Below, one piece after another: positions 1 to 64,000 of a stretch of 64,000 nucleotides of DNA. Location: the NCBI GenBank assembly GCA_036172245.1, contig JAYWIR010000018.1, forward strand, positions 1,178,001-1,242,000, written 5' to 3'. The stretch comes from Raillietiella orientalis. Its lineage: Eukaryota. Numbering within the stretch: the first letter of the stretch is position 1; every line of letters starts with the position of its first letter. The position numbers were made by a program, and so were the translations under genes. A model generated the notes under the pieces. The model did not search any database. It was not told where the DNA came from and was given only the letters and a program-made list of their open reading frames with translations.

Positions 1-739
1 AGTGGTCGGTCTGCACGGGAGCCGGAATGGGTTCCCCGCCTTCCAGGATGCAAACCCTCGATAAGAGGGAAAGCAGCCGCGGTGGACAAGTGCCGCGGCT
101 TCTACCGCCCTCTCCGCTCGCTCGTCCCTGTGCAGATCTCCTGGGGTCCGCGAAGATTAGCCAAAACATCGTCTCAAAGACGCCGTCGTCGTCGTCGTCG
201 TCTTTGGATGATGAGGAGGACGTGATTCGGAGGCGGCGATGCGAGAGATGCCAAGCGGGAACAAAGTGCAGGTCACTGCTGAATACCCTCAACGTGGAAA
301 GTTCGAAGTCTCTGATAGGACGGGGGGGGGGAGGGGGGAGATAGGCAGTGAGGGTTTGCGTCAAGAGCTTCTCAGCTGCCGAGCCCTTCCGTCTGCTCTT
401 CCGGAGCCGTGGAAAATCCCTTCCGCTGCTTGGGTTTGTTCAGCTGACGCCCGGGGGATCCGGACAAGCCTACCCCTGGGCATGTCTTGCACCAGCGAAC
501 TTCCGATGGCCGCCCATCTTGCAGATGGGAAGCTCGCAGAAGAACACGACCTGCTTCGAGTCACCTTCCGCCCAAAGAATCGTCCAGGTCGAAAGTGGTA
601 CTCTATTCCGTTATCCGGAAGCTGCATCCCCAGGTGTACCGGCATCGGTGCGGAAGAAAAACGCTTCCGCTTCCTGCTTTTCAGAGCAAGGAAAAACGCT
701 CCCTTGTTAACTCTTCAAGATGCCTTTGCTCTTCTTAAC

Positions 740-1260
740 ACCTTGAATAGGCAACCCCCCCCTTTCTTTCCCGAGGGAGACATTAACCAGCTTCCCCGGT
801 ACGCGGTGGAGTGTCCCCCTGAAGGGAGGGGAAGACGGCTCCATTTTCACAACTGGCGGAAACCTCTTCCTTGTGCTCTCCGAAGGGACTCCCCGGTTTG
901 CCGGGGCTGCTCCTCATTTCTTCTTTCGAAGGGGAAGGATCCGCACTCCTGAAATTTTTTCTTCGGAGGGACCCGTGGCAAGGGAACTGCTCCCCGTTTC
1001 CTCCTCTGAAGAGCACTCCCTGAAGAGAGCGGCGCGCTTCTTGCGCTCAGGAGGGGAGACCCCCTGAGGGAGGTATCAACCAGCTCCATGTTGGTACGGC
1101 TCCCCTTTTCACAACCGGAGGGGAACCCCGAAGGATTCTTTGATTCCTAGAAGGACCCTAGAGCAGTTCCGGCTAGTAAACAGGGGATTCCGGCTTCCAC
1201 CAGTGCTGCACCCGGACATGCGTCATCCTGCGGGAGGAACTCGAAATCAACAACGCACCC
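740..1260 (+). mobile_element. Dispersed repeat with ~40-bp internal subrepeats; probable 5' UTR of a local LINE family
   Basis: Aligns by eye to 14270-14640 and 32060-32620 (shared blocks such as gggaactgctccccgtttcctcctctgaagag, caaccagctcc, ggattccggcttccaccagtgctgcaccc, tcgaaatcaacaacgca). Confidence 0.6.
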
Positions 1261-2492
1261 CCTTCCATTTCTTGGAGTCGATCCTTTCAATCTCGGATTC
1301 GAAACCGCGACGCGTGACGCCACGAGCGTGCAGACCTCAATCACAGGCCGCCAACGCGGGCGTCTCGGTCTTCGTATCAGCAAACGAATGCTCGCGGATG
1401 AGTCTCGCGTTGGAGCTAGTGCTGGAGCCGATGGAGCTGACGTCGCAGTAACGAATCTCTGAGTCGCCGACGGCATGCACTCAGATAAAGCCGTTGCCGG
1501 ATCTGAACGTCAGAGCATCCAGTCTTCTGTTTTCTCACGCCGACTTCACGGCAATCTCGAAGACGACGGAATCTGACGACTGCCGGATCTTCTGGTTTGT
1601 TCAGAAGCTCCTGCCACTCACCGCTCGTCATCTCGCAAGGGATGCATTCACTTCCATGACGAAAGAGGAAGAAGAGGTGGAAGAAGGAGGAGGAACGTCC
1701 CACGTGTCTGTTCTCGAGTGTGGCGGTCGCTCCGCCGTCGCTTCCCCCAGCCACTGAGAGATAACTCTCTCCAGGAGGAGATACCGCCACTCGCCTCCCG
1801 GGCACTCGGTGCCGTTCCCCGTTTTGTTCAGGGGCTGGAGACGGGAACTGGAGATTTGAAAGGAGCGTCCCTTGGACCTCGGACCTTTCGTTTCCTTCCT
1901 CATCCTCCTCGTCAGTTTGAAATTTTCTCCGTCTTCCTCCCTCTCCCTTCCCCCTTCTCTTTCGCTGGGCTCTTCTCGAATCCGGGAACCAGGAAATGAC
2001 TTGCACTTCCAGCCGCGGCGCATGGCGTTGCTCTGCCCGCAAACCACATCCCGAATTTTCCTTCCTCAAGAGCTTCGTGTCCGACCTGGAAGACCTTTTT
2101 GTCTCCTTGACCTGGGGTCTCTTCGGGCGAGGGGAAGCAGTTCGTATCTCTTCCGTATCAATTTTTCAACTCTTCGCATCTCATCTTCCATTAAGAAGAC
2201 GAAGAAGAAAAAGACCTAGAACAAGATACGGAAGTTCCCGAAGATCCAGCTCGCGGTCTCTATTCGTGGGTAGGGACTGTGAGCCACAGCTTTCACCAGA
2301 GTGCGTGAGCTCCCGAATGGTGCGCGCGACTGCGTGACCCTATTCCCCTGCACGTGCTCGCATGAGGATTTGGGAGCGAGCAGGCACCATAAAGCCAACC
2401 AACTCAACCTCTTGGGAAGGGAGAAGGCAAGGGGAATCCGCCTCGCGGAGGGATGGGGGGGAACAGACTAAGCGGAACACTTCCTCTTCCAG

Positions 2493-3855
2493 AACACCAC
2501 CTACCTGGGATACCTCACCTCGGAGCAAGCCTTGGAAGACTTCGCCGAGCTAGTCTCGCACATAAAGCAGAAGTGGGAAACAAACAGCTCCGTGGTCGCC
2601 TTCGGGGGTTCCTATGGGGGCATGCTGGCGGCATGGTTCCGGGTCAAGTATCCTCACCTGGTGAGCGGGTGAGAAGCATCGTCCCATCACGGCGCCGGGA
2701 ACCTAGGAGCTTTCCCTGCTTCCCTAGGGCCATCGCCTCCTCAGCGCCGGTGCTGCAGTTCATGGGGGTGACCGACTGCCAGCAGTCCTTCCTCATCATC
2801 ACCGAGGTCTTCCGGAACGAGTCAGAGAAGTGTGAAAGGAGCATCCGCGGGTCGTGGGGCCTGATAGACAACGTGGCGTCCACCGGTTACGTCGCGGGCT
2901 GAGTGGGACCGTTAAACCGGAGTCGTTGCAGAACAAGGGAGGCGGTGGCTGGAAGGCACCTTCAACCTGTGCTTCTCTTTCAATGACAACACCACGCGCC
3001 TGCTCAAGAACTGGCTGCAGGACGTGTGGTTCAACATGGCGATGTGCAACTACCCCTACGAAACGTCCTTTCTGTCCCCTCTGCCTGCCCAACCCGTCCG
3101 CGTGAGTTCCGAGCGCGCCGAGTCCGTAAGACCTCCGGACGTGCGCCGCCCCCCTCCTCTCGCCAGGTGGCGTGCTCCATGCTCCTCAACGAGCAAGAGG
3201 ACCCTCTGGACTCCATCGAGGCTATCATGAGGGCAGCCTCGGTCCTGTACAACTTTACCGGGCAGATGAAGTGCTTGGACCTGAACAATACCCCCGACGG
3301 AGACCTGGGGGTGGACGGGTGGAATTTCCAAGCGTGCACCGAGATGGTCATGCCCATGTGTTCCGACGGGATCAAGGACATGTTCGAGCCCAGCAGCTGG
3401 AACTTCGACGAGGTTGCTGGTCGGTGCCAGCAGATTTACGGCGTGCGCCCCGATCCCGAGATGGCCATGAAAATGTACGGATCCGACAGGCTGCAAGCGA
3501 GCAGCAACATCGTGTTCAGGTGAGTTTCGGGCCTTTCAGCAGGAGGCGGGGGCAAACAGCGCTCCTTAGCAACGGGATGCTCGATCCTTGGAGAGGAGGC
3601 GGGGTTCAGAGTTCCGTCTCCGAATCTGTGGTTTCCATACTGATACCAGATGCGGCTCACCACCTGGACTTGAGAAGCAGCCACGAGGATGACCCGTCCT
3701 CTGTGATCGAAGCTCGAAACCTGGAGAAAAAGCACATCAGGAGGTGGATACAGGAGGCATCAGGGACGCGCGCCCAGCTCGGCGGGGTCCTCTGGATGAC
3801 TTCTCTGCTTGAGTTCTTCAGATCCTTGTACCGAGAGACGCTCCTTCTTTTTTGA
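2493..3855 (+). CDS. PRCP: Lysosomal Pro-X carboxypeptidase (peptidase S28), 3' five exons: 2493-2668, 2728-2885, 2932-3101, 3167-3519, 3570-3855; 5' exons not found in the window
   Basis: The spliced frame reads [108 protein letters not shown]. All four introns (59, 46, 65, 50 bp) are GT-AG with compatible phases. The Ser (GGSYGG), Asp (LDPW) and His (AHHLD) triad motifs are present. TGA at 3853-3855. Confidence 0.93.
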
Positions 3856-4624
3856 ACTCGGGAATAATAAGAGGTTCTCACTTGTCTCCTGTTCTCATTT
3901 CTCGCCACCGAGACTCTTCCACGCATCCCGCGCTCACCCGCATGGCGACGCGCTTGGGGTGCTGCGCCCCGGACCACAAGTGCGCCGCCCTCCCGGCGGC
4001 CGATTGACTTCTCTCTACCAATGTCATCGGTGGTCGGCGGCCCGTGTCAAGACCTCTCTCTCTCGGACCGCACAGATAGCACGTAGCAGCAGCTCGAGAC
4101 AAGAGATCCTCTTGCTGCACAGGTGCTGAGGGGAGCAGGTGCTGCCCTCCCTCGCATCATCCTGGTCGCTTCCCTCCGAGAAGGGTCGGGTGAAAACTGC
4201 GCGAATCACGCGGCTGCCGGGGTAGCAGCGACCGAGGCCGGTGCCATGAACTGCGCCACCTGTAGGACCCTGTCCCTGCCTTTTTTTTCGGGCTATCTTA
4301 GAAGTTTCTTGCAAGCACGAAACTTCTAAGTCCGAAAGAAAGGAGCAGCGATGACCCTCGCAAACCGAGGTGCCTTCCATTTTTTCATCCACGCACGAGC
4401 GAGGGGGAGGGAAAAAAGGAAAGGCGATTTTCACGTTCGCGTCCATCAGAGACAATGAAGATGCCCGTCCGTCCTCTGTCCTCAACAAGAGAAAACTCTG
4501 GAAGAGTGCAAGCGAACCAAGCCAGGGGGGGCTTCGGGCAGGAACGAATGTGCTGCCCGTCAGTGAAAGTCAGGTGCGTGAAAATCACGTATCAAACCGG
4601 AATACGGGTTCAGAGGTGATCCTT

Positions 4625-5125
4625 ATATGCATACGTATGTGTATGTGTGTGAGTGTATGTATGCGCATATGCATGTGTATGTATGTATATGCTTGTGTAT
4701 GCTTATATGTATGTGCATATTTATATGCATATGCATGTGTGTATATATGATGTGTATGTGTATGCATATTTATATGTTGGTACATCCATTTGTTTATGCA
4801 TGTGTATGCCCATGCGTATGCGGATGTGTATATATATATGTATGTGTATGTCTTTGACTATGTGTATAGGTATATATGTGTGTTTGTACATATGTATGTG
4901 TATGAGTATATACATGCGCATGTATATATGTGTCTATGTAGATGTGTATGTGCACATGTATATCTATGTGTAAACATGTATGCGTGTGCATATTTATATT
5001 CATATGCATGTGCATGTGTACATGTATGCGTATACTTATGTTTATGCCCACACGTATATGTATATGCATGTAAATATGTATGTGCATGTATGCATGCATA
5101 TGTGTGTGTACATGCATATGGTACA
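4625..5125. repeat. Degenerate (TA/TG/CA) alternating purine-pyrimidine simple-sequence tract
   Basis: About 500 bp of atatgcatacgtatgtgtatgtgtgt..., almost uninterrupted RY alternation. The overlapping Met/Cys/Tyr/Val ORFs are artefacts of the repeat. Confidence 0.95.
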
Positions 5126-7230
5126 TCCGCGCACACCTATCTGGTCCAGCGTCCACGATTATCTACTTGAGTGGAAACACCTCCAGTAAATAAACTCTAG
5201 CGTGAAGATTTGAGCGCATGATCTTCCCCCTCCCCTTCCTCCAGGGATTATCATCAATGGAATTTACTTTCCAAACCACACGCTTGCCATTGCTTTCGTT
5301 GAATGGCCAAAAGTCACTTATTTATGTTTCGTCCAGTCTCGAAGACCCGTTGCTGCCTGGAGTTTCCAAATCCCGTGTAGCTCAGTCAACCACAGCACAG
5401 TCCCCTCTGCTCATTACGAGAATTTATTGCTCCTTTCGCTTCTGTTGCCTCAGTACAGTTCTTTATGTCAGTTCTTTGGTACGCTTTGTCCTCGGAACAG
5501 TTCTTGCAATTCCTCTTTGAATGCCTCTCCGTGGGGAGCTGGCCGGCATCGGTGCGGTTCCAGCTTGCATCCTTTCCTGAAGACCTCTTTCGGAGAAGAC
5601 GAGCACATGGTCTCATGAATGAACTTATTCTAGTGCGCAGAGGGAGCCTTCTCTTCCAGAGAGTTCCTTGACTTCGTCCCTCCCGGCTGTTTTTCGCGCT
5701 CCGATCTCTATCTTTCCTTGAATCTTCTTCTTGGATTGGTGTTGCAGACCCGACCTTGCGCATGATGAATCTCCAGGGGAGTCATTGGATTCGTAAGACA
5801 GGAAAGCCATTCGGAAATTCCACATATGAATTCGCACATTGCAAGCAAATCCGCTTCATATGTGATAATCTGCGATCCATCATTCTCATTCATCCGCAGG
5901 AATTTTTTTTTTGTCAAGGACTTCAAGAGACCATTGGAGAGACCAAAAGCACAAGCAGAAGTCGAAGCCTTTCTTTCACGATTAACTTGGACAGCGGTCC
6001 TTTCCTTCTCCCTTTCTTTTCCGTTTCGCCTCTCGGCGATCCTTTTGTGCTTGACTTGGAGTCCTGGAGAGACAGAGGATGGGGCAATCACGAAATCTGC
6101 TTCTAGCAGACGTCGACAGCTGCCGATCGGGTCGAAAGTCTCCTCGTCCAGTCTCTGTCTCTCTCTCTCTCGCTGCGGCTCGGATGTTGGTGGAGAGAAT
6201 GATCCTCACGAGGTGGTTGAAAGTCTTTGTGCAGCTCTCCCTTCAAGCCTCGTTGCCCTCGATCGCCGGCGGTCACCCGGCGGTTCCGGGTGCTCCGTGA
6301 ACGGACACCCTCGCTGCCATTTGCCGAACCTTCATGTCGCGTCAGCGTCTCGAACGGCGGAGACGCGAATTTTCCACGTCCGGTGAGGACGCAACGTTGG
6401 CAATGCAGTGCAAAAACGGGGTTGTGTTCAGGCCGTCCGAGGGACAACCTGTGACGATCCCCAAGCAATATCATAGGTGAGGTCAGAAAGTTTGTCAAGC
6501 AGGCCACAGGTGGAATCACCTTCCGAAACGAGCCATGCACTCTCCGGATGAGGACTCCTCAGTGGTCCTCGAGACAGAATGCAAACTACCAACGGGTGAA
6601 AGACGCAGGGAAGAAACCCATTGTGGTGAACCCCCCGCGTGCACGTGACGCGACGGAAAAATGGCGACCGTCCTCGTATAAAATCGGTAAATCAGCCCCT
6701 TCCCTCCAGGACATTGTGGATAAATTTCGATTCCGTTGGATGGCCGTCTTCGAAAGGCATACGAACACGCGATCTAAGTGGGTCGAATCCTATTTTGTCT
6801 AAATTTTCGTGAAATGAGGCAGATAGCGCGAGAGGATGCTTCTTTCAACAACGAGCACGATAGCGCTGAAACCCACCATTCCGATCAATTACACGTCGAC
6901 TAAGCTCTAAAGTCTTTTTTTTTCTTTTACTCCAAGTTAAATAATAAACAAACATTTTAAATTGTTTTCTCTTTGTTTGCAATTTCCTATATCCTAATGT
7001 TATAACGTCTAAGATACACTTTATAAATAGCACCATCTCATGCATAGGGATGGAAACCCATAGGGATGGAATCCCATCCAACCCCAGGAGTTGTCAACTT
7101 AACCACCACCTTCACCAACATACGAGCTTCGGACATGCCCTCTGAAATATACCACTTCTCTCCCATGACCCATTCTCATCACCGCCGACCTCCTCATCTT
7201 CGCTTCGCTCTTAGCAGCAGCTGTTACCAT

Positions 7231-7887
7231 ACTCTGTACTTTATTGAGATCGGCAATGCCATGGAACGCGATCCTGAAAGTGCTGCCCACCGCATGTTTA
7301 AAGAGACCCTTAATCTAATCAAATGCATTTCATCTCTGTTCCATGGAGGAGGTGGTGGCGGTCCTGTAGACAGATTGCTAGCAGTGCTTAGTTTAAGATG
7401 TCGGTCACTATTGTATCTAAAAATTGGGACACATGGATTGCAATAAGTTCCCCAATGAGCAGCGTGTTTTAGGAGAATACCTACACAAGTGTCAGCTAGC
7501 TGCTCACCAAGGCACAAAACCTGTGGATGTGATATCTCTCCTGTCACCAACTCCTTCCCTAGCTAGTTCCGTGGCCAGCGTGGGTTCTCACAACAGTGGA
7601 TACAGTTCCGGAGAGCTCCAGAGAGGATCTGCGGCTCCTACGGATGGCACTTGTCCTGAAACTCCCGTGATCACATCAACCGTGGACGCATGTGCTCGTC
7701 TGTTACGATTGAACTACCAACTCTTCTCGCTTCACCATTGCCACGAATTGTGGGAACAGGGAGATGTCCTGGACGAACGCGATTTAGAAGATCGCGATGT
7801 GCCGGAGTTTTTTGTAACATTGGATCAGCAGTGCGGACCTTTAACTGCACAGTTTCTTGAGTCGGTTGGTCTCATACACACGCTTTG
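7231..7887 (+). pseudogene. lilli: Intronless fragment of an AF4/FMR2-family (lilliputian/AFF) C-terminal homology domain, frameshifted
   Basis: LYFIEIGNAMERDPESAAHRMFKETLNLIKCIS..DRLLAVLSLRCRSLLYLK, then after a frameshift SPTPSLASSVASVGSHNSGYSSGEL..LHHCHELWEQGDVL..EFFVTLDQQCGPLT, and after a second shift SFLSRLVSYTR. These match AFF/Lilli CHD motifs. There are two frameshifts, no introns over ~650 bp and no start context. Confidence 0.85.
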
Positions 7888-7949
7888 ACCAGAATTTCAA
7901 CTCATTCTTCTTTGGTCTCACAAGAGGCCAAAGTAGGATGAGCTCAGAG

Positions 7950-8250
7950 AGGCCGCCAGTGTGGCCGACGCCTCGACGAGGGCGGCTGCACGGTGGACTC
8001 ACCTGCAAAAAGTCGTTAGGGAGGTCACCACCACACGCAACCGCTTTTAGGAAGGAAGGAACGTTTGATAGCAAAAGTCCTTGTTCATACCGTCCTCCCT
8101 TTTCCTACTTTATTTATTGTTCCTTCCCTCCGTTCCTCACTTCCTTAGAAGCCAGCCGGCGGTCATCCCCAATGAACTTTTTTTTTTTTCCTGACATCTT
8201 AGGGGAGAGCGCTCCCCTCACTTGTGGTTTATAAACGTGACCGGCTGCGA
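7950..8250 (+). mobile_element. LINE 3' end / 3' UTR fragment (same family as 62890-63380)
   Basis: Colinear with 63120-63380 (cgcctcgacgagggcggctgcacg..cctcccttttcctact..cacttccttagaag..aatgaacttttttt..catcttagggga..cttgtggtttata). Confidence 0.75.
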
Positions 8251-9435
8251 AACCCACAAAGCAGAAGACTTCGTCCTGTTCCAGCCCCTACGTATCCGAA
8301 ATGCCTTGCACGTGCTGTACAGTGTATTTACGAAAATGTATACAGAACTGCTTCCTAAAATACGGGGACGCGCTGTACACATTTTTGATGGAGCGGTAAA
8401 TATCGTTTGTGTGTGACCCACGCTCATCGATCGATCCAGTTCCAGCCCTTCCTCCTAGCCCTGCCGGGAAACGACACTCGAAAATAAATACACGCGAGTG
8501 CACGTCTGTTGAACACGTCAGCGGGCACGCGATTTCTTTGCGGAGGATTCAGCCCCGGCGCGGCGCCAAGGGCAGCGGACCGGATGACAAAAGGACGATA
8601 GCACCGGACGATATAAGTGCAGAGACTTGACCTCGGACGACGTGACCACCCGAGTCCTCCTTCGCTCTGTTTGGTGGTTCGGACTCTCGTGATAATGAGC
8701 GCATCCCGAACAGGATGTTCACGCCACCTCCAGATGTTTTGTGCTCGCCCCTCCAACTCCAGCGCTGGCAAGCCTCAGATCAACACCCGCTGCACCAGCG
8801 TCAGCCTCCTCGAGTACCAGAAATCTCCTACGAATCTGGAAATTCCAGGTGGCGCGCCTGCAAGTACAAGGGGAGGTCAGAGCAGCGTTGCTTCGGTGCA
8901 GATGATCCAGGAGGTCATACTGAGCAGAGCGAAGCTCGGATGATCGAGAGCGCTTTGCCTGATGGCTTCGTGACCCGCCCAGGGAAACGTTCGCCCCTCC
9001 GGAAGTGACGGTTGCCTCCTCACCGGCTGCCCTCTGCCCGCGTACGAGGTCAGCGGTGGTCGCCGAAGCGGAGGAAGAGTGCGGTCCCTGCTTGCATCCC
9101 AGGGAGCCCACCGTGAAAGTGGCCTCCCTTCGCTGAGAGCGAGACTCCATCACGGAGCGGACTGTCACCATGGCGTGCGGATGCAGCGTCTCGTTCTCTA
9201 AAGAATCGTGGTCGTCACCGAGAGGTCGACGCATCCCGTCCCTATTCGTTCGTGAACTCTTCCCTCCTGAACAGGGATTCGGACTTTGTCGCTTCGGGCC
9301 TGCAGACTCCCGACGCTTCCTGGCGGCTTTCTTCGGGTCAGTCCAACTGGAGCCGCAACACTGCGGTGGACTGCCGACTGGAGCGCCTTAGTCAGCAAGA
9401 GGACTCCTTTGTTTATCACTCGGTCATTCCGGGAC

Positions 9436-10610
9436 TTTATTATAAAAAATAAACATACATGTGTAGGGTCATCGGCCCTATATTGTCCGAAAATGCTCGG
9501 AACCTGCCGAGTAACCGGCACGCAGGCCAAGGAGGTTCGCCTTGGCAGAGGGGGAGGGAGGCAACAAAAATAAAAATAAATAAAAAAAAAATTCTAGGGG
9601 GCATGGGAAAGGATCACCGGGTGCTGGAGGGCATCCTCTGCATCCTTTCCAGGATGTTGACAAGTTTCAGCCGAGTATGACCCAGATACATCATCTCGCT
9701 GTCGTCCGCAGGAAGCACAGGGAGAAGCAGATGGCCTCCCTGTCGCGCCTTCCTCCTCTTGTGTAGCTCCGGACCGCCTCAATCCTGCGTAGGCAACAGC
9801 AAAGAGCTACTGGGGATGCAGCAGGCGAAAGGGCGTCGCTCACGAAGAAGCGCTTCATCATATCCCTGAAATTGTCCGTCAGTGGGCCAAGGACCGTTAC
9901 GTAACGCAACCACAAAGGCTGGAGGGCAACACAGTCTACAAGCAAGTGCGGAAGGGATTCCCGTTCCCCGCAGCTGCAGCAGTTCGGGTCCACCATCCCG
10001 GGTCCAGTGGAACCAGCAGGCGTTGCACGAGAGACACCAGGGCAGCAGCAGAAGTGCCGACTCGTGTCACTTCAGGCGGAGAGTCTGGTTGTTCTTCAGC
10101 TCTGGAGGCCACTCGAGGTCTTTTTGTGAGATTCTCAGCAGCTCACCCCAGCGCAATAGTCCTTTCGATGAGACATTTGGAGTTGCAGCATTCGTGAGCT
10201 GGCCCGTGGTCCAGCCACCTAGTTCCCTCGTCTTCTGACTGATTTTGCAACTGATCTCCCATTTAACTGGCTGGTTACTGCCCAGGTGCTCCCTGAAGGA
10301 GAGCAGCGCTGAGGCTAGAAAGGTTCCTTGCGCTCACGCACACGTGATGAGTTGCAGGACCTCAGTCCTGCAGCGAGCGGTTGTTGTGGAAGGAGTGCAG
10401 CAGTCGCAGCCTCACCCCCAGGCTCGCTTCGTTGTTCTTGGTCCACGTGCAAACGATTTCCTGCAGCCAGGCACTACCGTTTGCGAGCCGGCAGAAGATC
10501 CAGTTGTTGGTCAGCTTGCCCACTCGTCCGAGCTCCAGTTTGCAGCTGGACACGTTGTGTCTGCCGTACCAGGAACTAAGACAGTTCTGTGTAGTCGGTG
10601 GCTCGCTTGA
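9436..10610 (-). mobile_element. 5'-truncated, degenerate L1/Tx1-like LINE (zf-RVT-type C-terminus plus 3' UTR), copy A
   Basis: The minus frame reads PNCCSCGERESLPHLLVDCVALQPLW (CxxC..H..C). It is followed by a T-rich 3' UTR ending in AATAAA (tttatt 9436-9441). Homologous to 17794-18770 and 26815-27955. Confidence 0.8.
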
Positions 10611-11299
10611 CCAGATATCTTGCGGGCTCGCAGCAGTTCGTGCTTTAAAGCTTCGCCACTAGGAGAAGGGTCCTTCACCCGGAAAGGACTGCTTGGTGAT
10701 CCTGGAGCTGAGGTCACGATGCTTACAGGAAGAGCATCGAGGTCATCCTTCCCTCTGTGCGGGTCTGGTTTCAGCTGCGGCGAAAAGTTGTACGGGAGGT
10801 CCTCAGGGTGGCCGGCTCTCTCCGGGATGCCGGGACTCCTACTCGAAGTGAACGAATCAAGAAAATCACCGAAAATATTCGAGAAACGAGCGATGGGAAG
10901 GAGAAGAAAGGCCGCGTACCGCATCATGTCCACACTCCACCGCCTAGGGGGTTCTGTCCCCATCAGGGGATTCTGAGGCTCGCTGTCGAAGATCGGTCCC
11001 GCTTCTTCCAGCCCCCACGTCGCGGAATCGGAAGGGAACGCCCGTTCGGTGAGTTCGGTCCCCGGTTTCCCAGACGAAACCTCGGCTCCGACTCCCTGCC
11101 TCCGGCGCCTCCGAGTTCTGAACCCGCGCTTTCGCGAGCCGCGTCGGCTCACCAGAGCTCCTCTCTGGCGGGATCACGTTGCCAGCAGCCCCCGCGCGCA
11201 TAGGACGGATCGCCTCTTCTTGCGAGTGGACTTGACAGCTCATCTTCCGCAGAAAGGGGTGGGTCCAGCGGATTCCCCTCCTGCATCTGTCTGCACGCT

Positions 11300-11640
11300 G
11301 CTAACTTTCTCAGGAGCTTGGTGCAGGATCGAGGTGTCCCCGGGCCTTCGAGCGTTTGACTGCTGTCCAGGTCACGCGATCCCGACGGTGCCAAGAACCC
11401 CCCCCTGGCGGGCATCTGGAGATCGAGAGCGCCGCAGATACGTGGCGCTGCTCCGCACACCTGAGAAGCCACTGCCGACGCTATCCTCGCTTCTCCGGGA
11501 GACGCCACGATGAGGTTGTCAAGCGCACCGCCAAGGCATCGCACGGGAGGTGGAAAGTTGTCCCTCGAGGGAGCACCGGGAGTCAACTAGCAGCCGCGCC
11601 TGAATCTCCTCTCGAGAACAAGAGGTCGAACCGTCTTCCT
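11300..11640 (+). mobile_element. Remnant of an RLE-type non-LTR retrotransposon (R2/NeSL/Utopia group) C-terminus
   Basis: CSAHLRSHCRRYPRFSGRRHDEVVKRTAKA resembles the H..C..RH(D/N)xVV motif that precedes the restriction-like endonuclease. The downstream PD motif is not cleanly preserved. Confidence 0.45.
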
Positions 11641-13289
11641 GAACGCAAGATCTTTCACCGGAAACGGCCCGGAAGCATTCGCGCTGGCTAGGTAGGGGAA
11701 AAGTAGAAAAGCGGACGTCCAGGAGGGTCGCGGTGCCCCTCTCCCGGCGATCTCCCTCCTCTCTCGAAAAAGGAACTGTTGAATCGGAAGCTTCCTGGAT
11801 TGGTTTTCCACACCTTGAACGGGAGACACTCGGGAGCGAACCCGTTCCTCTGGAACCCTCCGGCAGGGAGAGGACTCCAAGGGGAGGGGGGGGGGGCAAG
11901 AAGATCACCCGATGTCTTGAGCATAAGCTTGTCCTCCGCTGACCTGATCCTCTGCATGGCCGGGTAGGCGGGGAAGGAAGCCACCCACGTGACACGAGGG
12001 ACCCTCCCTCCAGCACGCCAACTGCAGATCGCACTCGGGAGGGGGGGAGGGGGGATCTTCGAGGCAGCCTGTGGGCCAAATTCGCGGACATGCCCGTTAT
12101 GCGGACGGTCCCCTACTCCGACGCGAACTCCCTGTTCCCTGGGGATGAAGGAGAGATTTATTCAGGGCCGGAGGAACCGCAGATGCTCACAAATCACCAG
12201 GACAGGAAACCGCAGTCGTTCGGAAGATCGGGAGAAAAGAGGATCGAAGCGGCAGCCACAGAAATGCCTCTTTCTCCATCCGTCTACCCCCACGGGGATG
12301 GACAGCGGCGGAAGCGCGCCAAGCTCCCCACTCGCCGGGTTGAGGCAAGCCGGGAAATATGGGGTTCAGAAAGAGGGGGGAAGGATCCCAGGCTGCTTCC
12401 GTGATCACCAAGGGTCTGCCGTTTGCACTTCGCACGCTGCCTGGGGCTACACGAGTTGCGGGAACACCCTCTGCGCTTCTTTCGAGAGGAGCTTTGATCA
12501 TCCAGAGCCAATGTTGTACGTACGTACGCGTACAACACACGCGCGTGTTCTCGCGTTTCCTTCCGGAGAAATTCTCCGGCAGTAGTCCTGTCTCTGGGGA
12601 AACGAACCTGACCTTGACGCCTCTGATCCGGTCTGGACCCTCTGCTCGGCAGCTTCCAGGTCGTGGACCGGAAAGGATGGGCGTCGGAACCCTCTTCGGA
12701 AGCGGCATGTTCGGAGCGTGCCGCCCGTCACTTGACGAGCCTCCGCCGAAGACGGGAAGAGAGTCTCCACTGCCGAGGAGAGTCGCGCTGGTCTGCGTCC
12801 CGGAGTCCTGGCAGGTCCTGTTAAATGTTGGCCGTTAGTGGGGCCTTGTACTACGTTTTGTTATGATTTCTGGAAGAGTTTGAACAAACATCCCGGCGTA
12901 TCCGGGTGGCATCGTCGAAGACGGGGACCGCATTTGACCTCAAGAATTCAGTCTGAGATCCGGCCCGAGACCTTTTTCAAGGCGCCGCACGAGAAAATTC
13001 GTCCACCCTCGCCACGGGCGCAGGGTGGGGAGCCGGACGAGCGGGCGTTAGTCCGAGCGGAGCTTCTTAGGAGGAGCAAAGGGACGAGCGGGACGCCAGG
13101 AGCGGATCCCGCGGGAGATCCAGGCTCTCTCTGCAGTAGCGGCAGCGGTCCGTGACTCCCCGTCGGGCCGTCAAACTCGGGGAGGCAACCGACTGACACG
13201 CGCGCGCGCGGGAACGCCCTCCTCCGTTAGCGCGACCCCTTTCCTGCCAGCGGAAAGTGCGGATGAGGGGAAATTCGGTCTCCCAGTTC

Positions 13290-13640
13290 AGGATGCACTC
13301 GACAACCGTCTTCCCTGCAGAGAGAGAGCTGCTCGGACGGCGGACGTCTGCTCCAGGGTCCCGAACGCGGGTTCTCTGCACCAGGCCGGGAAGCTGGGCG
13401 CCCCTGCAGAAGAGGAGACGATGGAGAGCCGCGATAGCACTCGGACCGTGACTGATGATGATCGAAGATCATTACCGACGATGACTGCGCTCTGGTGCAG
13501 TTCTGCCTCCGTGCCCTCCTCGAGCGATGAAAGCGGGATGACTCCGAGAGCGGAACTCTGTATCAGCCGTGCATGCCGCCTCCCGTACAACGCGGCGGCC
13601 CGAACGCTGGAAGCGTCCTGGAGACCTTGGGTCACGGGTT
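13290..13640 (-). mobile_element. Degenerate non-LTR reverse transcriptase fragment (approximately domains 3-4)
   Basis: The minus frame LQDASSVRAAALYG..VIVGNDLRSSSVTV..SFPAWCREP has the spacing of DxxxAFDSV..GVxQGxPLSPxLF..EP but is heavily mutated. Confidence 0.35.
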
Positions 13641-14266
13641 TGACTTTCCCTTACTCTCGGTCATCGCCGCGTTCCTCCTTTCTGGAGGAACGAGAGCCGC
13701 AGGGCGTCGTCTGCCCGCTGTGGACCCGTCGGTTGCCTGCGAGATGGCAGCAGACTCCACCCCGCATCTCGATTTTCATCGGAATCCAGAAAGTGGTCAT
13801 GTCATCGGATGCCGGGCATCGAGACTCATTGGAGAAAATAAACCCTCCATCCCTTTCCCCATAGCAGAGCAAGGATATCGAGGGGGAGGAAGGGGGGAAG
13901 GCCACTCGGTGTCTTGGGGCATGGGTCTGCCCTCGGCCTACCTGCTCCTTGGAAGGGCCGGGTAGGCGCCGCGTGGAAGGGGCTTCGTTGGACCGAAATT
14001 CACTGGAACCACGGTGGAGGGACCGCCGTTCGGGGAGACGACGCATCCTCCACGAGTGGGCTCTGCAGAGATGACCACTTCAAGAGACGGGTGAAACTCA
14101 GAAAGATAAAAGAGAAATCGCACCTTAAAGACCCGTTTTTGAGACCCGAAACTTCTTCAGAGTCAGGCTGACTGACTTTCCGTTAGGTGGTATCCGGCTG
14201 AGTGGCTCTTGCGAAAGGTTCACTGAGTTCTTCTTTTTCCTTTTTTTTTTTTTTTCTCCATCCAGA

Positions 14267-15518
14267 GGCATCCCCCGGCCTGTGGGTCCGCCCCTGGAAT
14301 TTCCTCTCCAGAGGGACCCCTGGAACCGCTCCTTCTTTCCTCGTCTGAATAGAATCCATAAGAAATGCCCCCAAATTTCTACGAAGGGCGCTTCCCGAAG
14401 GGAGAGGGGAGCTTCTTGAAACCCTGGAAAGTCATCAACCAGCTCCGTGGTACTCGATGAGGCTCCACTTCCACAACCGGATGAGAACCTCGGAGGACTT
14501 CCTGATTCCCGGAAAGGCCCCGAAGGGTCAACTTCCGACCAGTCAGCGGGGACTCCGGCTTCCATCGGTGCCGCACCCGAATAGGCCGACCAGCGTCATC
14601 CTGCCGGGAAGGGGACTCGAAACACGCGACGCAGTTTCCGGATGCGAAGGCGATGGTCTGCGGACGCCTGGCCTTGGTGAAGCCGGCGGAAACTCCGGGA
14701 GAGGCCCTCAACGAGTCTCGGAACGAGAAAGAAGTGGGGGTGAGGGGTGAGGACGGATCGAACCCAGCTGGTCTCCCTGAGGACAGGTGGTGGCGAGGCG
14801 CCCTTCGAAAGGGAAGGCAAAGAGGAACTTCGGCCGGTTGAGCAGATGACCTGGAATTCGAAATGGTCTCGACCTGCTTCCAGACTCCGGATGGGTGAGG
14901 ATTCCGGCTGCGTGAGCGCTACCGGATATACAGGATCCCTCCCGGTGGATCAGTGTGCGCGGAGCGGAACCGGCGCTGGGGAACGATGGACCAAACATCG
15001 GGCTACCTCAGGCCGGTGCAGCGCTTGCCACCTGGCAAGGAGCGCGTCGGTCGGTTTTCATGGACGGGGAGCGAAAGCGGGGAAATGGAGTGGGGGACAG
15101 GAATCCATGGCAACCGCGGAAGTCGGAATCCTCCGAACAGACCGTCTCTGGGAACGGGTGGCTCTCGGACGCCGGGAGCCGACACCACAACAGCCGGGAG
15201 AGGACCGTTCCTGCCTTCCAGAAACGTTCGCTGCTGCTGGAGGACGGCGCAGGTCGCTCGTGCTCCCCCGGCAAGCGGTCCGGAGAAGGAGGGTCGCGAC
15301 GGTGAGAGGAGAAGGAAATTCAGACGTGAGTCTCTCCCGGAGCCTCCGCTGCTAGCGCAACGCACGACGCGGTCAGCCTTCGAGCGCGGTCCAGCCGATC
15401 CGACACGACCGCTGGTTGCCGGGAAACGCACTGCGCTTCTTGGGAAATCCCTTCCGAGTGATCTCACACAGCCAGGAAACGCTCCACGCGAAGAAGGGGT
15501 GGGTTGAATTTGAGCGCC
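14267..15518 (+). repeat. Left arm of a ~1.25 kb near-perfect inverted repeat (LINE 5' UTR/ORF1-like sequence)
   Basis: Reverse complement of 19520-20770. The ORF track gives identical translations in mirrored positions (coordinates sum to 35038). Only a 1-bp C-run indel near the outer end was seen. Confidence 0.97.
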
Positions 15519-16644
15519 GTCATCGGATGATGCGCGTGGACCAGATAATGAGACACGTTACAAGGAGATCAGACGGATGTGGTCCACGAAGAAGGGTAAT
15601 AGCTCGTGTTGAACTACCAAGAGGTCTGATGACTGCCTTGTTAGGTCGAGCAGGGAAACGGTCTACCATTGACCCTACGTGGCAAAGGAAGCAGGCACCC
15701 AGCTGAAAGCACCAACTCAAAATCGTGTCTAGAAGCAAGAAACTCTGGCAGAAGGAATCATGCCGGTGATCCCTTGGCTGCTTCCCGTCCTTAGTGACAC
15801 AGGGAGATGGATCTACCAGAGACCCAGAGTTACCTTGAATAGAACCGTGTAATGGAGGCAGGGAGGCTACTCCCGCATCCTCAGGTACATCGAGATGGTG
15901 AGGGGGAAGTTCACCCACAGGAAGCATGAAGTGTGGAAAAACCACAGTGACTATGTGTGGTCCAGGATGAACAAGAAAAACCTTTACCTTCTCATACCCT
16001 GAAGAGGATAAGAACATCCATGCCCTCCAGGAAGCTGCCAATCGCCATCGAAGTGACACCGTCAACCTGTTGCCGATTGGAACGACATTCTGGAAGAGTG
16101 ATCTGCTACCGGACACTCATGGTAACCTCCTAATGCTTTATCACGAAGGAAAACTGAATGGTTCCAGAACGAAACACTGGACGATCAACCGAATGGAAGA
16201 GGATTGCAGGAGATGTGGTGACTTGGATACGAGACACCACGTCTTGACCTGTTCCACAATGCACCAAGAATGGCAAACCCTGAAGAGGTTCATAGGGCTG
16301 CCAAACAACAAGAAGATAAAAGTCCTCGCCGGGATGTTCCAGAGAACTGCAAACGTGCCCCGATGGTCAAAACGACTATCGCCCTATTCATCACCTTATG
16401 CGATAGTGGAAGATGAGGAAAGACAGCATAGCTATATCTCTCCTGGAAATCCTGAAAGGGATTATCCAAAGTTAGATTGGCATTAGGGGCTGTGGAATAG
16501 TGCAGTCCTGGACGTACACCGTCCAGACACACCTAACGCTCAGTCCCCCCTATTGTATAGGCCCAAGTGCAGTCCCCCAAAGGAAATGAACTTAAGGAAA
16601 CAGTTGATCTGTGCCATGTCTTGAGTGAATGTAAATAAATAAAA
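15519..16644 (+). mobile_element. Degenerate LINE 3' portion (different subfamily) inside the inverted-repeat spacer
   Basis: HGNLLMLYHEGKL..EEDCRRCGDLDTRHHVLTCSTMHQEWQTL (zf-RVT-like), ending in tgtaaataaataaaa at ~16630-16644. Confidence 0.65.
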
Positions 16645-17793
16645 TTCCCACACCCCTCGTGGGAATGGGGAAAATCATAGCTTGTGGGGTGCCGACAACC
16701 GGAATTGCAGACTACCTTATGAAAAGACGCGAAAAGGAAAGCGTCCGATGAGCGAAAGATTGAGGAGGCATGCGGAGAGATGTAAGCGAGGGTGGCCGAG
16801 TCCGCGATGGATGAGGAGGGGAAGGGGAAGGAAGCTTTCTTCCCCCACTCCCTATCTCCCTTCTCGGCGATTAGGACACTTCCTGGAACGATTGTGTCCG
16901 AAAGGAAAGGGGACTCCCCGCTCCCTTTCTCCACCAGAGCTCCCGCTGCCGGCAGCCATCGTAAAGTCTCGTCTCCGTCTCGGTGATAGACCGGGATGCT
17001 CTTGACTACAGCCTCCCTCCCGAGTTCTTGGGACTCTGGGTCAGGCGGCAGCAGGGTCTCCCCAATCGCGAACGGCGGTGTCGCCCGTCACGCCGCGGAG
17101 GCTCACGCGCGGGACTCGCCATGGGCTGCGAAAGCACGTGACCGCGGCTCCATCTGCGGGTGTCTCCTAGAAACGTGACGCCGGAAGCGGATTCCATTCG
17201 GTTTTTCTGGATCGGAGGCCGATCGGACGTGTCAAAGGTTTGGATCCGTGACTCGGAAAGCAAATTAAATGCTTCGAGCTGCGGGCTTTCCGCGCAGCCG
17301 GGGTCGCTGGGCCTCGAGAGCGGCGACTGAGCTCCGTGTCTGTCTTGGCCGTCGACACCTCCAGGAAGACCAAAAAGAAGAAAAAAAGAAAAAAAACTAC
17401 CGCCTCCGCCACACACGGACGCGATCTTTGGTCAGCACTTCGGATTTCTCTCTGGAACCAGAAGGAACGACTTCTGTGCCCCCGCTGGAAAGGTAAGGTA
17501 GCCATCGAAATCACCACGCGCGGGAGTCAAAGCTGCCGATTGGCGCGCCGACAAGAACCCCCGAGACGCAGACTTCTGCTGGTCGAAATGGCCGTTAATT
17601 AGAGATTCCTCGAGATAACGCTGCGCTTTCCGTTCCGTTCCATTTTTTATTCCCCTCCTCCTCTCCCCACGTTCCTCGTGCGTGGGCAAAAAGCAGGGAG
17701 GAGAGAGAATGATGGTGGCGGTGATGTACGACGACGTCATCCGTAACAGCCGGGACGTGTGTCAGGGACACACATTCCGGTCACGCCGGAACG

Positions 17794-18770
17794 TTTCTTG
17801 TAAAAAGGACAACAAACTTACAACGGTTGTTATAGGGCACACGTGGTCCTGCCATGCCAAGACTGACAGTGGACCTGCCGGATTTCCGGTCTTCAGACTG
17901 CCGAGGTTCACCTTGGCAAAGGAGGGGAGGGAGAAAACAAAAGAAACAAAATAAAAATAAATACAAAAAAGAAACTGGAGGGCCGAAAAGAGATCACTAC
18001 CCCACTGGAAGGGGTCCTCTGCATCCTTTCCAGGATGCCGGCTAGGTCCTAGTAACGCCCAGGTGGGAGCCATTTTGCTTCTATCCGCAGAAACCGGAGC
18101 GCACACTCGATGGCGCTTCCCTTTCGTTCTCTCCTGCTTCAGGGTCACTCCAGGCCGCCGCAATCCGCAGCTCCAGCAGCAGAGAGCTGCTGGGGTTGCG
18201 GCTGACTGCAGGGCATCCCGCAGGAAGAGGAGACGTGAAACGTCCCTGGGATTGCCAACTAGGGTCCCAAAATTTTTCCAGAGAGACCGGAGGGTAGCAC
18301 AGTCCACAAGCAGGTGCGGGAGGGAGATTCCCGTTTCCCGCACCTGCGACAATCCCGGACTCATCCTCCCCAGTGTACAGTGAGGAAGTCGTAAGGAAGA
18401 CCTCAGAGCAGCGGAAAAAATGTCTCCGAGCTGGGTTCCTTCATCTTCGCCACACGTGTGCCAACTGTTTCTTGTAGGCAAGTGCCATACAGTTGGCGGG
18501 GAGAGGGACGCACCTTTCGGCAGGTCGCGGCCGGCAGTGAAAGATTGCCAGAGAGCTTCCCGCTGGGTGACCGGATGCGGTCTGGAAGCGGTGGAAGTCG
18601 TGGAGAGCCTCCCCCGACCGTGTGGGGACACAAAATGCTGCGGGAACGGAACGGCGCCACTTTTGGAACAACTCCATGCTGAACCACAACGACGGCAGTA
18701 GTCGTCCTCAATGTCAGTAGGATGCAATGAGCAGCAGTGAGACACACAAGAGGTTCCTCGCACGGGAAGA
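17794..18770 (-). mobile_element. 5'-truncated L1/Tx1-like LINE, copy B
   Basis: The minus frame reads ISLPHLLVDCATLRSLW..LFLRDALQSAATPAALCC. It carries the same T-rich 3' UTR (atttatttttattttg..cctcccctcctttgccaaggtgaacctc) as copy A. Confidence 0.8.
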
Positions 18771-19519
18771 TCTTTCCTCCTTCTAAAGTTCAAATGGATG
18801 AAGGGAACGGTGCGTTATCGTTCATCTCGATCCCTGCACTAACCCTTTCGGTCGAACGCCTTCGGCAGGCACGACGATGCCTGACGCAGAGAATCACTGG
18901 ATTGGGAGAGAGGGGACCGAAAAAATTAGCGAGGTTGCTGGCAACACTGACAATACCTTCATAGACAAATAACTATCTGATACGTTAGAAGTTAGACAAA
19001 ACAGTTCGACATGATTAATGATGGGAAAGATGGTGGTGATGAGCGGCAATGCAACGAGTAATGAGGACAGCTTCAGCGTCGCAACTGGCAATTACAGTAA
19101 TCACAGAGGTCATCAGTAATGGTAATGATTCAGCAGCAACGAGATGCTGATGACGATGGAGATAGCAGTGTAGCGAGTAGGGACCCATTCGCATCACCGC
19201 AGCAACCGAGATGATTGATGACGTTAATAACTCGAGCGCCGCACTGTGAGATTGTGGATGGAGCTCCTCTCTCCGAGTCTTCTGCGATTGGACCGACCGA
19301 AGAGGCGCCCGTCGAAGCGACGAAACCTTCCATCCGCAGGCCAACGCTATCTGGACTCCAGGAAACACAGAGCGGCCCAAGTCCCATGCTCCCCACCCAG
19401 ACCGCTTATTTTTTTGCTTGCACTCTGCGGATGCAACTCTCGCCAGGAACGAGCGACGTGTTCGGTCACTACACCGGAGGATTCGGTGTGGTGGACCAAT
19501 CGGCCGAGGTTCCTCTTCG

Positions 19520-20770
19520 GGCGCTCAAATTCAACCCACCCCTTCTTCGCGTGGAGCGTTTCCTGGCTGTGTGAGATCACTCGGAAGGGATTTCCCAAGA
19601 AGCGCAGTGCGTTTCCCGGCAACCAGCGGTCGTGTCGGATCGGCTGGACCGCGCTCGAAGGCTGACCGCGTCGTGCGTTGCGCTAGCAGCGGAGGCTCCG
19701 GGAGAGACTCACGTCTGAATTTCCTTCTCCTCTCACCGTCGCGACCCTCCTTCTCCGGACCGCTTGCCGGGGGAGCACGAGCGACCTGCGCCGTCCTCCA
19801 GCAGCAGCGAACGTTTCTGGAAGGCAGGAACGGTCCTCTCCCGGCTGTTGTGGTGTCGGCTCCCGGCGTCCGAGAGCCACCCGTTCCCAGAGACGGTCTG
19901 TTCGGAGGATTCCGACTTCCGCGGTTGCCATGGATTCCTGTCCCCCACTCCATTTCCCCGCTTTCGCTCCCCGTCCATGAAAACCGACCGACGCGCTCCT
20001 TGCCAGGTGGCAAGCGCTGCACCGGCCTGAGGTAGCCCGATGTTTGGTCCATCGTTCCCCAGCGCCGGTTCCGCTCCGCGCACACTGATCCACCGGGAGG
20101 GATCCTGTATATCCGGTAGCGCTCACGCAGCCGGAATCCTCACCCATCCGGAGTCTGGAAGCAGGTCGAGACCATTTCGAATTCCAGGTCATCTGCTCAA
20201 CCGGCCGAAGTTCCTCTTTGCCTTCCCTTTCGAAGGGCGCCTCGCCACCACCTGTCCTCAGGGAGACCAGCTGGGTTCGATCCGTCCTCACCCCTCACCC
20301 CCACTTCTTTCTCGTTCCGAGACTCGTTGAGGGCCTCTCCCGGAGTTTCCGCCGGCTTCACCAAGGCCAGGCGTCCGCAGACCATCGCCTTCGCATCCGG
20401 AAACTGCGTCGCGTGTTTCGAGTCCCCTTCCCGGCAGGATGACGCTGGTCGGCCTATTCGGGTGCGGCACCGATGGAAGCCGGAGTCCCCGCTGACTGGT
20501 CGGAAGTTGACCCTTCGGGGCCTTTCCGGGAATCAGGAAGTCCTCCGAGGTTCTCATCCGGTTGTGGAAGTGGAGCCTCATCGAGTACCACGGAGCTGGT
20601 TGATGACTTTCCAGGGTTTCAAGAAGCTCCCCTCTCCCTTCGGGAAGCGCCCTTCGTAGAAATTTGGGGGCATTTCTTATGGATTCTATTCAGACGAGGA
20701 AAGAAGGAGCGGTTCCAGGGGTCCCTCTGGAGAGGAAATTCCAGGGGCGGACCCACAGGCCGGGGATGCC
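19520..20770 (-). repeat. Right arm of the ~1.25 kb inverted repeat
   Basis: Reverse complement of 14267-15518. On this side the ORF1-like frame (..HAKKGWVEFERPKRNLGRLVHH..) continues inward past the arm boundary. Confidence 0.97.
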
Positions 20771-23700
20771 TCCAGAGGAAAAGGTGGTGCTCTTCGGTAT
20801 TCCCTAGCAAGAGTAAGAGTAACGGACTTGTTCCTCCGGAATCTTCCTGGATTCATAGGATGGTCCATCCAGGGTTGTCCCTTAACTTTCGAGCCCGCAG
20901 AGGTGGCATGGGCAGCGCTGAAGAGCTCCGTGGGCCTCCCGACAAGGAGGCGGACGATTCTTCGGCACGTGGGGAATCCCTCAAAAAGGGGAAACCTGAA
21001 AAAACAAAGCAAAAAATCTGGAGGGGAAGCTGCAGCGAAGCAGAAGATTCCGTGAAGATTTCCACAAACCTCGCGTCTGGCTCCCTCAGGCAAATTCTGT
21101 CACTCTGCCGGGACCCTGACGTTCCTGCAGGAGCCTCTCTCCGATTCCCATCTCTCGGTCTCGACTCCAGCACGGATCCCAAGTCGTCATTTTCTTGCTT
21201 TCTCTGGTCACGTCTTGAGCTACCCAAGTCAGCGAGAGTAAAAGCACCAACGACAGAAGGAAGCTACATGATGAGCAAGGGTCATCTCGGGAAGCTGGTC
21301 CTTGGGATCCAGCATCGCTTCATCCTTGAGGACTGGGGAGAGAGCTGGGTGCGCTCCTGTTTCCTCCCCTTTGGGAGGCCTTGGATGTACCTTTTTGGGT
21401 GGCTGTCGGGCAAATCCTTCCGGTGTGGGAAACTTTGGGATGAGGAGGAGAGGAGGAAACCGAGGTCCATCCCGGCTCTGTGGGGTGGAGACACTGATAT
21501 TCAGCTCGAGGGGCACGGGAAGTGCGTACGGTTTTCAGAAGGCATGTAGGTAGGCTGTTAGGGAGGAGCAGAAAGACAGCGTTCTCTTGGGTGCAGCAGC
21601 AATGCCGCCGCAGCCATGTAAGTAGTGGGCGGGAAGGTTTCTGTGACTGGATGTGTGTGGGGGGGGGAAGGCTTCTGTGTAGGCCGCCGTTCCTGAAAGC
21701 CACCTGGACGATCGGGAAGATTTTTGCAAGTCATCCCAGGATCCAGAGGCAAGAGAAGTTCGAAGAAAGCAAGGGAGGAGTCTAATGAGCCGAAAAGCAT
21801 CCCTTGCAATCGTCGTCATCATTGCTGTTGCTGCTGCTAAATGTCGATGTGAGAAATCAGGTTGCGCGACTGCTGATTGGCTGATTCAGGGCAAGAACGC
21901 CAGGTGAAAAGACATCTCCAACTACTGACATCATTTTCCTCCTTCCATTCTTCCATGGCGACGGGAAAATCGCCAGACCTTTGGCAGGCTAAGCAGTAAA
22001 CCGCCATCAATGCCGACCGGATGCTGCTGCTCCCAAGACGATGATGGAGGCACCGGCGGCGACTTTTGGGAAGTCCACCCGACTCTTGCTTTTGTGTGCG
22101 GGCCGAGTCTTTCGGGATTCGCTCTGGATGGAGGTATTTCCTGCGGTCTCCCCACTCGGGGACCAACGGACTTCCTTCGCTTCCTTCTTTTCGATCTTCT
22201 GGCCACTCCGGTAGAGCTGCGGTTGGATATGCTGGCCCTGAAGATAGTGGCCAAGCAAGTCAGCGCAGCCGCAGGACCTAGACTCCAGCACAGCAGCGTC
22301 CGACTGCCGATCTCCCGCAACCGGACGAGCAAGTTTCTCTACTGCTTTCGAGCTTCAGAGCGGTGGTCGTCACGATCTGCCCGACGTCACTTTTGCCTGC
22401 GTCATCCCCAGATCTCACGACCTTCCACGAGATTCCGCGGCCATGCTTTTCTGCGTCACGCAACGCACGACTAGGAGTGCAGAGGAAGGGAAATGGGGGT
22501 GGAGTGGAAGATGAGAGACGAAACTGATCATGATGGACGCCCTCATGGCCTCACGGCTACCGATCGGCATTCTCCTCCCCGAAGGAGCCGCTCGGCCGCA
22601 TTTGGAGACTCCGGGGAGGGGAGTAGCCGCCTCGATGAATCACCAAGCGACGCGACGCCTCTACGGGATCGCGTCGAGAAGGCGACACGCTGACGATGGG
22701 AGATCCTGGACGGCAGCCCAGGGACTCCTGAATCCGGGTCATCTCAGCAAAACGAACTCATCCCAGGGAAAAGCAAACGCGTGCTCTCGCCGTCTGACCG
22801 CCCGAAAACACGTCGGCATAGTCACATAAGGGCTCGCTAAAGAGAAGGCAGGAAATGTCGGAACATCGGGAGGAACTAGTGCGCTGGTCGCCCGCTCTCT
22901 CCTTCTAGTCGCCGGAGTCCTGAGATCTCAAGACTGGGAGATGAGAGAGCTGCAGACTGCAAGGATGCCCTCAAGATGGCTCGGCAAGGCGATGACGGTG
23001 ATTCCAGCACCTGGGGCACCAGGGTTGACACACCGGCGGAGACACCCTCCAGGTGAACCGAGCGCCGACCTGCTCGGTCGAGACGGCGAACCACCTCCGG
23101 TCCCGTGCCAAGCCGAAACTGCGCCGGGCGGAAGCAGGGCCGCGGCGCTGAGAGCGAGGCTGCGAATTTTCCGCTCCGCGGCATAGACCTCTACGCAGCG
23201 ACTCCCTCACCTCTGTGGGAATTGGCATTCTTGTGCAGAAAGGACTCCGACTTGGAGTCATCACTCCCCTCCCTCCTCACGTAGTGGTCCAGCATCTCCT
23301 CCCTCGCATCTCAGCCGGACTTTCATCCGATGCGAGGCGTCGCCAACGTCACATTTCTTTCGCGGTACCCTTCCCGCAGGGGTCGCGTCCCTGAACTGTG
23401 CCCCAATCTGTGGAATGTGGAGGCCTCCAGGAATGGTGGCGGAGGCTGGTTGGCATCATCGCTCTTGCAACAGGAGGGAGGACACAGTCCGAAATGTGCT
23501 GCGGAGGTTCTTCACGCCGGGAGAACTCTCGACGGGCGCCGAGATCGCAGCGGTGGATCGCGTCCGCGCCATTATCACGGCCCGCCACATGCTGGAGACA
23601 ACGACGCACCGAAGGGAGGTCACTGGGATGGCGGTCCACTAGGTGAGGGCAGTTTCAAGGTGGCGTTCGCTGCAAGAGGAAGACAAGGAGGCGATCGTCG

Positions 23701-24759
23701 GCATATAGCGCCGGTTTTGGAAGGAAGGGACGGAGGACACCGTTGACCCTTGTCCCTAGCTCCCCTCTATTCTATTCTATTCTATTTTTTTCACCTCATT
23801 CCCCACTCCCTTTCGCTCCGTAACTTTTCTAGATCTTGTATGTTGATCCCGATGCATGCGGAGCGGGATCAAAGACCTCTGCCCATCCCTCCTCGTGATT
23901 CCTCATTTTTTTTTTTTCGTACCCCTTCCCCTCCTTTCCATTCCGGACTTTCGGATATCCCTACCTGCGTGTTGATAGACGAACTTTCGTCTACGGTTGT
24001 AAGCCAGAGTGTTCCCAGCTGGTTTCTTTTCATCAAATGAATACCCCTGGGCGCGACCGAGTGAAAAACTTCGGCAGTGCTGTGAGCACCCGCTTGGACT
24101 AGAGGCTCCTGAATCTCTCCAAACACCCGACTCTACCTAAAGCTCGAAACGCTTTGGATCCTTCCGCGCATCTCCAGGAGATTCCTCGAGGAAAAGGAAG
24201 AGATCAGCATGGAGGAGTCATCCGTCTCGAACATTTCGGAGCTCCCGAGGAATCGCTGCTCCCTTCCGAGGTCCATCGTCACGGCGAGAGTTCTTCTGAA
24301 CCTGCCACGTGATGTCTTTTTTTGGGGTGAGTGGGGTGACATTGCTTGCATCCCCGGCAGATGGAACGAAGAAGACAAAGGACTCTCCAGTCAGCAAGGA
24401 TGGAATTTCACACCTTAAGAGAAGTGCTTCCGTAGCTGAGGCACTGGGAGTGGGTTGGGTGGGTGGGAGGAAGACAAAGGATTCAACATCTAGAAGAACC
24501 GGCTCCCTTCGGAGAAACAAAAATGGAGCAGTCCCCTCCGGGGTTTTGTCCGGAGAGAATGAGGAAGTAGGTTCCCTTCTGGGTTACCTTTGGAGACAAC
24601 CAGGGTGGAGGATTCCCTTTGTGGATCCCTCCCAGTCGTAAAGGTCACATTCTTGGTCATGTTCTTGGGCGCCGTCTGTTGTGAGAACCTCCGACTCCCA
24701 CTCGGTCACTGCTGGAAACGAACCTTGAAACTTCTGCCTCCCCCCCTTCCGATGCAGGT

Positions 24760-24920
24760 GGCTCATCCTATCTGGAGGGGACAATCAGATGACCTGCGTG
24801 CTTCAGCGCGCGTCGCTCCTGGGTGCTCGCGATGCACGCGAAGTACGTTCTGCAGATCGCCTGGGAAGACCACTTTTTGCAGACGACGCAGAACCGCAGC
24901 AAGTGGACTCCCCTCGCACA
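24760..24920 (+). mobile_element. Degenerate RT fragment retaining an FADD-type motif
   Basis: VLQRASLLG..LGRPLFADDAE. The motif is weak, but it lies within continuous LINE debris. Confidence 0.35.
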
Positions 24921-26814
24921 TCCTTCATACTTTCTAACCGTGGTGCTGCATTCGCCGTGTACGACTCGAAAGTCGGGGGCACCTGCTCACAAGGACGCTC
25001 TGAGGGCTCCCTCTCTCCCCACTTCCTGTTTGCTCCTACAACAACTGCTGATTTCCTCACTCAGAGGCAGCCCTGCTGTGACCATCGATCGGTTTCCCTT
25101 CACTCTTAGGGGCAAGAGTACCTCTCTACCCTGCAGTGGGTTTCGAACCCACTTCCGCGCGACCAACGGTCCTCTACCCGCGGCCCCACGCACACTGTTG
25201 CTTAAGGCGGTGTGGGCAGCTCTGCATTCTCAACGAGCAGGGAGAGTAGCAGCAGCAGCTGACAATAGGCAGGACAAGAGTTGTCCCTTTTCGTCTTCGT
25301 AGCGCTGGTTGAGGACGCTGAGAGTGCGGAGGGAAGAGAATTCAAGGATTTTCCGCCACCTGGCAGCTTTTTCCAGCAGCGGTAGCTCAGAGTTTTCTGT
25401 CCACCTGCTGCTGCTCACGTGAGGCCGTTGTGGTGCGTTTCCCAGGTGCATTGGATGCTGCTGCACTCCGCCTCGCTTTCGAGGTACTCGGCGCGACCTC
25501 TCACTTTCACTTATCGCGGATCTTGACCGCTGCCGCCTTGGTGAAGTGCCGACCCGGCCAGCCTCCAGTCTTTCCCTTCCTGGGACCTTCCAGGAAGCTG
25601 AGGGACTACCCTCGGACGGGCCAGCGATCTCGGGTGCAACCTCGCGCTCGCCGCCCTGCAGGACCAGGTCTGTTGGGAGGCTGGAAATTTGGCTGGGAGG
25701 GCTGAGCTTCTGCCGGAAGCTACAAATGTTCTGCTCTGCTCACCGTCGCGGCGATGGGCGGTGGCATCGGTGGCTCAGCATTCGAACGTGAGGTGGACGA
25801 CAGGATGCTTGCCCGCCCGCGCGTACGATCGACGTCGCTCCTCCTGGTGGGCGCGGCTCGCTCTGGCTCCGGGTTCAATCGGGCCGCGTGTGTGGAACGG
25901 AGCTGCGTTGCCTGCAAGACCGCTGAGGCTTTTTAGTGTCCCCCTGGCTAACACGGTGGCTCGAAGGACACCGGGAGCAACGGCTGCTGCGTCGGGAACC
26001 ATCTGAGTCTCCGAGAAAAGGGGGCGGCGATCCCTCTGAAGGATTTGGACAGTTTCCTGCTCTCCTTCCTCGTGTAGCAGACGACAGCGCGATGGAGCCT
26101 TCGGTCAGCGCACGCCGCTGCCACATGACGGGGGAGGGTATTTTCCGCCTCCCTCCCAGCTGTACGAGGGATATCTCCAAATCATCCTACCTGGCTTGGT
26201 GCGCTCCAACTAAAAAGCAATTTGAGGCACCCAAGGCTTTGAGACTGCGGCCGCATGAACTTTTCCGATTTTCTTGCTGACCTCACGTGATGGCGGCTTA
26301 TTGTCTCGAGTCCTGTCCGCGTCGCGGTGGTCGCGTCACACCCGAGGATGTCGTCAAAGTGGGGTGCCGAAGGGGTCCGGGTGCGAGGCTAGATGGAGGC
26401 GGCAAACTAGCAAGAAACGACCGTCGGCGCTGGTGCTCCTGGAACTAGGAACAATTTCTGAAAAGGACGGGAGGCATCCTGGGTAAGCACGAAAATCCGG
26501 ATAGAATAAAGGTTTTCGAGGTAGACGTTTCAGATCAGACGGGCAGTAGGGATTCAGGATGTGAGTCCCAGCAACTGAGAAGCGGCAAGGCGGGCATGGG
26601 TTAACGGGATTAACCCCGTTTGATTTTGAAGAGGAATAAATATCAAAAACCTCCCATAGTTAGGAATATAAAATAGGTTCTGGGACTTGGGATGACGATA
26701 GGAGTTTGGATATTTGGATACTAACTTTCAAAATGCATCTATCTTATGTACATATTGGTCATTTGCACCTAGCAATAGCCATCATCAAACTAATGCACCA
26801 TTATATGATCAGCG

Positions 26815-27955
26815 TGCAGGGAAGTTGGGTGTGGATGGACAGACAACTGACGCTCGCCACATCGATGCCCTATTCCAAGACTCAACAAGCTGTGCCTGGT
26901 ACGGTAGTGAGAAGATAGTAGTGCCTGGTTGCAGGAAACTGTTCGCACGTGGGCGAGGAACCAGGAGCGATGCCTGGAACAGGCGCAACGATTTCTGTAC
27001 GGTCCTTACAGGAGCTGCTCGCTCCGGGAGATCCTTCAAGATCCAGGGAAGAGTGCGTGAGCAGAAAGAACCTCCCTTGCCGCAGCGCTGCCCTCCCTGA
27101 GGGAGTTACATGGGTAGCAGTCTTTCGGCTACGTGGGAGAAACCTCCGGAAAGCTCCGGAAGGAGAAGAAGGCTGCGTGAGTTGATGAGAGCCCAGTTCA
27201 CGGACGCTGCGACCCCGAGTGCCCCGCCTCGAAGACTTTTGCGCTGGTGCGAGCTACTACTGGATATTCCAGAGGAAGATCTGAAGTGGACCCTAGTGCT
27301 TTTGGACGCGCACGCTCCCTCATTGAAGTGGTAGGAGTTTGTGTTGATGCTGCTGCACTGGAGTCTCCCGTGCGATGCCCGCAGGCATCACTGGACCCGA
27401 ACTGTGCCAGGTATGGGGAACATGAATCCTTCCCGCACCTGCTTGTGAATTGTGCTGTCCTCCGGCCCCTCTGGGAACGCTTCGCCGCGACCCTCGGAAT
27501 CCCCAAGGGCAACTTCGGGAACGTTTTAAGGTCCCTTCCCCTACGAGACGCCCTTCGACCGGCAGCCTCGCTAGCAGCTCTTTGTTGCTTACGCGGGATT
27601 GTAGCTACCTGGAGCGACGCAAGAGGAGGACCGAGCGACAGGGGTGCCACATCTACTTTGCCATCAGCTTCATCAGCTTCATGGTTCCACCTGAAGGACG
27701 TGCCGGCATGCTGCAAAGGATGCAGTGGAGCGCCCCCAGCAGAACGCGATCCCTTCTCGCACTCTCAGATTTGTTTGTTTATTTTTATTTTTGTTTCTTT
27801 TTTCTCTTGTCTGCCCTCTCCCCTCTTCTGCTGTGGTGGACTCCATCGGTCTGCGCACCGGCTACCCGACAGGTTTCCGTTAAATTGCACGTGGTCAAAC
27901 TACCGGTCGATCTACCACAGAGACCATGACTGTTTATTTTTTTATATGAAATAAA
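26815..27955 (+). mobile_element. 5'-truncated L1/Tx1-like LINE, copy C
   Basis: DPNCARYGEHESFPHLLVNCAVLRPLWERF..LRDALRPAASLAALCC. T-rich 3' UTR with AATAAA at 27950-27955. The 5' part (gtgcctggttgcaggaaac..cacgtgg) matches copy A near 10440-10475. Confidence 0.8.
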
Positions 27956-28027
27956 CCCCCTGGCGCGCCCGGGTAACAATCCAACACGTGACGCAACGCA
28001 ACCGTTAGGAACTGGGAATCCGGAACA

Positions 28028-28880
28028 TGCGTTATGCTGCATCAAATCATCGTGCTGCTATCGGACAGCAGGAGAATGTATTTACATGGAGGGAAGATTT
28101 CAGGAAGACACAGTGCTCCAAGTGTGGGCAGGAAGTCCAGAAGCACCGGGACACACTTCCTGTGGTCACTGTCGAACCCCTGACTCTAGGGGCTGTTGTA
28201 ATAGCTGACCAGCTCCTTCCAGGGGATCAACGACTGACCAACTGTTATCTCTTTTTCGGCCGGGCGTAATATCGGTACAGTTCCCTCTCCCATCACGTTT
28301 GGAGCCATCAGGGGAAGATCCGGATGACTCCTCCAGGACCAACGTTCAGAAAGTTTAACGTCCCATCCATTCCATCAGCACCCAATTCTCTATTTCGGTC
28401 CAACACGTTGAGAAAGTCAGCGTCGCTCTCGACATCGGATCCCATAGTAAGAGAATCCAACGAATTGATGTGCTCCTGTTAAAACGTTCCCTGTGGAGAT
28501 TGAGTCGTTGCCGAGGCAGTAAAGACCTTTAATGTGGACAATGGATGATTGGCACTATTTTGACGAAAGGGTTCGTCAAAAGTGAACTGGTCAGAGACAG
28601 CAGGCAGGCTGGCATCTGACTCCAAGGAAACCAGGCATGCTGACAGAATGCACAGGACATCAGCAGGCAACTTGCTACACTGCCTGAGTGACTCCGTCGA
28701 CTGCCGAGCGGCACGCTCCAGGTTTTTGCGACTCAGCTGACCACTCCAGAAATTCAGTGCACCCAGGCCAACCCTACCAAGACGACCCTACAAGGCCAAT
28801 CGCCAGCTTGGAATGCCCACTGACATCACACTCAGTACAAAATCCATCAACTTCTGCAGACCAATGTGGTGCACTGATAA
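28028..28880 (-). pseudogene. MED13: Intronless fragment of Mediator kinase-module subunit MED13 (skuld) C-terminal region, with stops and frameshifts
   Basis: The minus strand reads IGLQKLMDFVLSVMSVGIPSWRLAL*GRLGRVGLGALNFWSGQLSRKNL..CILSACLVSLESDASL..DQFTFDEPF..VFTASATTQS..*QEHIN, then GQLLQQPL..ST..G..FWTSCPHLEHCVFLKSSLH..SPAV..HDDLMQ. This is colinear with the MED13 motifs GLQKL, WRxxxGRLGRxG, ILSACLV, LLQQPL and FWxxCP..FLKxxLH. In-frame stops lie at ~28789 and ~28480. Confidence 0.88.
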
Positions 28881-31419
28881 CGTAGGTGAAGGGGAAAGAA
28901 GAGGAAGAAGAAATAGATAGGGCTGCTGCGATCTTTCACTCCACGACTCAGATGGCTTCTTCTGATGTGCCTGTGTAACCATGGCAAGACTCAGATGTGA
29001 CGCAGCGGCTTCGCGAGCCAACGTATGAAGATTTCGTGAACCTGGGTCCCGGAGAGAGTGGGGGAAGGGGCGAGCAGACAGCAAGAGCGGTGTTCACGAT
29101 AGGAGCTAGCGGCTTGCACAGTCTGGCCTACACCTGGAGTCGACTCCCAATATTGACCGGAATCCTTGCTTTGGAGAGGTTCGAGCCGTCGTTCCTGATA
29201 TCTCTTGCGTCGTCGGAAGCCCCTCAAAGGCCTTCGAGGCAGCAAGAAGCGATGTGGAGGAAGCAGAGGCGGCCCTCTCTCCTGTCTCCACCGAGGAAGT
29301 TCCGGTCCCTCCACAGGCGCTGGTCACAGGGTTCTTGGGACCCCAGACCTAGGGAGCGCCGGGTCCCACTGGGAATCCCGCAGTGCTGGAAAGGAAACGT
29401 TGGGTTCCAACGTCCAGCTGCGCCGAGGAGTCTCCTGAAAGCTCCGTCTGGATCACCGGCCGCGAGGCAGCAGCGGACGGCAACCTCGACCAACAGTCAT
29501 CTGATCGGAGCCGCCCTTTCTTTGTAGACTTCGCCTCGTGACTTAGAAGCACCGTCTGAACAAGGTAAGATATGGCCCCTGATGATCAGGAAGGCATCTT
29601 CGTTCATCTGATCTTCCTGGAAAGATAGAGGCGGGGGCGTTCTCCCCAGTCTCGGAAGCGCCATCGAGAGCATTTGGACGGCGGGCAGGCGAGAGTCTGG
29701 CCAGACGGAGGTCACATGGACTTTTGGAAAGGCTCTGGCCAGACATCACCTTTGGCGACCTCATGGTTGCTGCGCACATTAAAAGGGAAGGTGCCGTCGC
29801 TGCTAGCATGCGCCGCGATCCGGAGCACGGAGCATCCCTTCTTCGCAAAGAGCATCATAGGAGGGGGCGTGGAGCAGCTCCGGGTGTGTCCGAAGAATCT
29901 CTGTTTAGCAGCCACAGCACCTCTGATTGGCAGGCTGCAGATCCGTCCTCAAGACGCGACGAAACCTGTGCGGGTATCGCCCACCGGGGTAGGCGCCGAT
30001 CACGGAAGGGGGGAAGAGGCATGTGGTGAGGGAGGGTATCCCTGGGGAGCCGGTGCACACCGGAGGACGTCACGACCTTGGAGCCCACGACATCAGGAGT
30101 CAATGGTCCCGGATTATCCTACCTCGGGGGATGATCATACGCTCAGCTTCCTGCCTCCTGCTCAGCAAGGGCTCCGGAAAAGGCGAGGAGGAAGTAGGGG
30201 AGCCAGTATGGTGGGGGACCGGCTGGCTCTCCCTTCCCGAAGGATTGCCCGCAGCAGTCAGAGCGTTCGATGTAGTTGCTCGGGTACGGCGGACCCTCAG
30301 GCGATGAGGGGATCGAAGATGTCGGAGAAGCAGGCGGAGGGGGCGTTTGCATGGCATCCGACCGGTTCGCGGTTGGTACAGCAGCTGGAGAAGGAATCGA
30401 AGGGCGAAGAGGACTGGGGATGAAGGAGGCCGAAAAGGTGCTTTGACCGGGATGAAATCTCCAGTGGCAGGTGTCGTGGAGCCTCAGGCCCTCTCTTTTT
30501 CTCTCCTATCGGCGTCGAGGTGTCCGGGTTTTCCCTTTTTTTTTTCTTCGGCTGACGGACGCGATGGCGCTCTGCGTTTTTTGGGAAGGATCCCCAGCAA
30601 GGGAGCCGCTCCTGGTTTCATTCTCTAAAGAGAACTCTGAAGGCTCCGTGCACTCCTCCCACGGACGGCCTACTTTTCCTGGAGAGTAGCCCTTGGCCAA
30701 GCGTTCAGCAGCCCTTGTATGTACGGAAGACAGTAGGGCTCGCCTAGAGGATGCAACAAAAAGACCCCGATTTTTGGTGGTTTGGAATAGCCGAGGGAAT
30801 CTGCGGAAAGGAATAAGTGGATGCGGGAGAAGAATCTGCAGCGTGCTTCTCGGGGTTCGACAACCTGGTTTCTGCTCGAGACTCACAACCTGTAGTTTCC
30901 TAGGAGCGCGCGAAGGACCGGGAAGGAAGGAAAGGCCCGTCCGGCTCACTCTGGGGGAAGAAGCTCGTCTGGGGAGTTCTAGGAAGGTGGCACGAGGCCC
31001 TTGAGATGATGAGACAGGTCCGGAGGCTAGAGAGTCCTCGTATGGACGATGGTTTCTCGTATGGGCGGGCGAAGGGAAGTTGACTCCAGACGTGACCCAG
31101 AGTCTCCTCGCCGCTCGCCTGCCACGAGGCGTCGTAAAAGTCAGCATCTTTCCGCTATCTCCATAAGCACCCATAAATTCTTCCCCCGCTACATTCATTC
31201 ACGGAACATGGCACCCAGGAGGAAGGGAGCCCGTGGTTTCCCTTTCAGGATACAAGGGAGAACATCCGCGGTGATTTATTCTCTCCTTTTCCTCCGCCGG
31301 AACGTGGAGCGCCCTCTGGCGCCCTCCTCGCACGATTCGACCCTGCGCGACTGTTGCGATGGCCGTGCACATCTGCGGTGTACACACAGAGCGCTTCGAC
31401 ACTTTGTATCGTCGGCAAC

Positions 31420-31790
31420 ACTTCCGGTGTGCATCAGGAGAAATGCCCGGAGCCACTGGCAGCAGGAGATCCCATCTGGAAGATGCACGGCTTGAATGTG
31501 AAGAAGGAGGACGTCCCCATAGTGGGGAGACTGGAAGGATTTTCCTGCACGGAGAAGGAAGCTCAGGAGGACACTCCCTCTTATTGGGAAAGATTCAGAA
31601 TGGACATTGTGATGTGGGAATGGCGCGCGGGGCATCGTCGGAACCTCCCCATGTCGTATGGTCAGGTCTCCCTCCATCCATCACCCGGCGATGCCTGGAG
31701 CCGTGGCTGGATCTGCCCGACTGGCGGCAGCATCTCAAACGAGGGGGTTCCGCTCCCAGGTGCTGCAGGCAGGTGGAGCAAGGACCTTTG
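31420..31790 (+). mobile_element. Internally deleted LINE RT fragment
   Basis: SGVHQEKCPEPL (GVxQGxP..PL-like) joined to HGLNVKK..W..W..L..G post-catalytic motifs. The catalytic YADD is absent. Confidence 0.4.
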
Positions 31791-32059
31791 AACCACGTGC
31801 CCCCCGTTCCGCTGCTTTCCCCTGGGCCACGGAGTGCCCAGTGCGCCAGTGCTGATATCTGGCGCGTCGCGATTCGGTTTCGACTGCTGCGTCACGATGC
31901 ACGTGGATTGACCGCCGCGCCAGGCAACACCGGCCGAGGAGGCCGCTTCCGCAAGCAGTGGGATGGAAGCCTCCCTTCCCTGGCCTCCCCCTCCGACACG
32001 GAGGAAGGGTCCCTTCTCCCATCTTCTCCTGTGGCTTCCTGCACCTGGAAAGCGCCCTG

Positions 32060-33520
32060 TGGAAGATGAATCCAGGAAGGCCCCGGAGGAAGGAGTCCGT
32101 TCCTCTTACGCTTTTTGGGGGGTAACCCCCGAAGGGAATCTCTTTCTTGTTTTCTCCGGAGGGACCCCCAAAGGGAACCTCTTTGTTGTTTCTTCTCCGA
32201 AGAGATCTCCAGCAAGGGAGCCGCTCTTGGTTTCCTCCTCTGAGAGAACCCCGAAGAAACGCTTCCCGATTTCTCTGGAGGACGCTCCCGAAGGGAGCAG
32301 CGCACTCCTCGACACATTGGAGAGTCAGCCCCCAAGGGGGGAGGGAACCTCCATCTTTACGGGTGGAGGGGAATCCCAAAGGACTCCTTGATTTCCGGAA
32401 GGACCTCGGAGGGACATCTTCAAAATTCCACGGCCACCCAACGGGGACATCCGGTTTTCACCGGTGCCGCACTCGAAGACTGCAGGCCAACCCGAAGACT
32501 GGCCATCTTGCTGGGGAGGAGACCCAGAACCCAAGACTCACCACCTCTCATTTCTCAGCATCTGTGCTTCCCCAGGCGGGATTAGAACCTGTAGCGCTCG
32601 GAATCAACAACGCAGCCAGGACGTTCTCGCGATCCTTCTGTTCTTCGACATCGCTCTCCTCCCTCGTGGATGCAACTGCGCAAGGTCTTCCGGTGAGACG
32701 GGCGGAAGGGGACGAAAGGGATTGGAGTTCCTCGTACAGGAAAGGGGTCTTCGCTACTGGAGGTCCACTAGTGGCTCCTGATGGCAAAATGTGGCCAGCG
32801 TCTCCTTCCATGAGGACCGAGGTGGCCGACACCACGGACCCCGCTCGGAGGTCAAGAAACCAGGATACTGAGGATCCTCACCATTCCTGGCAGCCTCTGG
32901 GAGATGAGGAGCTCTGGCTACCCGACGACGCTGCTGAGGCTGTAGCGAACCGCTCTCTCAGGACGCACCTCCGTCGGATGTTTGCTCGGCTCATCGTCCG
33001 CATTTCGGCGCTTCGGAAGAGAATACCCGCGGCATGCAGTCCAGGACACTCTCGGCAGTGGTGTGGATGAAAGGTCGTTGCCTTGGATTCTCATCAGAAG
33101 AAGGCTGATTCGTCTGGCCTCTCGGCATCCGAGCGGAGAAGTCGACTGCAAGGTCCAGCGGCGGTTCTCGCTTAGGCGGAGGGCTCGCGCATCCGGCGGG
33201 CCGTCGCTCACACGCTGCGGAGCCCCAGAGGAATACGGCGGCTGATCGCAACCCGGTGAGCCGAGGACCGGCAGCTACGGCAACAAGCGCCGCCGCCGCC
33301 ACCGCCCTGCAGTGTGGGTGCGATACGACCTCCGGCACCTCAGGGATCCGCTGACTCCTTGGCGCCGCTCCCTCGGGACGCAATGGTGCGTCTGGTCCGC
33401 CTGGAAGGAGGGAGGTCTCCGCTTCTTCTCCCGGTTCGGGGGATCGCGGCCAGAGGCATGGGGTTCTCCTGGAGGTGCGCGCACCGATCCGGAAGGAGGA
33501 GACGAGGGGGAGGGGAAGGT
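32060..33520 (+). mobile_element. LINE 5' region: tandem ~40-bp subrepeats followed by ORF1-like sequence
   Basis: Subrepeats of type gggaa(t/c)ctctttcttgttttctccggaggga at 32130-32260. Downstream, YDLRHLRDP matches NALRFLGNP of the inverted-repeat arm. 33383-33505 recurs at 34726-34846. Confidence 0.55.
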
Positions 33521-35149
33521 GTCAAGCCTTCCTCGTCTCCCGGGAGACGTCCTCGGCTTTGCGGCGAGGTTCGACCGGTCGCGTCCCGAAGCAACGCCCG
33601 AAGCGACTTCGCCATTCGAGGTCTCCCCCTCTCTCCCCCTCGAGATCTCTGAATCCCGAGGGGAAAAGAAGGAACACGCGGAGAGGTGGCGACGCGACTG
33701 GCAACGGGACAGGGCGGCGCTGATTGCGCTTCGCTCGGTTGCCGCGGCGACGGGTTTCGCTCCGCGCCCGCTTTCTCCCGGCGAGGCTTCCCTGAAGGAG
33801 GTGCGGGTGAGAAGGTCGTAGGAAGCGGGGGCAAATTTCGAGAAAAGGGGAGGAGAAGAAGGGAGGGGGGAGAGAGTTTGAGGTGTCCATAAATTTGAGG
33901 AGTTCCGGGACTGGGCACGCAGGAACGGATGAGAGCAGCTGCTCCTTCTCAGCCGTCTGGACCGCTCCCAGAACGGGTCTCGCCTCCGGGACGGGATTGG
34001 ATCCGAAGGGATCGGATGGGGGGGGCAGGCGCCAGGATGGCGGCGCCTCTCGTCCCGTTCCCTCCCGCATCTGAGTGGGGGAACGCGGGAGGAGCAGATC
34101 CCGCGCGGTCTCGCGCAGCGGCGGAAGCGAACTGGCTGATTGCCCTGGAGCGGCCCTGAGCGCCATCGAGGCTTGCGGTCCAGTTTTCCCCCCTCCCTGC
34201 TCCCCTCCTTCCCTATTCCCCTGTTCCGCAGGGCGACCGCGGGCGCCGGGACAGTGTCCGTCGTGCTCCGCGGCATTGCGTCCCAGAATCGCGGGTTGGG
34301 GCAACTGCTCCTCGAGGATAGGGGGGAGACGAAGAGGAGCAGGGCAGGCGGTCTGGGATGCGGGTTTCCTCCTCCCCTCGCCCCCCAGGACGAGAGACGT
34401 GGACCCGCTTCCCCGCATCCCGCTGGAGCGGTGCTGGGGCAAGCCGAGCCGGCAGGTGGCGACACGGGAGCAGCGGTCAACGGACGCTCCGCACGCGGGC
34501 GCGCGCGTCCTCAGAGACGGACGAACTGGAGCGCGGCGGCGAGATGTGAAGTCACCGAAGGGACGGATTTCGGCGCGAGGAGGGCGAAAAGGCTCCGGAC
34601 GCGAAAAAAAAGGAGGAGGAAGAAGTGCAGAAGGGCAGCTTTACCCTGTCCGCCGGGAGAGGCTCTTTCGGAGCCCGAAAAATCGACCGGGAATAGGCCG
34701 CGGGAGCAGACCCTCCCGAAACGGGATGATGCGTTTGGTCCGCCTGGAAGGAGGGAGGTATCCGCTTCATCTCCCGGTTCGGAGGGTCGCGACCCGAGGC
34801 GGGGATCCTCCCAGAGGCGCGCACCGATTCCCTGAAGGAGGAGACGCGTGTGGGTGCCGAAACGGCTACTTTTCTTCCCTTCTCCTGTGACTGCCTGATC
34901 TGCTTTAGGGACGGCGAGTGACGCCGCCCCGGTGCCCCTCCTTCCGCTGATGTTTATCAACGCCGGAAGAACACTAGCGCCCCTCTCACCTCCGGAAAAC
35001 TCACACTGAGCGCGCCCTGGGGCACTCCGGGACGAGTGCACTACCCCCGATCGCACGAGAGCCTTTGCCGAGTGCCATCCCCCGCGCGTTGCGAGGAATC
35101 GCCTAATTCTTCGCTGGGCAGAGCTCCTGGACATCTCTTCTGAAGAAGC

Positions 35150-35880
35150 GCAAATTCCCCCCTCCCCCTCCCCATAGTGTTTGTGGACAGCTACGCGCTT
35201 CCCCTGAAGTGGCAGTACTCGACATTGCGATTTCTGCACTGGACAATCTCACCAATGGACGAGGGGGTGGTTAGGTCCCATACTGTTCCAGGAACAGGGA
35301 ACGGGAAGCCATCCCATCCCCGCTGCTGGATTGCGTTTTGCCCTTCTGAGTGTCCCGGAACGCTCCGCTGCGGCTCTCCCACTCCCGACGGACAAGGGCA
35401 GGGGGGTATCTTGGCGATGCCCTCTGAGCTTCCCTTGCAGCCCTGTGCCGCATTCGCGGGATCATGGCAGCGGGAGGCCGCTCCGAAAGAGGCGGGTCGA
35501 ATGATGAGGTCGTCGCAATGGTCTGCTCCTTCACGAAGGCGAAGATGGCCGGCTGCATCTCTGCTAACAAAAGGAGGAAGTTGCCAACATCCTCCAGAGG
35601 ACGCCGATGACGCCAGAAAAAAATATGCGATCCCTTCCCACTCCCCCACCCCCTCCTCAAGATCTTTTAAACTGAACTTTGGTGTGTGTGTTTTTTTGTT
35701 GTTTACCTCTTCCCCCATCTCTCCTGAGCGGACCTTATCGGGAGAGCTGCTCACGAGGAGCAGCGCCTCCGAGGCATCTCCCTTCGCAGTGGTCATGTGA
35801 AACCACCATGGAAAAAGACATTTCCATATTGTATATGGCTGTGTGAGTGTGTGTGTGTTGTAAATATTTCGCACAATAAA
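35150..35880 (+). mobile_element. Degenerate L1/Tx1-like LINE 3' end, copy D
   Basis: Frameshifted zinc-knuckle region (..gaacgggaagccatcccatccccgctgctggattgc..), the shared gcgatcccttc plus T-rich 3' UTR, and AATAAA at 35875-35880. Confidence 0.6.
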
Positions 35881-36398
35881 CTCGAGATGGCACTCAGCAA
35901 ACGCGCTCGTACGACCGGGGGTGATCCGCAGTGCCTGATCCGGCGGTAGAGAAGGGATACCTCCCTCCAAGTAAGGGGGTGGGAGATGGGAAGGCCTTCA
36001 TTTCAGGCGAGATCGGTCCTTCCCCAAATCACACCCACCCTCCAGATCCCTTCCTCCTCCCGGAGCAGAAAAGGGCGAAATTTCAGAGGCGTCGCTTGCT
36101 GCCCATCCCCCGCCAGCGCTCCGTATCCGCCGCCGCTGCGCGGAGGAGGAGGAGGACGAGGAGGAGCGGCGGCTTCCCCAAGCCGAGAAGGGCGCAGCAC
36201 TGAAAGCGGGAGGGGAGGGGGGCTTTCTGGCATCTGCTTGGGGCGAGAAGCCCCCGGTCGCCGGCGCCTCTCTGCCTCTTCTGCGCGTCTCTCGAAGAAG
36301 CTTCTGAAATCGACCGAGAGGACAGCGCTTGCTTCGCCTTCTCCTTCCTCCCCCCCTCCATCTCCCCCCCAGCTACCCAACAGCCATGCCCATACAAG

Positions 36399-36412
36399 AA
36401 TAAACGTTTATT
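36399..36412. terminator. Palindromic polyadenylation signal AATAAACGTTTATT; the minus-strand AATAAA fits the RhoGAP gene
   Basis: Perfect 14-bp palindrome. The minus-strand AATAAA (36407-36412) lies ~47 nt after the RhoGAP stop codon. Confidence 0.7.
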
Positions 36413-36458
36413 TGGCGTTGACTAGCGCGACGTGGTCCGATCCTCGTATCACAGGTTC

Positions 36459-39280
36459 TCAGATTCGAGTCTCCGATCCGGGGACGTCCTGAGGGAGGAA
36501 ACTCTCCCGGAGTCTGGCCAGGCACAAGGCCAGCAGCTGGCCGGAGAGGCGGGCGTCCCACTGCGTTCCACGACCCCTGTAGTCCACCCTGCAGGTCTGG
36601 ACCACTCGCGTCCGCCCGTCGGGGCACCTCTCTGCGGACAGTCTGGACCCCAGTACCAGCGCGCGCACCGCGCAGGTCAGGGACGGTGCGGAAGGGTGGA
36701 GGACGGACGCCTCCGTCAGCGTGTACCCGCAGGCGCTCGAAGCCAGATGGCGGAGCAGGCAGAACTCCCTCGGCGGCTGCCCTGGCGGCGACGCGCAGAG
36801 GTACTGGAAGACGCCGCCAGAGGAGTGGTCGCCGCAGCTCCCGGGCATGGGGCAAGCGATCCGGACGGCGACCGTGCTGGGGTCGAACAGCACCCTAAGG
36901 GGAGGGAAGCGAAGGACGAGCAGCTCGAGGCGGGGATGGGAGGTAGGTGGGGAGGTAAGAGGGATGGCACGGTCCAGGGACGCACCTGTCGTTCATGTAC
37001 CGGGTCACCAGTTCCTCCGGAGTGACATCGACCTCAACGGCGGCCTGCCACACGCGCAGGTCTTCGACGGGCTTGCGGTAGCACAGCTCCCCATGTGGGC
37101 AGCTCACCCGTACCCACCGCCGGCCGCCGCCCAGCTCCTTCTCGACGCGGTCCTGGAGGATCTGCACCCAGTCCTGACCTTCGACGCAGCTCCAGTCGAG
37201 GGCGCACGTGGTGTCCGAATAGACGGGTTCGACGTTCTGGGGCACCTGAAGAACATGGTCAGATGCGTTCTCTCCTCTTGAGGACAGCCGGCACGGCAGG
37301 AAGGGCTACGAGAAGGGCAAAGGGAAGAACCGTTCGGCAAGGACGAGAGAAGGAGAGCTGAAAGAATAGGAAGGAGGAGGAGAGGCAGGAACCGAAGGCC
37401 ACGAGAATGAGAAGAGGAGGAGGAGGAGGAGAAGAGAGCAAGAACTGCGGAAACGAAAGCAGCGACGGCGGCGACAACCACAAGGAACCAACCCGGAACA
37501 GGATGCCGACGTCGGATATCATGCGGGAAAGACAAGACACCGCCGCGCGGCTCTCGGCCAGGTCCGCGGCGTCGAGGGCGGCGATCGTCCTGCGCCTGCG
37601 CATCGCCGAACCCTGCGTCAGGAACACCGAAGGAGACACGCAGATGGCGAGATTGTGCGCCGTCATCTGGTTGCTGGCGGCCTCCTTGGCGATCTGGGAC
37701 AGGAAGTACACGAAGGAGTGGAGGGCTTCCCGGTTCTCGTCGGGCAGGAGGATCAAGGCGGCCTGGAGAGCCTCCGTCTGGTGCTCCTCGGGCACGACTG
37801 GGGGCAGAGAGGCGGCTCACGCGAGGGCTCGGGCGGATGGGGGAGGGGGAAAGAGAGGGTCGCGCGACCGCGCCCTTCTTACAGGTGAATATGGACAGGA
37901 AAGTGTCGGCCAGCTTGGTGGTCAGCAGGCCTCCTGGAATGGAGCGCAGGTACTGCTTCAGGAGATCCGCGATGTCATAGGCCTCCGTCCCGTCCGAAAG
38001 ATCAGGAGTCCACTTCCCGGACTCCCAGAGGGCGCGGATCTTCTGTATCCGGGACTTGGAGCCAGGCCGACGGAAGAGACCCTTCTGGTCGACAGCCACC
38101 GTCATCAGGAAGTGCATCGCCCATCGGATGGGCGCCGGGATAGGACTCCCTGTCTTCGCCACGGTCACGTGCACCGGCATGCCGAAGACGCGCTTGTCTG
38201 GAAGAGGAGGTGACGGAGAAGGGCCAAGGGAGGCGACACGGGAGCAAGGAGAGAAAGTGAAGAGTTGAAGGGAGGAGAAGAGGAAGAAGAGTGGGGAGGA
38301 GGAGGAAGGAAAGAGAAAGAGGAAGAGTGGGAGAGGAGAGAGGGAAAAAGAGGAGGAAAGGAAGAGGAAGAAGAGGAGGAGGGAAGAGAAGAAAAGGAGG
38401 AGGAAAGGAGAGGGACGGTTTCCCATCCCCGCTTGCTCCCCTCTCCCACCCTTCTCTCGCTCAGGCGCTCGCGCTGCGGGAGACTCACGGCGGTAGTCGG
38501 GGTGACGTATCCTTTTAAGCAGGCGCGAAAGATCCCACCTCCGGGTGCCCTTGTAGGGCCAAAACTTCTCTATTAAAGAGGTGAGTCTGAGGTACGCCCA
38601 CTTGCGGTAATACTTCAGCTGAAGGTAGGGCAAAGAGCACAGGAAAGGAGACGTGGGGCCGTGGGACGGAGGACCCCGCAAGGACGAGCAGCGCCTGAGT
38701 TTCTTGCAGACGTCGCCGAGGGAGCCAGCTGAATGATCGGGAAAAGACATAGGGGAGTCGGGGAAGGGCGGGTCCGGAGGGGATGAGACGTACGGGCGCC
38801 GTTTCCTTGCGACACGCTGTCGCAGTCGCCGCTGAGGCGGGTGGCCGCTACGGTCCTGCGCAACCTGGTCCCGCGCCGGAAGGGGTCGCCGTTCTTCGTC
38901 CTCTCGAGCTGGGCGTCTTAGAGGAGGGAGAGTGATCAGAGTGGCGGCGGTTCTCTTGCTTCCCATCCCCCCTTCTCAGCCCTCGTTCGTCCCTGACTTA
39001 CATTCCCCCCGGACCTCGATGACCTTCTTCCATCGACGGGACTCCTCGTCCAGGCTCCATCGGCCGTCACCGACGGGCCAGCAGACCCCGTCGCCGTCGC
39101 TGTCCTCTTCCCGCGGCGAATCCGCGGAGGGCGGATCCCGCTCTCCCGAGGGAGACGAACCGGAGTGCTCGTTCAGGACAGCGATCCTGCAGACCAGGGA
39201 ATCCACAGCGGGTTCGTCCGAGAAGCTGAGGCGGCCGGACCCCACGGAGGTGGCGGACGCGTCGAGCGGCAGCCGCCCTT
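36459..39280 (-). CDS. cv-c: SAM-RhoGAP-START protein of the DLC1/STARD13/crossveinless-c family; exons 39280-39002, 38916-38794, 38728-38489, 38197-37883, 37797-37493, 37245-36986, 36894-36459; 5' end lies further upstream
   Basis: GT-AG introns with compatible phases. C-half of SAM: EGRLPLD..DSLVCRIAVLNE. Pre-GAP segment: LQLKYYRKWAYLRLTSLIEKF..KRIRHPDYRHKRVFGMP. RhoGAP with arginine finger: GLFRRPGSKSRI, AYDIADLLKQYLR, LLPDENREAL, NQMTAHNLAICVSPS. START domain: LRVWQAAVEV..CRVDYRGR..RLRESF. The C-terminus GSETRI* parallels GPETKI in vertebrate STARD13. An alternative acceptor at 39329 is possible. Confidence 0.92.
38200..38415. repeat. Polypurine/polypyrimidine (GA-rich) tract in a RhoGAP intron
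   Basis: About 200 bp of gaggaagaagag.. with very few pyrimidines on +. Confidence 0.9.
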
Positions 39281-42264
39281 CTGGAAGAGACGCATGCAGT
39301 GGTGACACATGGGCGCAGATGAGACGACGCTGAAGCAAGGGAGGAGGGAAGAAGGAGAGGGGGTGAGAGAAAGAGGAGGTGGCTGCGGTTGGAGCAACCA
39401 ACAACGGCGGGCGGAGTGGATGGTGCCCGCGATCCACAGCAGCCACGGGAGGCATCTCGCCGGTGGCCACTATCCCTCAAGAGCCTCCACCGTCGGACAG
39501 CCTCAGCCGGATTCAGGAGACGTCGAGGGCGGTCGTGAACGCGGACGGGAAGGGTCCCGAGACAGCATGCCACAGTGAGCATCCCGCCTCTCCAGATGAC
39601 GCCGTCGGGGGCCAGCGAGAGGGCGAGACAGCTCGGAGGCCATCTTCGCCACGCGGTTGGTTCTCCACTGCATCCAAACCACACCTTACCGAATGCGGTC
39701 ATCCTGATTTCTTCCTGATGGTCGTCGATCAACGGTGGGAACCGTTCCAGGCCGGATGCAGGCAGGATGACCGCCGGAGGCAACGAGCAGTGATCCCGCC
39801 GGGCGTCCGCGTGCACTGCGCACCCCGCTCGACGGTCCCCAGCCAGATCCGCAACAACGCGTGGTCACGGAGGGAGGAAGAAGGACATGCGAACGGAAAA
39901 GAATGCCGTTCCTCGCAGGGGTTCACCAGGGCTCGCGGCTCGTCCCCTTCCCTGGGGCGCTCGCGGAAGAGAGGCCCGGCAATAGGGTGATTCATCCGCA
40001 CGGACAGCTCCCTTGGGTACTCCCCATCCTTCCGCCGCGCGCTTGGGGCTCCGGGGAAGCAAGAGGAGAAAGACAGAGCAGATAGGAAGGACCCGGGGCA
40101 AGCGGGTGGGAAGACCTGTGCACCCCTGGGAGCTGCGTCTCGTTCTGGAGGAGAGAAGTGAGAGGGAAGGAGAATCACATCCGCTCAGCGAAAAGGCGGC
40201 CCGAGAGAGAGAAGGAATCGGAGAGCCAGATAGCTAGAGGGTGGCACCCAGTAGGGGGGGGCAAAGGGTGGAACGCAGAATAAAGCAAGGGACAGATGAG
40301 GGGTCTCGAGGAGTAAGCCCCCATCAGGAGGACGCGCAGGACTACCCGCCCCACGGGACGCGCCCCGTCCTCCGAGCCGGTGGGAGCGCCACCGCCCCGG
40401 AAGGGTCGGAGTTCCAGAGTCCGCCGCACCGCGTCGGGCAGCAGTTCCACCTCCGCACCTGTTTCCCCCGAACCAGGGGCGCAAGGAGGTGCTTTGGGGG
40501 AAGGAGGCGGCGGGCAGGGGAGCAGTCAGAAGCGGAACTTCGGGTAGACCGATTCGGGAGCGGAAGGGAAGGGCGCGCCGTCCTGCGGGACGGGGGGAAG
40601 CGCTGCCGCCTGCCCGGAAAGCGACCAGGAGCGCGCACGCGTCCTTCGCTGCGAGGCGGTCGCCCGGGAGGAAGGGGATGTGGGATCCGCGCTTCGGCGC
40701 TTGGAGATGACTCACTTCTTTCCTGGATGCGGCAGTTGTGGTGCAGCTGCCCCGCCTCCTTCATCTGGAAGACAAAGGGAAAGAAGAAGCAAGGAGGAGC
40801 GGAAGGGGAGGGAGATCCCCCTTGGAGGAACGTGAGGTGGGGGAGGAAAAGAGGCTCCCCTCCGCGGCGGGGTCAGTGTTGCGCCGAAGAGCGCCCGCAT
40901 ACGCTGCCCCGCATGGCGGGTGGCAGCTGGGACGCAGGAGGAGGAGGAGGGAGGAATCCTTCGGGACGTCCGCTCACGCGCGGGTCGCTGGCGGGGGATG
41001 GGCTGTAGCAGCAGAGGGAGGGCAGGGGAGGGACCACACCACGCCGACGCCGACAGCTGCGGCAGCAGCACGTCAGATGCAAACGCGCGGGTCGCAAACT
41101 GCGAAGAAGTAGGCGGCCGAGGTGGAGCCGGCAGGCGGAGGTTGCTCCTGGCAACGCGCGCGCTCTGCTTCGAGAGCGCCTTCCCTGGAGAACTCGCGAG
41201 CGCCCAGTTCGACGCTCGCGGGGCGGGCAGCGTGCTCGCGAGAGCCAAGCGAAAGGGACGGGAGAGTTAGGAGGAGGAGGAGGCGGTGGCGGTGGCTCCA
41301 GGTGATGGAGTTGGGAGGGGAACGAACGAACGAACGAGAGAGGCGCGCGCCTGGGACGCTCTGCCCCGAAGGGACAGGGGGAGACGCACCCTCTCCTGGC
41401 GGTGGAGAGGCAGGGCGCTCCTGAAGCAGCTGACGCCGTTCGCCGCTGCCGCCCCTCCCCCCGCTGTACGCCCTCGGGCACATGCTGACCACTCGCCCTT
41501 GCTCTCTCTTGGCATTCTCCGCGCTGCTCGGCCGTCTCAGCTCGGATGCCGCGGCGAGAGAGATCGCTGACATCATTGTCGCGCGCGGGCCGTTCTCTGC
41601 CACCGCGAGGTGGCGCTCCGTTGGCTCCCCCCATCCCACTCCAACCCTTTTTCATGGGGAGGGGGAGGGTGGGGAAGAGGGAAAAGGCGTCCTTCCGTCT
41701 TCGAAACCTCGTTGCTCCTTCCCCCTCTCCCCATATGGTGACGGGACGTCAGAGGTGGAGCATCCGTAGGTCCCTTTGCCCGGCCCGGGGCCTCCCTCGT
41801 GGCCATGGGGCGGTCACGGTTGCATGGGTAACGCCCGGCCCAGCTTCTCCCGCTTTGAGGAAGAAGGGACACAGAATTCCTTCTTCTTTTCCCTACCTTG
41901 CACACCCCTGGGAAGTTGGAAAAGTGCCATGGACCCTCCCCACTCGCAGGTCACAGACGGCCGCCCCTTTCCAGAGGCACGGGGCGGTGACGAGTCTTTG
42001 TGAGATGACAGCAAAAGCGAGGGGATCCTTTCTGAAGGGAAGGGCGGGCAGCCGGGAACGCCGCCGCATGGTCAGGGGTCCGTAAGACACCGACCCCGGA
42101 CAAGGGTCGACCCGTGGCGCCGGAGGGAAAGAGGGAGCGGAAGGCGGCTCGGGAGGTGGAGGAGTCCCACCGTTCCCATCGCCCGAGAGCGTGACGGAGG
42201 TCACCGAAAGAGAGAGAGGGGAGGAGGGGGGATACATACGGCGGACCGCGAGCCACGCACCCCC

Positions 42265-43330
42265 TCAGGGCAGGCTGACGGGCCAGAGGCTGGGGCACCA
42301 AGAAGCAGTGTGCTGATCACCCCAGGAGACGTGGCGACTGACAACGGGGCGAGAGGCGATGGTCGGCTCGGTTCCTCCGCGGCTGGTCAGCGCAGCAAGA
42401 CCGCCGCCGCGAGGAGAGCGGGAGGCACCGAGGCTGACCCCTGGAGACAGCGGGGAGAGCGCGCGGGGTGTCTTCATTCCCCGAAAGGAAGGGGCGGGAG
42501 GCTTCCTGCTCGCGGCCATCGGTAAGGAGGAAGACGCGTGCCACCGTGGACGTGAGCGTTTGCCAACCGTCTCCGCAGCGAAGCAGCGCCCGGCGGGAAC
42601 GAGAAGGGGCAAAGAAAGGGATTCGGAAGAAGAGAGCGGGCGGACGCTCCTTTCCGGTGGTGGTCCGGAGGGAGGGGTGAGCGAGGTGGATGAGGCGTAA
42701 CGCTCGGGAACATCACCTTCGAGTGTGCACGAGCGAGAAGGCGCGCTCCGGGCTCTCGCGGTCCGGAGATCGGAAGGGCGTCCTCGCTCTCGGGAACACG
42801 CAGCACACCGGGGGCAGCAGCGCACGCACGCAGCCGGATTTCCTTCTCGTGCACGGGAAGAGGGAAAGCCGCAGCGAGGATCCGGTCCGGGAGAGGAAGG
42901 CTGCGCGGGACTGCTGGCTCTGGCAGGCGCTAGATCTCGGAGAACGTCGGAACTTCCAGGACGCTCTCCTCCTTGGAGCGAGCAGGAAGGGATGAGGGTG
43001 GAGATCCTCGGAGGGAACCGCCCCTCATCTGCGGGGAGGTGATAAAAGGGGTGGGGGGGTGGGGGGGAGAAAAGCGCACGGAAGGAGGAAGACGCAAAGG
43101 CGGGAGGACCCGTGAGTGCGGCGGACCTTCGGGAGGAAGGTGAAAGCTGCTTCCCGGCCCCGCTACCGGGAGGACGTTTCGAAACCACGGTGCCTGAGGC
43201 GGACGACTGACGGGTTGCTCGGAGATGAAGGCCATTCAAGTCCGAGAACGAGGAGGCGCTTCCGCTCGCGGCGAGAAAGTTGACCGACCGCTTTGTCCCC
43301 GAGAAGGATCGGGCAGGGAGGCACGTCAGC
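42265..43330 (-). CDS. Candidate Ser/Pro/Arg-rich 5' coding exon(s) of the RhoGAP gene
   Basis: Part of a 425-codon open frame on the RhoGAP strand, with protein-like stretches (RSVNFLAASGSASSFSDLNG; RARSAPSRSCTLEGDVPERYASSTSL) and a good acceptor (cacctccccgcag) near 43030. No domain is recognised, and GC-richness alone can produce long ORFs. Confidence 0.35.
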
Positions 43331-45539
43331 AACGATAGCCCCGGGGGCGTCGCCGCCCGTAGAAAAAAAAAAAAAAAAAAACGAGAGCGGCAGCGTCCTG
43401 CGCGGAGCCGAAGCACCGGCGATTTCGCGCCGTTGAGCGGCAAGGAAGCAAGGAATCTCCTTGGAAACGCGTTCGTGCCCGGCGAATGCCTCTCGATCTC
43501 GATTTCCATCGGTGGTTCCTCCTTTCCCACGCAGGGAACCACCGTTCTCCAATTTGAGGTAATCGGGAGGCATTAGGCGCAGGAGAGAGGCTCTCTCGTT
43601 GCCAAGGGAAACGCCGAGAAGTATCGGGAGCGCTCGAAGAGTGCGGCCGGAACGAGGCGAAACATCAACGTCACGTTCCCTAATCACCGGCGCAGGCTGG
43701 CGGAATGCATCTGCCGAGGCCGCGGGGAAGCGGCGAGAGACTTGGAGGCGTTGCCCGGCAACGTGGGTGCCCGGGACGAAGGGGGGAGGGAGAGGGGGGG
43801 CGGAGATTTTCGGAGGCAGAACCGCTGCCGGGAGCCGAACCTCGAGGACGAAGAGCGAATAGGAAGGGGGGGGGGGGAGAAGATCGAGGCTGCTGACCGT
43901 GAAGGCAATGACGGTGATGACGATGACTGCCAAGGGCTGTGAAGGAAAGGAAGAGCGGTCGTCGTCAAAAGCAGCGGCGCCGGGATCCCGAACTCCGGCT
44001 CCGGGAAGCCGGGCGTGGGAAGCGCGAGAGACGAGCGACGACCCGGGGGAGCGTGAGATCGATTCGACCCGCAACCCCGTTCGCTGCCCGCTGGCTATTC
44101 ATCCCGAGCGCGGGCGGCGGCGGCGACGCGGAGCGTCTCCGGGATCCGCTACCGCCGAGGGACGGCCCGGTGCCTTTGGTTCGGGTCAGTCGTGAGCACG
44201 GAGACGCAGGAAGGGGGGAGGCATTCGCGGTATTGAAGCCAGCCCGAGGGCAGGAGGAGTGGACAAACGGGATCCTCCACCACGCCATCGTCAGGACCGC
44301 GTCCGCCGAAGAAGGAACGCAGGCACGGACGCATGCGCGCGGGATAGAAAAGGGCCAGAAAAGGGCTCGGGAGCCAACGAGGGGGGAACCGCAATCCGGG
44401 TCATCCTGGAGTTGCGAGGGCACGTTGGGTAGGCCTGGGGCAACTCGCGGAGAATCTCCCCTCCCTGCGCTTGACTAACGAGGTGTCCTGGGAACGAGAA
44501 CGTGGTGGGTCGGTCCGCAAGGTGGTGAGGGGCACCCTTGGAGACGAGCCGGGGGACGCCAGTGAGCTCCCCCGGCTCGACTCCATGTCCTTGACCGCAG
44601 CAAGGCTTGACCAGAGGAGCCTCCTGCCCCTCAGTCACGCGGTTTCCCAGACTCCGCGGTGCTGATGCATCCCAAGAGAGAGGAGCGGCAGAGGTTTGGA
44701 CTTGGAGGGAACATCGGGGAAGAGCCCTCCGAGTAGCAAGGGCAGCGAGGCTCGGAATCTCCCAGGATTGAGGAGGACTCGTTCTGAAGTCCTCTGCGGG
44801 CTTCAGCGGGTTCAGACACGTGGGGACCCTTGGGGTTTCCCAAGCAGCGAACTCACTGAAGTTCACCAGCGGGTTCCCCAAGGGGGACAGGAGAGGACGG
44901 CATGTCGCCAGAGGGGAAGCGACGACGACGGCGCCTTTTTTCCCTTTCCCCTGTGCAGACGGGAACTGGCAGAGGGAGGGAGGACCCTCCCGGGAAGTCG
45001 GAGAGAAATCGCTCTCCCTTCCCGCGTGCGCGACCTCCGCCGGAGAGCCACCTCGGACGGGGCGCGCGCGATGATTAGCGCCCGTCCGCACGAGCGGACC
45101 GCAAGAGGTGCGTCTCGATTTCCGCGTCCCCTGCCTCCCCGACTCTGCGCCTTCTCGCCTGCTCTGCGCTCACAGCGCACCTATTAATTATGCGGATGCT
45201 ACCTGAAAGAGAGACGCCGAAGGCCGGTCTCTCGCTTCCGTGGGCCGGCAGAGGGAGTACCGCTCTCTCGCAGATTCCGCTCGCCCGACAGGGAACTCGC
45301 CGAAGAGATGAGAGGAGGAGGAGAAACGAGCAGCAGAAGGAAGGCACGACGAAGGCTGAGTCTTCCATCCCCCGGGCGGCGCACGAGTGGAGAACTCCCT
45401 CTGCGGACCAGGACACACATCAGACCTTTGCTCTTACAAGGATGCGAGATGAGTCGCAGAAGATCTTCCTGGAACGCGCGGTGCCAGAACAGGAGAAAGA
45501 AGGAGATGCTAAAACTTGCACGGAAACCGAGGTAGCGTG

Positions 45540-45780
45540 CAATCATCAACCACCCAGGCAACAACCCTCTCCGATGAGCAACAACTACCATCAACCTCAG
45601 CAGTCAGCCGTGACCACCAACTCAGCAGTCAAACAACTACTGAGCATTGCAACTACCAACCTGTGCCTCAGCAGTCAACCAACAGCAACAAGGGTCAACA
45701 ACCCTGTCGATGACCAGTCAACCACTACCACCAGCTCAGCAGTCAAACAACCGCCAACGAGCAGCCTACAAGTGTAGTCG
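45540..45780. repeat. CAA/CAG-rich low-complexity tract with an internal ~25-bp duplication
   Basis: accacca(a/g)ctcagcagtcaaacaac occurs at ~45613 and ~45727. Confidence 0.75.
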
Positions 45781-47666
45781 GTCAGCAGCCCACAGCGGCG
45801 GCTGCCGACTGCTGTCCGATTTCCGGCCTCTCGCTGATGGTCCCGTTGACGCACCCCCACGCAAGGAAGATAAGAGCGTGAGTCCTTCCGGGGAGAAGGA
45901 GCACCGTGCGTTTCCGAGCGGCAAGATTTGCTCAAGAGCGGCAACGGCGCGCCCTGCCCGGACCACGCGCCACGGCGGCCCAGCCGGTCGGTCTCCGAGA
46001 GGCGGGCGTTCCTCGGGGAAAAGACGAAGGAGCGAGGTGCAGTCACGAGGGAGACATCCACAGAGGTCCTCCCCCCCCCCGTTTGCGTCCAAAGCGCGCA
46101 GGGGGAGATGCGGGGAAGGCGCGCGGGCGCTCGTGAGCGGCGAGTTACGGCGGTCGGGGCTGCGAAAGGCGAGGCCGCGGAGCAAGCCCGAAGTGCGTGA
46201 GCACGCAAGGAGGCCATTTGGCTAATCTGCGGTGGCCACCGTGCGCGTCGTCGTCCAGCGTCCGCCGACGGGCGTCTTCCTACGCGGAGCGCGGCAGCAG
46301 ACGGCCGGGTTCGCGCGAACGGGCTCGGGAGATCATGTCATGGAAAGGGGTGGGGTCGGAGGAAAGGGGGGCGGTGCAGTGTTTGGAGGGAAGGAGGTCA
46401 CATCGCTCCCTCCCGCGACACGCAGAGTTCCTCCGAGCTCTGCTTCAGGGCTCTCCGGTTCTGCTCGTCCCGAGTTTCCGGTCGCCGCGGCTCCCGAAGC
46501 GGACCGACGAACAGGAGCGGCCCCTCTTCCCGTTCTCCGGGACGCCCAGGGCACAGGGCTACTGGGGATGATGAGGGAGCAGCTCTTCTTGGTCACGCGT
46601 CCCTCCAGGGAGCAGACATCCTGCAACCGATCCGCCCCCCTTCCGGGGATGTGCGCAGAGGGAAGGGATAGAAAGATGGCAGTCTGACTTGGAAGCTCTG
46701 CAGAAAGGCGTCTGGCGCCGTCACGATGGACGGCGACCCGTACGGATTGCCCGGCGTTCCGCCGGGGGTCTAGGCACGCGGGAATGGCGAAGATCATCTC
46801 GGGACACGGTGAGGAGCCTGTCCGCTATTTCGTGCAACGGTTTGGCGGGCGGAGAGGGGGTGGAGGAGGGAAAGGAACGGAAAAACCTCGAGGAAGCGGG
46901 TTGCACCCGTTCGCGCTCCTTGGTCCAAGCTACGGAAGCTGAGCGAAAGAAGGGGCCGCCCTGGTTGGAGTCCTTCTCCCCCTGCAGGAGCGAGCAGGGA
47001 ATGCACGTGGTCAGACCTGCAGCAGAGCGGCCGCCGAAGCAGAGTGAACGAGAAGGGACCGTGCGCGAACGTCGGGCAACTGACCTTTCCAACAGCCATC
47101 GGCAAAGTCGGTCAGCTGATTACCAATCGTGCTCCGGATCGTCCGAGGCGCTCAAGAGCGCGCGTTTCTTCACGTGGCTCTGGAAGACGGGAACTCCGAG
47201 CTCAAAACACCCCCTCAGGCGGCGAGGGCGCGAATTTTCCCGATCAAGTGAATGCGCACGCTCGGAGCCGGCAGGAGAGCTGTGGGAGATCGTCTCGCCG
47301 CGCCATGAGCTGCTCATCCCCTCCTCCCGCCACTGATGTCCACGCGAGGGGACCCCCGCGAAGACCGCCTCGTGGGCGCACCTTTCGGTGGCCGGCGTCC
47401 GCGGACGCCTCTCCCTTTCCGCACGAAGACGAAGCAGCAAGGCGCCGAACGTGTCGTGGATCCCCTTCCCCCCCCCTCTCTCTCTCTCCAGAAGGGCTGT
47501 GGGAAGCACCCGAGGAGGACGCGAGGGTGCAGCAAGAAGACCTCAGCGGGGCGGGGCAGATGCGCGCGGATGCCGCCAGTCGGGTCTCAGGTCCTGAAGC
47601 TGGGGAGCTGAATTGCGCGGGCGGGGGAGTGACTGCCCTCTGGGGAGAGGGTGGGAAAGAACGTAC

Positions 47667-48204
47667 CTCCTCCGTGTGCCGGTGATCTGACTCCCGTCCG
47701 TCCAGGCGGGGCTCGGATCGTGCCTTGACCACGGGGTCTCTCTTGGAGCAGCAGCAGGACTCGGGAGTACTCGGGGGTGAGCACGAGTGGTCGCCTTCCC
47801 GCTGGCGGGCCGCCGCCTCCGCTGCTGCTGCTGCCGCGGCCGCCGCGGCCGCCACACGGTGGTGGCGGCGTACCGCGGCGGACTGCTGCAGCCACCGGTC
47901 CTTGCGGTCGTCTCTGGACAGCCAGCGGGAGGACAGCTGCTGAGGCTCCTGCGGGTCCGCCCGGCGATCCGCCGGCCTCCGCGTCTTGGGAGACAGAGTC
48001 CCGAATCCGGACTCGTCGTGGTCCCCCTTGCTGCTGGTATTGTCGGAGAAGGAGTAGGAAGTGTCGTCGGGGAAGTAGGCGTCCGCTCCGGACTTGAGGC
48101 TGCTGCTGCTGCTCCCGGAAGCCGAAGACGAGGGTCCAGCAAGGGAGGTTGTGCTGCTCAGAACTTCTGGAACGGACGTGAAGCTCCGGCTCCTGGGGAC
48201 GCCC
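47667..48204 (-). CDS. Probable internal coding exon (Ser-rich, poly-Ala), likely a 5' exon of the RhoGAP gene
   Basis: Acceptor ccctctcttccag|GGGC and donor GAGGAG|gtacgt. The frame is open: GVPRSRSFTSVPEVLSS..DDTSYSFSDNTSSKGDHDESGFGTLSPK..A11..KARSEPRLD. C/G-ending codons resemble the RhoGAP exons. The link to the gene is inferred from strand and position. Confidence 0.6.
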
Positions 48205-48275
48205 CTGGAAGAGAGGGAGGGAGACGTGGATGAGGAAGGGGTCAGAAGGTGAGCCTCTCGCCGCCCCGTGCGCAA

Positions 48276-49100
48276 TGGGGATGATGTGGGAGCAGCTCTT
48301 CTCGGTCAAGCGTCCCGCCAGGCATCAGACCTGCAGCCGATCGGCCACCTCCTGAGGATGCGCGCGGAGGGAAAGGGAAAAAAAGATGGCAGTCTGACGT
48401 GGAAGCTGAGCTGCCGAAAGGCGTCTGGCGCCGCCGCCACGATGGGCGACGACCAGACCTGAGCGCCTGGAGTGAACGCGAGAAATCCCGCCGGGGGTCC
48501 AGGCAAGCGGGAAGGGCGAGAGCAGAGAACGCGCACGCGCCCTGTCACCTCGCGGCCTGCTTTTCGGCTGCCTTTTTTCTTTTCCTTTTTCCTTCTAGTC
48601 CCCGGAAAACCCCGAAAGACTAGGCCACGGGGACTCTCATCCGCATCAGGTCTCTCAGATCTCAACAAAGTCTCTGCTACCACCTCCACCACGATCTGAG
48701 TCGAACGGCGACTCCAGGCGGCACCGTTGCGATCCTCTTTACCTGCCGGAACCTGAGCAGCCCGCCAGTGGCGGTGCACCGGAAGGCAGGAACGGCTCTG
48801 TCCTGGAGGCTGGGCGTGGTGGGAGCGACGCTCGAGCAACCACCCGCCTTCAAGACTGGTTGCTTCAGCAGGAGAGTCGTCAGGCGCTCCTTAGGGGATT
48901 CCCACCTCCACGGCCACCGTCCTGCCGTTCATAGCAACCGAAAAATTCCGTGCAATCTGACGAGGGCCTCAAGGGGCGCCGAAATCCAACGCTGTGTTCA
49001 TCCCACAGCACCAGCTCCGCTCACCAAAGTGAGCCTGCTGGGCACCCACGGATCCCACGGTCCGGGCCTCAGCGCCCAAGCGATACGGACTCCTCGCTCA
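48276..49100 (+). mobile_element. Degenerate LINE: ORF1 C-terminal region followed by an APE endonuclease fragment; 48276-48520 recurs at 46563-46790
   Basis: A ~230-bp diverged direct repeat (ggggatgatg..gagcagctcttct..aaagatggcagtctgac..aaggcgtctggcgccg). Downstream GGTVAILF resembles the APE GGVAIL motif. Confidence 0.5.
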
Positions 49101-52100
49101 CTTGAAATTCGAGAATAGGTCGAGGTCATTTCGGCCTCAGCCTATTCTCTTTTGGGAAGCCTCCTGTGCTGCGGCGAGGGCGCCGGGAACATGGGGTGGC
49201 CTTGTCCCCGTCCCTTAAGGAACCCGGCGCACTCCGAGAGCCTGGAGACAGAGTCGTACGGCTACTCCCCCTTTCCCCACTCCGATAGTCAAGGTCGACT
49301 CCCTTCCTGACTAGGACGGACGTCGACTGACCACTTCCGTAACAGCCCTGGCAAGACCCGCACGGGAACGGACAAAACTTTCCGGAACCTCAAAGGACCT
49401 GCGGGGATCACATAGGGACCAGAGGTCCTTCGCAGCAGGACTCTAAGGCAAACCTCCCCACCCATCCACTCCCAGCGCGCTTTTTAGAGGTCGCATCCAA
49501 ACCAACCACGTGCTCAGAAGTGGCTTCCCCGTTCCAGGAAGTCCCAAGCACAGGATCCCATCGGGAAAGGGAAGAAAGAAGAGAGAGAAAATAGGATGAG
49601 AGAGGAGGAGGAAAGCAGGAGCGAGCGGGTGGTCGGGGCTGGTGATGGCACCGCCACCACGCAGCGACGCTTCTTTGACCGCCCACGGCGCGCGCCTAGT
49701 CAGCTCCCGAATTCCCGGACGTGCGCGCATCAAAGGAAGCGCTGCGGACCGTCCCGCTTGGAATCCTGGGGATCCTGTGCTCGCAGCCGCGACCACCGAG
49801 AGAAGGGTACGGCCACCCTGGCCGCTAGCCGCTGACCCCCAGACGAGATGCGAACCGCCCCCCCCCCCACCTCCTCGAGGGATACCACTGGGGCCTAGAG
49901 GGCGCGTTAGCAAGACGCGCGCGCCTCTCGAGGAGTGGGAGTTCGAAACGTAAGGGGATAGGGGAGGTGAAGAACAAAAACGTAGACCTATTCCGGCCGA
50001 CGGAGCCACCCAGCCTGTCGCCGACTTCCGGATAAACTCCCGCTGCCAGGAAACCACCGCGCCGTGGATCCGGCGAGACCGCTCCTTCCTTATCGCTCAC
50101 TGGGACGCAATGCAGGGCTATCCGGGAGGGCTACCCGGGGGCGACTCGCTTCCTCCGCCGCAAGGGGGAGCCACCACTCGGACTGCTGCAACCGTGGAGA
50201 ACCCGGGGAGAGACAGAAGGAAGATCCCAGCCGCCAGCCCACGGACGGCTGCCGCAGCCGGGAAGCGGAAACGGCAGTGGCTAGAGGCGTCTCTGAGCTC
50301 CCTAGAGTCCAAGGGGTCCGCGGGAGGCCGTCGCACTCGCCCTGCGCGTGCGCGCAGCCGTCAAACACGATGTTGCCTCCTCTTCTCTTCCTTTCTTTCT
50401 TCTCCCTTTTCCCCTTAGCGGCCGCAGCGTGCCTACAGAGCGCCACACCGGCGAGCGGTGACCTTGTCCTGGGCAACGCCGTTCGCGTTCGTGCGCTCCG
50501 GCAACCCGCCGTGCCGGGTCTCCAATCTCAGCTCGAAGCCTACCCCACCCCAGCTTTCTCCTTCCCTTCCACTGCTCTCAGAGTAAGCGCCGACGACTCA
50601 CCACGTGGAACCAGCGCCGACGCGCGCGGCGTGTCGCTCCCAAAATCACTCCCATCTCCTCCGATCATCGAGGATTCTTCGAAGTACCTTTCCAGAAACC
50701 CTCGCCCCTTGGGGCGGGTCTCACCCCAGCTTCGGCAGGAGCGAAAGGAAGCAGATATTATTAGAAGAATGGGGAAACGACCTACGGGCGCGCCTCTCAG
50801 ATCGTTACGCCTACGTCCCGGATTTTCCTGACTTAGGAGTCTGGCAGGACGGATAGCCCTGCCACGGTATTCGCGCCGGATGGAGCGCGACGGAGCAGCA
50901 GCAGCAGTCGTCGAGGAAGACGCCTGATGGGCCGCGCACCGCCTGGAACCGTTTCCATGGAGACCGCGCGTCTCCACGATCGGTCCCGATCCCCCCCTGC
51001 CGGGCCACTCGCAAGGGACCGCACGCGTCCCGTTTGGCACCTCCTACGGCGCAGAACGACCCGTTTCGACCTCGTTCCCAGAACCTCGGGAGTCAAAAGC
51101 CAAGCAGCCCCGGGTCGTGTCCGTCCCCTGCCTTGAGACGCGAGTCCCACGCAGTGGCCGATGTGCCGCGGATGCACCCGGTCCCGGAAAGCGAGACGGG
51201 AGGAGGACGCCGCGAGTGTGCCTCACTTCACTTCCGCGGAGTAGAGGCGGAAAGATCAGAAGGTTCCCTCCGGGAGAGCATCCCTCCCGCGGGAGTCGTC
51301 GTCTCGAGGCGGCTGCAACGCAGACGAGCAGATCCCCGTGCAAAGTTCACGTGTGCGGGCGCTGCTGAAAAGATCCCGGCCGGAGAGGCAGGAAGAGAAG
51401 GGCAGGGAGGGGTGTGCGTGCCTCTTTCTCGGGATACACGGGACCGCGGGTTTGCGGCCTGCACGCACACCTGCGTGGCGAAGCCAAGAGGAAGAGAGCG
51501 ACTGCTCCCCTAAGACGGCGGGAAAGGGGGGGGGGGACCACTCCTTCCCTCCTTTGTTTACTCCGCTCTTCAGTTTTAGCGCCTCCCCGTTCCGTGCTCT
51601 ACGCAGGCTCCTCGCTGCTGAACGGTGGTGGGGCGAGCGAAACGCGAAACCGCACGGCGAAACTCGAAGCCGAGGAGAGAGCGCACGCGCTCCCTTTCCC
51701 GCGCTCGCGGAAATCCTGAGCGGCAGCAGCGCCTTCGCACGGGAAGCGAGCGTCGTCGGTTGAGGAACTCGGAGAGCTGATGGGCTAATGGTACTTCCTC
51801 CGCAGCCCGTACTGTAATTTGGCCTGCAATCTGTCTGCCTCCGCGCCCATCTGGAGCGCCCGTTTATTGTCGTTTCTGAATTTATAGCTTTCGACAAAGA
51901 CGCATCGTGAGAAAGTCGGATTCGAACACGGTCTTGACGACGGCGTGCGAAGCAGACCTAGGCGCCCGCGCGTGGGTCCGTCTCTTCTCGGGTTGACCAC
52001 GGGTTAATCGAAGGCATCTCTCCCCAACTCCCTGTTCGCTCCCCAGTTCCCACCGCGCAGCCGCGCGCGCCACGTCCAGAAGGAGGTTTGCACACCCAGG

Positions 52101-53599
52101 CTGAAGGACAGGGTCGCAGCCCCACGGGCAGCGAAACCCGAAGCGATGATGGGTGCCTTCGAGTCTGCGGTGCGCGCGGAGATCCACCGTCTCCACGGCG
52201 CTCGTCCCCAGCCGGTTCGCGCGGGCAGACTGCCGCGGCAACGACCCGGTCGATGCTCGCGCGCACGCCCAACGCTCTCCACCGTCGCCGCCGCCATCCC
52301 GCATCCTTCCCGCCCGAGCGCCACAAAAGGGGATCGGAAGTGCACAGCGGCAGTCAAACCGCGCGCGGGGCACTCGCCCGCCCACGCACTCCCATCTCGG
52401 CAGTCCCGCCGCTCGTCATGGGTCACTCCAGACAGCGCGCGCGCTCAACACGTCCCGGGAAACGGGTGCAGCGGCGACGGAGATTACCTCCCCGCGTTCT
52501 GGAGCCGTCCTTCAGCCCGGTAGGGCAAAGCGCAGGGGAGGCGGGTGCCACTGCGGCAGACGCAGGGAACCAGCCCGACTCTTTCCGTGGGACGACTTAG
52601 CGCGCGCGCCGTCACGCGACCTCCCAGAATCGAAGGTCGTGAGGTGTCCCCTGAGGAGCCTTCCAGGAGCCACGCGCGCTCCAAGGAGCACCGCAAGGGC
52701 CGGAAGCGCGGCCCATCCGATAAGTTCCTTATGAGGTCCTCGGGAAGAGGAGCAGCAGGTGGGAAGGTCGCGCATAAGAGCGGCGGTGCTCCCCAGGCGG
52801 TCCTTCACCAAAGAGAAACCCGACTTGCGACACGGCACCATCCCCCGATCAGGGATGCCGTTCATCTCGAGTGCCGTCGGAGCACCCGGCGGTGCGAGCG
52901 TAGGACGACCTCTGCCCGGTTTCAGCGCGCCCCTTCTGCTGCAGAGGTCGCTGCCGAAAGGTTTCAGCAGCAACCGACGCCACAGTTCGGCTGCACGCGC
53001 GAACGTTCCGCGACGCCCTTGACCACCCGTCCACTTTTTAGAGTGGACCAGCATGCAGATGGACCGGCAGAGCAGGAGAGGCCCTGGAACTCTGCGAGGC
53101 GGACGGCGACTCCCTGAGGGAGCTCACTGACCCACTCGGGACGCCCGCGGTAGCAGGTGCGTCTGTGTCGGATCTCCGCGGACGAAGCTGCCACACAACC
53201 ACTCTCGTGGTCACCAGGTCAGCCGGGGTTGCGATCAGGGAACGTCTTTGCAATCGACCCCCAGCTGCCGTCCAGCGCGGAGCTCTGCAGAGAAGCCACG
53301 CTCAAGTTACGCGGACCGCTTCCGAAAGAGAACTGGGAAGCGACCCCTCCATTAGGCTTTCCGGCTGCCTCCCTGCACCCCGCCCCGAGTTGTAGGCGAG
53401 AGTGACCACGGAAGACCTGCGGAAGGGTGCACGAGAAATGCGGAAGCGGGTGGCGTGCTCGGCTTCTCCGTCACGCGAGCCCTCGGGCAGCTCTCCGGCT
53501 CTCCTGGGAGCTTCCCGCCCTCCGCTTCACCTGCGATCTTCCGGCTGCACGCCCACGCGGCCCGGTGTTTAGGGGCAAACCTTGGTGCCTTCAGCCGGG

Positions 53600-54050
53600 G
53601 GGGCGCGCGGCCGGTGGGTGGCGATTTCGCCCTGCCCGCGGTCTGTGACATCCGGCGGTCCAGCGCGGATCGACAGAATTCATGAGGCCCGCAGGGGGTG
53701 GTGCTTCTTGCCCGGCGCCACCCCTGCTGCGCCGGGCCAACACGTACGCGCCGCCACGCCATTTCTGCATACGGAATGAGAAGGAGGAGCGTGGAGACGC
53801 CTTTCCAGTCGCGCATGCGGGAGTGGGGTTGCCGCGCGCCGTTCCTTCGGCTGGAAGCGCCGGAGGGCGTGCTGCGCTCGGAGCGGTTGAGCAAAAAGCC
53901 TGGGCTTCCTCCCTTTTCCCGACCCACTCTGCCAGGGAGGGTTCTCATCGTGGGGGGAGCGCACCGACAGCTTCCACGCAGAAACCACCTCAGAGGTCAC
54001 CATGCCATCTGCTGCTGAAGCAAGCGACCTCCTGATCTCGCCCCGAGAGA
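53600..54050 (-). mobile_element. Degenerate non-LTR RT fragment (approximately domains 0-2)
   Basis: EIRRSLASAADG and RDWKGVSTLLL..VGPAQQGWRRARSTT resemble the SAPGxDG, WRPISLL and QxGF..ST motifs. Confidence 0.4.
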
Positions 54051-55490
54051 CTGCGCTGTCACAATAGGGTGGACGTACGCTGCCCATTCGAAAACACACC
54101 ACCGGCCCTCGAAGGGGGGAGGAGTCCGCAGGTGGTCGACGTCGTCATGCTCAGATCCCGGAATCCCAAGGACGTCCCGAGAGAGCCGGAAATTCCCGAG
54201 CTTCTGGACCAGCGTAGGAAGACGGCATAGTTGTTCGGAGCTCCGTTACATCCAGTATATCAGCCGGGAGCATCGGCTAGGGAGCCCTCCGAAGAAGCAA
54301 GCACAGGGGGACCGCACGTCCTCGGCCCCTCACCCTGCCGAAATCCAAACCAGAGCGCTCGGAGGCACAGAGATGGCGCCACCACAGTCGAGATCCGGGC
54401 TTCTGCAGCTTCCGGCCGCGGAGATGAGTCCACCCCCTCGTCCCGACATTCCCTCCTGCGCCCGCACGTGCGTGCAGGTACGCCTGGCCGACCGTGGCCG
54501 ACCACGACGAAGCCGCATGGATCGAAAAAAATGGCGGAAGCCGCAGAAAAATCCCCCATCCCACCCTCCAGTGTTTCAGCGCGTAATCCCGAATCCTTTT
54601 AACTGGAGCAGGAGTCTCCGAAGCTGGCGAGCCACCATCTCCCCGCCGCCCACACACGGATGCATCCACCTGAATCGCTCGCTTGCATCCTGGCTGCAGC
54701 CGACTTCTCCTCCCACCCACGTCGCGAAGCGAGGTCCCCCATTTCCGAGTCCTTACTCCTCACCCCACCTCCTCCTACCCCCTCGCAGCCTCCACCTCAC
54801 TTCACCCCTGACGCTGCCCGAAAAGTCTTCGCTTTTCCCGTTTTCGCTCGTTTCCCTTTTATTCCCCCCCTCCCCAACGGGGCGCCGAGCCGGGAGAACG
54901 TCCCGGAAGGATGCGGAGGTCGCCACCGGTAGTCTTGATGCCCTTCCCGCCGGACGAGCCGAGGACGCCGCTCTCCGATCCCTCAAGGCGGGTCACGCCG
55001 AAGACGCTCAACCGGAATGCCGCGCCTGGCGAAGTGGAGACCCGGTGGCACTTCGACTCCGATGAAGACGCCTTCTCCCTGACCCGTTTATAGGTCACCC
55101 TTGGCAGCGCCACCCCTGTGGACAGGGTGGCGCTGCCGACAGAGAAACCGAACGCTGGAGGAGGAGCACCCTCGTACCGCGGATGCCCCGAGGGCACTCC
55201 GGACGGAGACTGAGGTCGGGCCCTGGAACGACCTCGTCGCGCATTTCCGCGAGGTGACGAAGCGACGCGCGTGGTGGCCACCCTCTGCCATGGCCTCCTC
55301 CTGTCTTCCGCTGCGGCGGCGGCACCCAGAGAGACGGCTGGGAACGGTGCATCGGTCGTGCAGCGGGGCAGCGCGGTGGGCTCAGCACGCAGGCTGCCGC
55401 TGGCCTCTACCGGTTCGGAGCGGCGAGAGGATCTTCCCGTCGTCCCGGTTACCGGTTGCATGCAGGCAAGGGGGGGTACCTGATTCGCCC

Positions 55491-57624
55491 TGCTTCGTCC
55501 CTGGAGTCCCGGACGAAGAAAGGGGACGCGAGTCTTAGGGTGTTCCCTTCTTCCGAGAGAGCGCCCCGCGCTTCCCCTCCCTCCTGCGTCCGTGCCTCTG
55601 CGCATTCCCGGGAGGAAGTCGGGCCTCCTCCCTTTGCGTCCTTCCCGTCATCCTGGACGCCGTTGCGGATCCTAACGGTGCGGGGGGAGCCAAGGCGCAT
55701 GGGCAGCAGGCGCGATGCCATCCCGCCGGCCGCGACCGGTGACGACTAAAACGTTCGGCTCCGCCAGCAGCAGTAGCCCCACCAGCGCTTGCGCGTGGCA
55801 CCCCGCACTCTGTCCCCCGTAGCAACCGGGAGCCGCCTCCGCAAAAGGCTGGTTTCTCCTCCCTTCTTTCCTTTTTTTCTTTACTGCAGCGGCCCACAAG
55901 CAGCGGGAGGTTCTGGCAACCAGGCTACTTCGTCCAGCTCCACGCCCGCTGGAACCGACCCGGGGAAGACGCGGCGCGCTGGATGCCAGGACTCGCGACC
56001 GGAAACGTAAGGCTGTCACAGGGCTTTCCCAGCCCGAATCGAAAGCTGAGGCGGGGAGCTGCGCTTCGACACCTCCTCCTCGCGCGGGAACAGGGAAGGT
56101 CACATGCGCGCGCTCCATGGCAACGGCCGCTCAGTACCTCAAACGAGGAAAAAAGAAGCCTTCCGGAGAGACGACCCCCGCGCGTCCACCTGTGCGCCCT
56201 CCCACAGGAGGAGGGGGAGGTGGTCACGAACGCGCTCCCGGTCAAGGGGGAATCCGCCTGGTCCCAAAGGGGGGAATGCAGGCCGATCAATCTTCGCCGG
56301 AGAAGGGGCGAGCGAGGAACTCAGGAAGACGAGACCTGACATCAAGGATCGATGTGAGGGGAGGAGGGCACTTCCGAAATAGGTGATGGGGGAAGGCAGC
56401 TGCGAGGGCGAACTTCCCGTCGACGGGGAGAAAATGAGGGGAAGAGGACGGAAGCGCTGTCCTGGGAACCCCGATCATCTCGGGAGTTTCCTCCTTCCTT
56501 TGCCCCCCCCCCTTCCCCCCCGCTCCACTCCGGACTGGTCGGAATTCACAAAGGCCGATCGTGGCGCCGTTGCAGCGCGGTGGCGGCGGTCCCAAGCTGC
56601 CCGGTGCCGCGACGACGGCTAGCCACACGTTCAAGTGAAACCACTAACCCCACCCCACCCCACCCTCTTCCTCCTTCGCCTCATGCCTCAGCGGGGCGAC
56701 GGAAGCGGTCGTTCGCAAAGGAACCTCCCCCCATAGCAGGTGCAGAGACCCTCCTTCTATCCCACTCCACCCCATTTCACCCCCCTCCCTCTCCCCTCTC
56801 TCTTTCTCTCCCTTCGCCGGCTTTCCACCGCGCAGCCTTCCCGCGATCACCGGCCTTGCGGATACGCATCCTACACAGTCGCGCTTCCACGACCCGGGGA
56901 GCCCCCACGAAGGGACGGCCCTCCTCCCTGCGGACGGTGATCCCGTGAACGAAGGTCCAGGAAGCCCGAAAACTCCCTTTCGCCCGTCGCCGAGGAAACG
57001 CGATGCCGGCCGGCCGGAAGGCAGTAGCAAGAAGGAGGAAGGAAGGACTCGCCCGCCAAGCTGGGTGGTTCCCGGAAGGTCGCCCCAGGGGGGTCAGCTC
57101 CCACGACCGCCCTCGTCTCTTTGGCCCCTCACCGGTACGGAAGTCGTCTGACCCGAGGGATTCCGGGGGAAGACCACTGCGTCGGTCGTCCCCACTTCCG
57201 CCTCGACCGCTTGGGTTATGAACGACCCATCCCCCTCTTACGCACACCCCCTCACAAAGAGGGACCATCGAGGGAGCAGTCGGGAGACAGGAAGGAAGAG
57301 AACGCCCACCTGCTTTCGGGTGGACCCCGTCCTTTGCCGGAGAAGTCCATTGCTCTCGCGCCACCCGTTGCTAGGGGCGCAGGAACCCCGTCCCGGAGCG
57401 GGCACAGGAAGGGAAGGTCATCGACTGCCCAAGGGCAGCACCAGGAGTGGCGAAGTGCGCGAAACGGGGGGATCCAGGAAAGGAGGAATGGATGGGAAAC
57501 GAAAGACGACACTCCTCCTACGAGCGCGTGCTTCGCCCCTGGATTCCCGGACGAAGGAAGGGGACGCGAGTCTTAGGGTGTTCCCTTCTTCCGGGAGAGC
57601 GCCCCGCGCTTCCCCTCCCTCCTG
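55491..57624 (+). repeat. Pair of ~96-bp direct repeats (55491-55586 and 57529-57624)
   Basis: tgcttcg(t/c)ccctgga(g/t)tcccggacgaag..cgcgagtcttagggtgttcccttcttccg..gcgccccgcgcttcccctccctcctg occurs twice with a few substitutions. Confidence 0.9.
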
Positions 57625-59101
57625 TCGCATCCGGCACGCTGACCGAGACAGAGAGAGACTCCTCGCCCGGACCACGCATGCGCGGCACACGCCGCTCCGT
57701 CGGTCTGCAAACTCCGAGCGGGGTCATCTGCGCGGCGAGGGTTCAACACTGCCCTCCCTTCTTTGCAGCGCGTTCCGTTCTTCCAGACCCGGGAACCCCC
57801 GAGGAACTTCTGTTTTCACTCCTCCTCCCTACGGGGAGAGGAAGGGCGCGACCCCCAGAGCCCTGAGGAGGGCGATCTCTTCGTGGAAGGCCGGAGCGCT
57901 TTCGCTGCGCCACGCGCGCTCGGAACGGAGATGGCCCGTCGCTCAAGTCACGCGCCCCCCATCGGCAAGGACCACCCGGAAACCGCGGGCGCGGAACGGT
58001 CCAAAACGCTGCCTGTACCCATCCACCCACGTCCTCCGGTCCATACCGTCTCCAGGACCGATCCCGCGTGCGGCAGCAGTGCCGGCGGCCTGCACCTTCC
58101 TTCCTCCTCGACGCAAGAGGACCACGGAACGCGCTACGATGCCGCAGGCACGAGAGGTGGCAGCACCATGACAAGACGCCACGCAGCACGCGGAACGTTT
58201 TCCGTCGCGCCATCCATGCCGCCGGCACATGCCGTGTTGACGTGAACAACCGCATGTAACGCCCAACATGCTACTTACTGCTCGAAAGAAAGAAAGAAAG
58301 GCACGCATACGCACACAGCACGACAACGTGACCTCGATCGCCGGGTAATCTCCAGGTCATGGGTGATACCCATGAACAAATGATACAAGCGGGAGCGCTC
58401 AGCTCTCCGAAGCCCTGTTGACAAAGAGGGGGCTGCGGAACGGAGGCGCATGCGCGACCAGCGGCCTGCCTGCATGCCGCGCGCGGCCCTTCAAACCCCC
58501 AGCCGGGAAAGAAGCTGCACGCTTCAGCACTGCTCTGAGTGCACTGTCTTCACACGCATGCACGCACGTCTGTAGCGTACCGCTCGTGTTCACCTACACT
58601 GTACAAACGTGCATGGTACAGCATCCGCGCACATACGGTACGGCAGACACGTAAGTAATGCGCAGTATGCACGCATCTTGTCGTCGTATCCATGCGTCAC
58701 GGAGTGGCCGAAGGATTTTCGTTTATTTTTAGGCAAAATCAGCGCTGTCATTGTTCTGCGCTGGTGGACTCGCAGAAACGCCCATAGCAACGCCGGAGCG
58801 CGGATGCTGTTTGCCGTCGTTCCGCTCTCGTTTGCAAAGAGGAAACGTTTCCGTGAACGACGCCGTTGAAAAGTTGAAGACTCGGACGCGACAACCTTCA
58901 TCCCGCTTCATCCCACTTTCAAGTCAGGAACCTCACGCGTTACGGAAACGGGATCCGGGGATGGGGGCGGAGGAGGAGCATCATCATCATCACCGAACAG
59001 CCAGCGAGTCGGCTCGCTCCGCGGCTGGACTCGATACGTGGAAGCGCGCCGGTGATGCCGGACACGTCACTTCGCTTCCCCCATCCGACCCCCTTCCCGA
59101 G

Positions 59102-59179
59102 TTGTATAGACTGTACAATGTGATTAAGAAAGTAAATCTGTCCTTGCGGAGCCTCTGCTTGCTCCCAGTCCGGAGGCAA
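59102..59179 (-). pseudogene. Isolated Yorkie/YAP-type WW-domain fragment
   Basis: LPPDWEQAEAPQGQIYFLNHIVQSIQ matches the LPxGWEQAxTxxGQIYxLNH pattern of Yki/YAP WW1. The second Trp/Pro (WEDP) is absent, there is no good splice acceptor, and it is an AT-rich island in GC-rich flanks. Confidence 0.65.
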
Positions 59180-59913
59180 GCCTCGCTTCTTTTTCAAGAT
59201 GGCCGCTCGCGCAGACGCAGCGAACCGCTCCAAACCGCGGTTCGCGTCACGTGCCATTAGGACGCTTGCGGCCGATTCCCATGCGGTGCTCGCTAAGAAA
59301 AATGACGGTGCATTCCCTGCTCTCGAGCCACAAATAACATCCAAGATTTAAAGGACCGCTAATAACTGCTTGACCTTAGCAGCAATAATCACGCAGACGA
59401 CGCCAAAATACACACACGCGCGCGCACAAAAGAGGGGAAGAATAAAAAACAAAACAAAACAAAAAACAGAAGGAACAGAAATCAAGAACGGAAAAGAAGT
59501 GCAATCAGCGTGGAATTCTGAAGAGTTTCAACACCGTTCCGCCTTAACGAGCGCGGAAATCCCTGACATCAGGAGCACGGTGATAAGGGAGGCTGTTCTC
59601 GGCTGACGTTCTTAATGATGGCAGCATCCACTTCGATTAGAGACGGTGAGCCTCACCGCGCCCGCTTGGCTCCCGGCCCGGCGATGCAACCAGAGGAAGA
59701 AACCGCGCGACAAACTGGGACCCGCTCAGAAGGACACGCTGCCCTGCGGCACGGAGACGCACGGAGCCTCCACGGACGCTTCCGCAAAGTGCTGTCCGTC
59801 CCGACAGATCCCGCGCCTCCCGCACCTCCTCGGACCCAGGCGCGGCTAGCCGCGAACCCCAGGAGGAAACTTCGAGGGTGAGCAAGCACCCTCCGAAGGG
59901 CTGAGGAACGGGA

Positions 59914-62900
59914 TGCGTGCCTGGCTTGCGCGTTGCCGATGAGCGAGGATGCTGCGACCCTAAGCTGGATTCTCCTGGAGGACCCAACAGCCGCGGAGTT
60001 CGAATCCGCTCAGTGCACCTGAGCCAGAAAGATCTCTTTAGGCTCGCGTAAGGCCGAGACTAGGATAAACCGACTGGGCCCAGTGGCCGGGTCCCCCCTG
60101 TGCCGAGCGGAAGGCTGCAGGTTGGAACCCAGGCGGTGCACTCGCGCTAGAACGGGAACACAGAGACAGGGCAACAGCAGTGGAGGGTAGGCCGAATCGA
60201 TCGCACTCGCGGGAGCATCACCATGAAGGGAGCGGTTCCAGCTGAGGACGCACCCGGAGAAGACGGATGACTCGCTCGAGGAGGAGGAGGAGGAGGAAGG
60301 CTAGCGCGATCCCGGAGCGTCGTCGTCCATCGCGACGACGAGTGCTCGGACGGTCGCACGGAAGGGAATCGTCGGGTGCGCGGATCTAACCTCATCCCCC
60401 GAGGGCATCAGAGGCAACAACGCAGACGAAGGGGAGGGAAATCCTTCGGGCGCTCCGAAAATCGCACCTGAAAGCCGGATCTTCCGCGAGACTTCCGGTA
60501 GACTGACGCCCCTAAGGGAACGATGAGCGTGAGGGAGGATGAAGCGCCACGCCCATTCCCAGTGCGAGCGAACGGAGGGGAGACAGCTGGAATTCACGCA
60601 AGGATGCACCGTGACCGCGCCATCTTTGGGGATGAGGGATGTTCCTGCTCACGCCCACCGGTCGACCACAGCTGACGTTGCTGCCGGCTCGAGGAAGCCG
60701 CTGCGCCCGGGGCTAGTGGGAAGAACCAATCGTGTGGGTTCTTCCCGCCTGAGGCGAAAAACATTCCCGGGGGTGACACGCGCCGTCCCTTGGGCGGGAC
60801 GCGCCCAGAGCTGCGCGCTGGGAGAGGCTGGGGGGAGGGGGAGGGGATTCGCGTGTTGCTTTCGGCTTCTCCACTCCTTATCCAAGCTGTGCTCGCGGGA
60901 ACCTCTGGGAGCTCGCAGAGAGGGCGAACGCGCGCATCCCGTTCCTCTGTCCCCTCGAAGGGAGCCTGCGCACCCTTCAAGTTACCTCCTGGGGTTCTCG
61001 GCCAGCCGCACCCAGGTATGAGGAGGTATGGGAGGAGAGGCACTTTTGCGGAAGCGTCCACAAGGTCCCCGGCAAGAGACGGAGAGGAGGAGCTTCCGGG
61101 TGCTGAAAAGGGAAGGGACCTCAAGGCGGAGCACCTGCCACGCCGGCAGCAAGAGGGAGGCTCGACCGCAGGCCTTCCTGAGGAGATCCTGGGGAGGATC
61201 CTCCCCTGGCAGGTAGAGCGGCGACGCGGCCGCACGTGCGGCCCCAAGGGTTGTGGCGGCCTTGAGGACGGACTCGGAGCGCGTCGAGCAGCGGCGGACG
61301 GATATGTCACGCGATGGGCACAGAAGGCGCTTTCGCCGCCGGGACCGGGCAGCCGGCGTGAGGACGCACTGCCGGGCGTGAGAGCTGGAGGACTCTGCTC
61401 TGGAATGCGGGTCTCTCGACCAAGAGAGACGTTGTCCGTCTGGCCAGAGACTGGACCGATGGCCCGCTTTTTTCCATGGCTGCTGCGTCCCCCCCCTCCC
61501 CTCCCCTTCCCAGCGTACGAACGAAACGCCGCCGAGCACGCGCGTTTTCGTTCGACTGCAAGCAGTCGCGCGCGCAGCATCACCGCTGCGACCGGGTGAC
61601 CGGACGACTGTGCGGGCGGCGAAGGAGAGCGGGACGCGACCGATGGGAGGAGGAGGAAGAGAGCAGTGGGAACTGGACGCCCCCTTTCCCTGCAAGCGTG
61701 TTCCTCGCCTACAATTCGGAACAACGGAAACGTCGGTCCCACAGAGGCGGGATCAAATTCTTCTCCAGAAGCCCACGCGACGACGGACCAAGGAAGGTTC
61801 TTCGGCTCGTGGAAGGCTCAGCACCCTCCCCCACGCGCGGCATCCGCTCCGATTTGCTGGCGGAGGGAGAGCGCTCCTTGCCCCCCCCCCCTTTTTGTTT
61901 TCTCTCGTGCCTGCCTGTTGCACCCCTTTTTTGTGATGTTCAGCACCCGCTGACCCCGGAGACGTCACGAGGGCCGCCGTCGAGGAGGTTTCCTCTCTTA
62001 CGGCTTCCTCGCCTCCATCTCCACCGCCATCTATTCGCCTTCGCCTTCATTTGCATCTTCGCTGTGAGAGATCGTGACCGCTTCACGGAGATCTGGGAAG
62101 ATTTCTGTCTTCATCATGGCTCACGGGAGCGGAAAAAAGACATTGCCGGAAACTGACTGGAGCCGAACGTGGTCCAATGACGCTCCGAAATCTGCGCGGA
62201 CAATTGGAACACATGACGTGCGGAAATGTTTTTTTGTTGTTGTTGTTTCGAGCGTGACGTCATCTTTTTCGCCGAAGAGCGCCTTCTAGAGGAACAGAGG
62301 AACCTTCTGAGAGAGCTGGCTGGGAAGGCGCGGCCGAGAACCCTCTACCTCCCCCTTTCCCTTATCCTCAGGGTCTGATCCATGTGCCGGACCGCAATCC
62401 AGCTTGCCTGAGTGTGCACACAAGGAACCGCAGGAAGTCGGATGACAGGCGGATGTGTGCGCAGCAAATGCGGGCTGAAGTGTGTGTGCGTGCGAATGCG
62501 TGTGCGCAGCTCGGAAACCATCGGGAGAGAACACGTGCGTGCAGGTCCGCAGCGAGGAGAGCCAGTTCGTTCCGCTTCCGACCGGTTTCCGGCGAAACTT
62601 CGCGCGCGCGAGCGCGGGACGCGACGAGCGGGATGACGACCCACCATTCCTCGCCACACCCCCAGGAGTCGATGGCTGCTGCAAGGCGAGCAGGTTGGTG
62701 GACGGCGTCACTCCTCGTTCTCGGGCGAGGGGACTCCTTCGGCGGCGCGCGACCTGCTCGGTGTGCTTCTCCGAAGAACTCGCGGTGTCTCCCTTGTCCA
62801 CGAACATTACGGTGCACCCGTAACGGTGGAAACGAAACGTCCTGCTGCTTCTGCACCGGACACCCGGTTTCCGGGGGATTGCCTCCCCCGAACTGTTCCA

Positions 62901-63804
62901 GGTGCTAGGCGATGGGATCGCTCCCGCACGTTCTGTTGGACTGCAGCGCCCCTCGCGAGGACATTCGGAGGACACCCACCCTCGGCTCCGGACTAGCTGT
63001 GGCACTTCCTCGCGCCAGGAGGGCTAGCGGCGGGCGCCGTGACCGCAACGAGACGCTGCATCTCCGCGCCATGGTGACAGTCCGCTCCGCGGTGGAGTCT
63101 CGCTCGGAGCGAGGGGAAACCGCCAGCGTGGAAGCCGCCTCGATGAGGGCGGCTGCACGCTGGCCTCACGCTGCAGGAAGAAGTCGCCAGAGAGGTCGCC
63201 ACCATAAGCCTCCTGTCCCTACCCTCCCTCCTTTTCCTACTTATTGTCCCCTGCCTCCGTTCCCCACTTCCTTAGAAGTCAGCTTGAGTGCCGTTGGTCA
63301 TACCCAATGAACTTCTTTTTTTTTTCCTTGCATCTTAGGGGATAGAGTTCCCCTTACTTGTGGTTTATACACGTCCCGGAGAGACCAGGTACAAACCCTC
63401 CCTGCCCCTTCTCGCAGTCTGCAGAGTCCCGCGTGGAGAGACGTCAGATCGAGAACGGCAACCCAGAAAAAGCACCAACAGGCCGCAGCACAGACTCAAA
63501 GCAGTAACAACTTGCGTGCCTGGCTTGCGCATTGCCGATGAGCGAGGATGCTGCGACCCTAAGCTGGATTCTCCTGGAGGACCCAACAGCCGCGGAGTTC
63601 GAATCCGCTCAGTGCACCTGAGCCAGAAAGATCTCTTTAGGCTCGCGTAAGGCCGAGACTAGGATAAACCGACTGGGCCCAGTGGCCGGGTCCCCCCTGT
63701 GCCGAGCAGAAGGCTGCAGGTTGGAACCCAGGCGGTGCACTCGCGCTAGAACGGGAACACAGAGACAGGGCAACAGAAGTGGAGGGTAGGCTGAATCGAT
63801 TGCA
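59914..63804 (+). repeat. Pair of 292-bp near-identical direct repeats (59914-60205 and 63513-63804)
   Basis: tgcgtgcctggcttgcgc..gaatcgat(c/t)gca; the same length, about five substitutions and no indel seen. Confidence 0.95.
62890..63380 (+). mobile_element. LINE zinc-knuckle and 3' UTR remnant
   Basis: NCSRC*AMGSLPHVLLDCSA. 63045-63120 matches 9120-9195 on the minus strand, and the 3' UTR matches 7950-8250. Confidence 0.75.
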
Positions 63805-64000
63805 CCCTAGGGGGAAATGGATAGGAGAGTTCGCAAGGTGGGAAGGGGCGCGCACTCTCCGCTCTCCCTCGTATCCCATGGAAACAGAAGACGCAGGTAG
63901 AGAGAAAACCTACTGGGTGGTTTGTGCCCCCCTCTCTGCCGGGAGCAAGCAGCCACTTAGCAAACGGCCCGCCTCGGGCTCTGACCTTGAGACGGAAAGT

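Follow-up and report, generated by a model that had tools for sequence, protein, structure and literature searches.

Partial, probably non-functional copies of the last coding stretches of AFF and MED13 among LINE tails in Raillietiella orientalis

Two pieces of host coding sequence, one related to AFF/lilli and the other to MED13, lie within a 64,000-nucleotide stretch of the Raillietiella orientalis genome (contig JAYWIR010000018.1, positions 1,178,001 to 1,242,000; hereafter the window). We regard them as old, non-functional partial copies, each corresponding to the last coding stretch of its gene and each starting at a former intron/exon boundary, and give this reading a probability of about one half. 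AFF and MED13 are essential, normally single-copy regulators. Their pieces sit between two live genes, one a multi-exon S28 peptidase gene and the other a RhoGAP-START gene, in intergenic DNA that is rich in LINE tails (Table 1). We see no sign of function, nor of the bias towards RNA polymerase II regulators that a reading of the sequence alone had suggested; only two of its three cases are secure.

Table 1. Features of the window, numbered from its first nucleotide.
Feature	Position	Strand	Evidence or remark
S28 peptidase exons	2472-2669, 3167-3517, 3580-3723	+	GT..AG introns of ~56-90 nt
Polypyrimidine tract ending in YAG	7190-7217	+	5-20 nt before start of AFF homology
AFF homology, first part	7222-7426	+	AFF4_CHD, E 2.3e-11; tblastn, P0001 residues 338-407
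AFF homology, second part, +1 frame	7421-7846	+	tblastn, P0001 residues 470-590 and P0002 residues 1489-1583; frames read
Probable last AFF residues, third frame, borderline	7845-7900	+	local score 27-31 against shuffles
5'-truncated LINE tail D	7957-8257	+	~80% identical to 63120-63374; nhmmer 7980-8256, E 1.4e-46
LINE 3' fragment A	9408-10477	-	self-comparison, nhmmer; zf-RVT E 0.012 in ORF 9694-10071
LINE 3' fragment B	17770-18400	-	same family; self-blastn, alignments, nhmmer
LINE 3' fragment C, with CCHC (zf-RVT-like) motif at 27355-27612	26918-27985	+	self-blastn; nhmmer 27699-27984
MED13 C-terminal pseudogene piece	27973-28874	-	P0010 residues ~1610-1911/1917 of 1954; tblastn, Pfam, PDB
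Polypyrimidine tract ending in CAG	28875-28915	-	precisely at start of MED13 homology
RhoGAP and START domains	36.4-38.1 kb		live neighbour gene
First two-thirds of a WW-like domain	59108-59179	-	Pfam WW, below cut-off; PDB YAP1, ITCH, NEDD4L
LINE 3' fragment E, longer relative of tail D	62880-63401	+	alignments; nhmmer

Homology of the first piece to AFF, as proposed from the sequence alone, is borne out by Pfam and tblastn over ~7222-7900 of the forward strand. The ORF at 7048-7446 matches AFF4_CHD (PF18876) at profile positions 50-117 of 264 with 44.1 bits, above the curated cut-off of 24 bits; the ORF at 7421-7888 matches weakly (16 bits, E 0.0088) and falls below it. In tblastn, the first block of P0001 aligns to 7234-7425 (51% identity, E 2e-16) and the second to 7535-7846 in the next frame (E 4e-12), where P0002 also matches. 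The closest AFF proteins in the databases (2 hits) are 31-38% identical overall and 43-51% in blocks, and a PDB search with the second ORF returned nothing meaningful. The bee gene model P0002 is without the stretch that matches 7250-7535; exon boundaries may lie there. The reading frame shifts by +1 within an A-run at ~7421-7426, leaving open frames of 132 and 155 codons without an in-frame stop, and the piece amounts to ~220-230 terminal codons of the gene. A second frameshift after 7846 is probable from the sequence, on a borderline local score (shuffle 95th percentile 27, maximum 33). Neither profile positions 1-49 of AFF4_CHD (tblastn with P0001 and reading of frames) nor any other AFF exon (tblastn with P0001 and P0002) was found in the 64-kb window.

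Could this piece be the live last coding exon of a real lilli/AFF gene, its frameshift a homopolymer assembly error and its upstream exons beyond the window? It has a good acceptor signal at 7214, its only secure defect is the shift in the A-run, its ORF terminates close to the natural C-terminus, and it has no stop, against six in the MED13 piece, which is about as long. Against this stand the conserved C-terminal stretch after 'GPLT', which is lost in frame and returns weakly in another frame, the second half scoring below the Pfam cut-off, and the low identity to any database AFF. There is no upstream CHD exon within 7.2 kb, and an intron of the AFF gene would have to enclose the live, same-strand S28 gene. 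We consider a live exon quite unlikely.

The MED13 assignment is likewise upheld. The piece, on the reverse strand, gives tblastn E values of ~1e-34 to 1e-40 (best 6e-40 among 25 MED13 proteins) and matches Pfam Med13_C (PF06333) with 40.8 bits (E 2.2e-10; curated cut-off 26.1 bits), and a PDB search pairs it with residues 1863-1940 of human MED13 (E 6e-9). Alignments to P0003 and P0010 span 28874-28071, and an extra stretch reaches 27973, so that ~305 of ~1950 codons are represented. The piece is clearly dead: TAG at 28790-28788 and TAA at 28481-28479 are secure in-frame stops, and four more lie between 28310 and 28227, a stretch with a change of frame close to each end. The description of the pieces as disabled or truncated holds for MED13 and, by its +1 shift, for AFF, which has no stop. 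The closest database protein is 58% identical (25 hits), and none of 29 metagenome MED13 loci comes close to the piece in DNA sequence (best 81% over 42 nt). A sensitive tblastn search with 25 MED13 queries found no other MED13 exon in the 64-kb window. Weak MED13-like matches at 16.7-17.0, 5.8 and 40.4-40.6 kb (E 0.008-2) were judged on reading to be chance or low complexity.

What precedes the two pieces? The AFF homology follows YAG at 7214 and 7217, with 20 of 25 preceding positions pyrimidines; the start of the MED13 homology coincides with a CAG, with 21 of 25 pyrimidines before the AG at 28874. Counting both strands of the 64 kb, 94 YAG sites have at least 20/25 pyrimidines (0.73 per kb per strand) and 50 have at least 21/25 (0.39 per kb per strand), giving a joint chance of ~1e-4 to 1e-3 that both would fall within 0-20 nt of the homology starts, a coincidence noticed post hoc. 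The real introns of the S28 and RhoGAP genes nearby have tracts of this sort at their 3' ends. Polypyrimidine-YAG acceptor signals are not carried by mature mRNA, and their likeness at both 5' ends therefore points to templates with intron sequence. These would have been either genomic DNA, by partial duplication, or incompletely spliced nuclear transcripts, two routes that we rate about equal. Several observations count against the account. The MED13 tract is faintly similar to that part of the LINE tail which is rich in pyrimidines, though not significantly so (nhmmer E 0.69); the transcript route requires intron retention in two independent cases; and 3'-terminal pieces, together with the same-strand, 5'-truncated LINE tail downstream of AFF, are classic marks of reverse transcription.

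Intron absence was judged by proxy, from the genomic loci of relatives, and for MED13 only. The piece runs uninterrupted across position 1741, where six relatives' loci have an intron (GT donor in 4/4 inspected), and is colinear across position 1630, where three have one. It possibly also crosses the near-universal intron position 1911 (14 loci), on the evidence of 6 codons at which the piece and the end of the LINE tail overlap. Of 29 relatives' loci, 14 carry an intron after the R of '...DVLR' and 11 do not, while in the other 4 the site is not reached; the piece has its 3' boundary 0-6 codons from that intron, and its 5' boundary ~7-10 codons from one that L005 and L029 have. With no intron where relatives have one, a DNA-level copy needs an intron-poor parent. 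There are genes of this kind, since L010-L012, on contigs of 14-137 kb, are colinear. Other genes of this genome are intron-rich.

The pieces resemble partial DNA-level duplicates, or exon relics, in being isolated, exon-sized and acceptor-bounded, in repeat-rich DNA with no other exons nearby; they differ in that MED13 would be a single ~900 nt exon where 6 to 14 relatives' loci have introns, and in that neither a duplication boundary nor a parent was seen. With processed or semi-processed pseudogenes, which are retrocopies of fully or partly spliced transcripts, they share decayed 3'-terminal parts, stops, frameshifts and, in MED13, continuity across relatives' intron positions; here, by contrast, poly(A), 3' UTR and target-site duplications are missing and the 5' ends carry intron-like signals.

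The window holds eight LINE tails of 150-1070 nt, seven of them within 29 kb, which share one 3' end, form nested 5'-truncated copies and are without poly(A). The tails are genuine, but their identification as LINEs is weak, with matches to zf-RVT, the CCHC motif at the C-terminus of ORF2, below the cut-off (E 0.012 in ORF 9694-10071, and 0.036). A profile built from four copies finds three proteins, among them P0029 and P0030, in which zf-RVT scores E 6e-10 and 0.0022. Neither the 600 ORFs scanned nor the 49 ORFs of the repeat copies contain an RVT or endonuclease domain, and no homologue of the 350-aa LINE ORF was found among 6479 candidates. Copies A, B and C have diverged by ~35% (C against A/B ~65% identity by self-blastn), D and E by ~20%. 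These values agree with a greater age for the MED13 piece, which has six stops, than for the AFF piece, which has none.

Both pieces do end within ~70 bp of LINE 3'-end sequence, as had been claimed. On the AFF side the ORF ends at 7888 and tail D starts at 7957-7980 on the same strand, with 27-70 unassigned nt between AFF and D; on the MED13 side the homology ends at 27973-27990 and LINE C at ~27985 on the opposite strand, tail to tail. With eight tails in the window some proximity is expected by chance, and the seven in 29 kb put the likelihood of simple proximity at ~3% or higher. A host gene piece lies directly upstream of only one of the eight. On our preferred reading the tails would mostly be independent 5'-truncated insertions: C would have removed the last ~37 codons of the MED13 copy, and D may have been attached to the AFF copy from the outset or may have inserted later into its 3' UTR. 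Reading of the DNA downstream of the pieces confirms the reported absence of poly(A) and of a recognisable 3' UTR. Contrary to the first description, the pieces are not internal mRNA segments; both are 3'-terminal coding parts. No direct repeats or target-site duplications were found in the flanks searched at k=10 (at most 1 mismatch) or k=8 exact, a weak negative for copies this old, and the search for terminal inverted repeats of the kind expected from Pack-TIR-type capture gave only 14-20 nt chance-level pairs, none of them around MED13. Twin priming and 3' transduction were ruled out by reasoning on geometry as sources of the tail-to-tail junction, and a purine-rich run beyond MED13 on the forward strand, at ~45% G, was rejected as decayed poly(A).

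Could the LINE machinery itself have made the copies, as the sequence-only reading proposed? A reverse transcriptase that started at the LINE's 3' tail, which has no poly(A), and switched to a host mRNA would place a host piece upstream of a truncated tail. According to PMC2104539, template-switch chimeras (U6-L1, mRNA-L1, MINE of Magnaporthe) have a 5' part that copies a cellular RNA in full length (feature i), a 3' part that is a 5'-truncated LINE, directly joined and in the same orientation, and short flanking direct repeats. Apart from the 27-70 unassigned nt between its two parts, the AFF layout would agree with features ii and iv of that description: AFF lies upstream of D on the same strand with no intervening poly(A), and D is 5'-truncated relative to copy E, which extends upstream into the CCHC motif as D does not. 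A copy primed on tails without poly(A) would itself have none, both host pieces are 3'-terminal, and MED13 is colinear across relatives' intron positions. The likeness to the chimeras in PMC2104539 is confined to AFF, however. MED13 lies on the strand opposite to tail C, a layout that template switching does not yield and that is contrary to feature iv, and neither host part is full-length, contrary to feature i. Direct repeats are absent, acceptor-like tracts stand at both 5' ends, and seven of the eight tails have no host piece directly upstream. The proposal thus keeps its support from the AFF layout, MED13 colinearity, missing poly(A) and close tails, and loses it on the MED13 strand, the acceptor signals and the repeats; we judge it unlikely.

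Classical 5'-truncated processed pseudogenes from mature mRNA, with tails lost later to LINE insertions or deletions and acceptor-like tracts arising by chance, would also account for 3'-terminal pieces, for MED13 colinearity and for LINE C standing where the MED13 3' end is missing. The joint chance of two acceptor-like coincidences (~1e-3 or less here) argues against them, as do the lack of poly(A), 3' UTR and direct repeats and a local LINE family lacking any poly(A) tail with which to prime on mRNA. Nor was the missing MED13 C-terminus found beyond LINE C, where the highest local score, 39, is no better than those of shuffled sequences, which range over 25-48 (3/30 shuffles at least 40); a candidate at ~25.8 kb was discarded, the expected neighbouring motif being absent. 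We hold this explanation to be very improbable. Just as improbable, in our estimate, is that in this genome a poly(A)-less ('stringent') LINE family has template switching as its sole way of making host retrocopies, with nuclear pre-mRNAs that are partly spliced as the second template. Host gene 3' ends, with the end of an upstream intron attached, would then come to lie upstream of LINE tails. If true, this model would explain together why poly(A) is missing, why the pieces are 3'-terminal, why acceptor signals precede them and why AFF adjoins tail D, and MED13 would be a similar copy, disrupted later by tail C.

A third fragment, at 59108-59179, had been called a Yki-type WW domain. The match to Pfam WW (PF00397) covers profile positions 1-21 of 31 with 23.1 bits, below the cut-off of 26.9, and its E value of 7.8e-5 per ORF becomes ~0.05 after ~700 ORFs scanned. 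Ten short ORFs at 58.4-59.5 kb yielded neither the second half of a WW nor any other Pfam domain, and nhmmer finds no LINE tail adjoining the piece. What remains is a generic WW-like match, and the Yki label is not established: YAP1 is the best single-domain PDB match (E 0.1-0.4), and ITCH, NEDD4L and MAGI2 score alike. The piece does not show the marks of Yki/YAP membership, namely a complete WW above the cut-off, a TEAD-binding region and tandem WW domains. It is a chance match or else a third relic, much more eroded than the other two.

Our verdict on the AFF and MED13 pieces is that they are ordinary pseudogene fragments, which came by way of DNA, pre-mRNA or mRNA. For routine annotation, these two fragments and the doubtful third count neither as genes nor as evidence of a capture hot-spot. 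If same-strand host pieces lay upstream of the tails more often than chance allows in this LINE family, which has no poly(A), that would show retrocopying without L1-type poly(A) priming, and would show the RNA pool on which it draws.

By what route did pieces of AFF and MED13 genes come to lie beside LINE tails? Were they copied as DNA, or did they pass through RNA? The MED13 homology runs in one frame from 28874 to 28071 (tblastn E 6e-40 with the database MED13 protein P0003; E 2e-34 for residues 1613–1880 of P0010, a second database MED13 protein) and resumes in a different frame at 28032–27973 (P0010 1898–1917). The piece is 3'-terminal, covering ~1610 to 1911/1917 of the 1954 residues in P0010 numbering. 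In-frame stops TAG (28790–28788) and TAA (28481–28479) both lie within well-aligned blocks, four more fall at 28310–28227, a poorly aligned stretch with a shifting frame, and the 'GRLGRIGHGELKGW' block has substitutions at positions that 12 relatives keep invariant. The MED13 piece is an old pseudogene fragment. Its last ~37 codons could not be located on the far side of the adjoining LINE, and tblastn found no further MED13 exon in the window.

Metagenome contigs were scanned with 12 aligned C-terminal MED13 proteins plus the window piece, and 29 of 114 pattern matches were confirmed as MED13 loci. P0010 residues 1400–1954 were mapped onto these 29 loci (positions in P0010 numbering). The most widely kept intron among them follows '...DVLR' at ~1911: 14 of the 29 loci break there, 11 are colinear and 4 do not reach the position, with GT...AG in 5 of 5 inspected. 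Breaks also occur at 1741/1742 in six loci (GT donor in 4 of 4 inspected), at 1630 in three (GT...AG in the two inspected, L016 and L017) and at ~1601 in L005 and L029 (GT...AG in L005). Some of the 11 loci colinear at ~1911 may be transcript assemblies; L010–L012, among these 11, sit on contigs of 14–137 kb. MED13 C-terminal regions range from intron-less in L010–L012 to up to five introns, with L008, L009, L013 and L016–L023 in contrast to the intron-less loci. The window piece is uninterrupted at 1630 and 1741, where '...SATTQ' is followed by 'SPQ...', and its crossing of 1911 hangs on six ambiguous codons ('HVLDCY' versus 'YVLEGY' or 'HVLESY'). Because it lacks introns where many relatives have them, comparison with these loci favours either passage through RNA or a parent poor in introns.

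The AFF piece corresponds to the final portion of the protein. Pfam AFF4_CHD matches 7048–7446 (E 2.3e-11, profile positions 50–117), and P0001, the closer of two AFF proteins found in the protein database search, aligns by tblastn in two blocks: residues 338–407 on 7234–7425 (51% identity) and 470–590 on 7535–7846 in the +1 frame (43% identity). AFF stays colinear between the blocks ('...LYLK', then 'LGHM...VLGEY'), which places the frame change in the A-run at ~7421–7426, as one extra base, either a true mutation or an assembly error. The conserved C-terminal stretch is absent in frame after 'GPLT' and returns weakly in the third frame (score 27–31; over 200 shuffles, 95th percentile 27, maximum 33), so that a second frameshift is probable, not proven. 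Profile positions ~1–49 were found nowhere in the window by tblastn and reading. Upstream of the piece lie a 24%-GC island with a ~12-nt T-run, at a distance of ~200 nt, and a low-GC stretch of degenerate tandem-like repeats (~68–72% identical, offsets ~200–330 bp).

Gene pieces, LINE tails, genes and repeats in the window.
Feature	Position	Strand	Basis
Tandem-like repeats	4624-5120
24%-GC island (T-run ~6915-6930)	6900-7000
AFF piece	~7222-7900	+
MED13 piece	~27973-28874	-
WW piece	59108-59179	-
LINE tail (D)	7980-8256	+	nhmmer
LINE tail (A)	9408-9675	-	nhmmer
LINE tail	12765-12911	+	nhmmer
LINE tail (B)	17770-18047	-	nhmmer
LINE tail	23871-24069	+	nhmmer
LINE tail (C)	27699-27984	+	nhmmer
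LINE tail	35576-35741	+	nhmmer
LINE tail (E)	63146-63399	+	nhmmer
Inverted duplication, 1254 bp	14265-15518 and 19520-20772
zf-RVT-like ORF	15971-16486
S28 gene	2472-3855	+
Extra S28 exon	2472-2669		Pfam, second scan
RhoGAP + START gene	36462-38135	-
Direct repeat, 293 bp	59914-60206 and 63513-63805
Inverted repeat, 105 bp	59816-59920 and 60930-61035

The nhmmer tail model recovers eight tails: besides the five seed copies, it picks up three others at E ≤1.1e-5. The repeat copies are of unequal length with one common 3' end, a LINE signature. The family bears a C-x2-C...H-x4-C motif whose zf-RVT matches (E 0.012 and 0.036) are under the cut-off. A four-copy profile matched three proteins among 1.84 billion, two of them with zf-RVT (P0029 at E 6e-10, P0030 at E 0.0022) and one, P0028, a cysteine-rich repeat protein. 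Pfam searches of 600 ORFs of the window and 49 further repeat-region ORFs, chosen on the strand of each copy from 147 of at least 40 aa, detected neither a reverse transcriptase nor an endonuclease domain, and no poly(A) was seen at the tail ends. On such sequence features, 'LINE tails' is a fair name. The sequence-only reading had spoken of L1/Tx1-like debris: its LINE character is borne out by the nested copies and the zf-RVT-like motif, and its placement in the L1/Tx1 clade is not. Tail B and a further zf-RVT-like ORF occupy the ~4 kb between the arms of the inverted duplication (99.9% identity). This structure may stem from a recent duplication event or a misassembly, or may be a large foldback element.

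Could the local LINEs have captured these mRNA segments by template switching, as that reading proposed? For AFF the layout is compatible. Tail D starts at 7957–7980 on the same strand, 70–93 nt past the end of the AFF ORF (stop at 7888) and ~27–57 nt past the predicted natural stop; copy E extends upstream into the CCHC motif and D does not, which makes D 5'-truncated right beside the AFF piece. This arrangement resembles features ii and iv of template-switch chimeras, as laid out in PMC2104539. The MED13 piece, however, adjoins the 3' end of tail C on the opposite strand, tail to tail, an orientation that template switching does not produce; the last four of its six codons past '...LR' overlap bases that also resemble the repeat-family tail end. 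With AFF as the only compatible piece, we regard template switching as an unlikely general explanation. Given seven tails in 29 kb, we put the chance that some end falls within 70 nt of a LINE end at a few percent. Neither direct nor inverted repeats flank the AFF or MED13 unit. LINE-1 recombination with diverse RNAs is reportedly the subject of a 2025 bioRxiv preprint, and one study (PMC8277862) is said to describe Pack-TIR duplications in animals.

Both pieces begin at acceptor-like signals. At the AFF start, 20 of 25 bases ahead of the AG at 7214 and 7217 are pyrimidines, as are 21 of 25 ahead of the AG at 28874 at the MED13 start, both with a YAG end; real introns in the window finish in the same kind of tract. 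The MED13 start also lies ~7–10 codons from the intron of L005 and L029. Pyrimidine-YAG tracts would be carried by genomic DNA or unspliced transcripts and would be absent from mature mRNA. That the pieces are plain processed pseudogenes, with acceptor signals by chance, is the least probable of the readings weighed here: such tracts number 0.73 (at least 20 of 25) and 0.39 (at least 21 of 25) per kb per strand, and the joint chance of both coincidences, noticed post hoc, is about 1e-4 to 1e-3. In favour of this reading, both pieces are 3'-terminal. Is the AFF piece instead a live exon? It has its acceptor-like signal and no in-frame stop over ~220 codons, and it has the frame change in the A-run; we consider this very unlikely.

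The WW piece, read earlier as Yki-type, is not assignable to Yki, YAP1 giving single-domain E-values of 0.1–0.4 against PDB and the low whole-sequence E of ITCH being a mere sum over its four WW domains. The Pfam match covers profile positions 1–21 of 31 and scores 23.1 bits (cut-off 26.9), and its per-ORF E of 7.8e-5 becomes ~0.05 once the ~700 scanned ORFs are counted. Neither a second WW half nor another domain was found by Pfam in 10 short ORFs at 58.4–59.5 kb. It is probably a genuine WW remnant of generic type, possibly a chance match. Nearby are a direct repeat (98% identity) and an inverted repeat (81%). A high capture rate or a bias toward Pol II regulators cannot be claimed from three fragments of which two are secure, and nothing points to any function of the fragments.

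The window is eukaryotic DNA (GC 47–67%, CpG observed/expected 0.93), and arthropod proteins are the best database matches of its AFF and MED13 pieces. The window has 617 stop-to-stop ORFs with a length of 70 aa or more; Pfam scanning of 600 of them (the 17 shortest were dropped) gave matches at E ≤1e-3 in nine: Peptidase_S28 and RhoGAP in two each, and AFF4_CHD, Med13_C, START, WW and RamS in one each. The RamS match (E 9.5e-4), under the cut-off, was taken as chance. A second scan of 44 ORFs, namely 9 longer ones and 35 of 56 listed short ones (all 19 on the forward strand at 1–3100, all 6 at 35.4–37.3 kb and, from 57.8–60.6 kb, 10 of 31), added an S28 exon (E 4.9e-19). The S28 gene, a PRCP/DPP7-like serine carboxypeptidase, is live and multi-exon, with short GT..AG introns of ~56–90 nt; exons for profile positions 1–80 and 141–247 were not located in the window. 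The RhoGAP + START gene, of DLC/cv-c-like architecture, lies in 62–67% GC DNA, in which every frame is rich in long spurious ORFs, and an ~88-nt intron with GT..AG ends interrupts its RhoGAP domain. Since both genes are ordinary and intron-bearing, the fragments lie between ordinary genes and not in a gene desert.

How, then, did the pieces arise? They are 3'-terminal, MED13 is intron-free at relatives' positions and AFF precedes a truncated LINE tail, as with RNA-derived copies; each piece also begins at an acceptor signal, and boundaries fall close to intron positions, marks of DNA or pre-mRNA. Two routes, to which we jointly give a probability of about 0.5, accommodate both kinds of marks: the pieces would be DNA-level partial copies of long terminal exons from intron-poor parents, or they would have arisen by reverse transcription of partly spliced nuclear transcripts, and we hold these two about equally probable.
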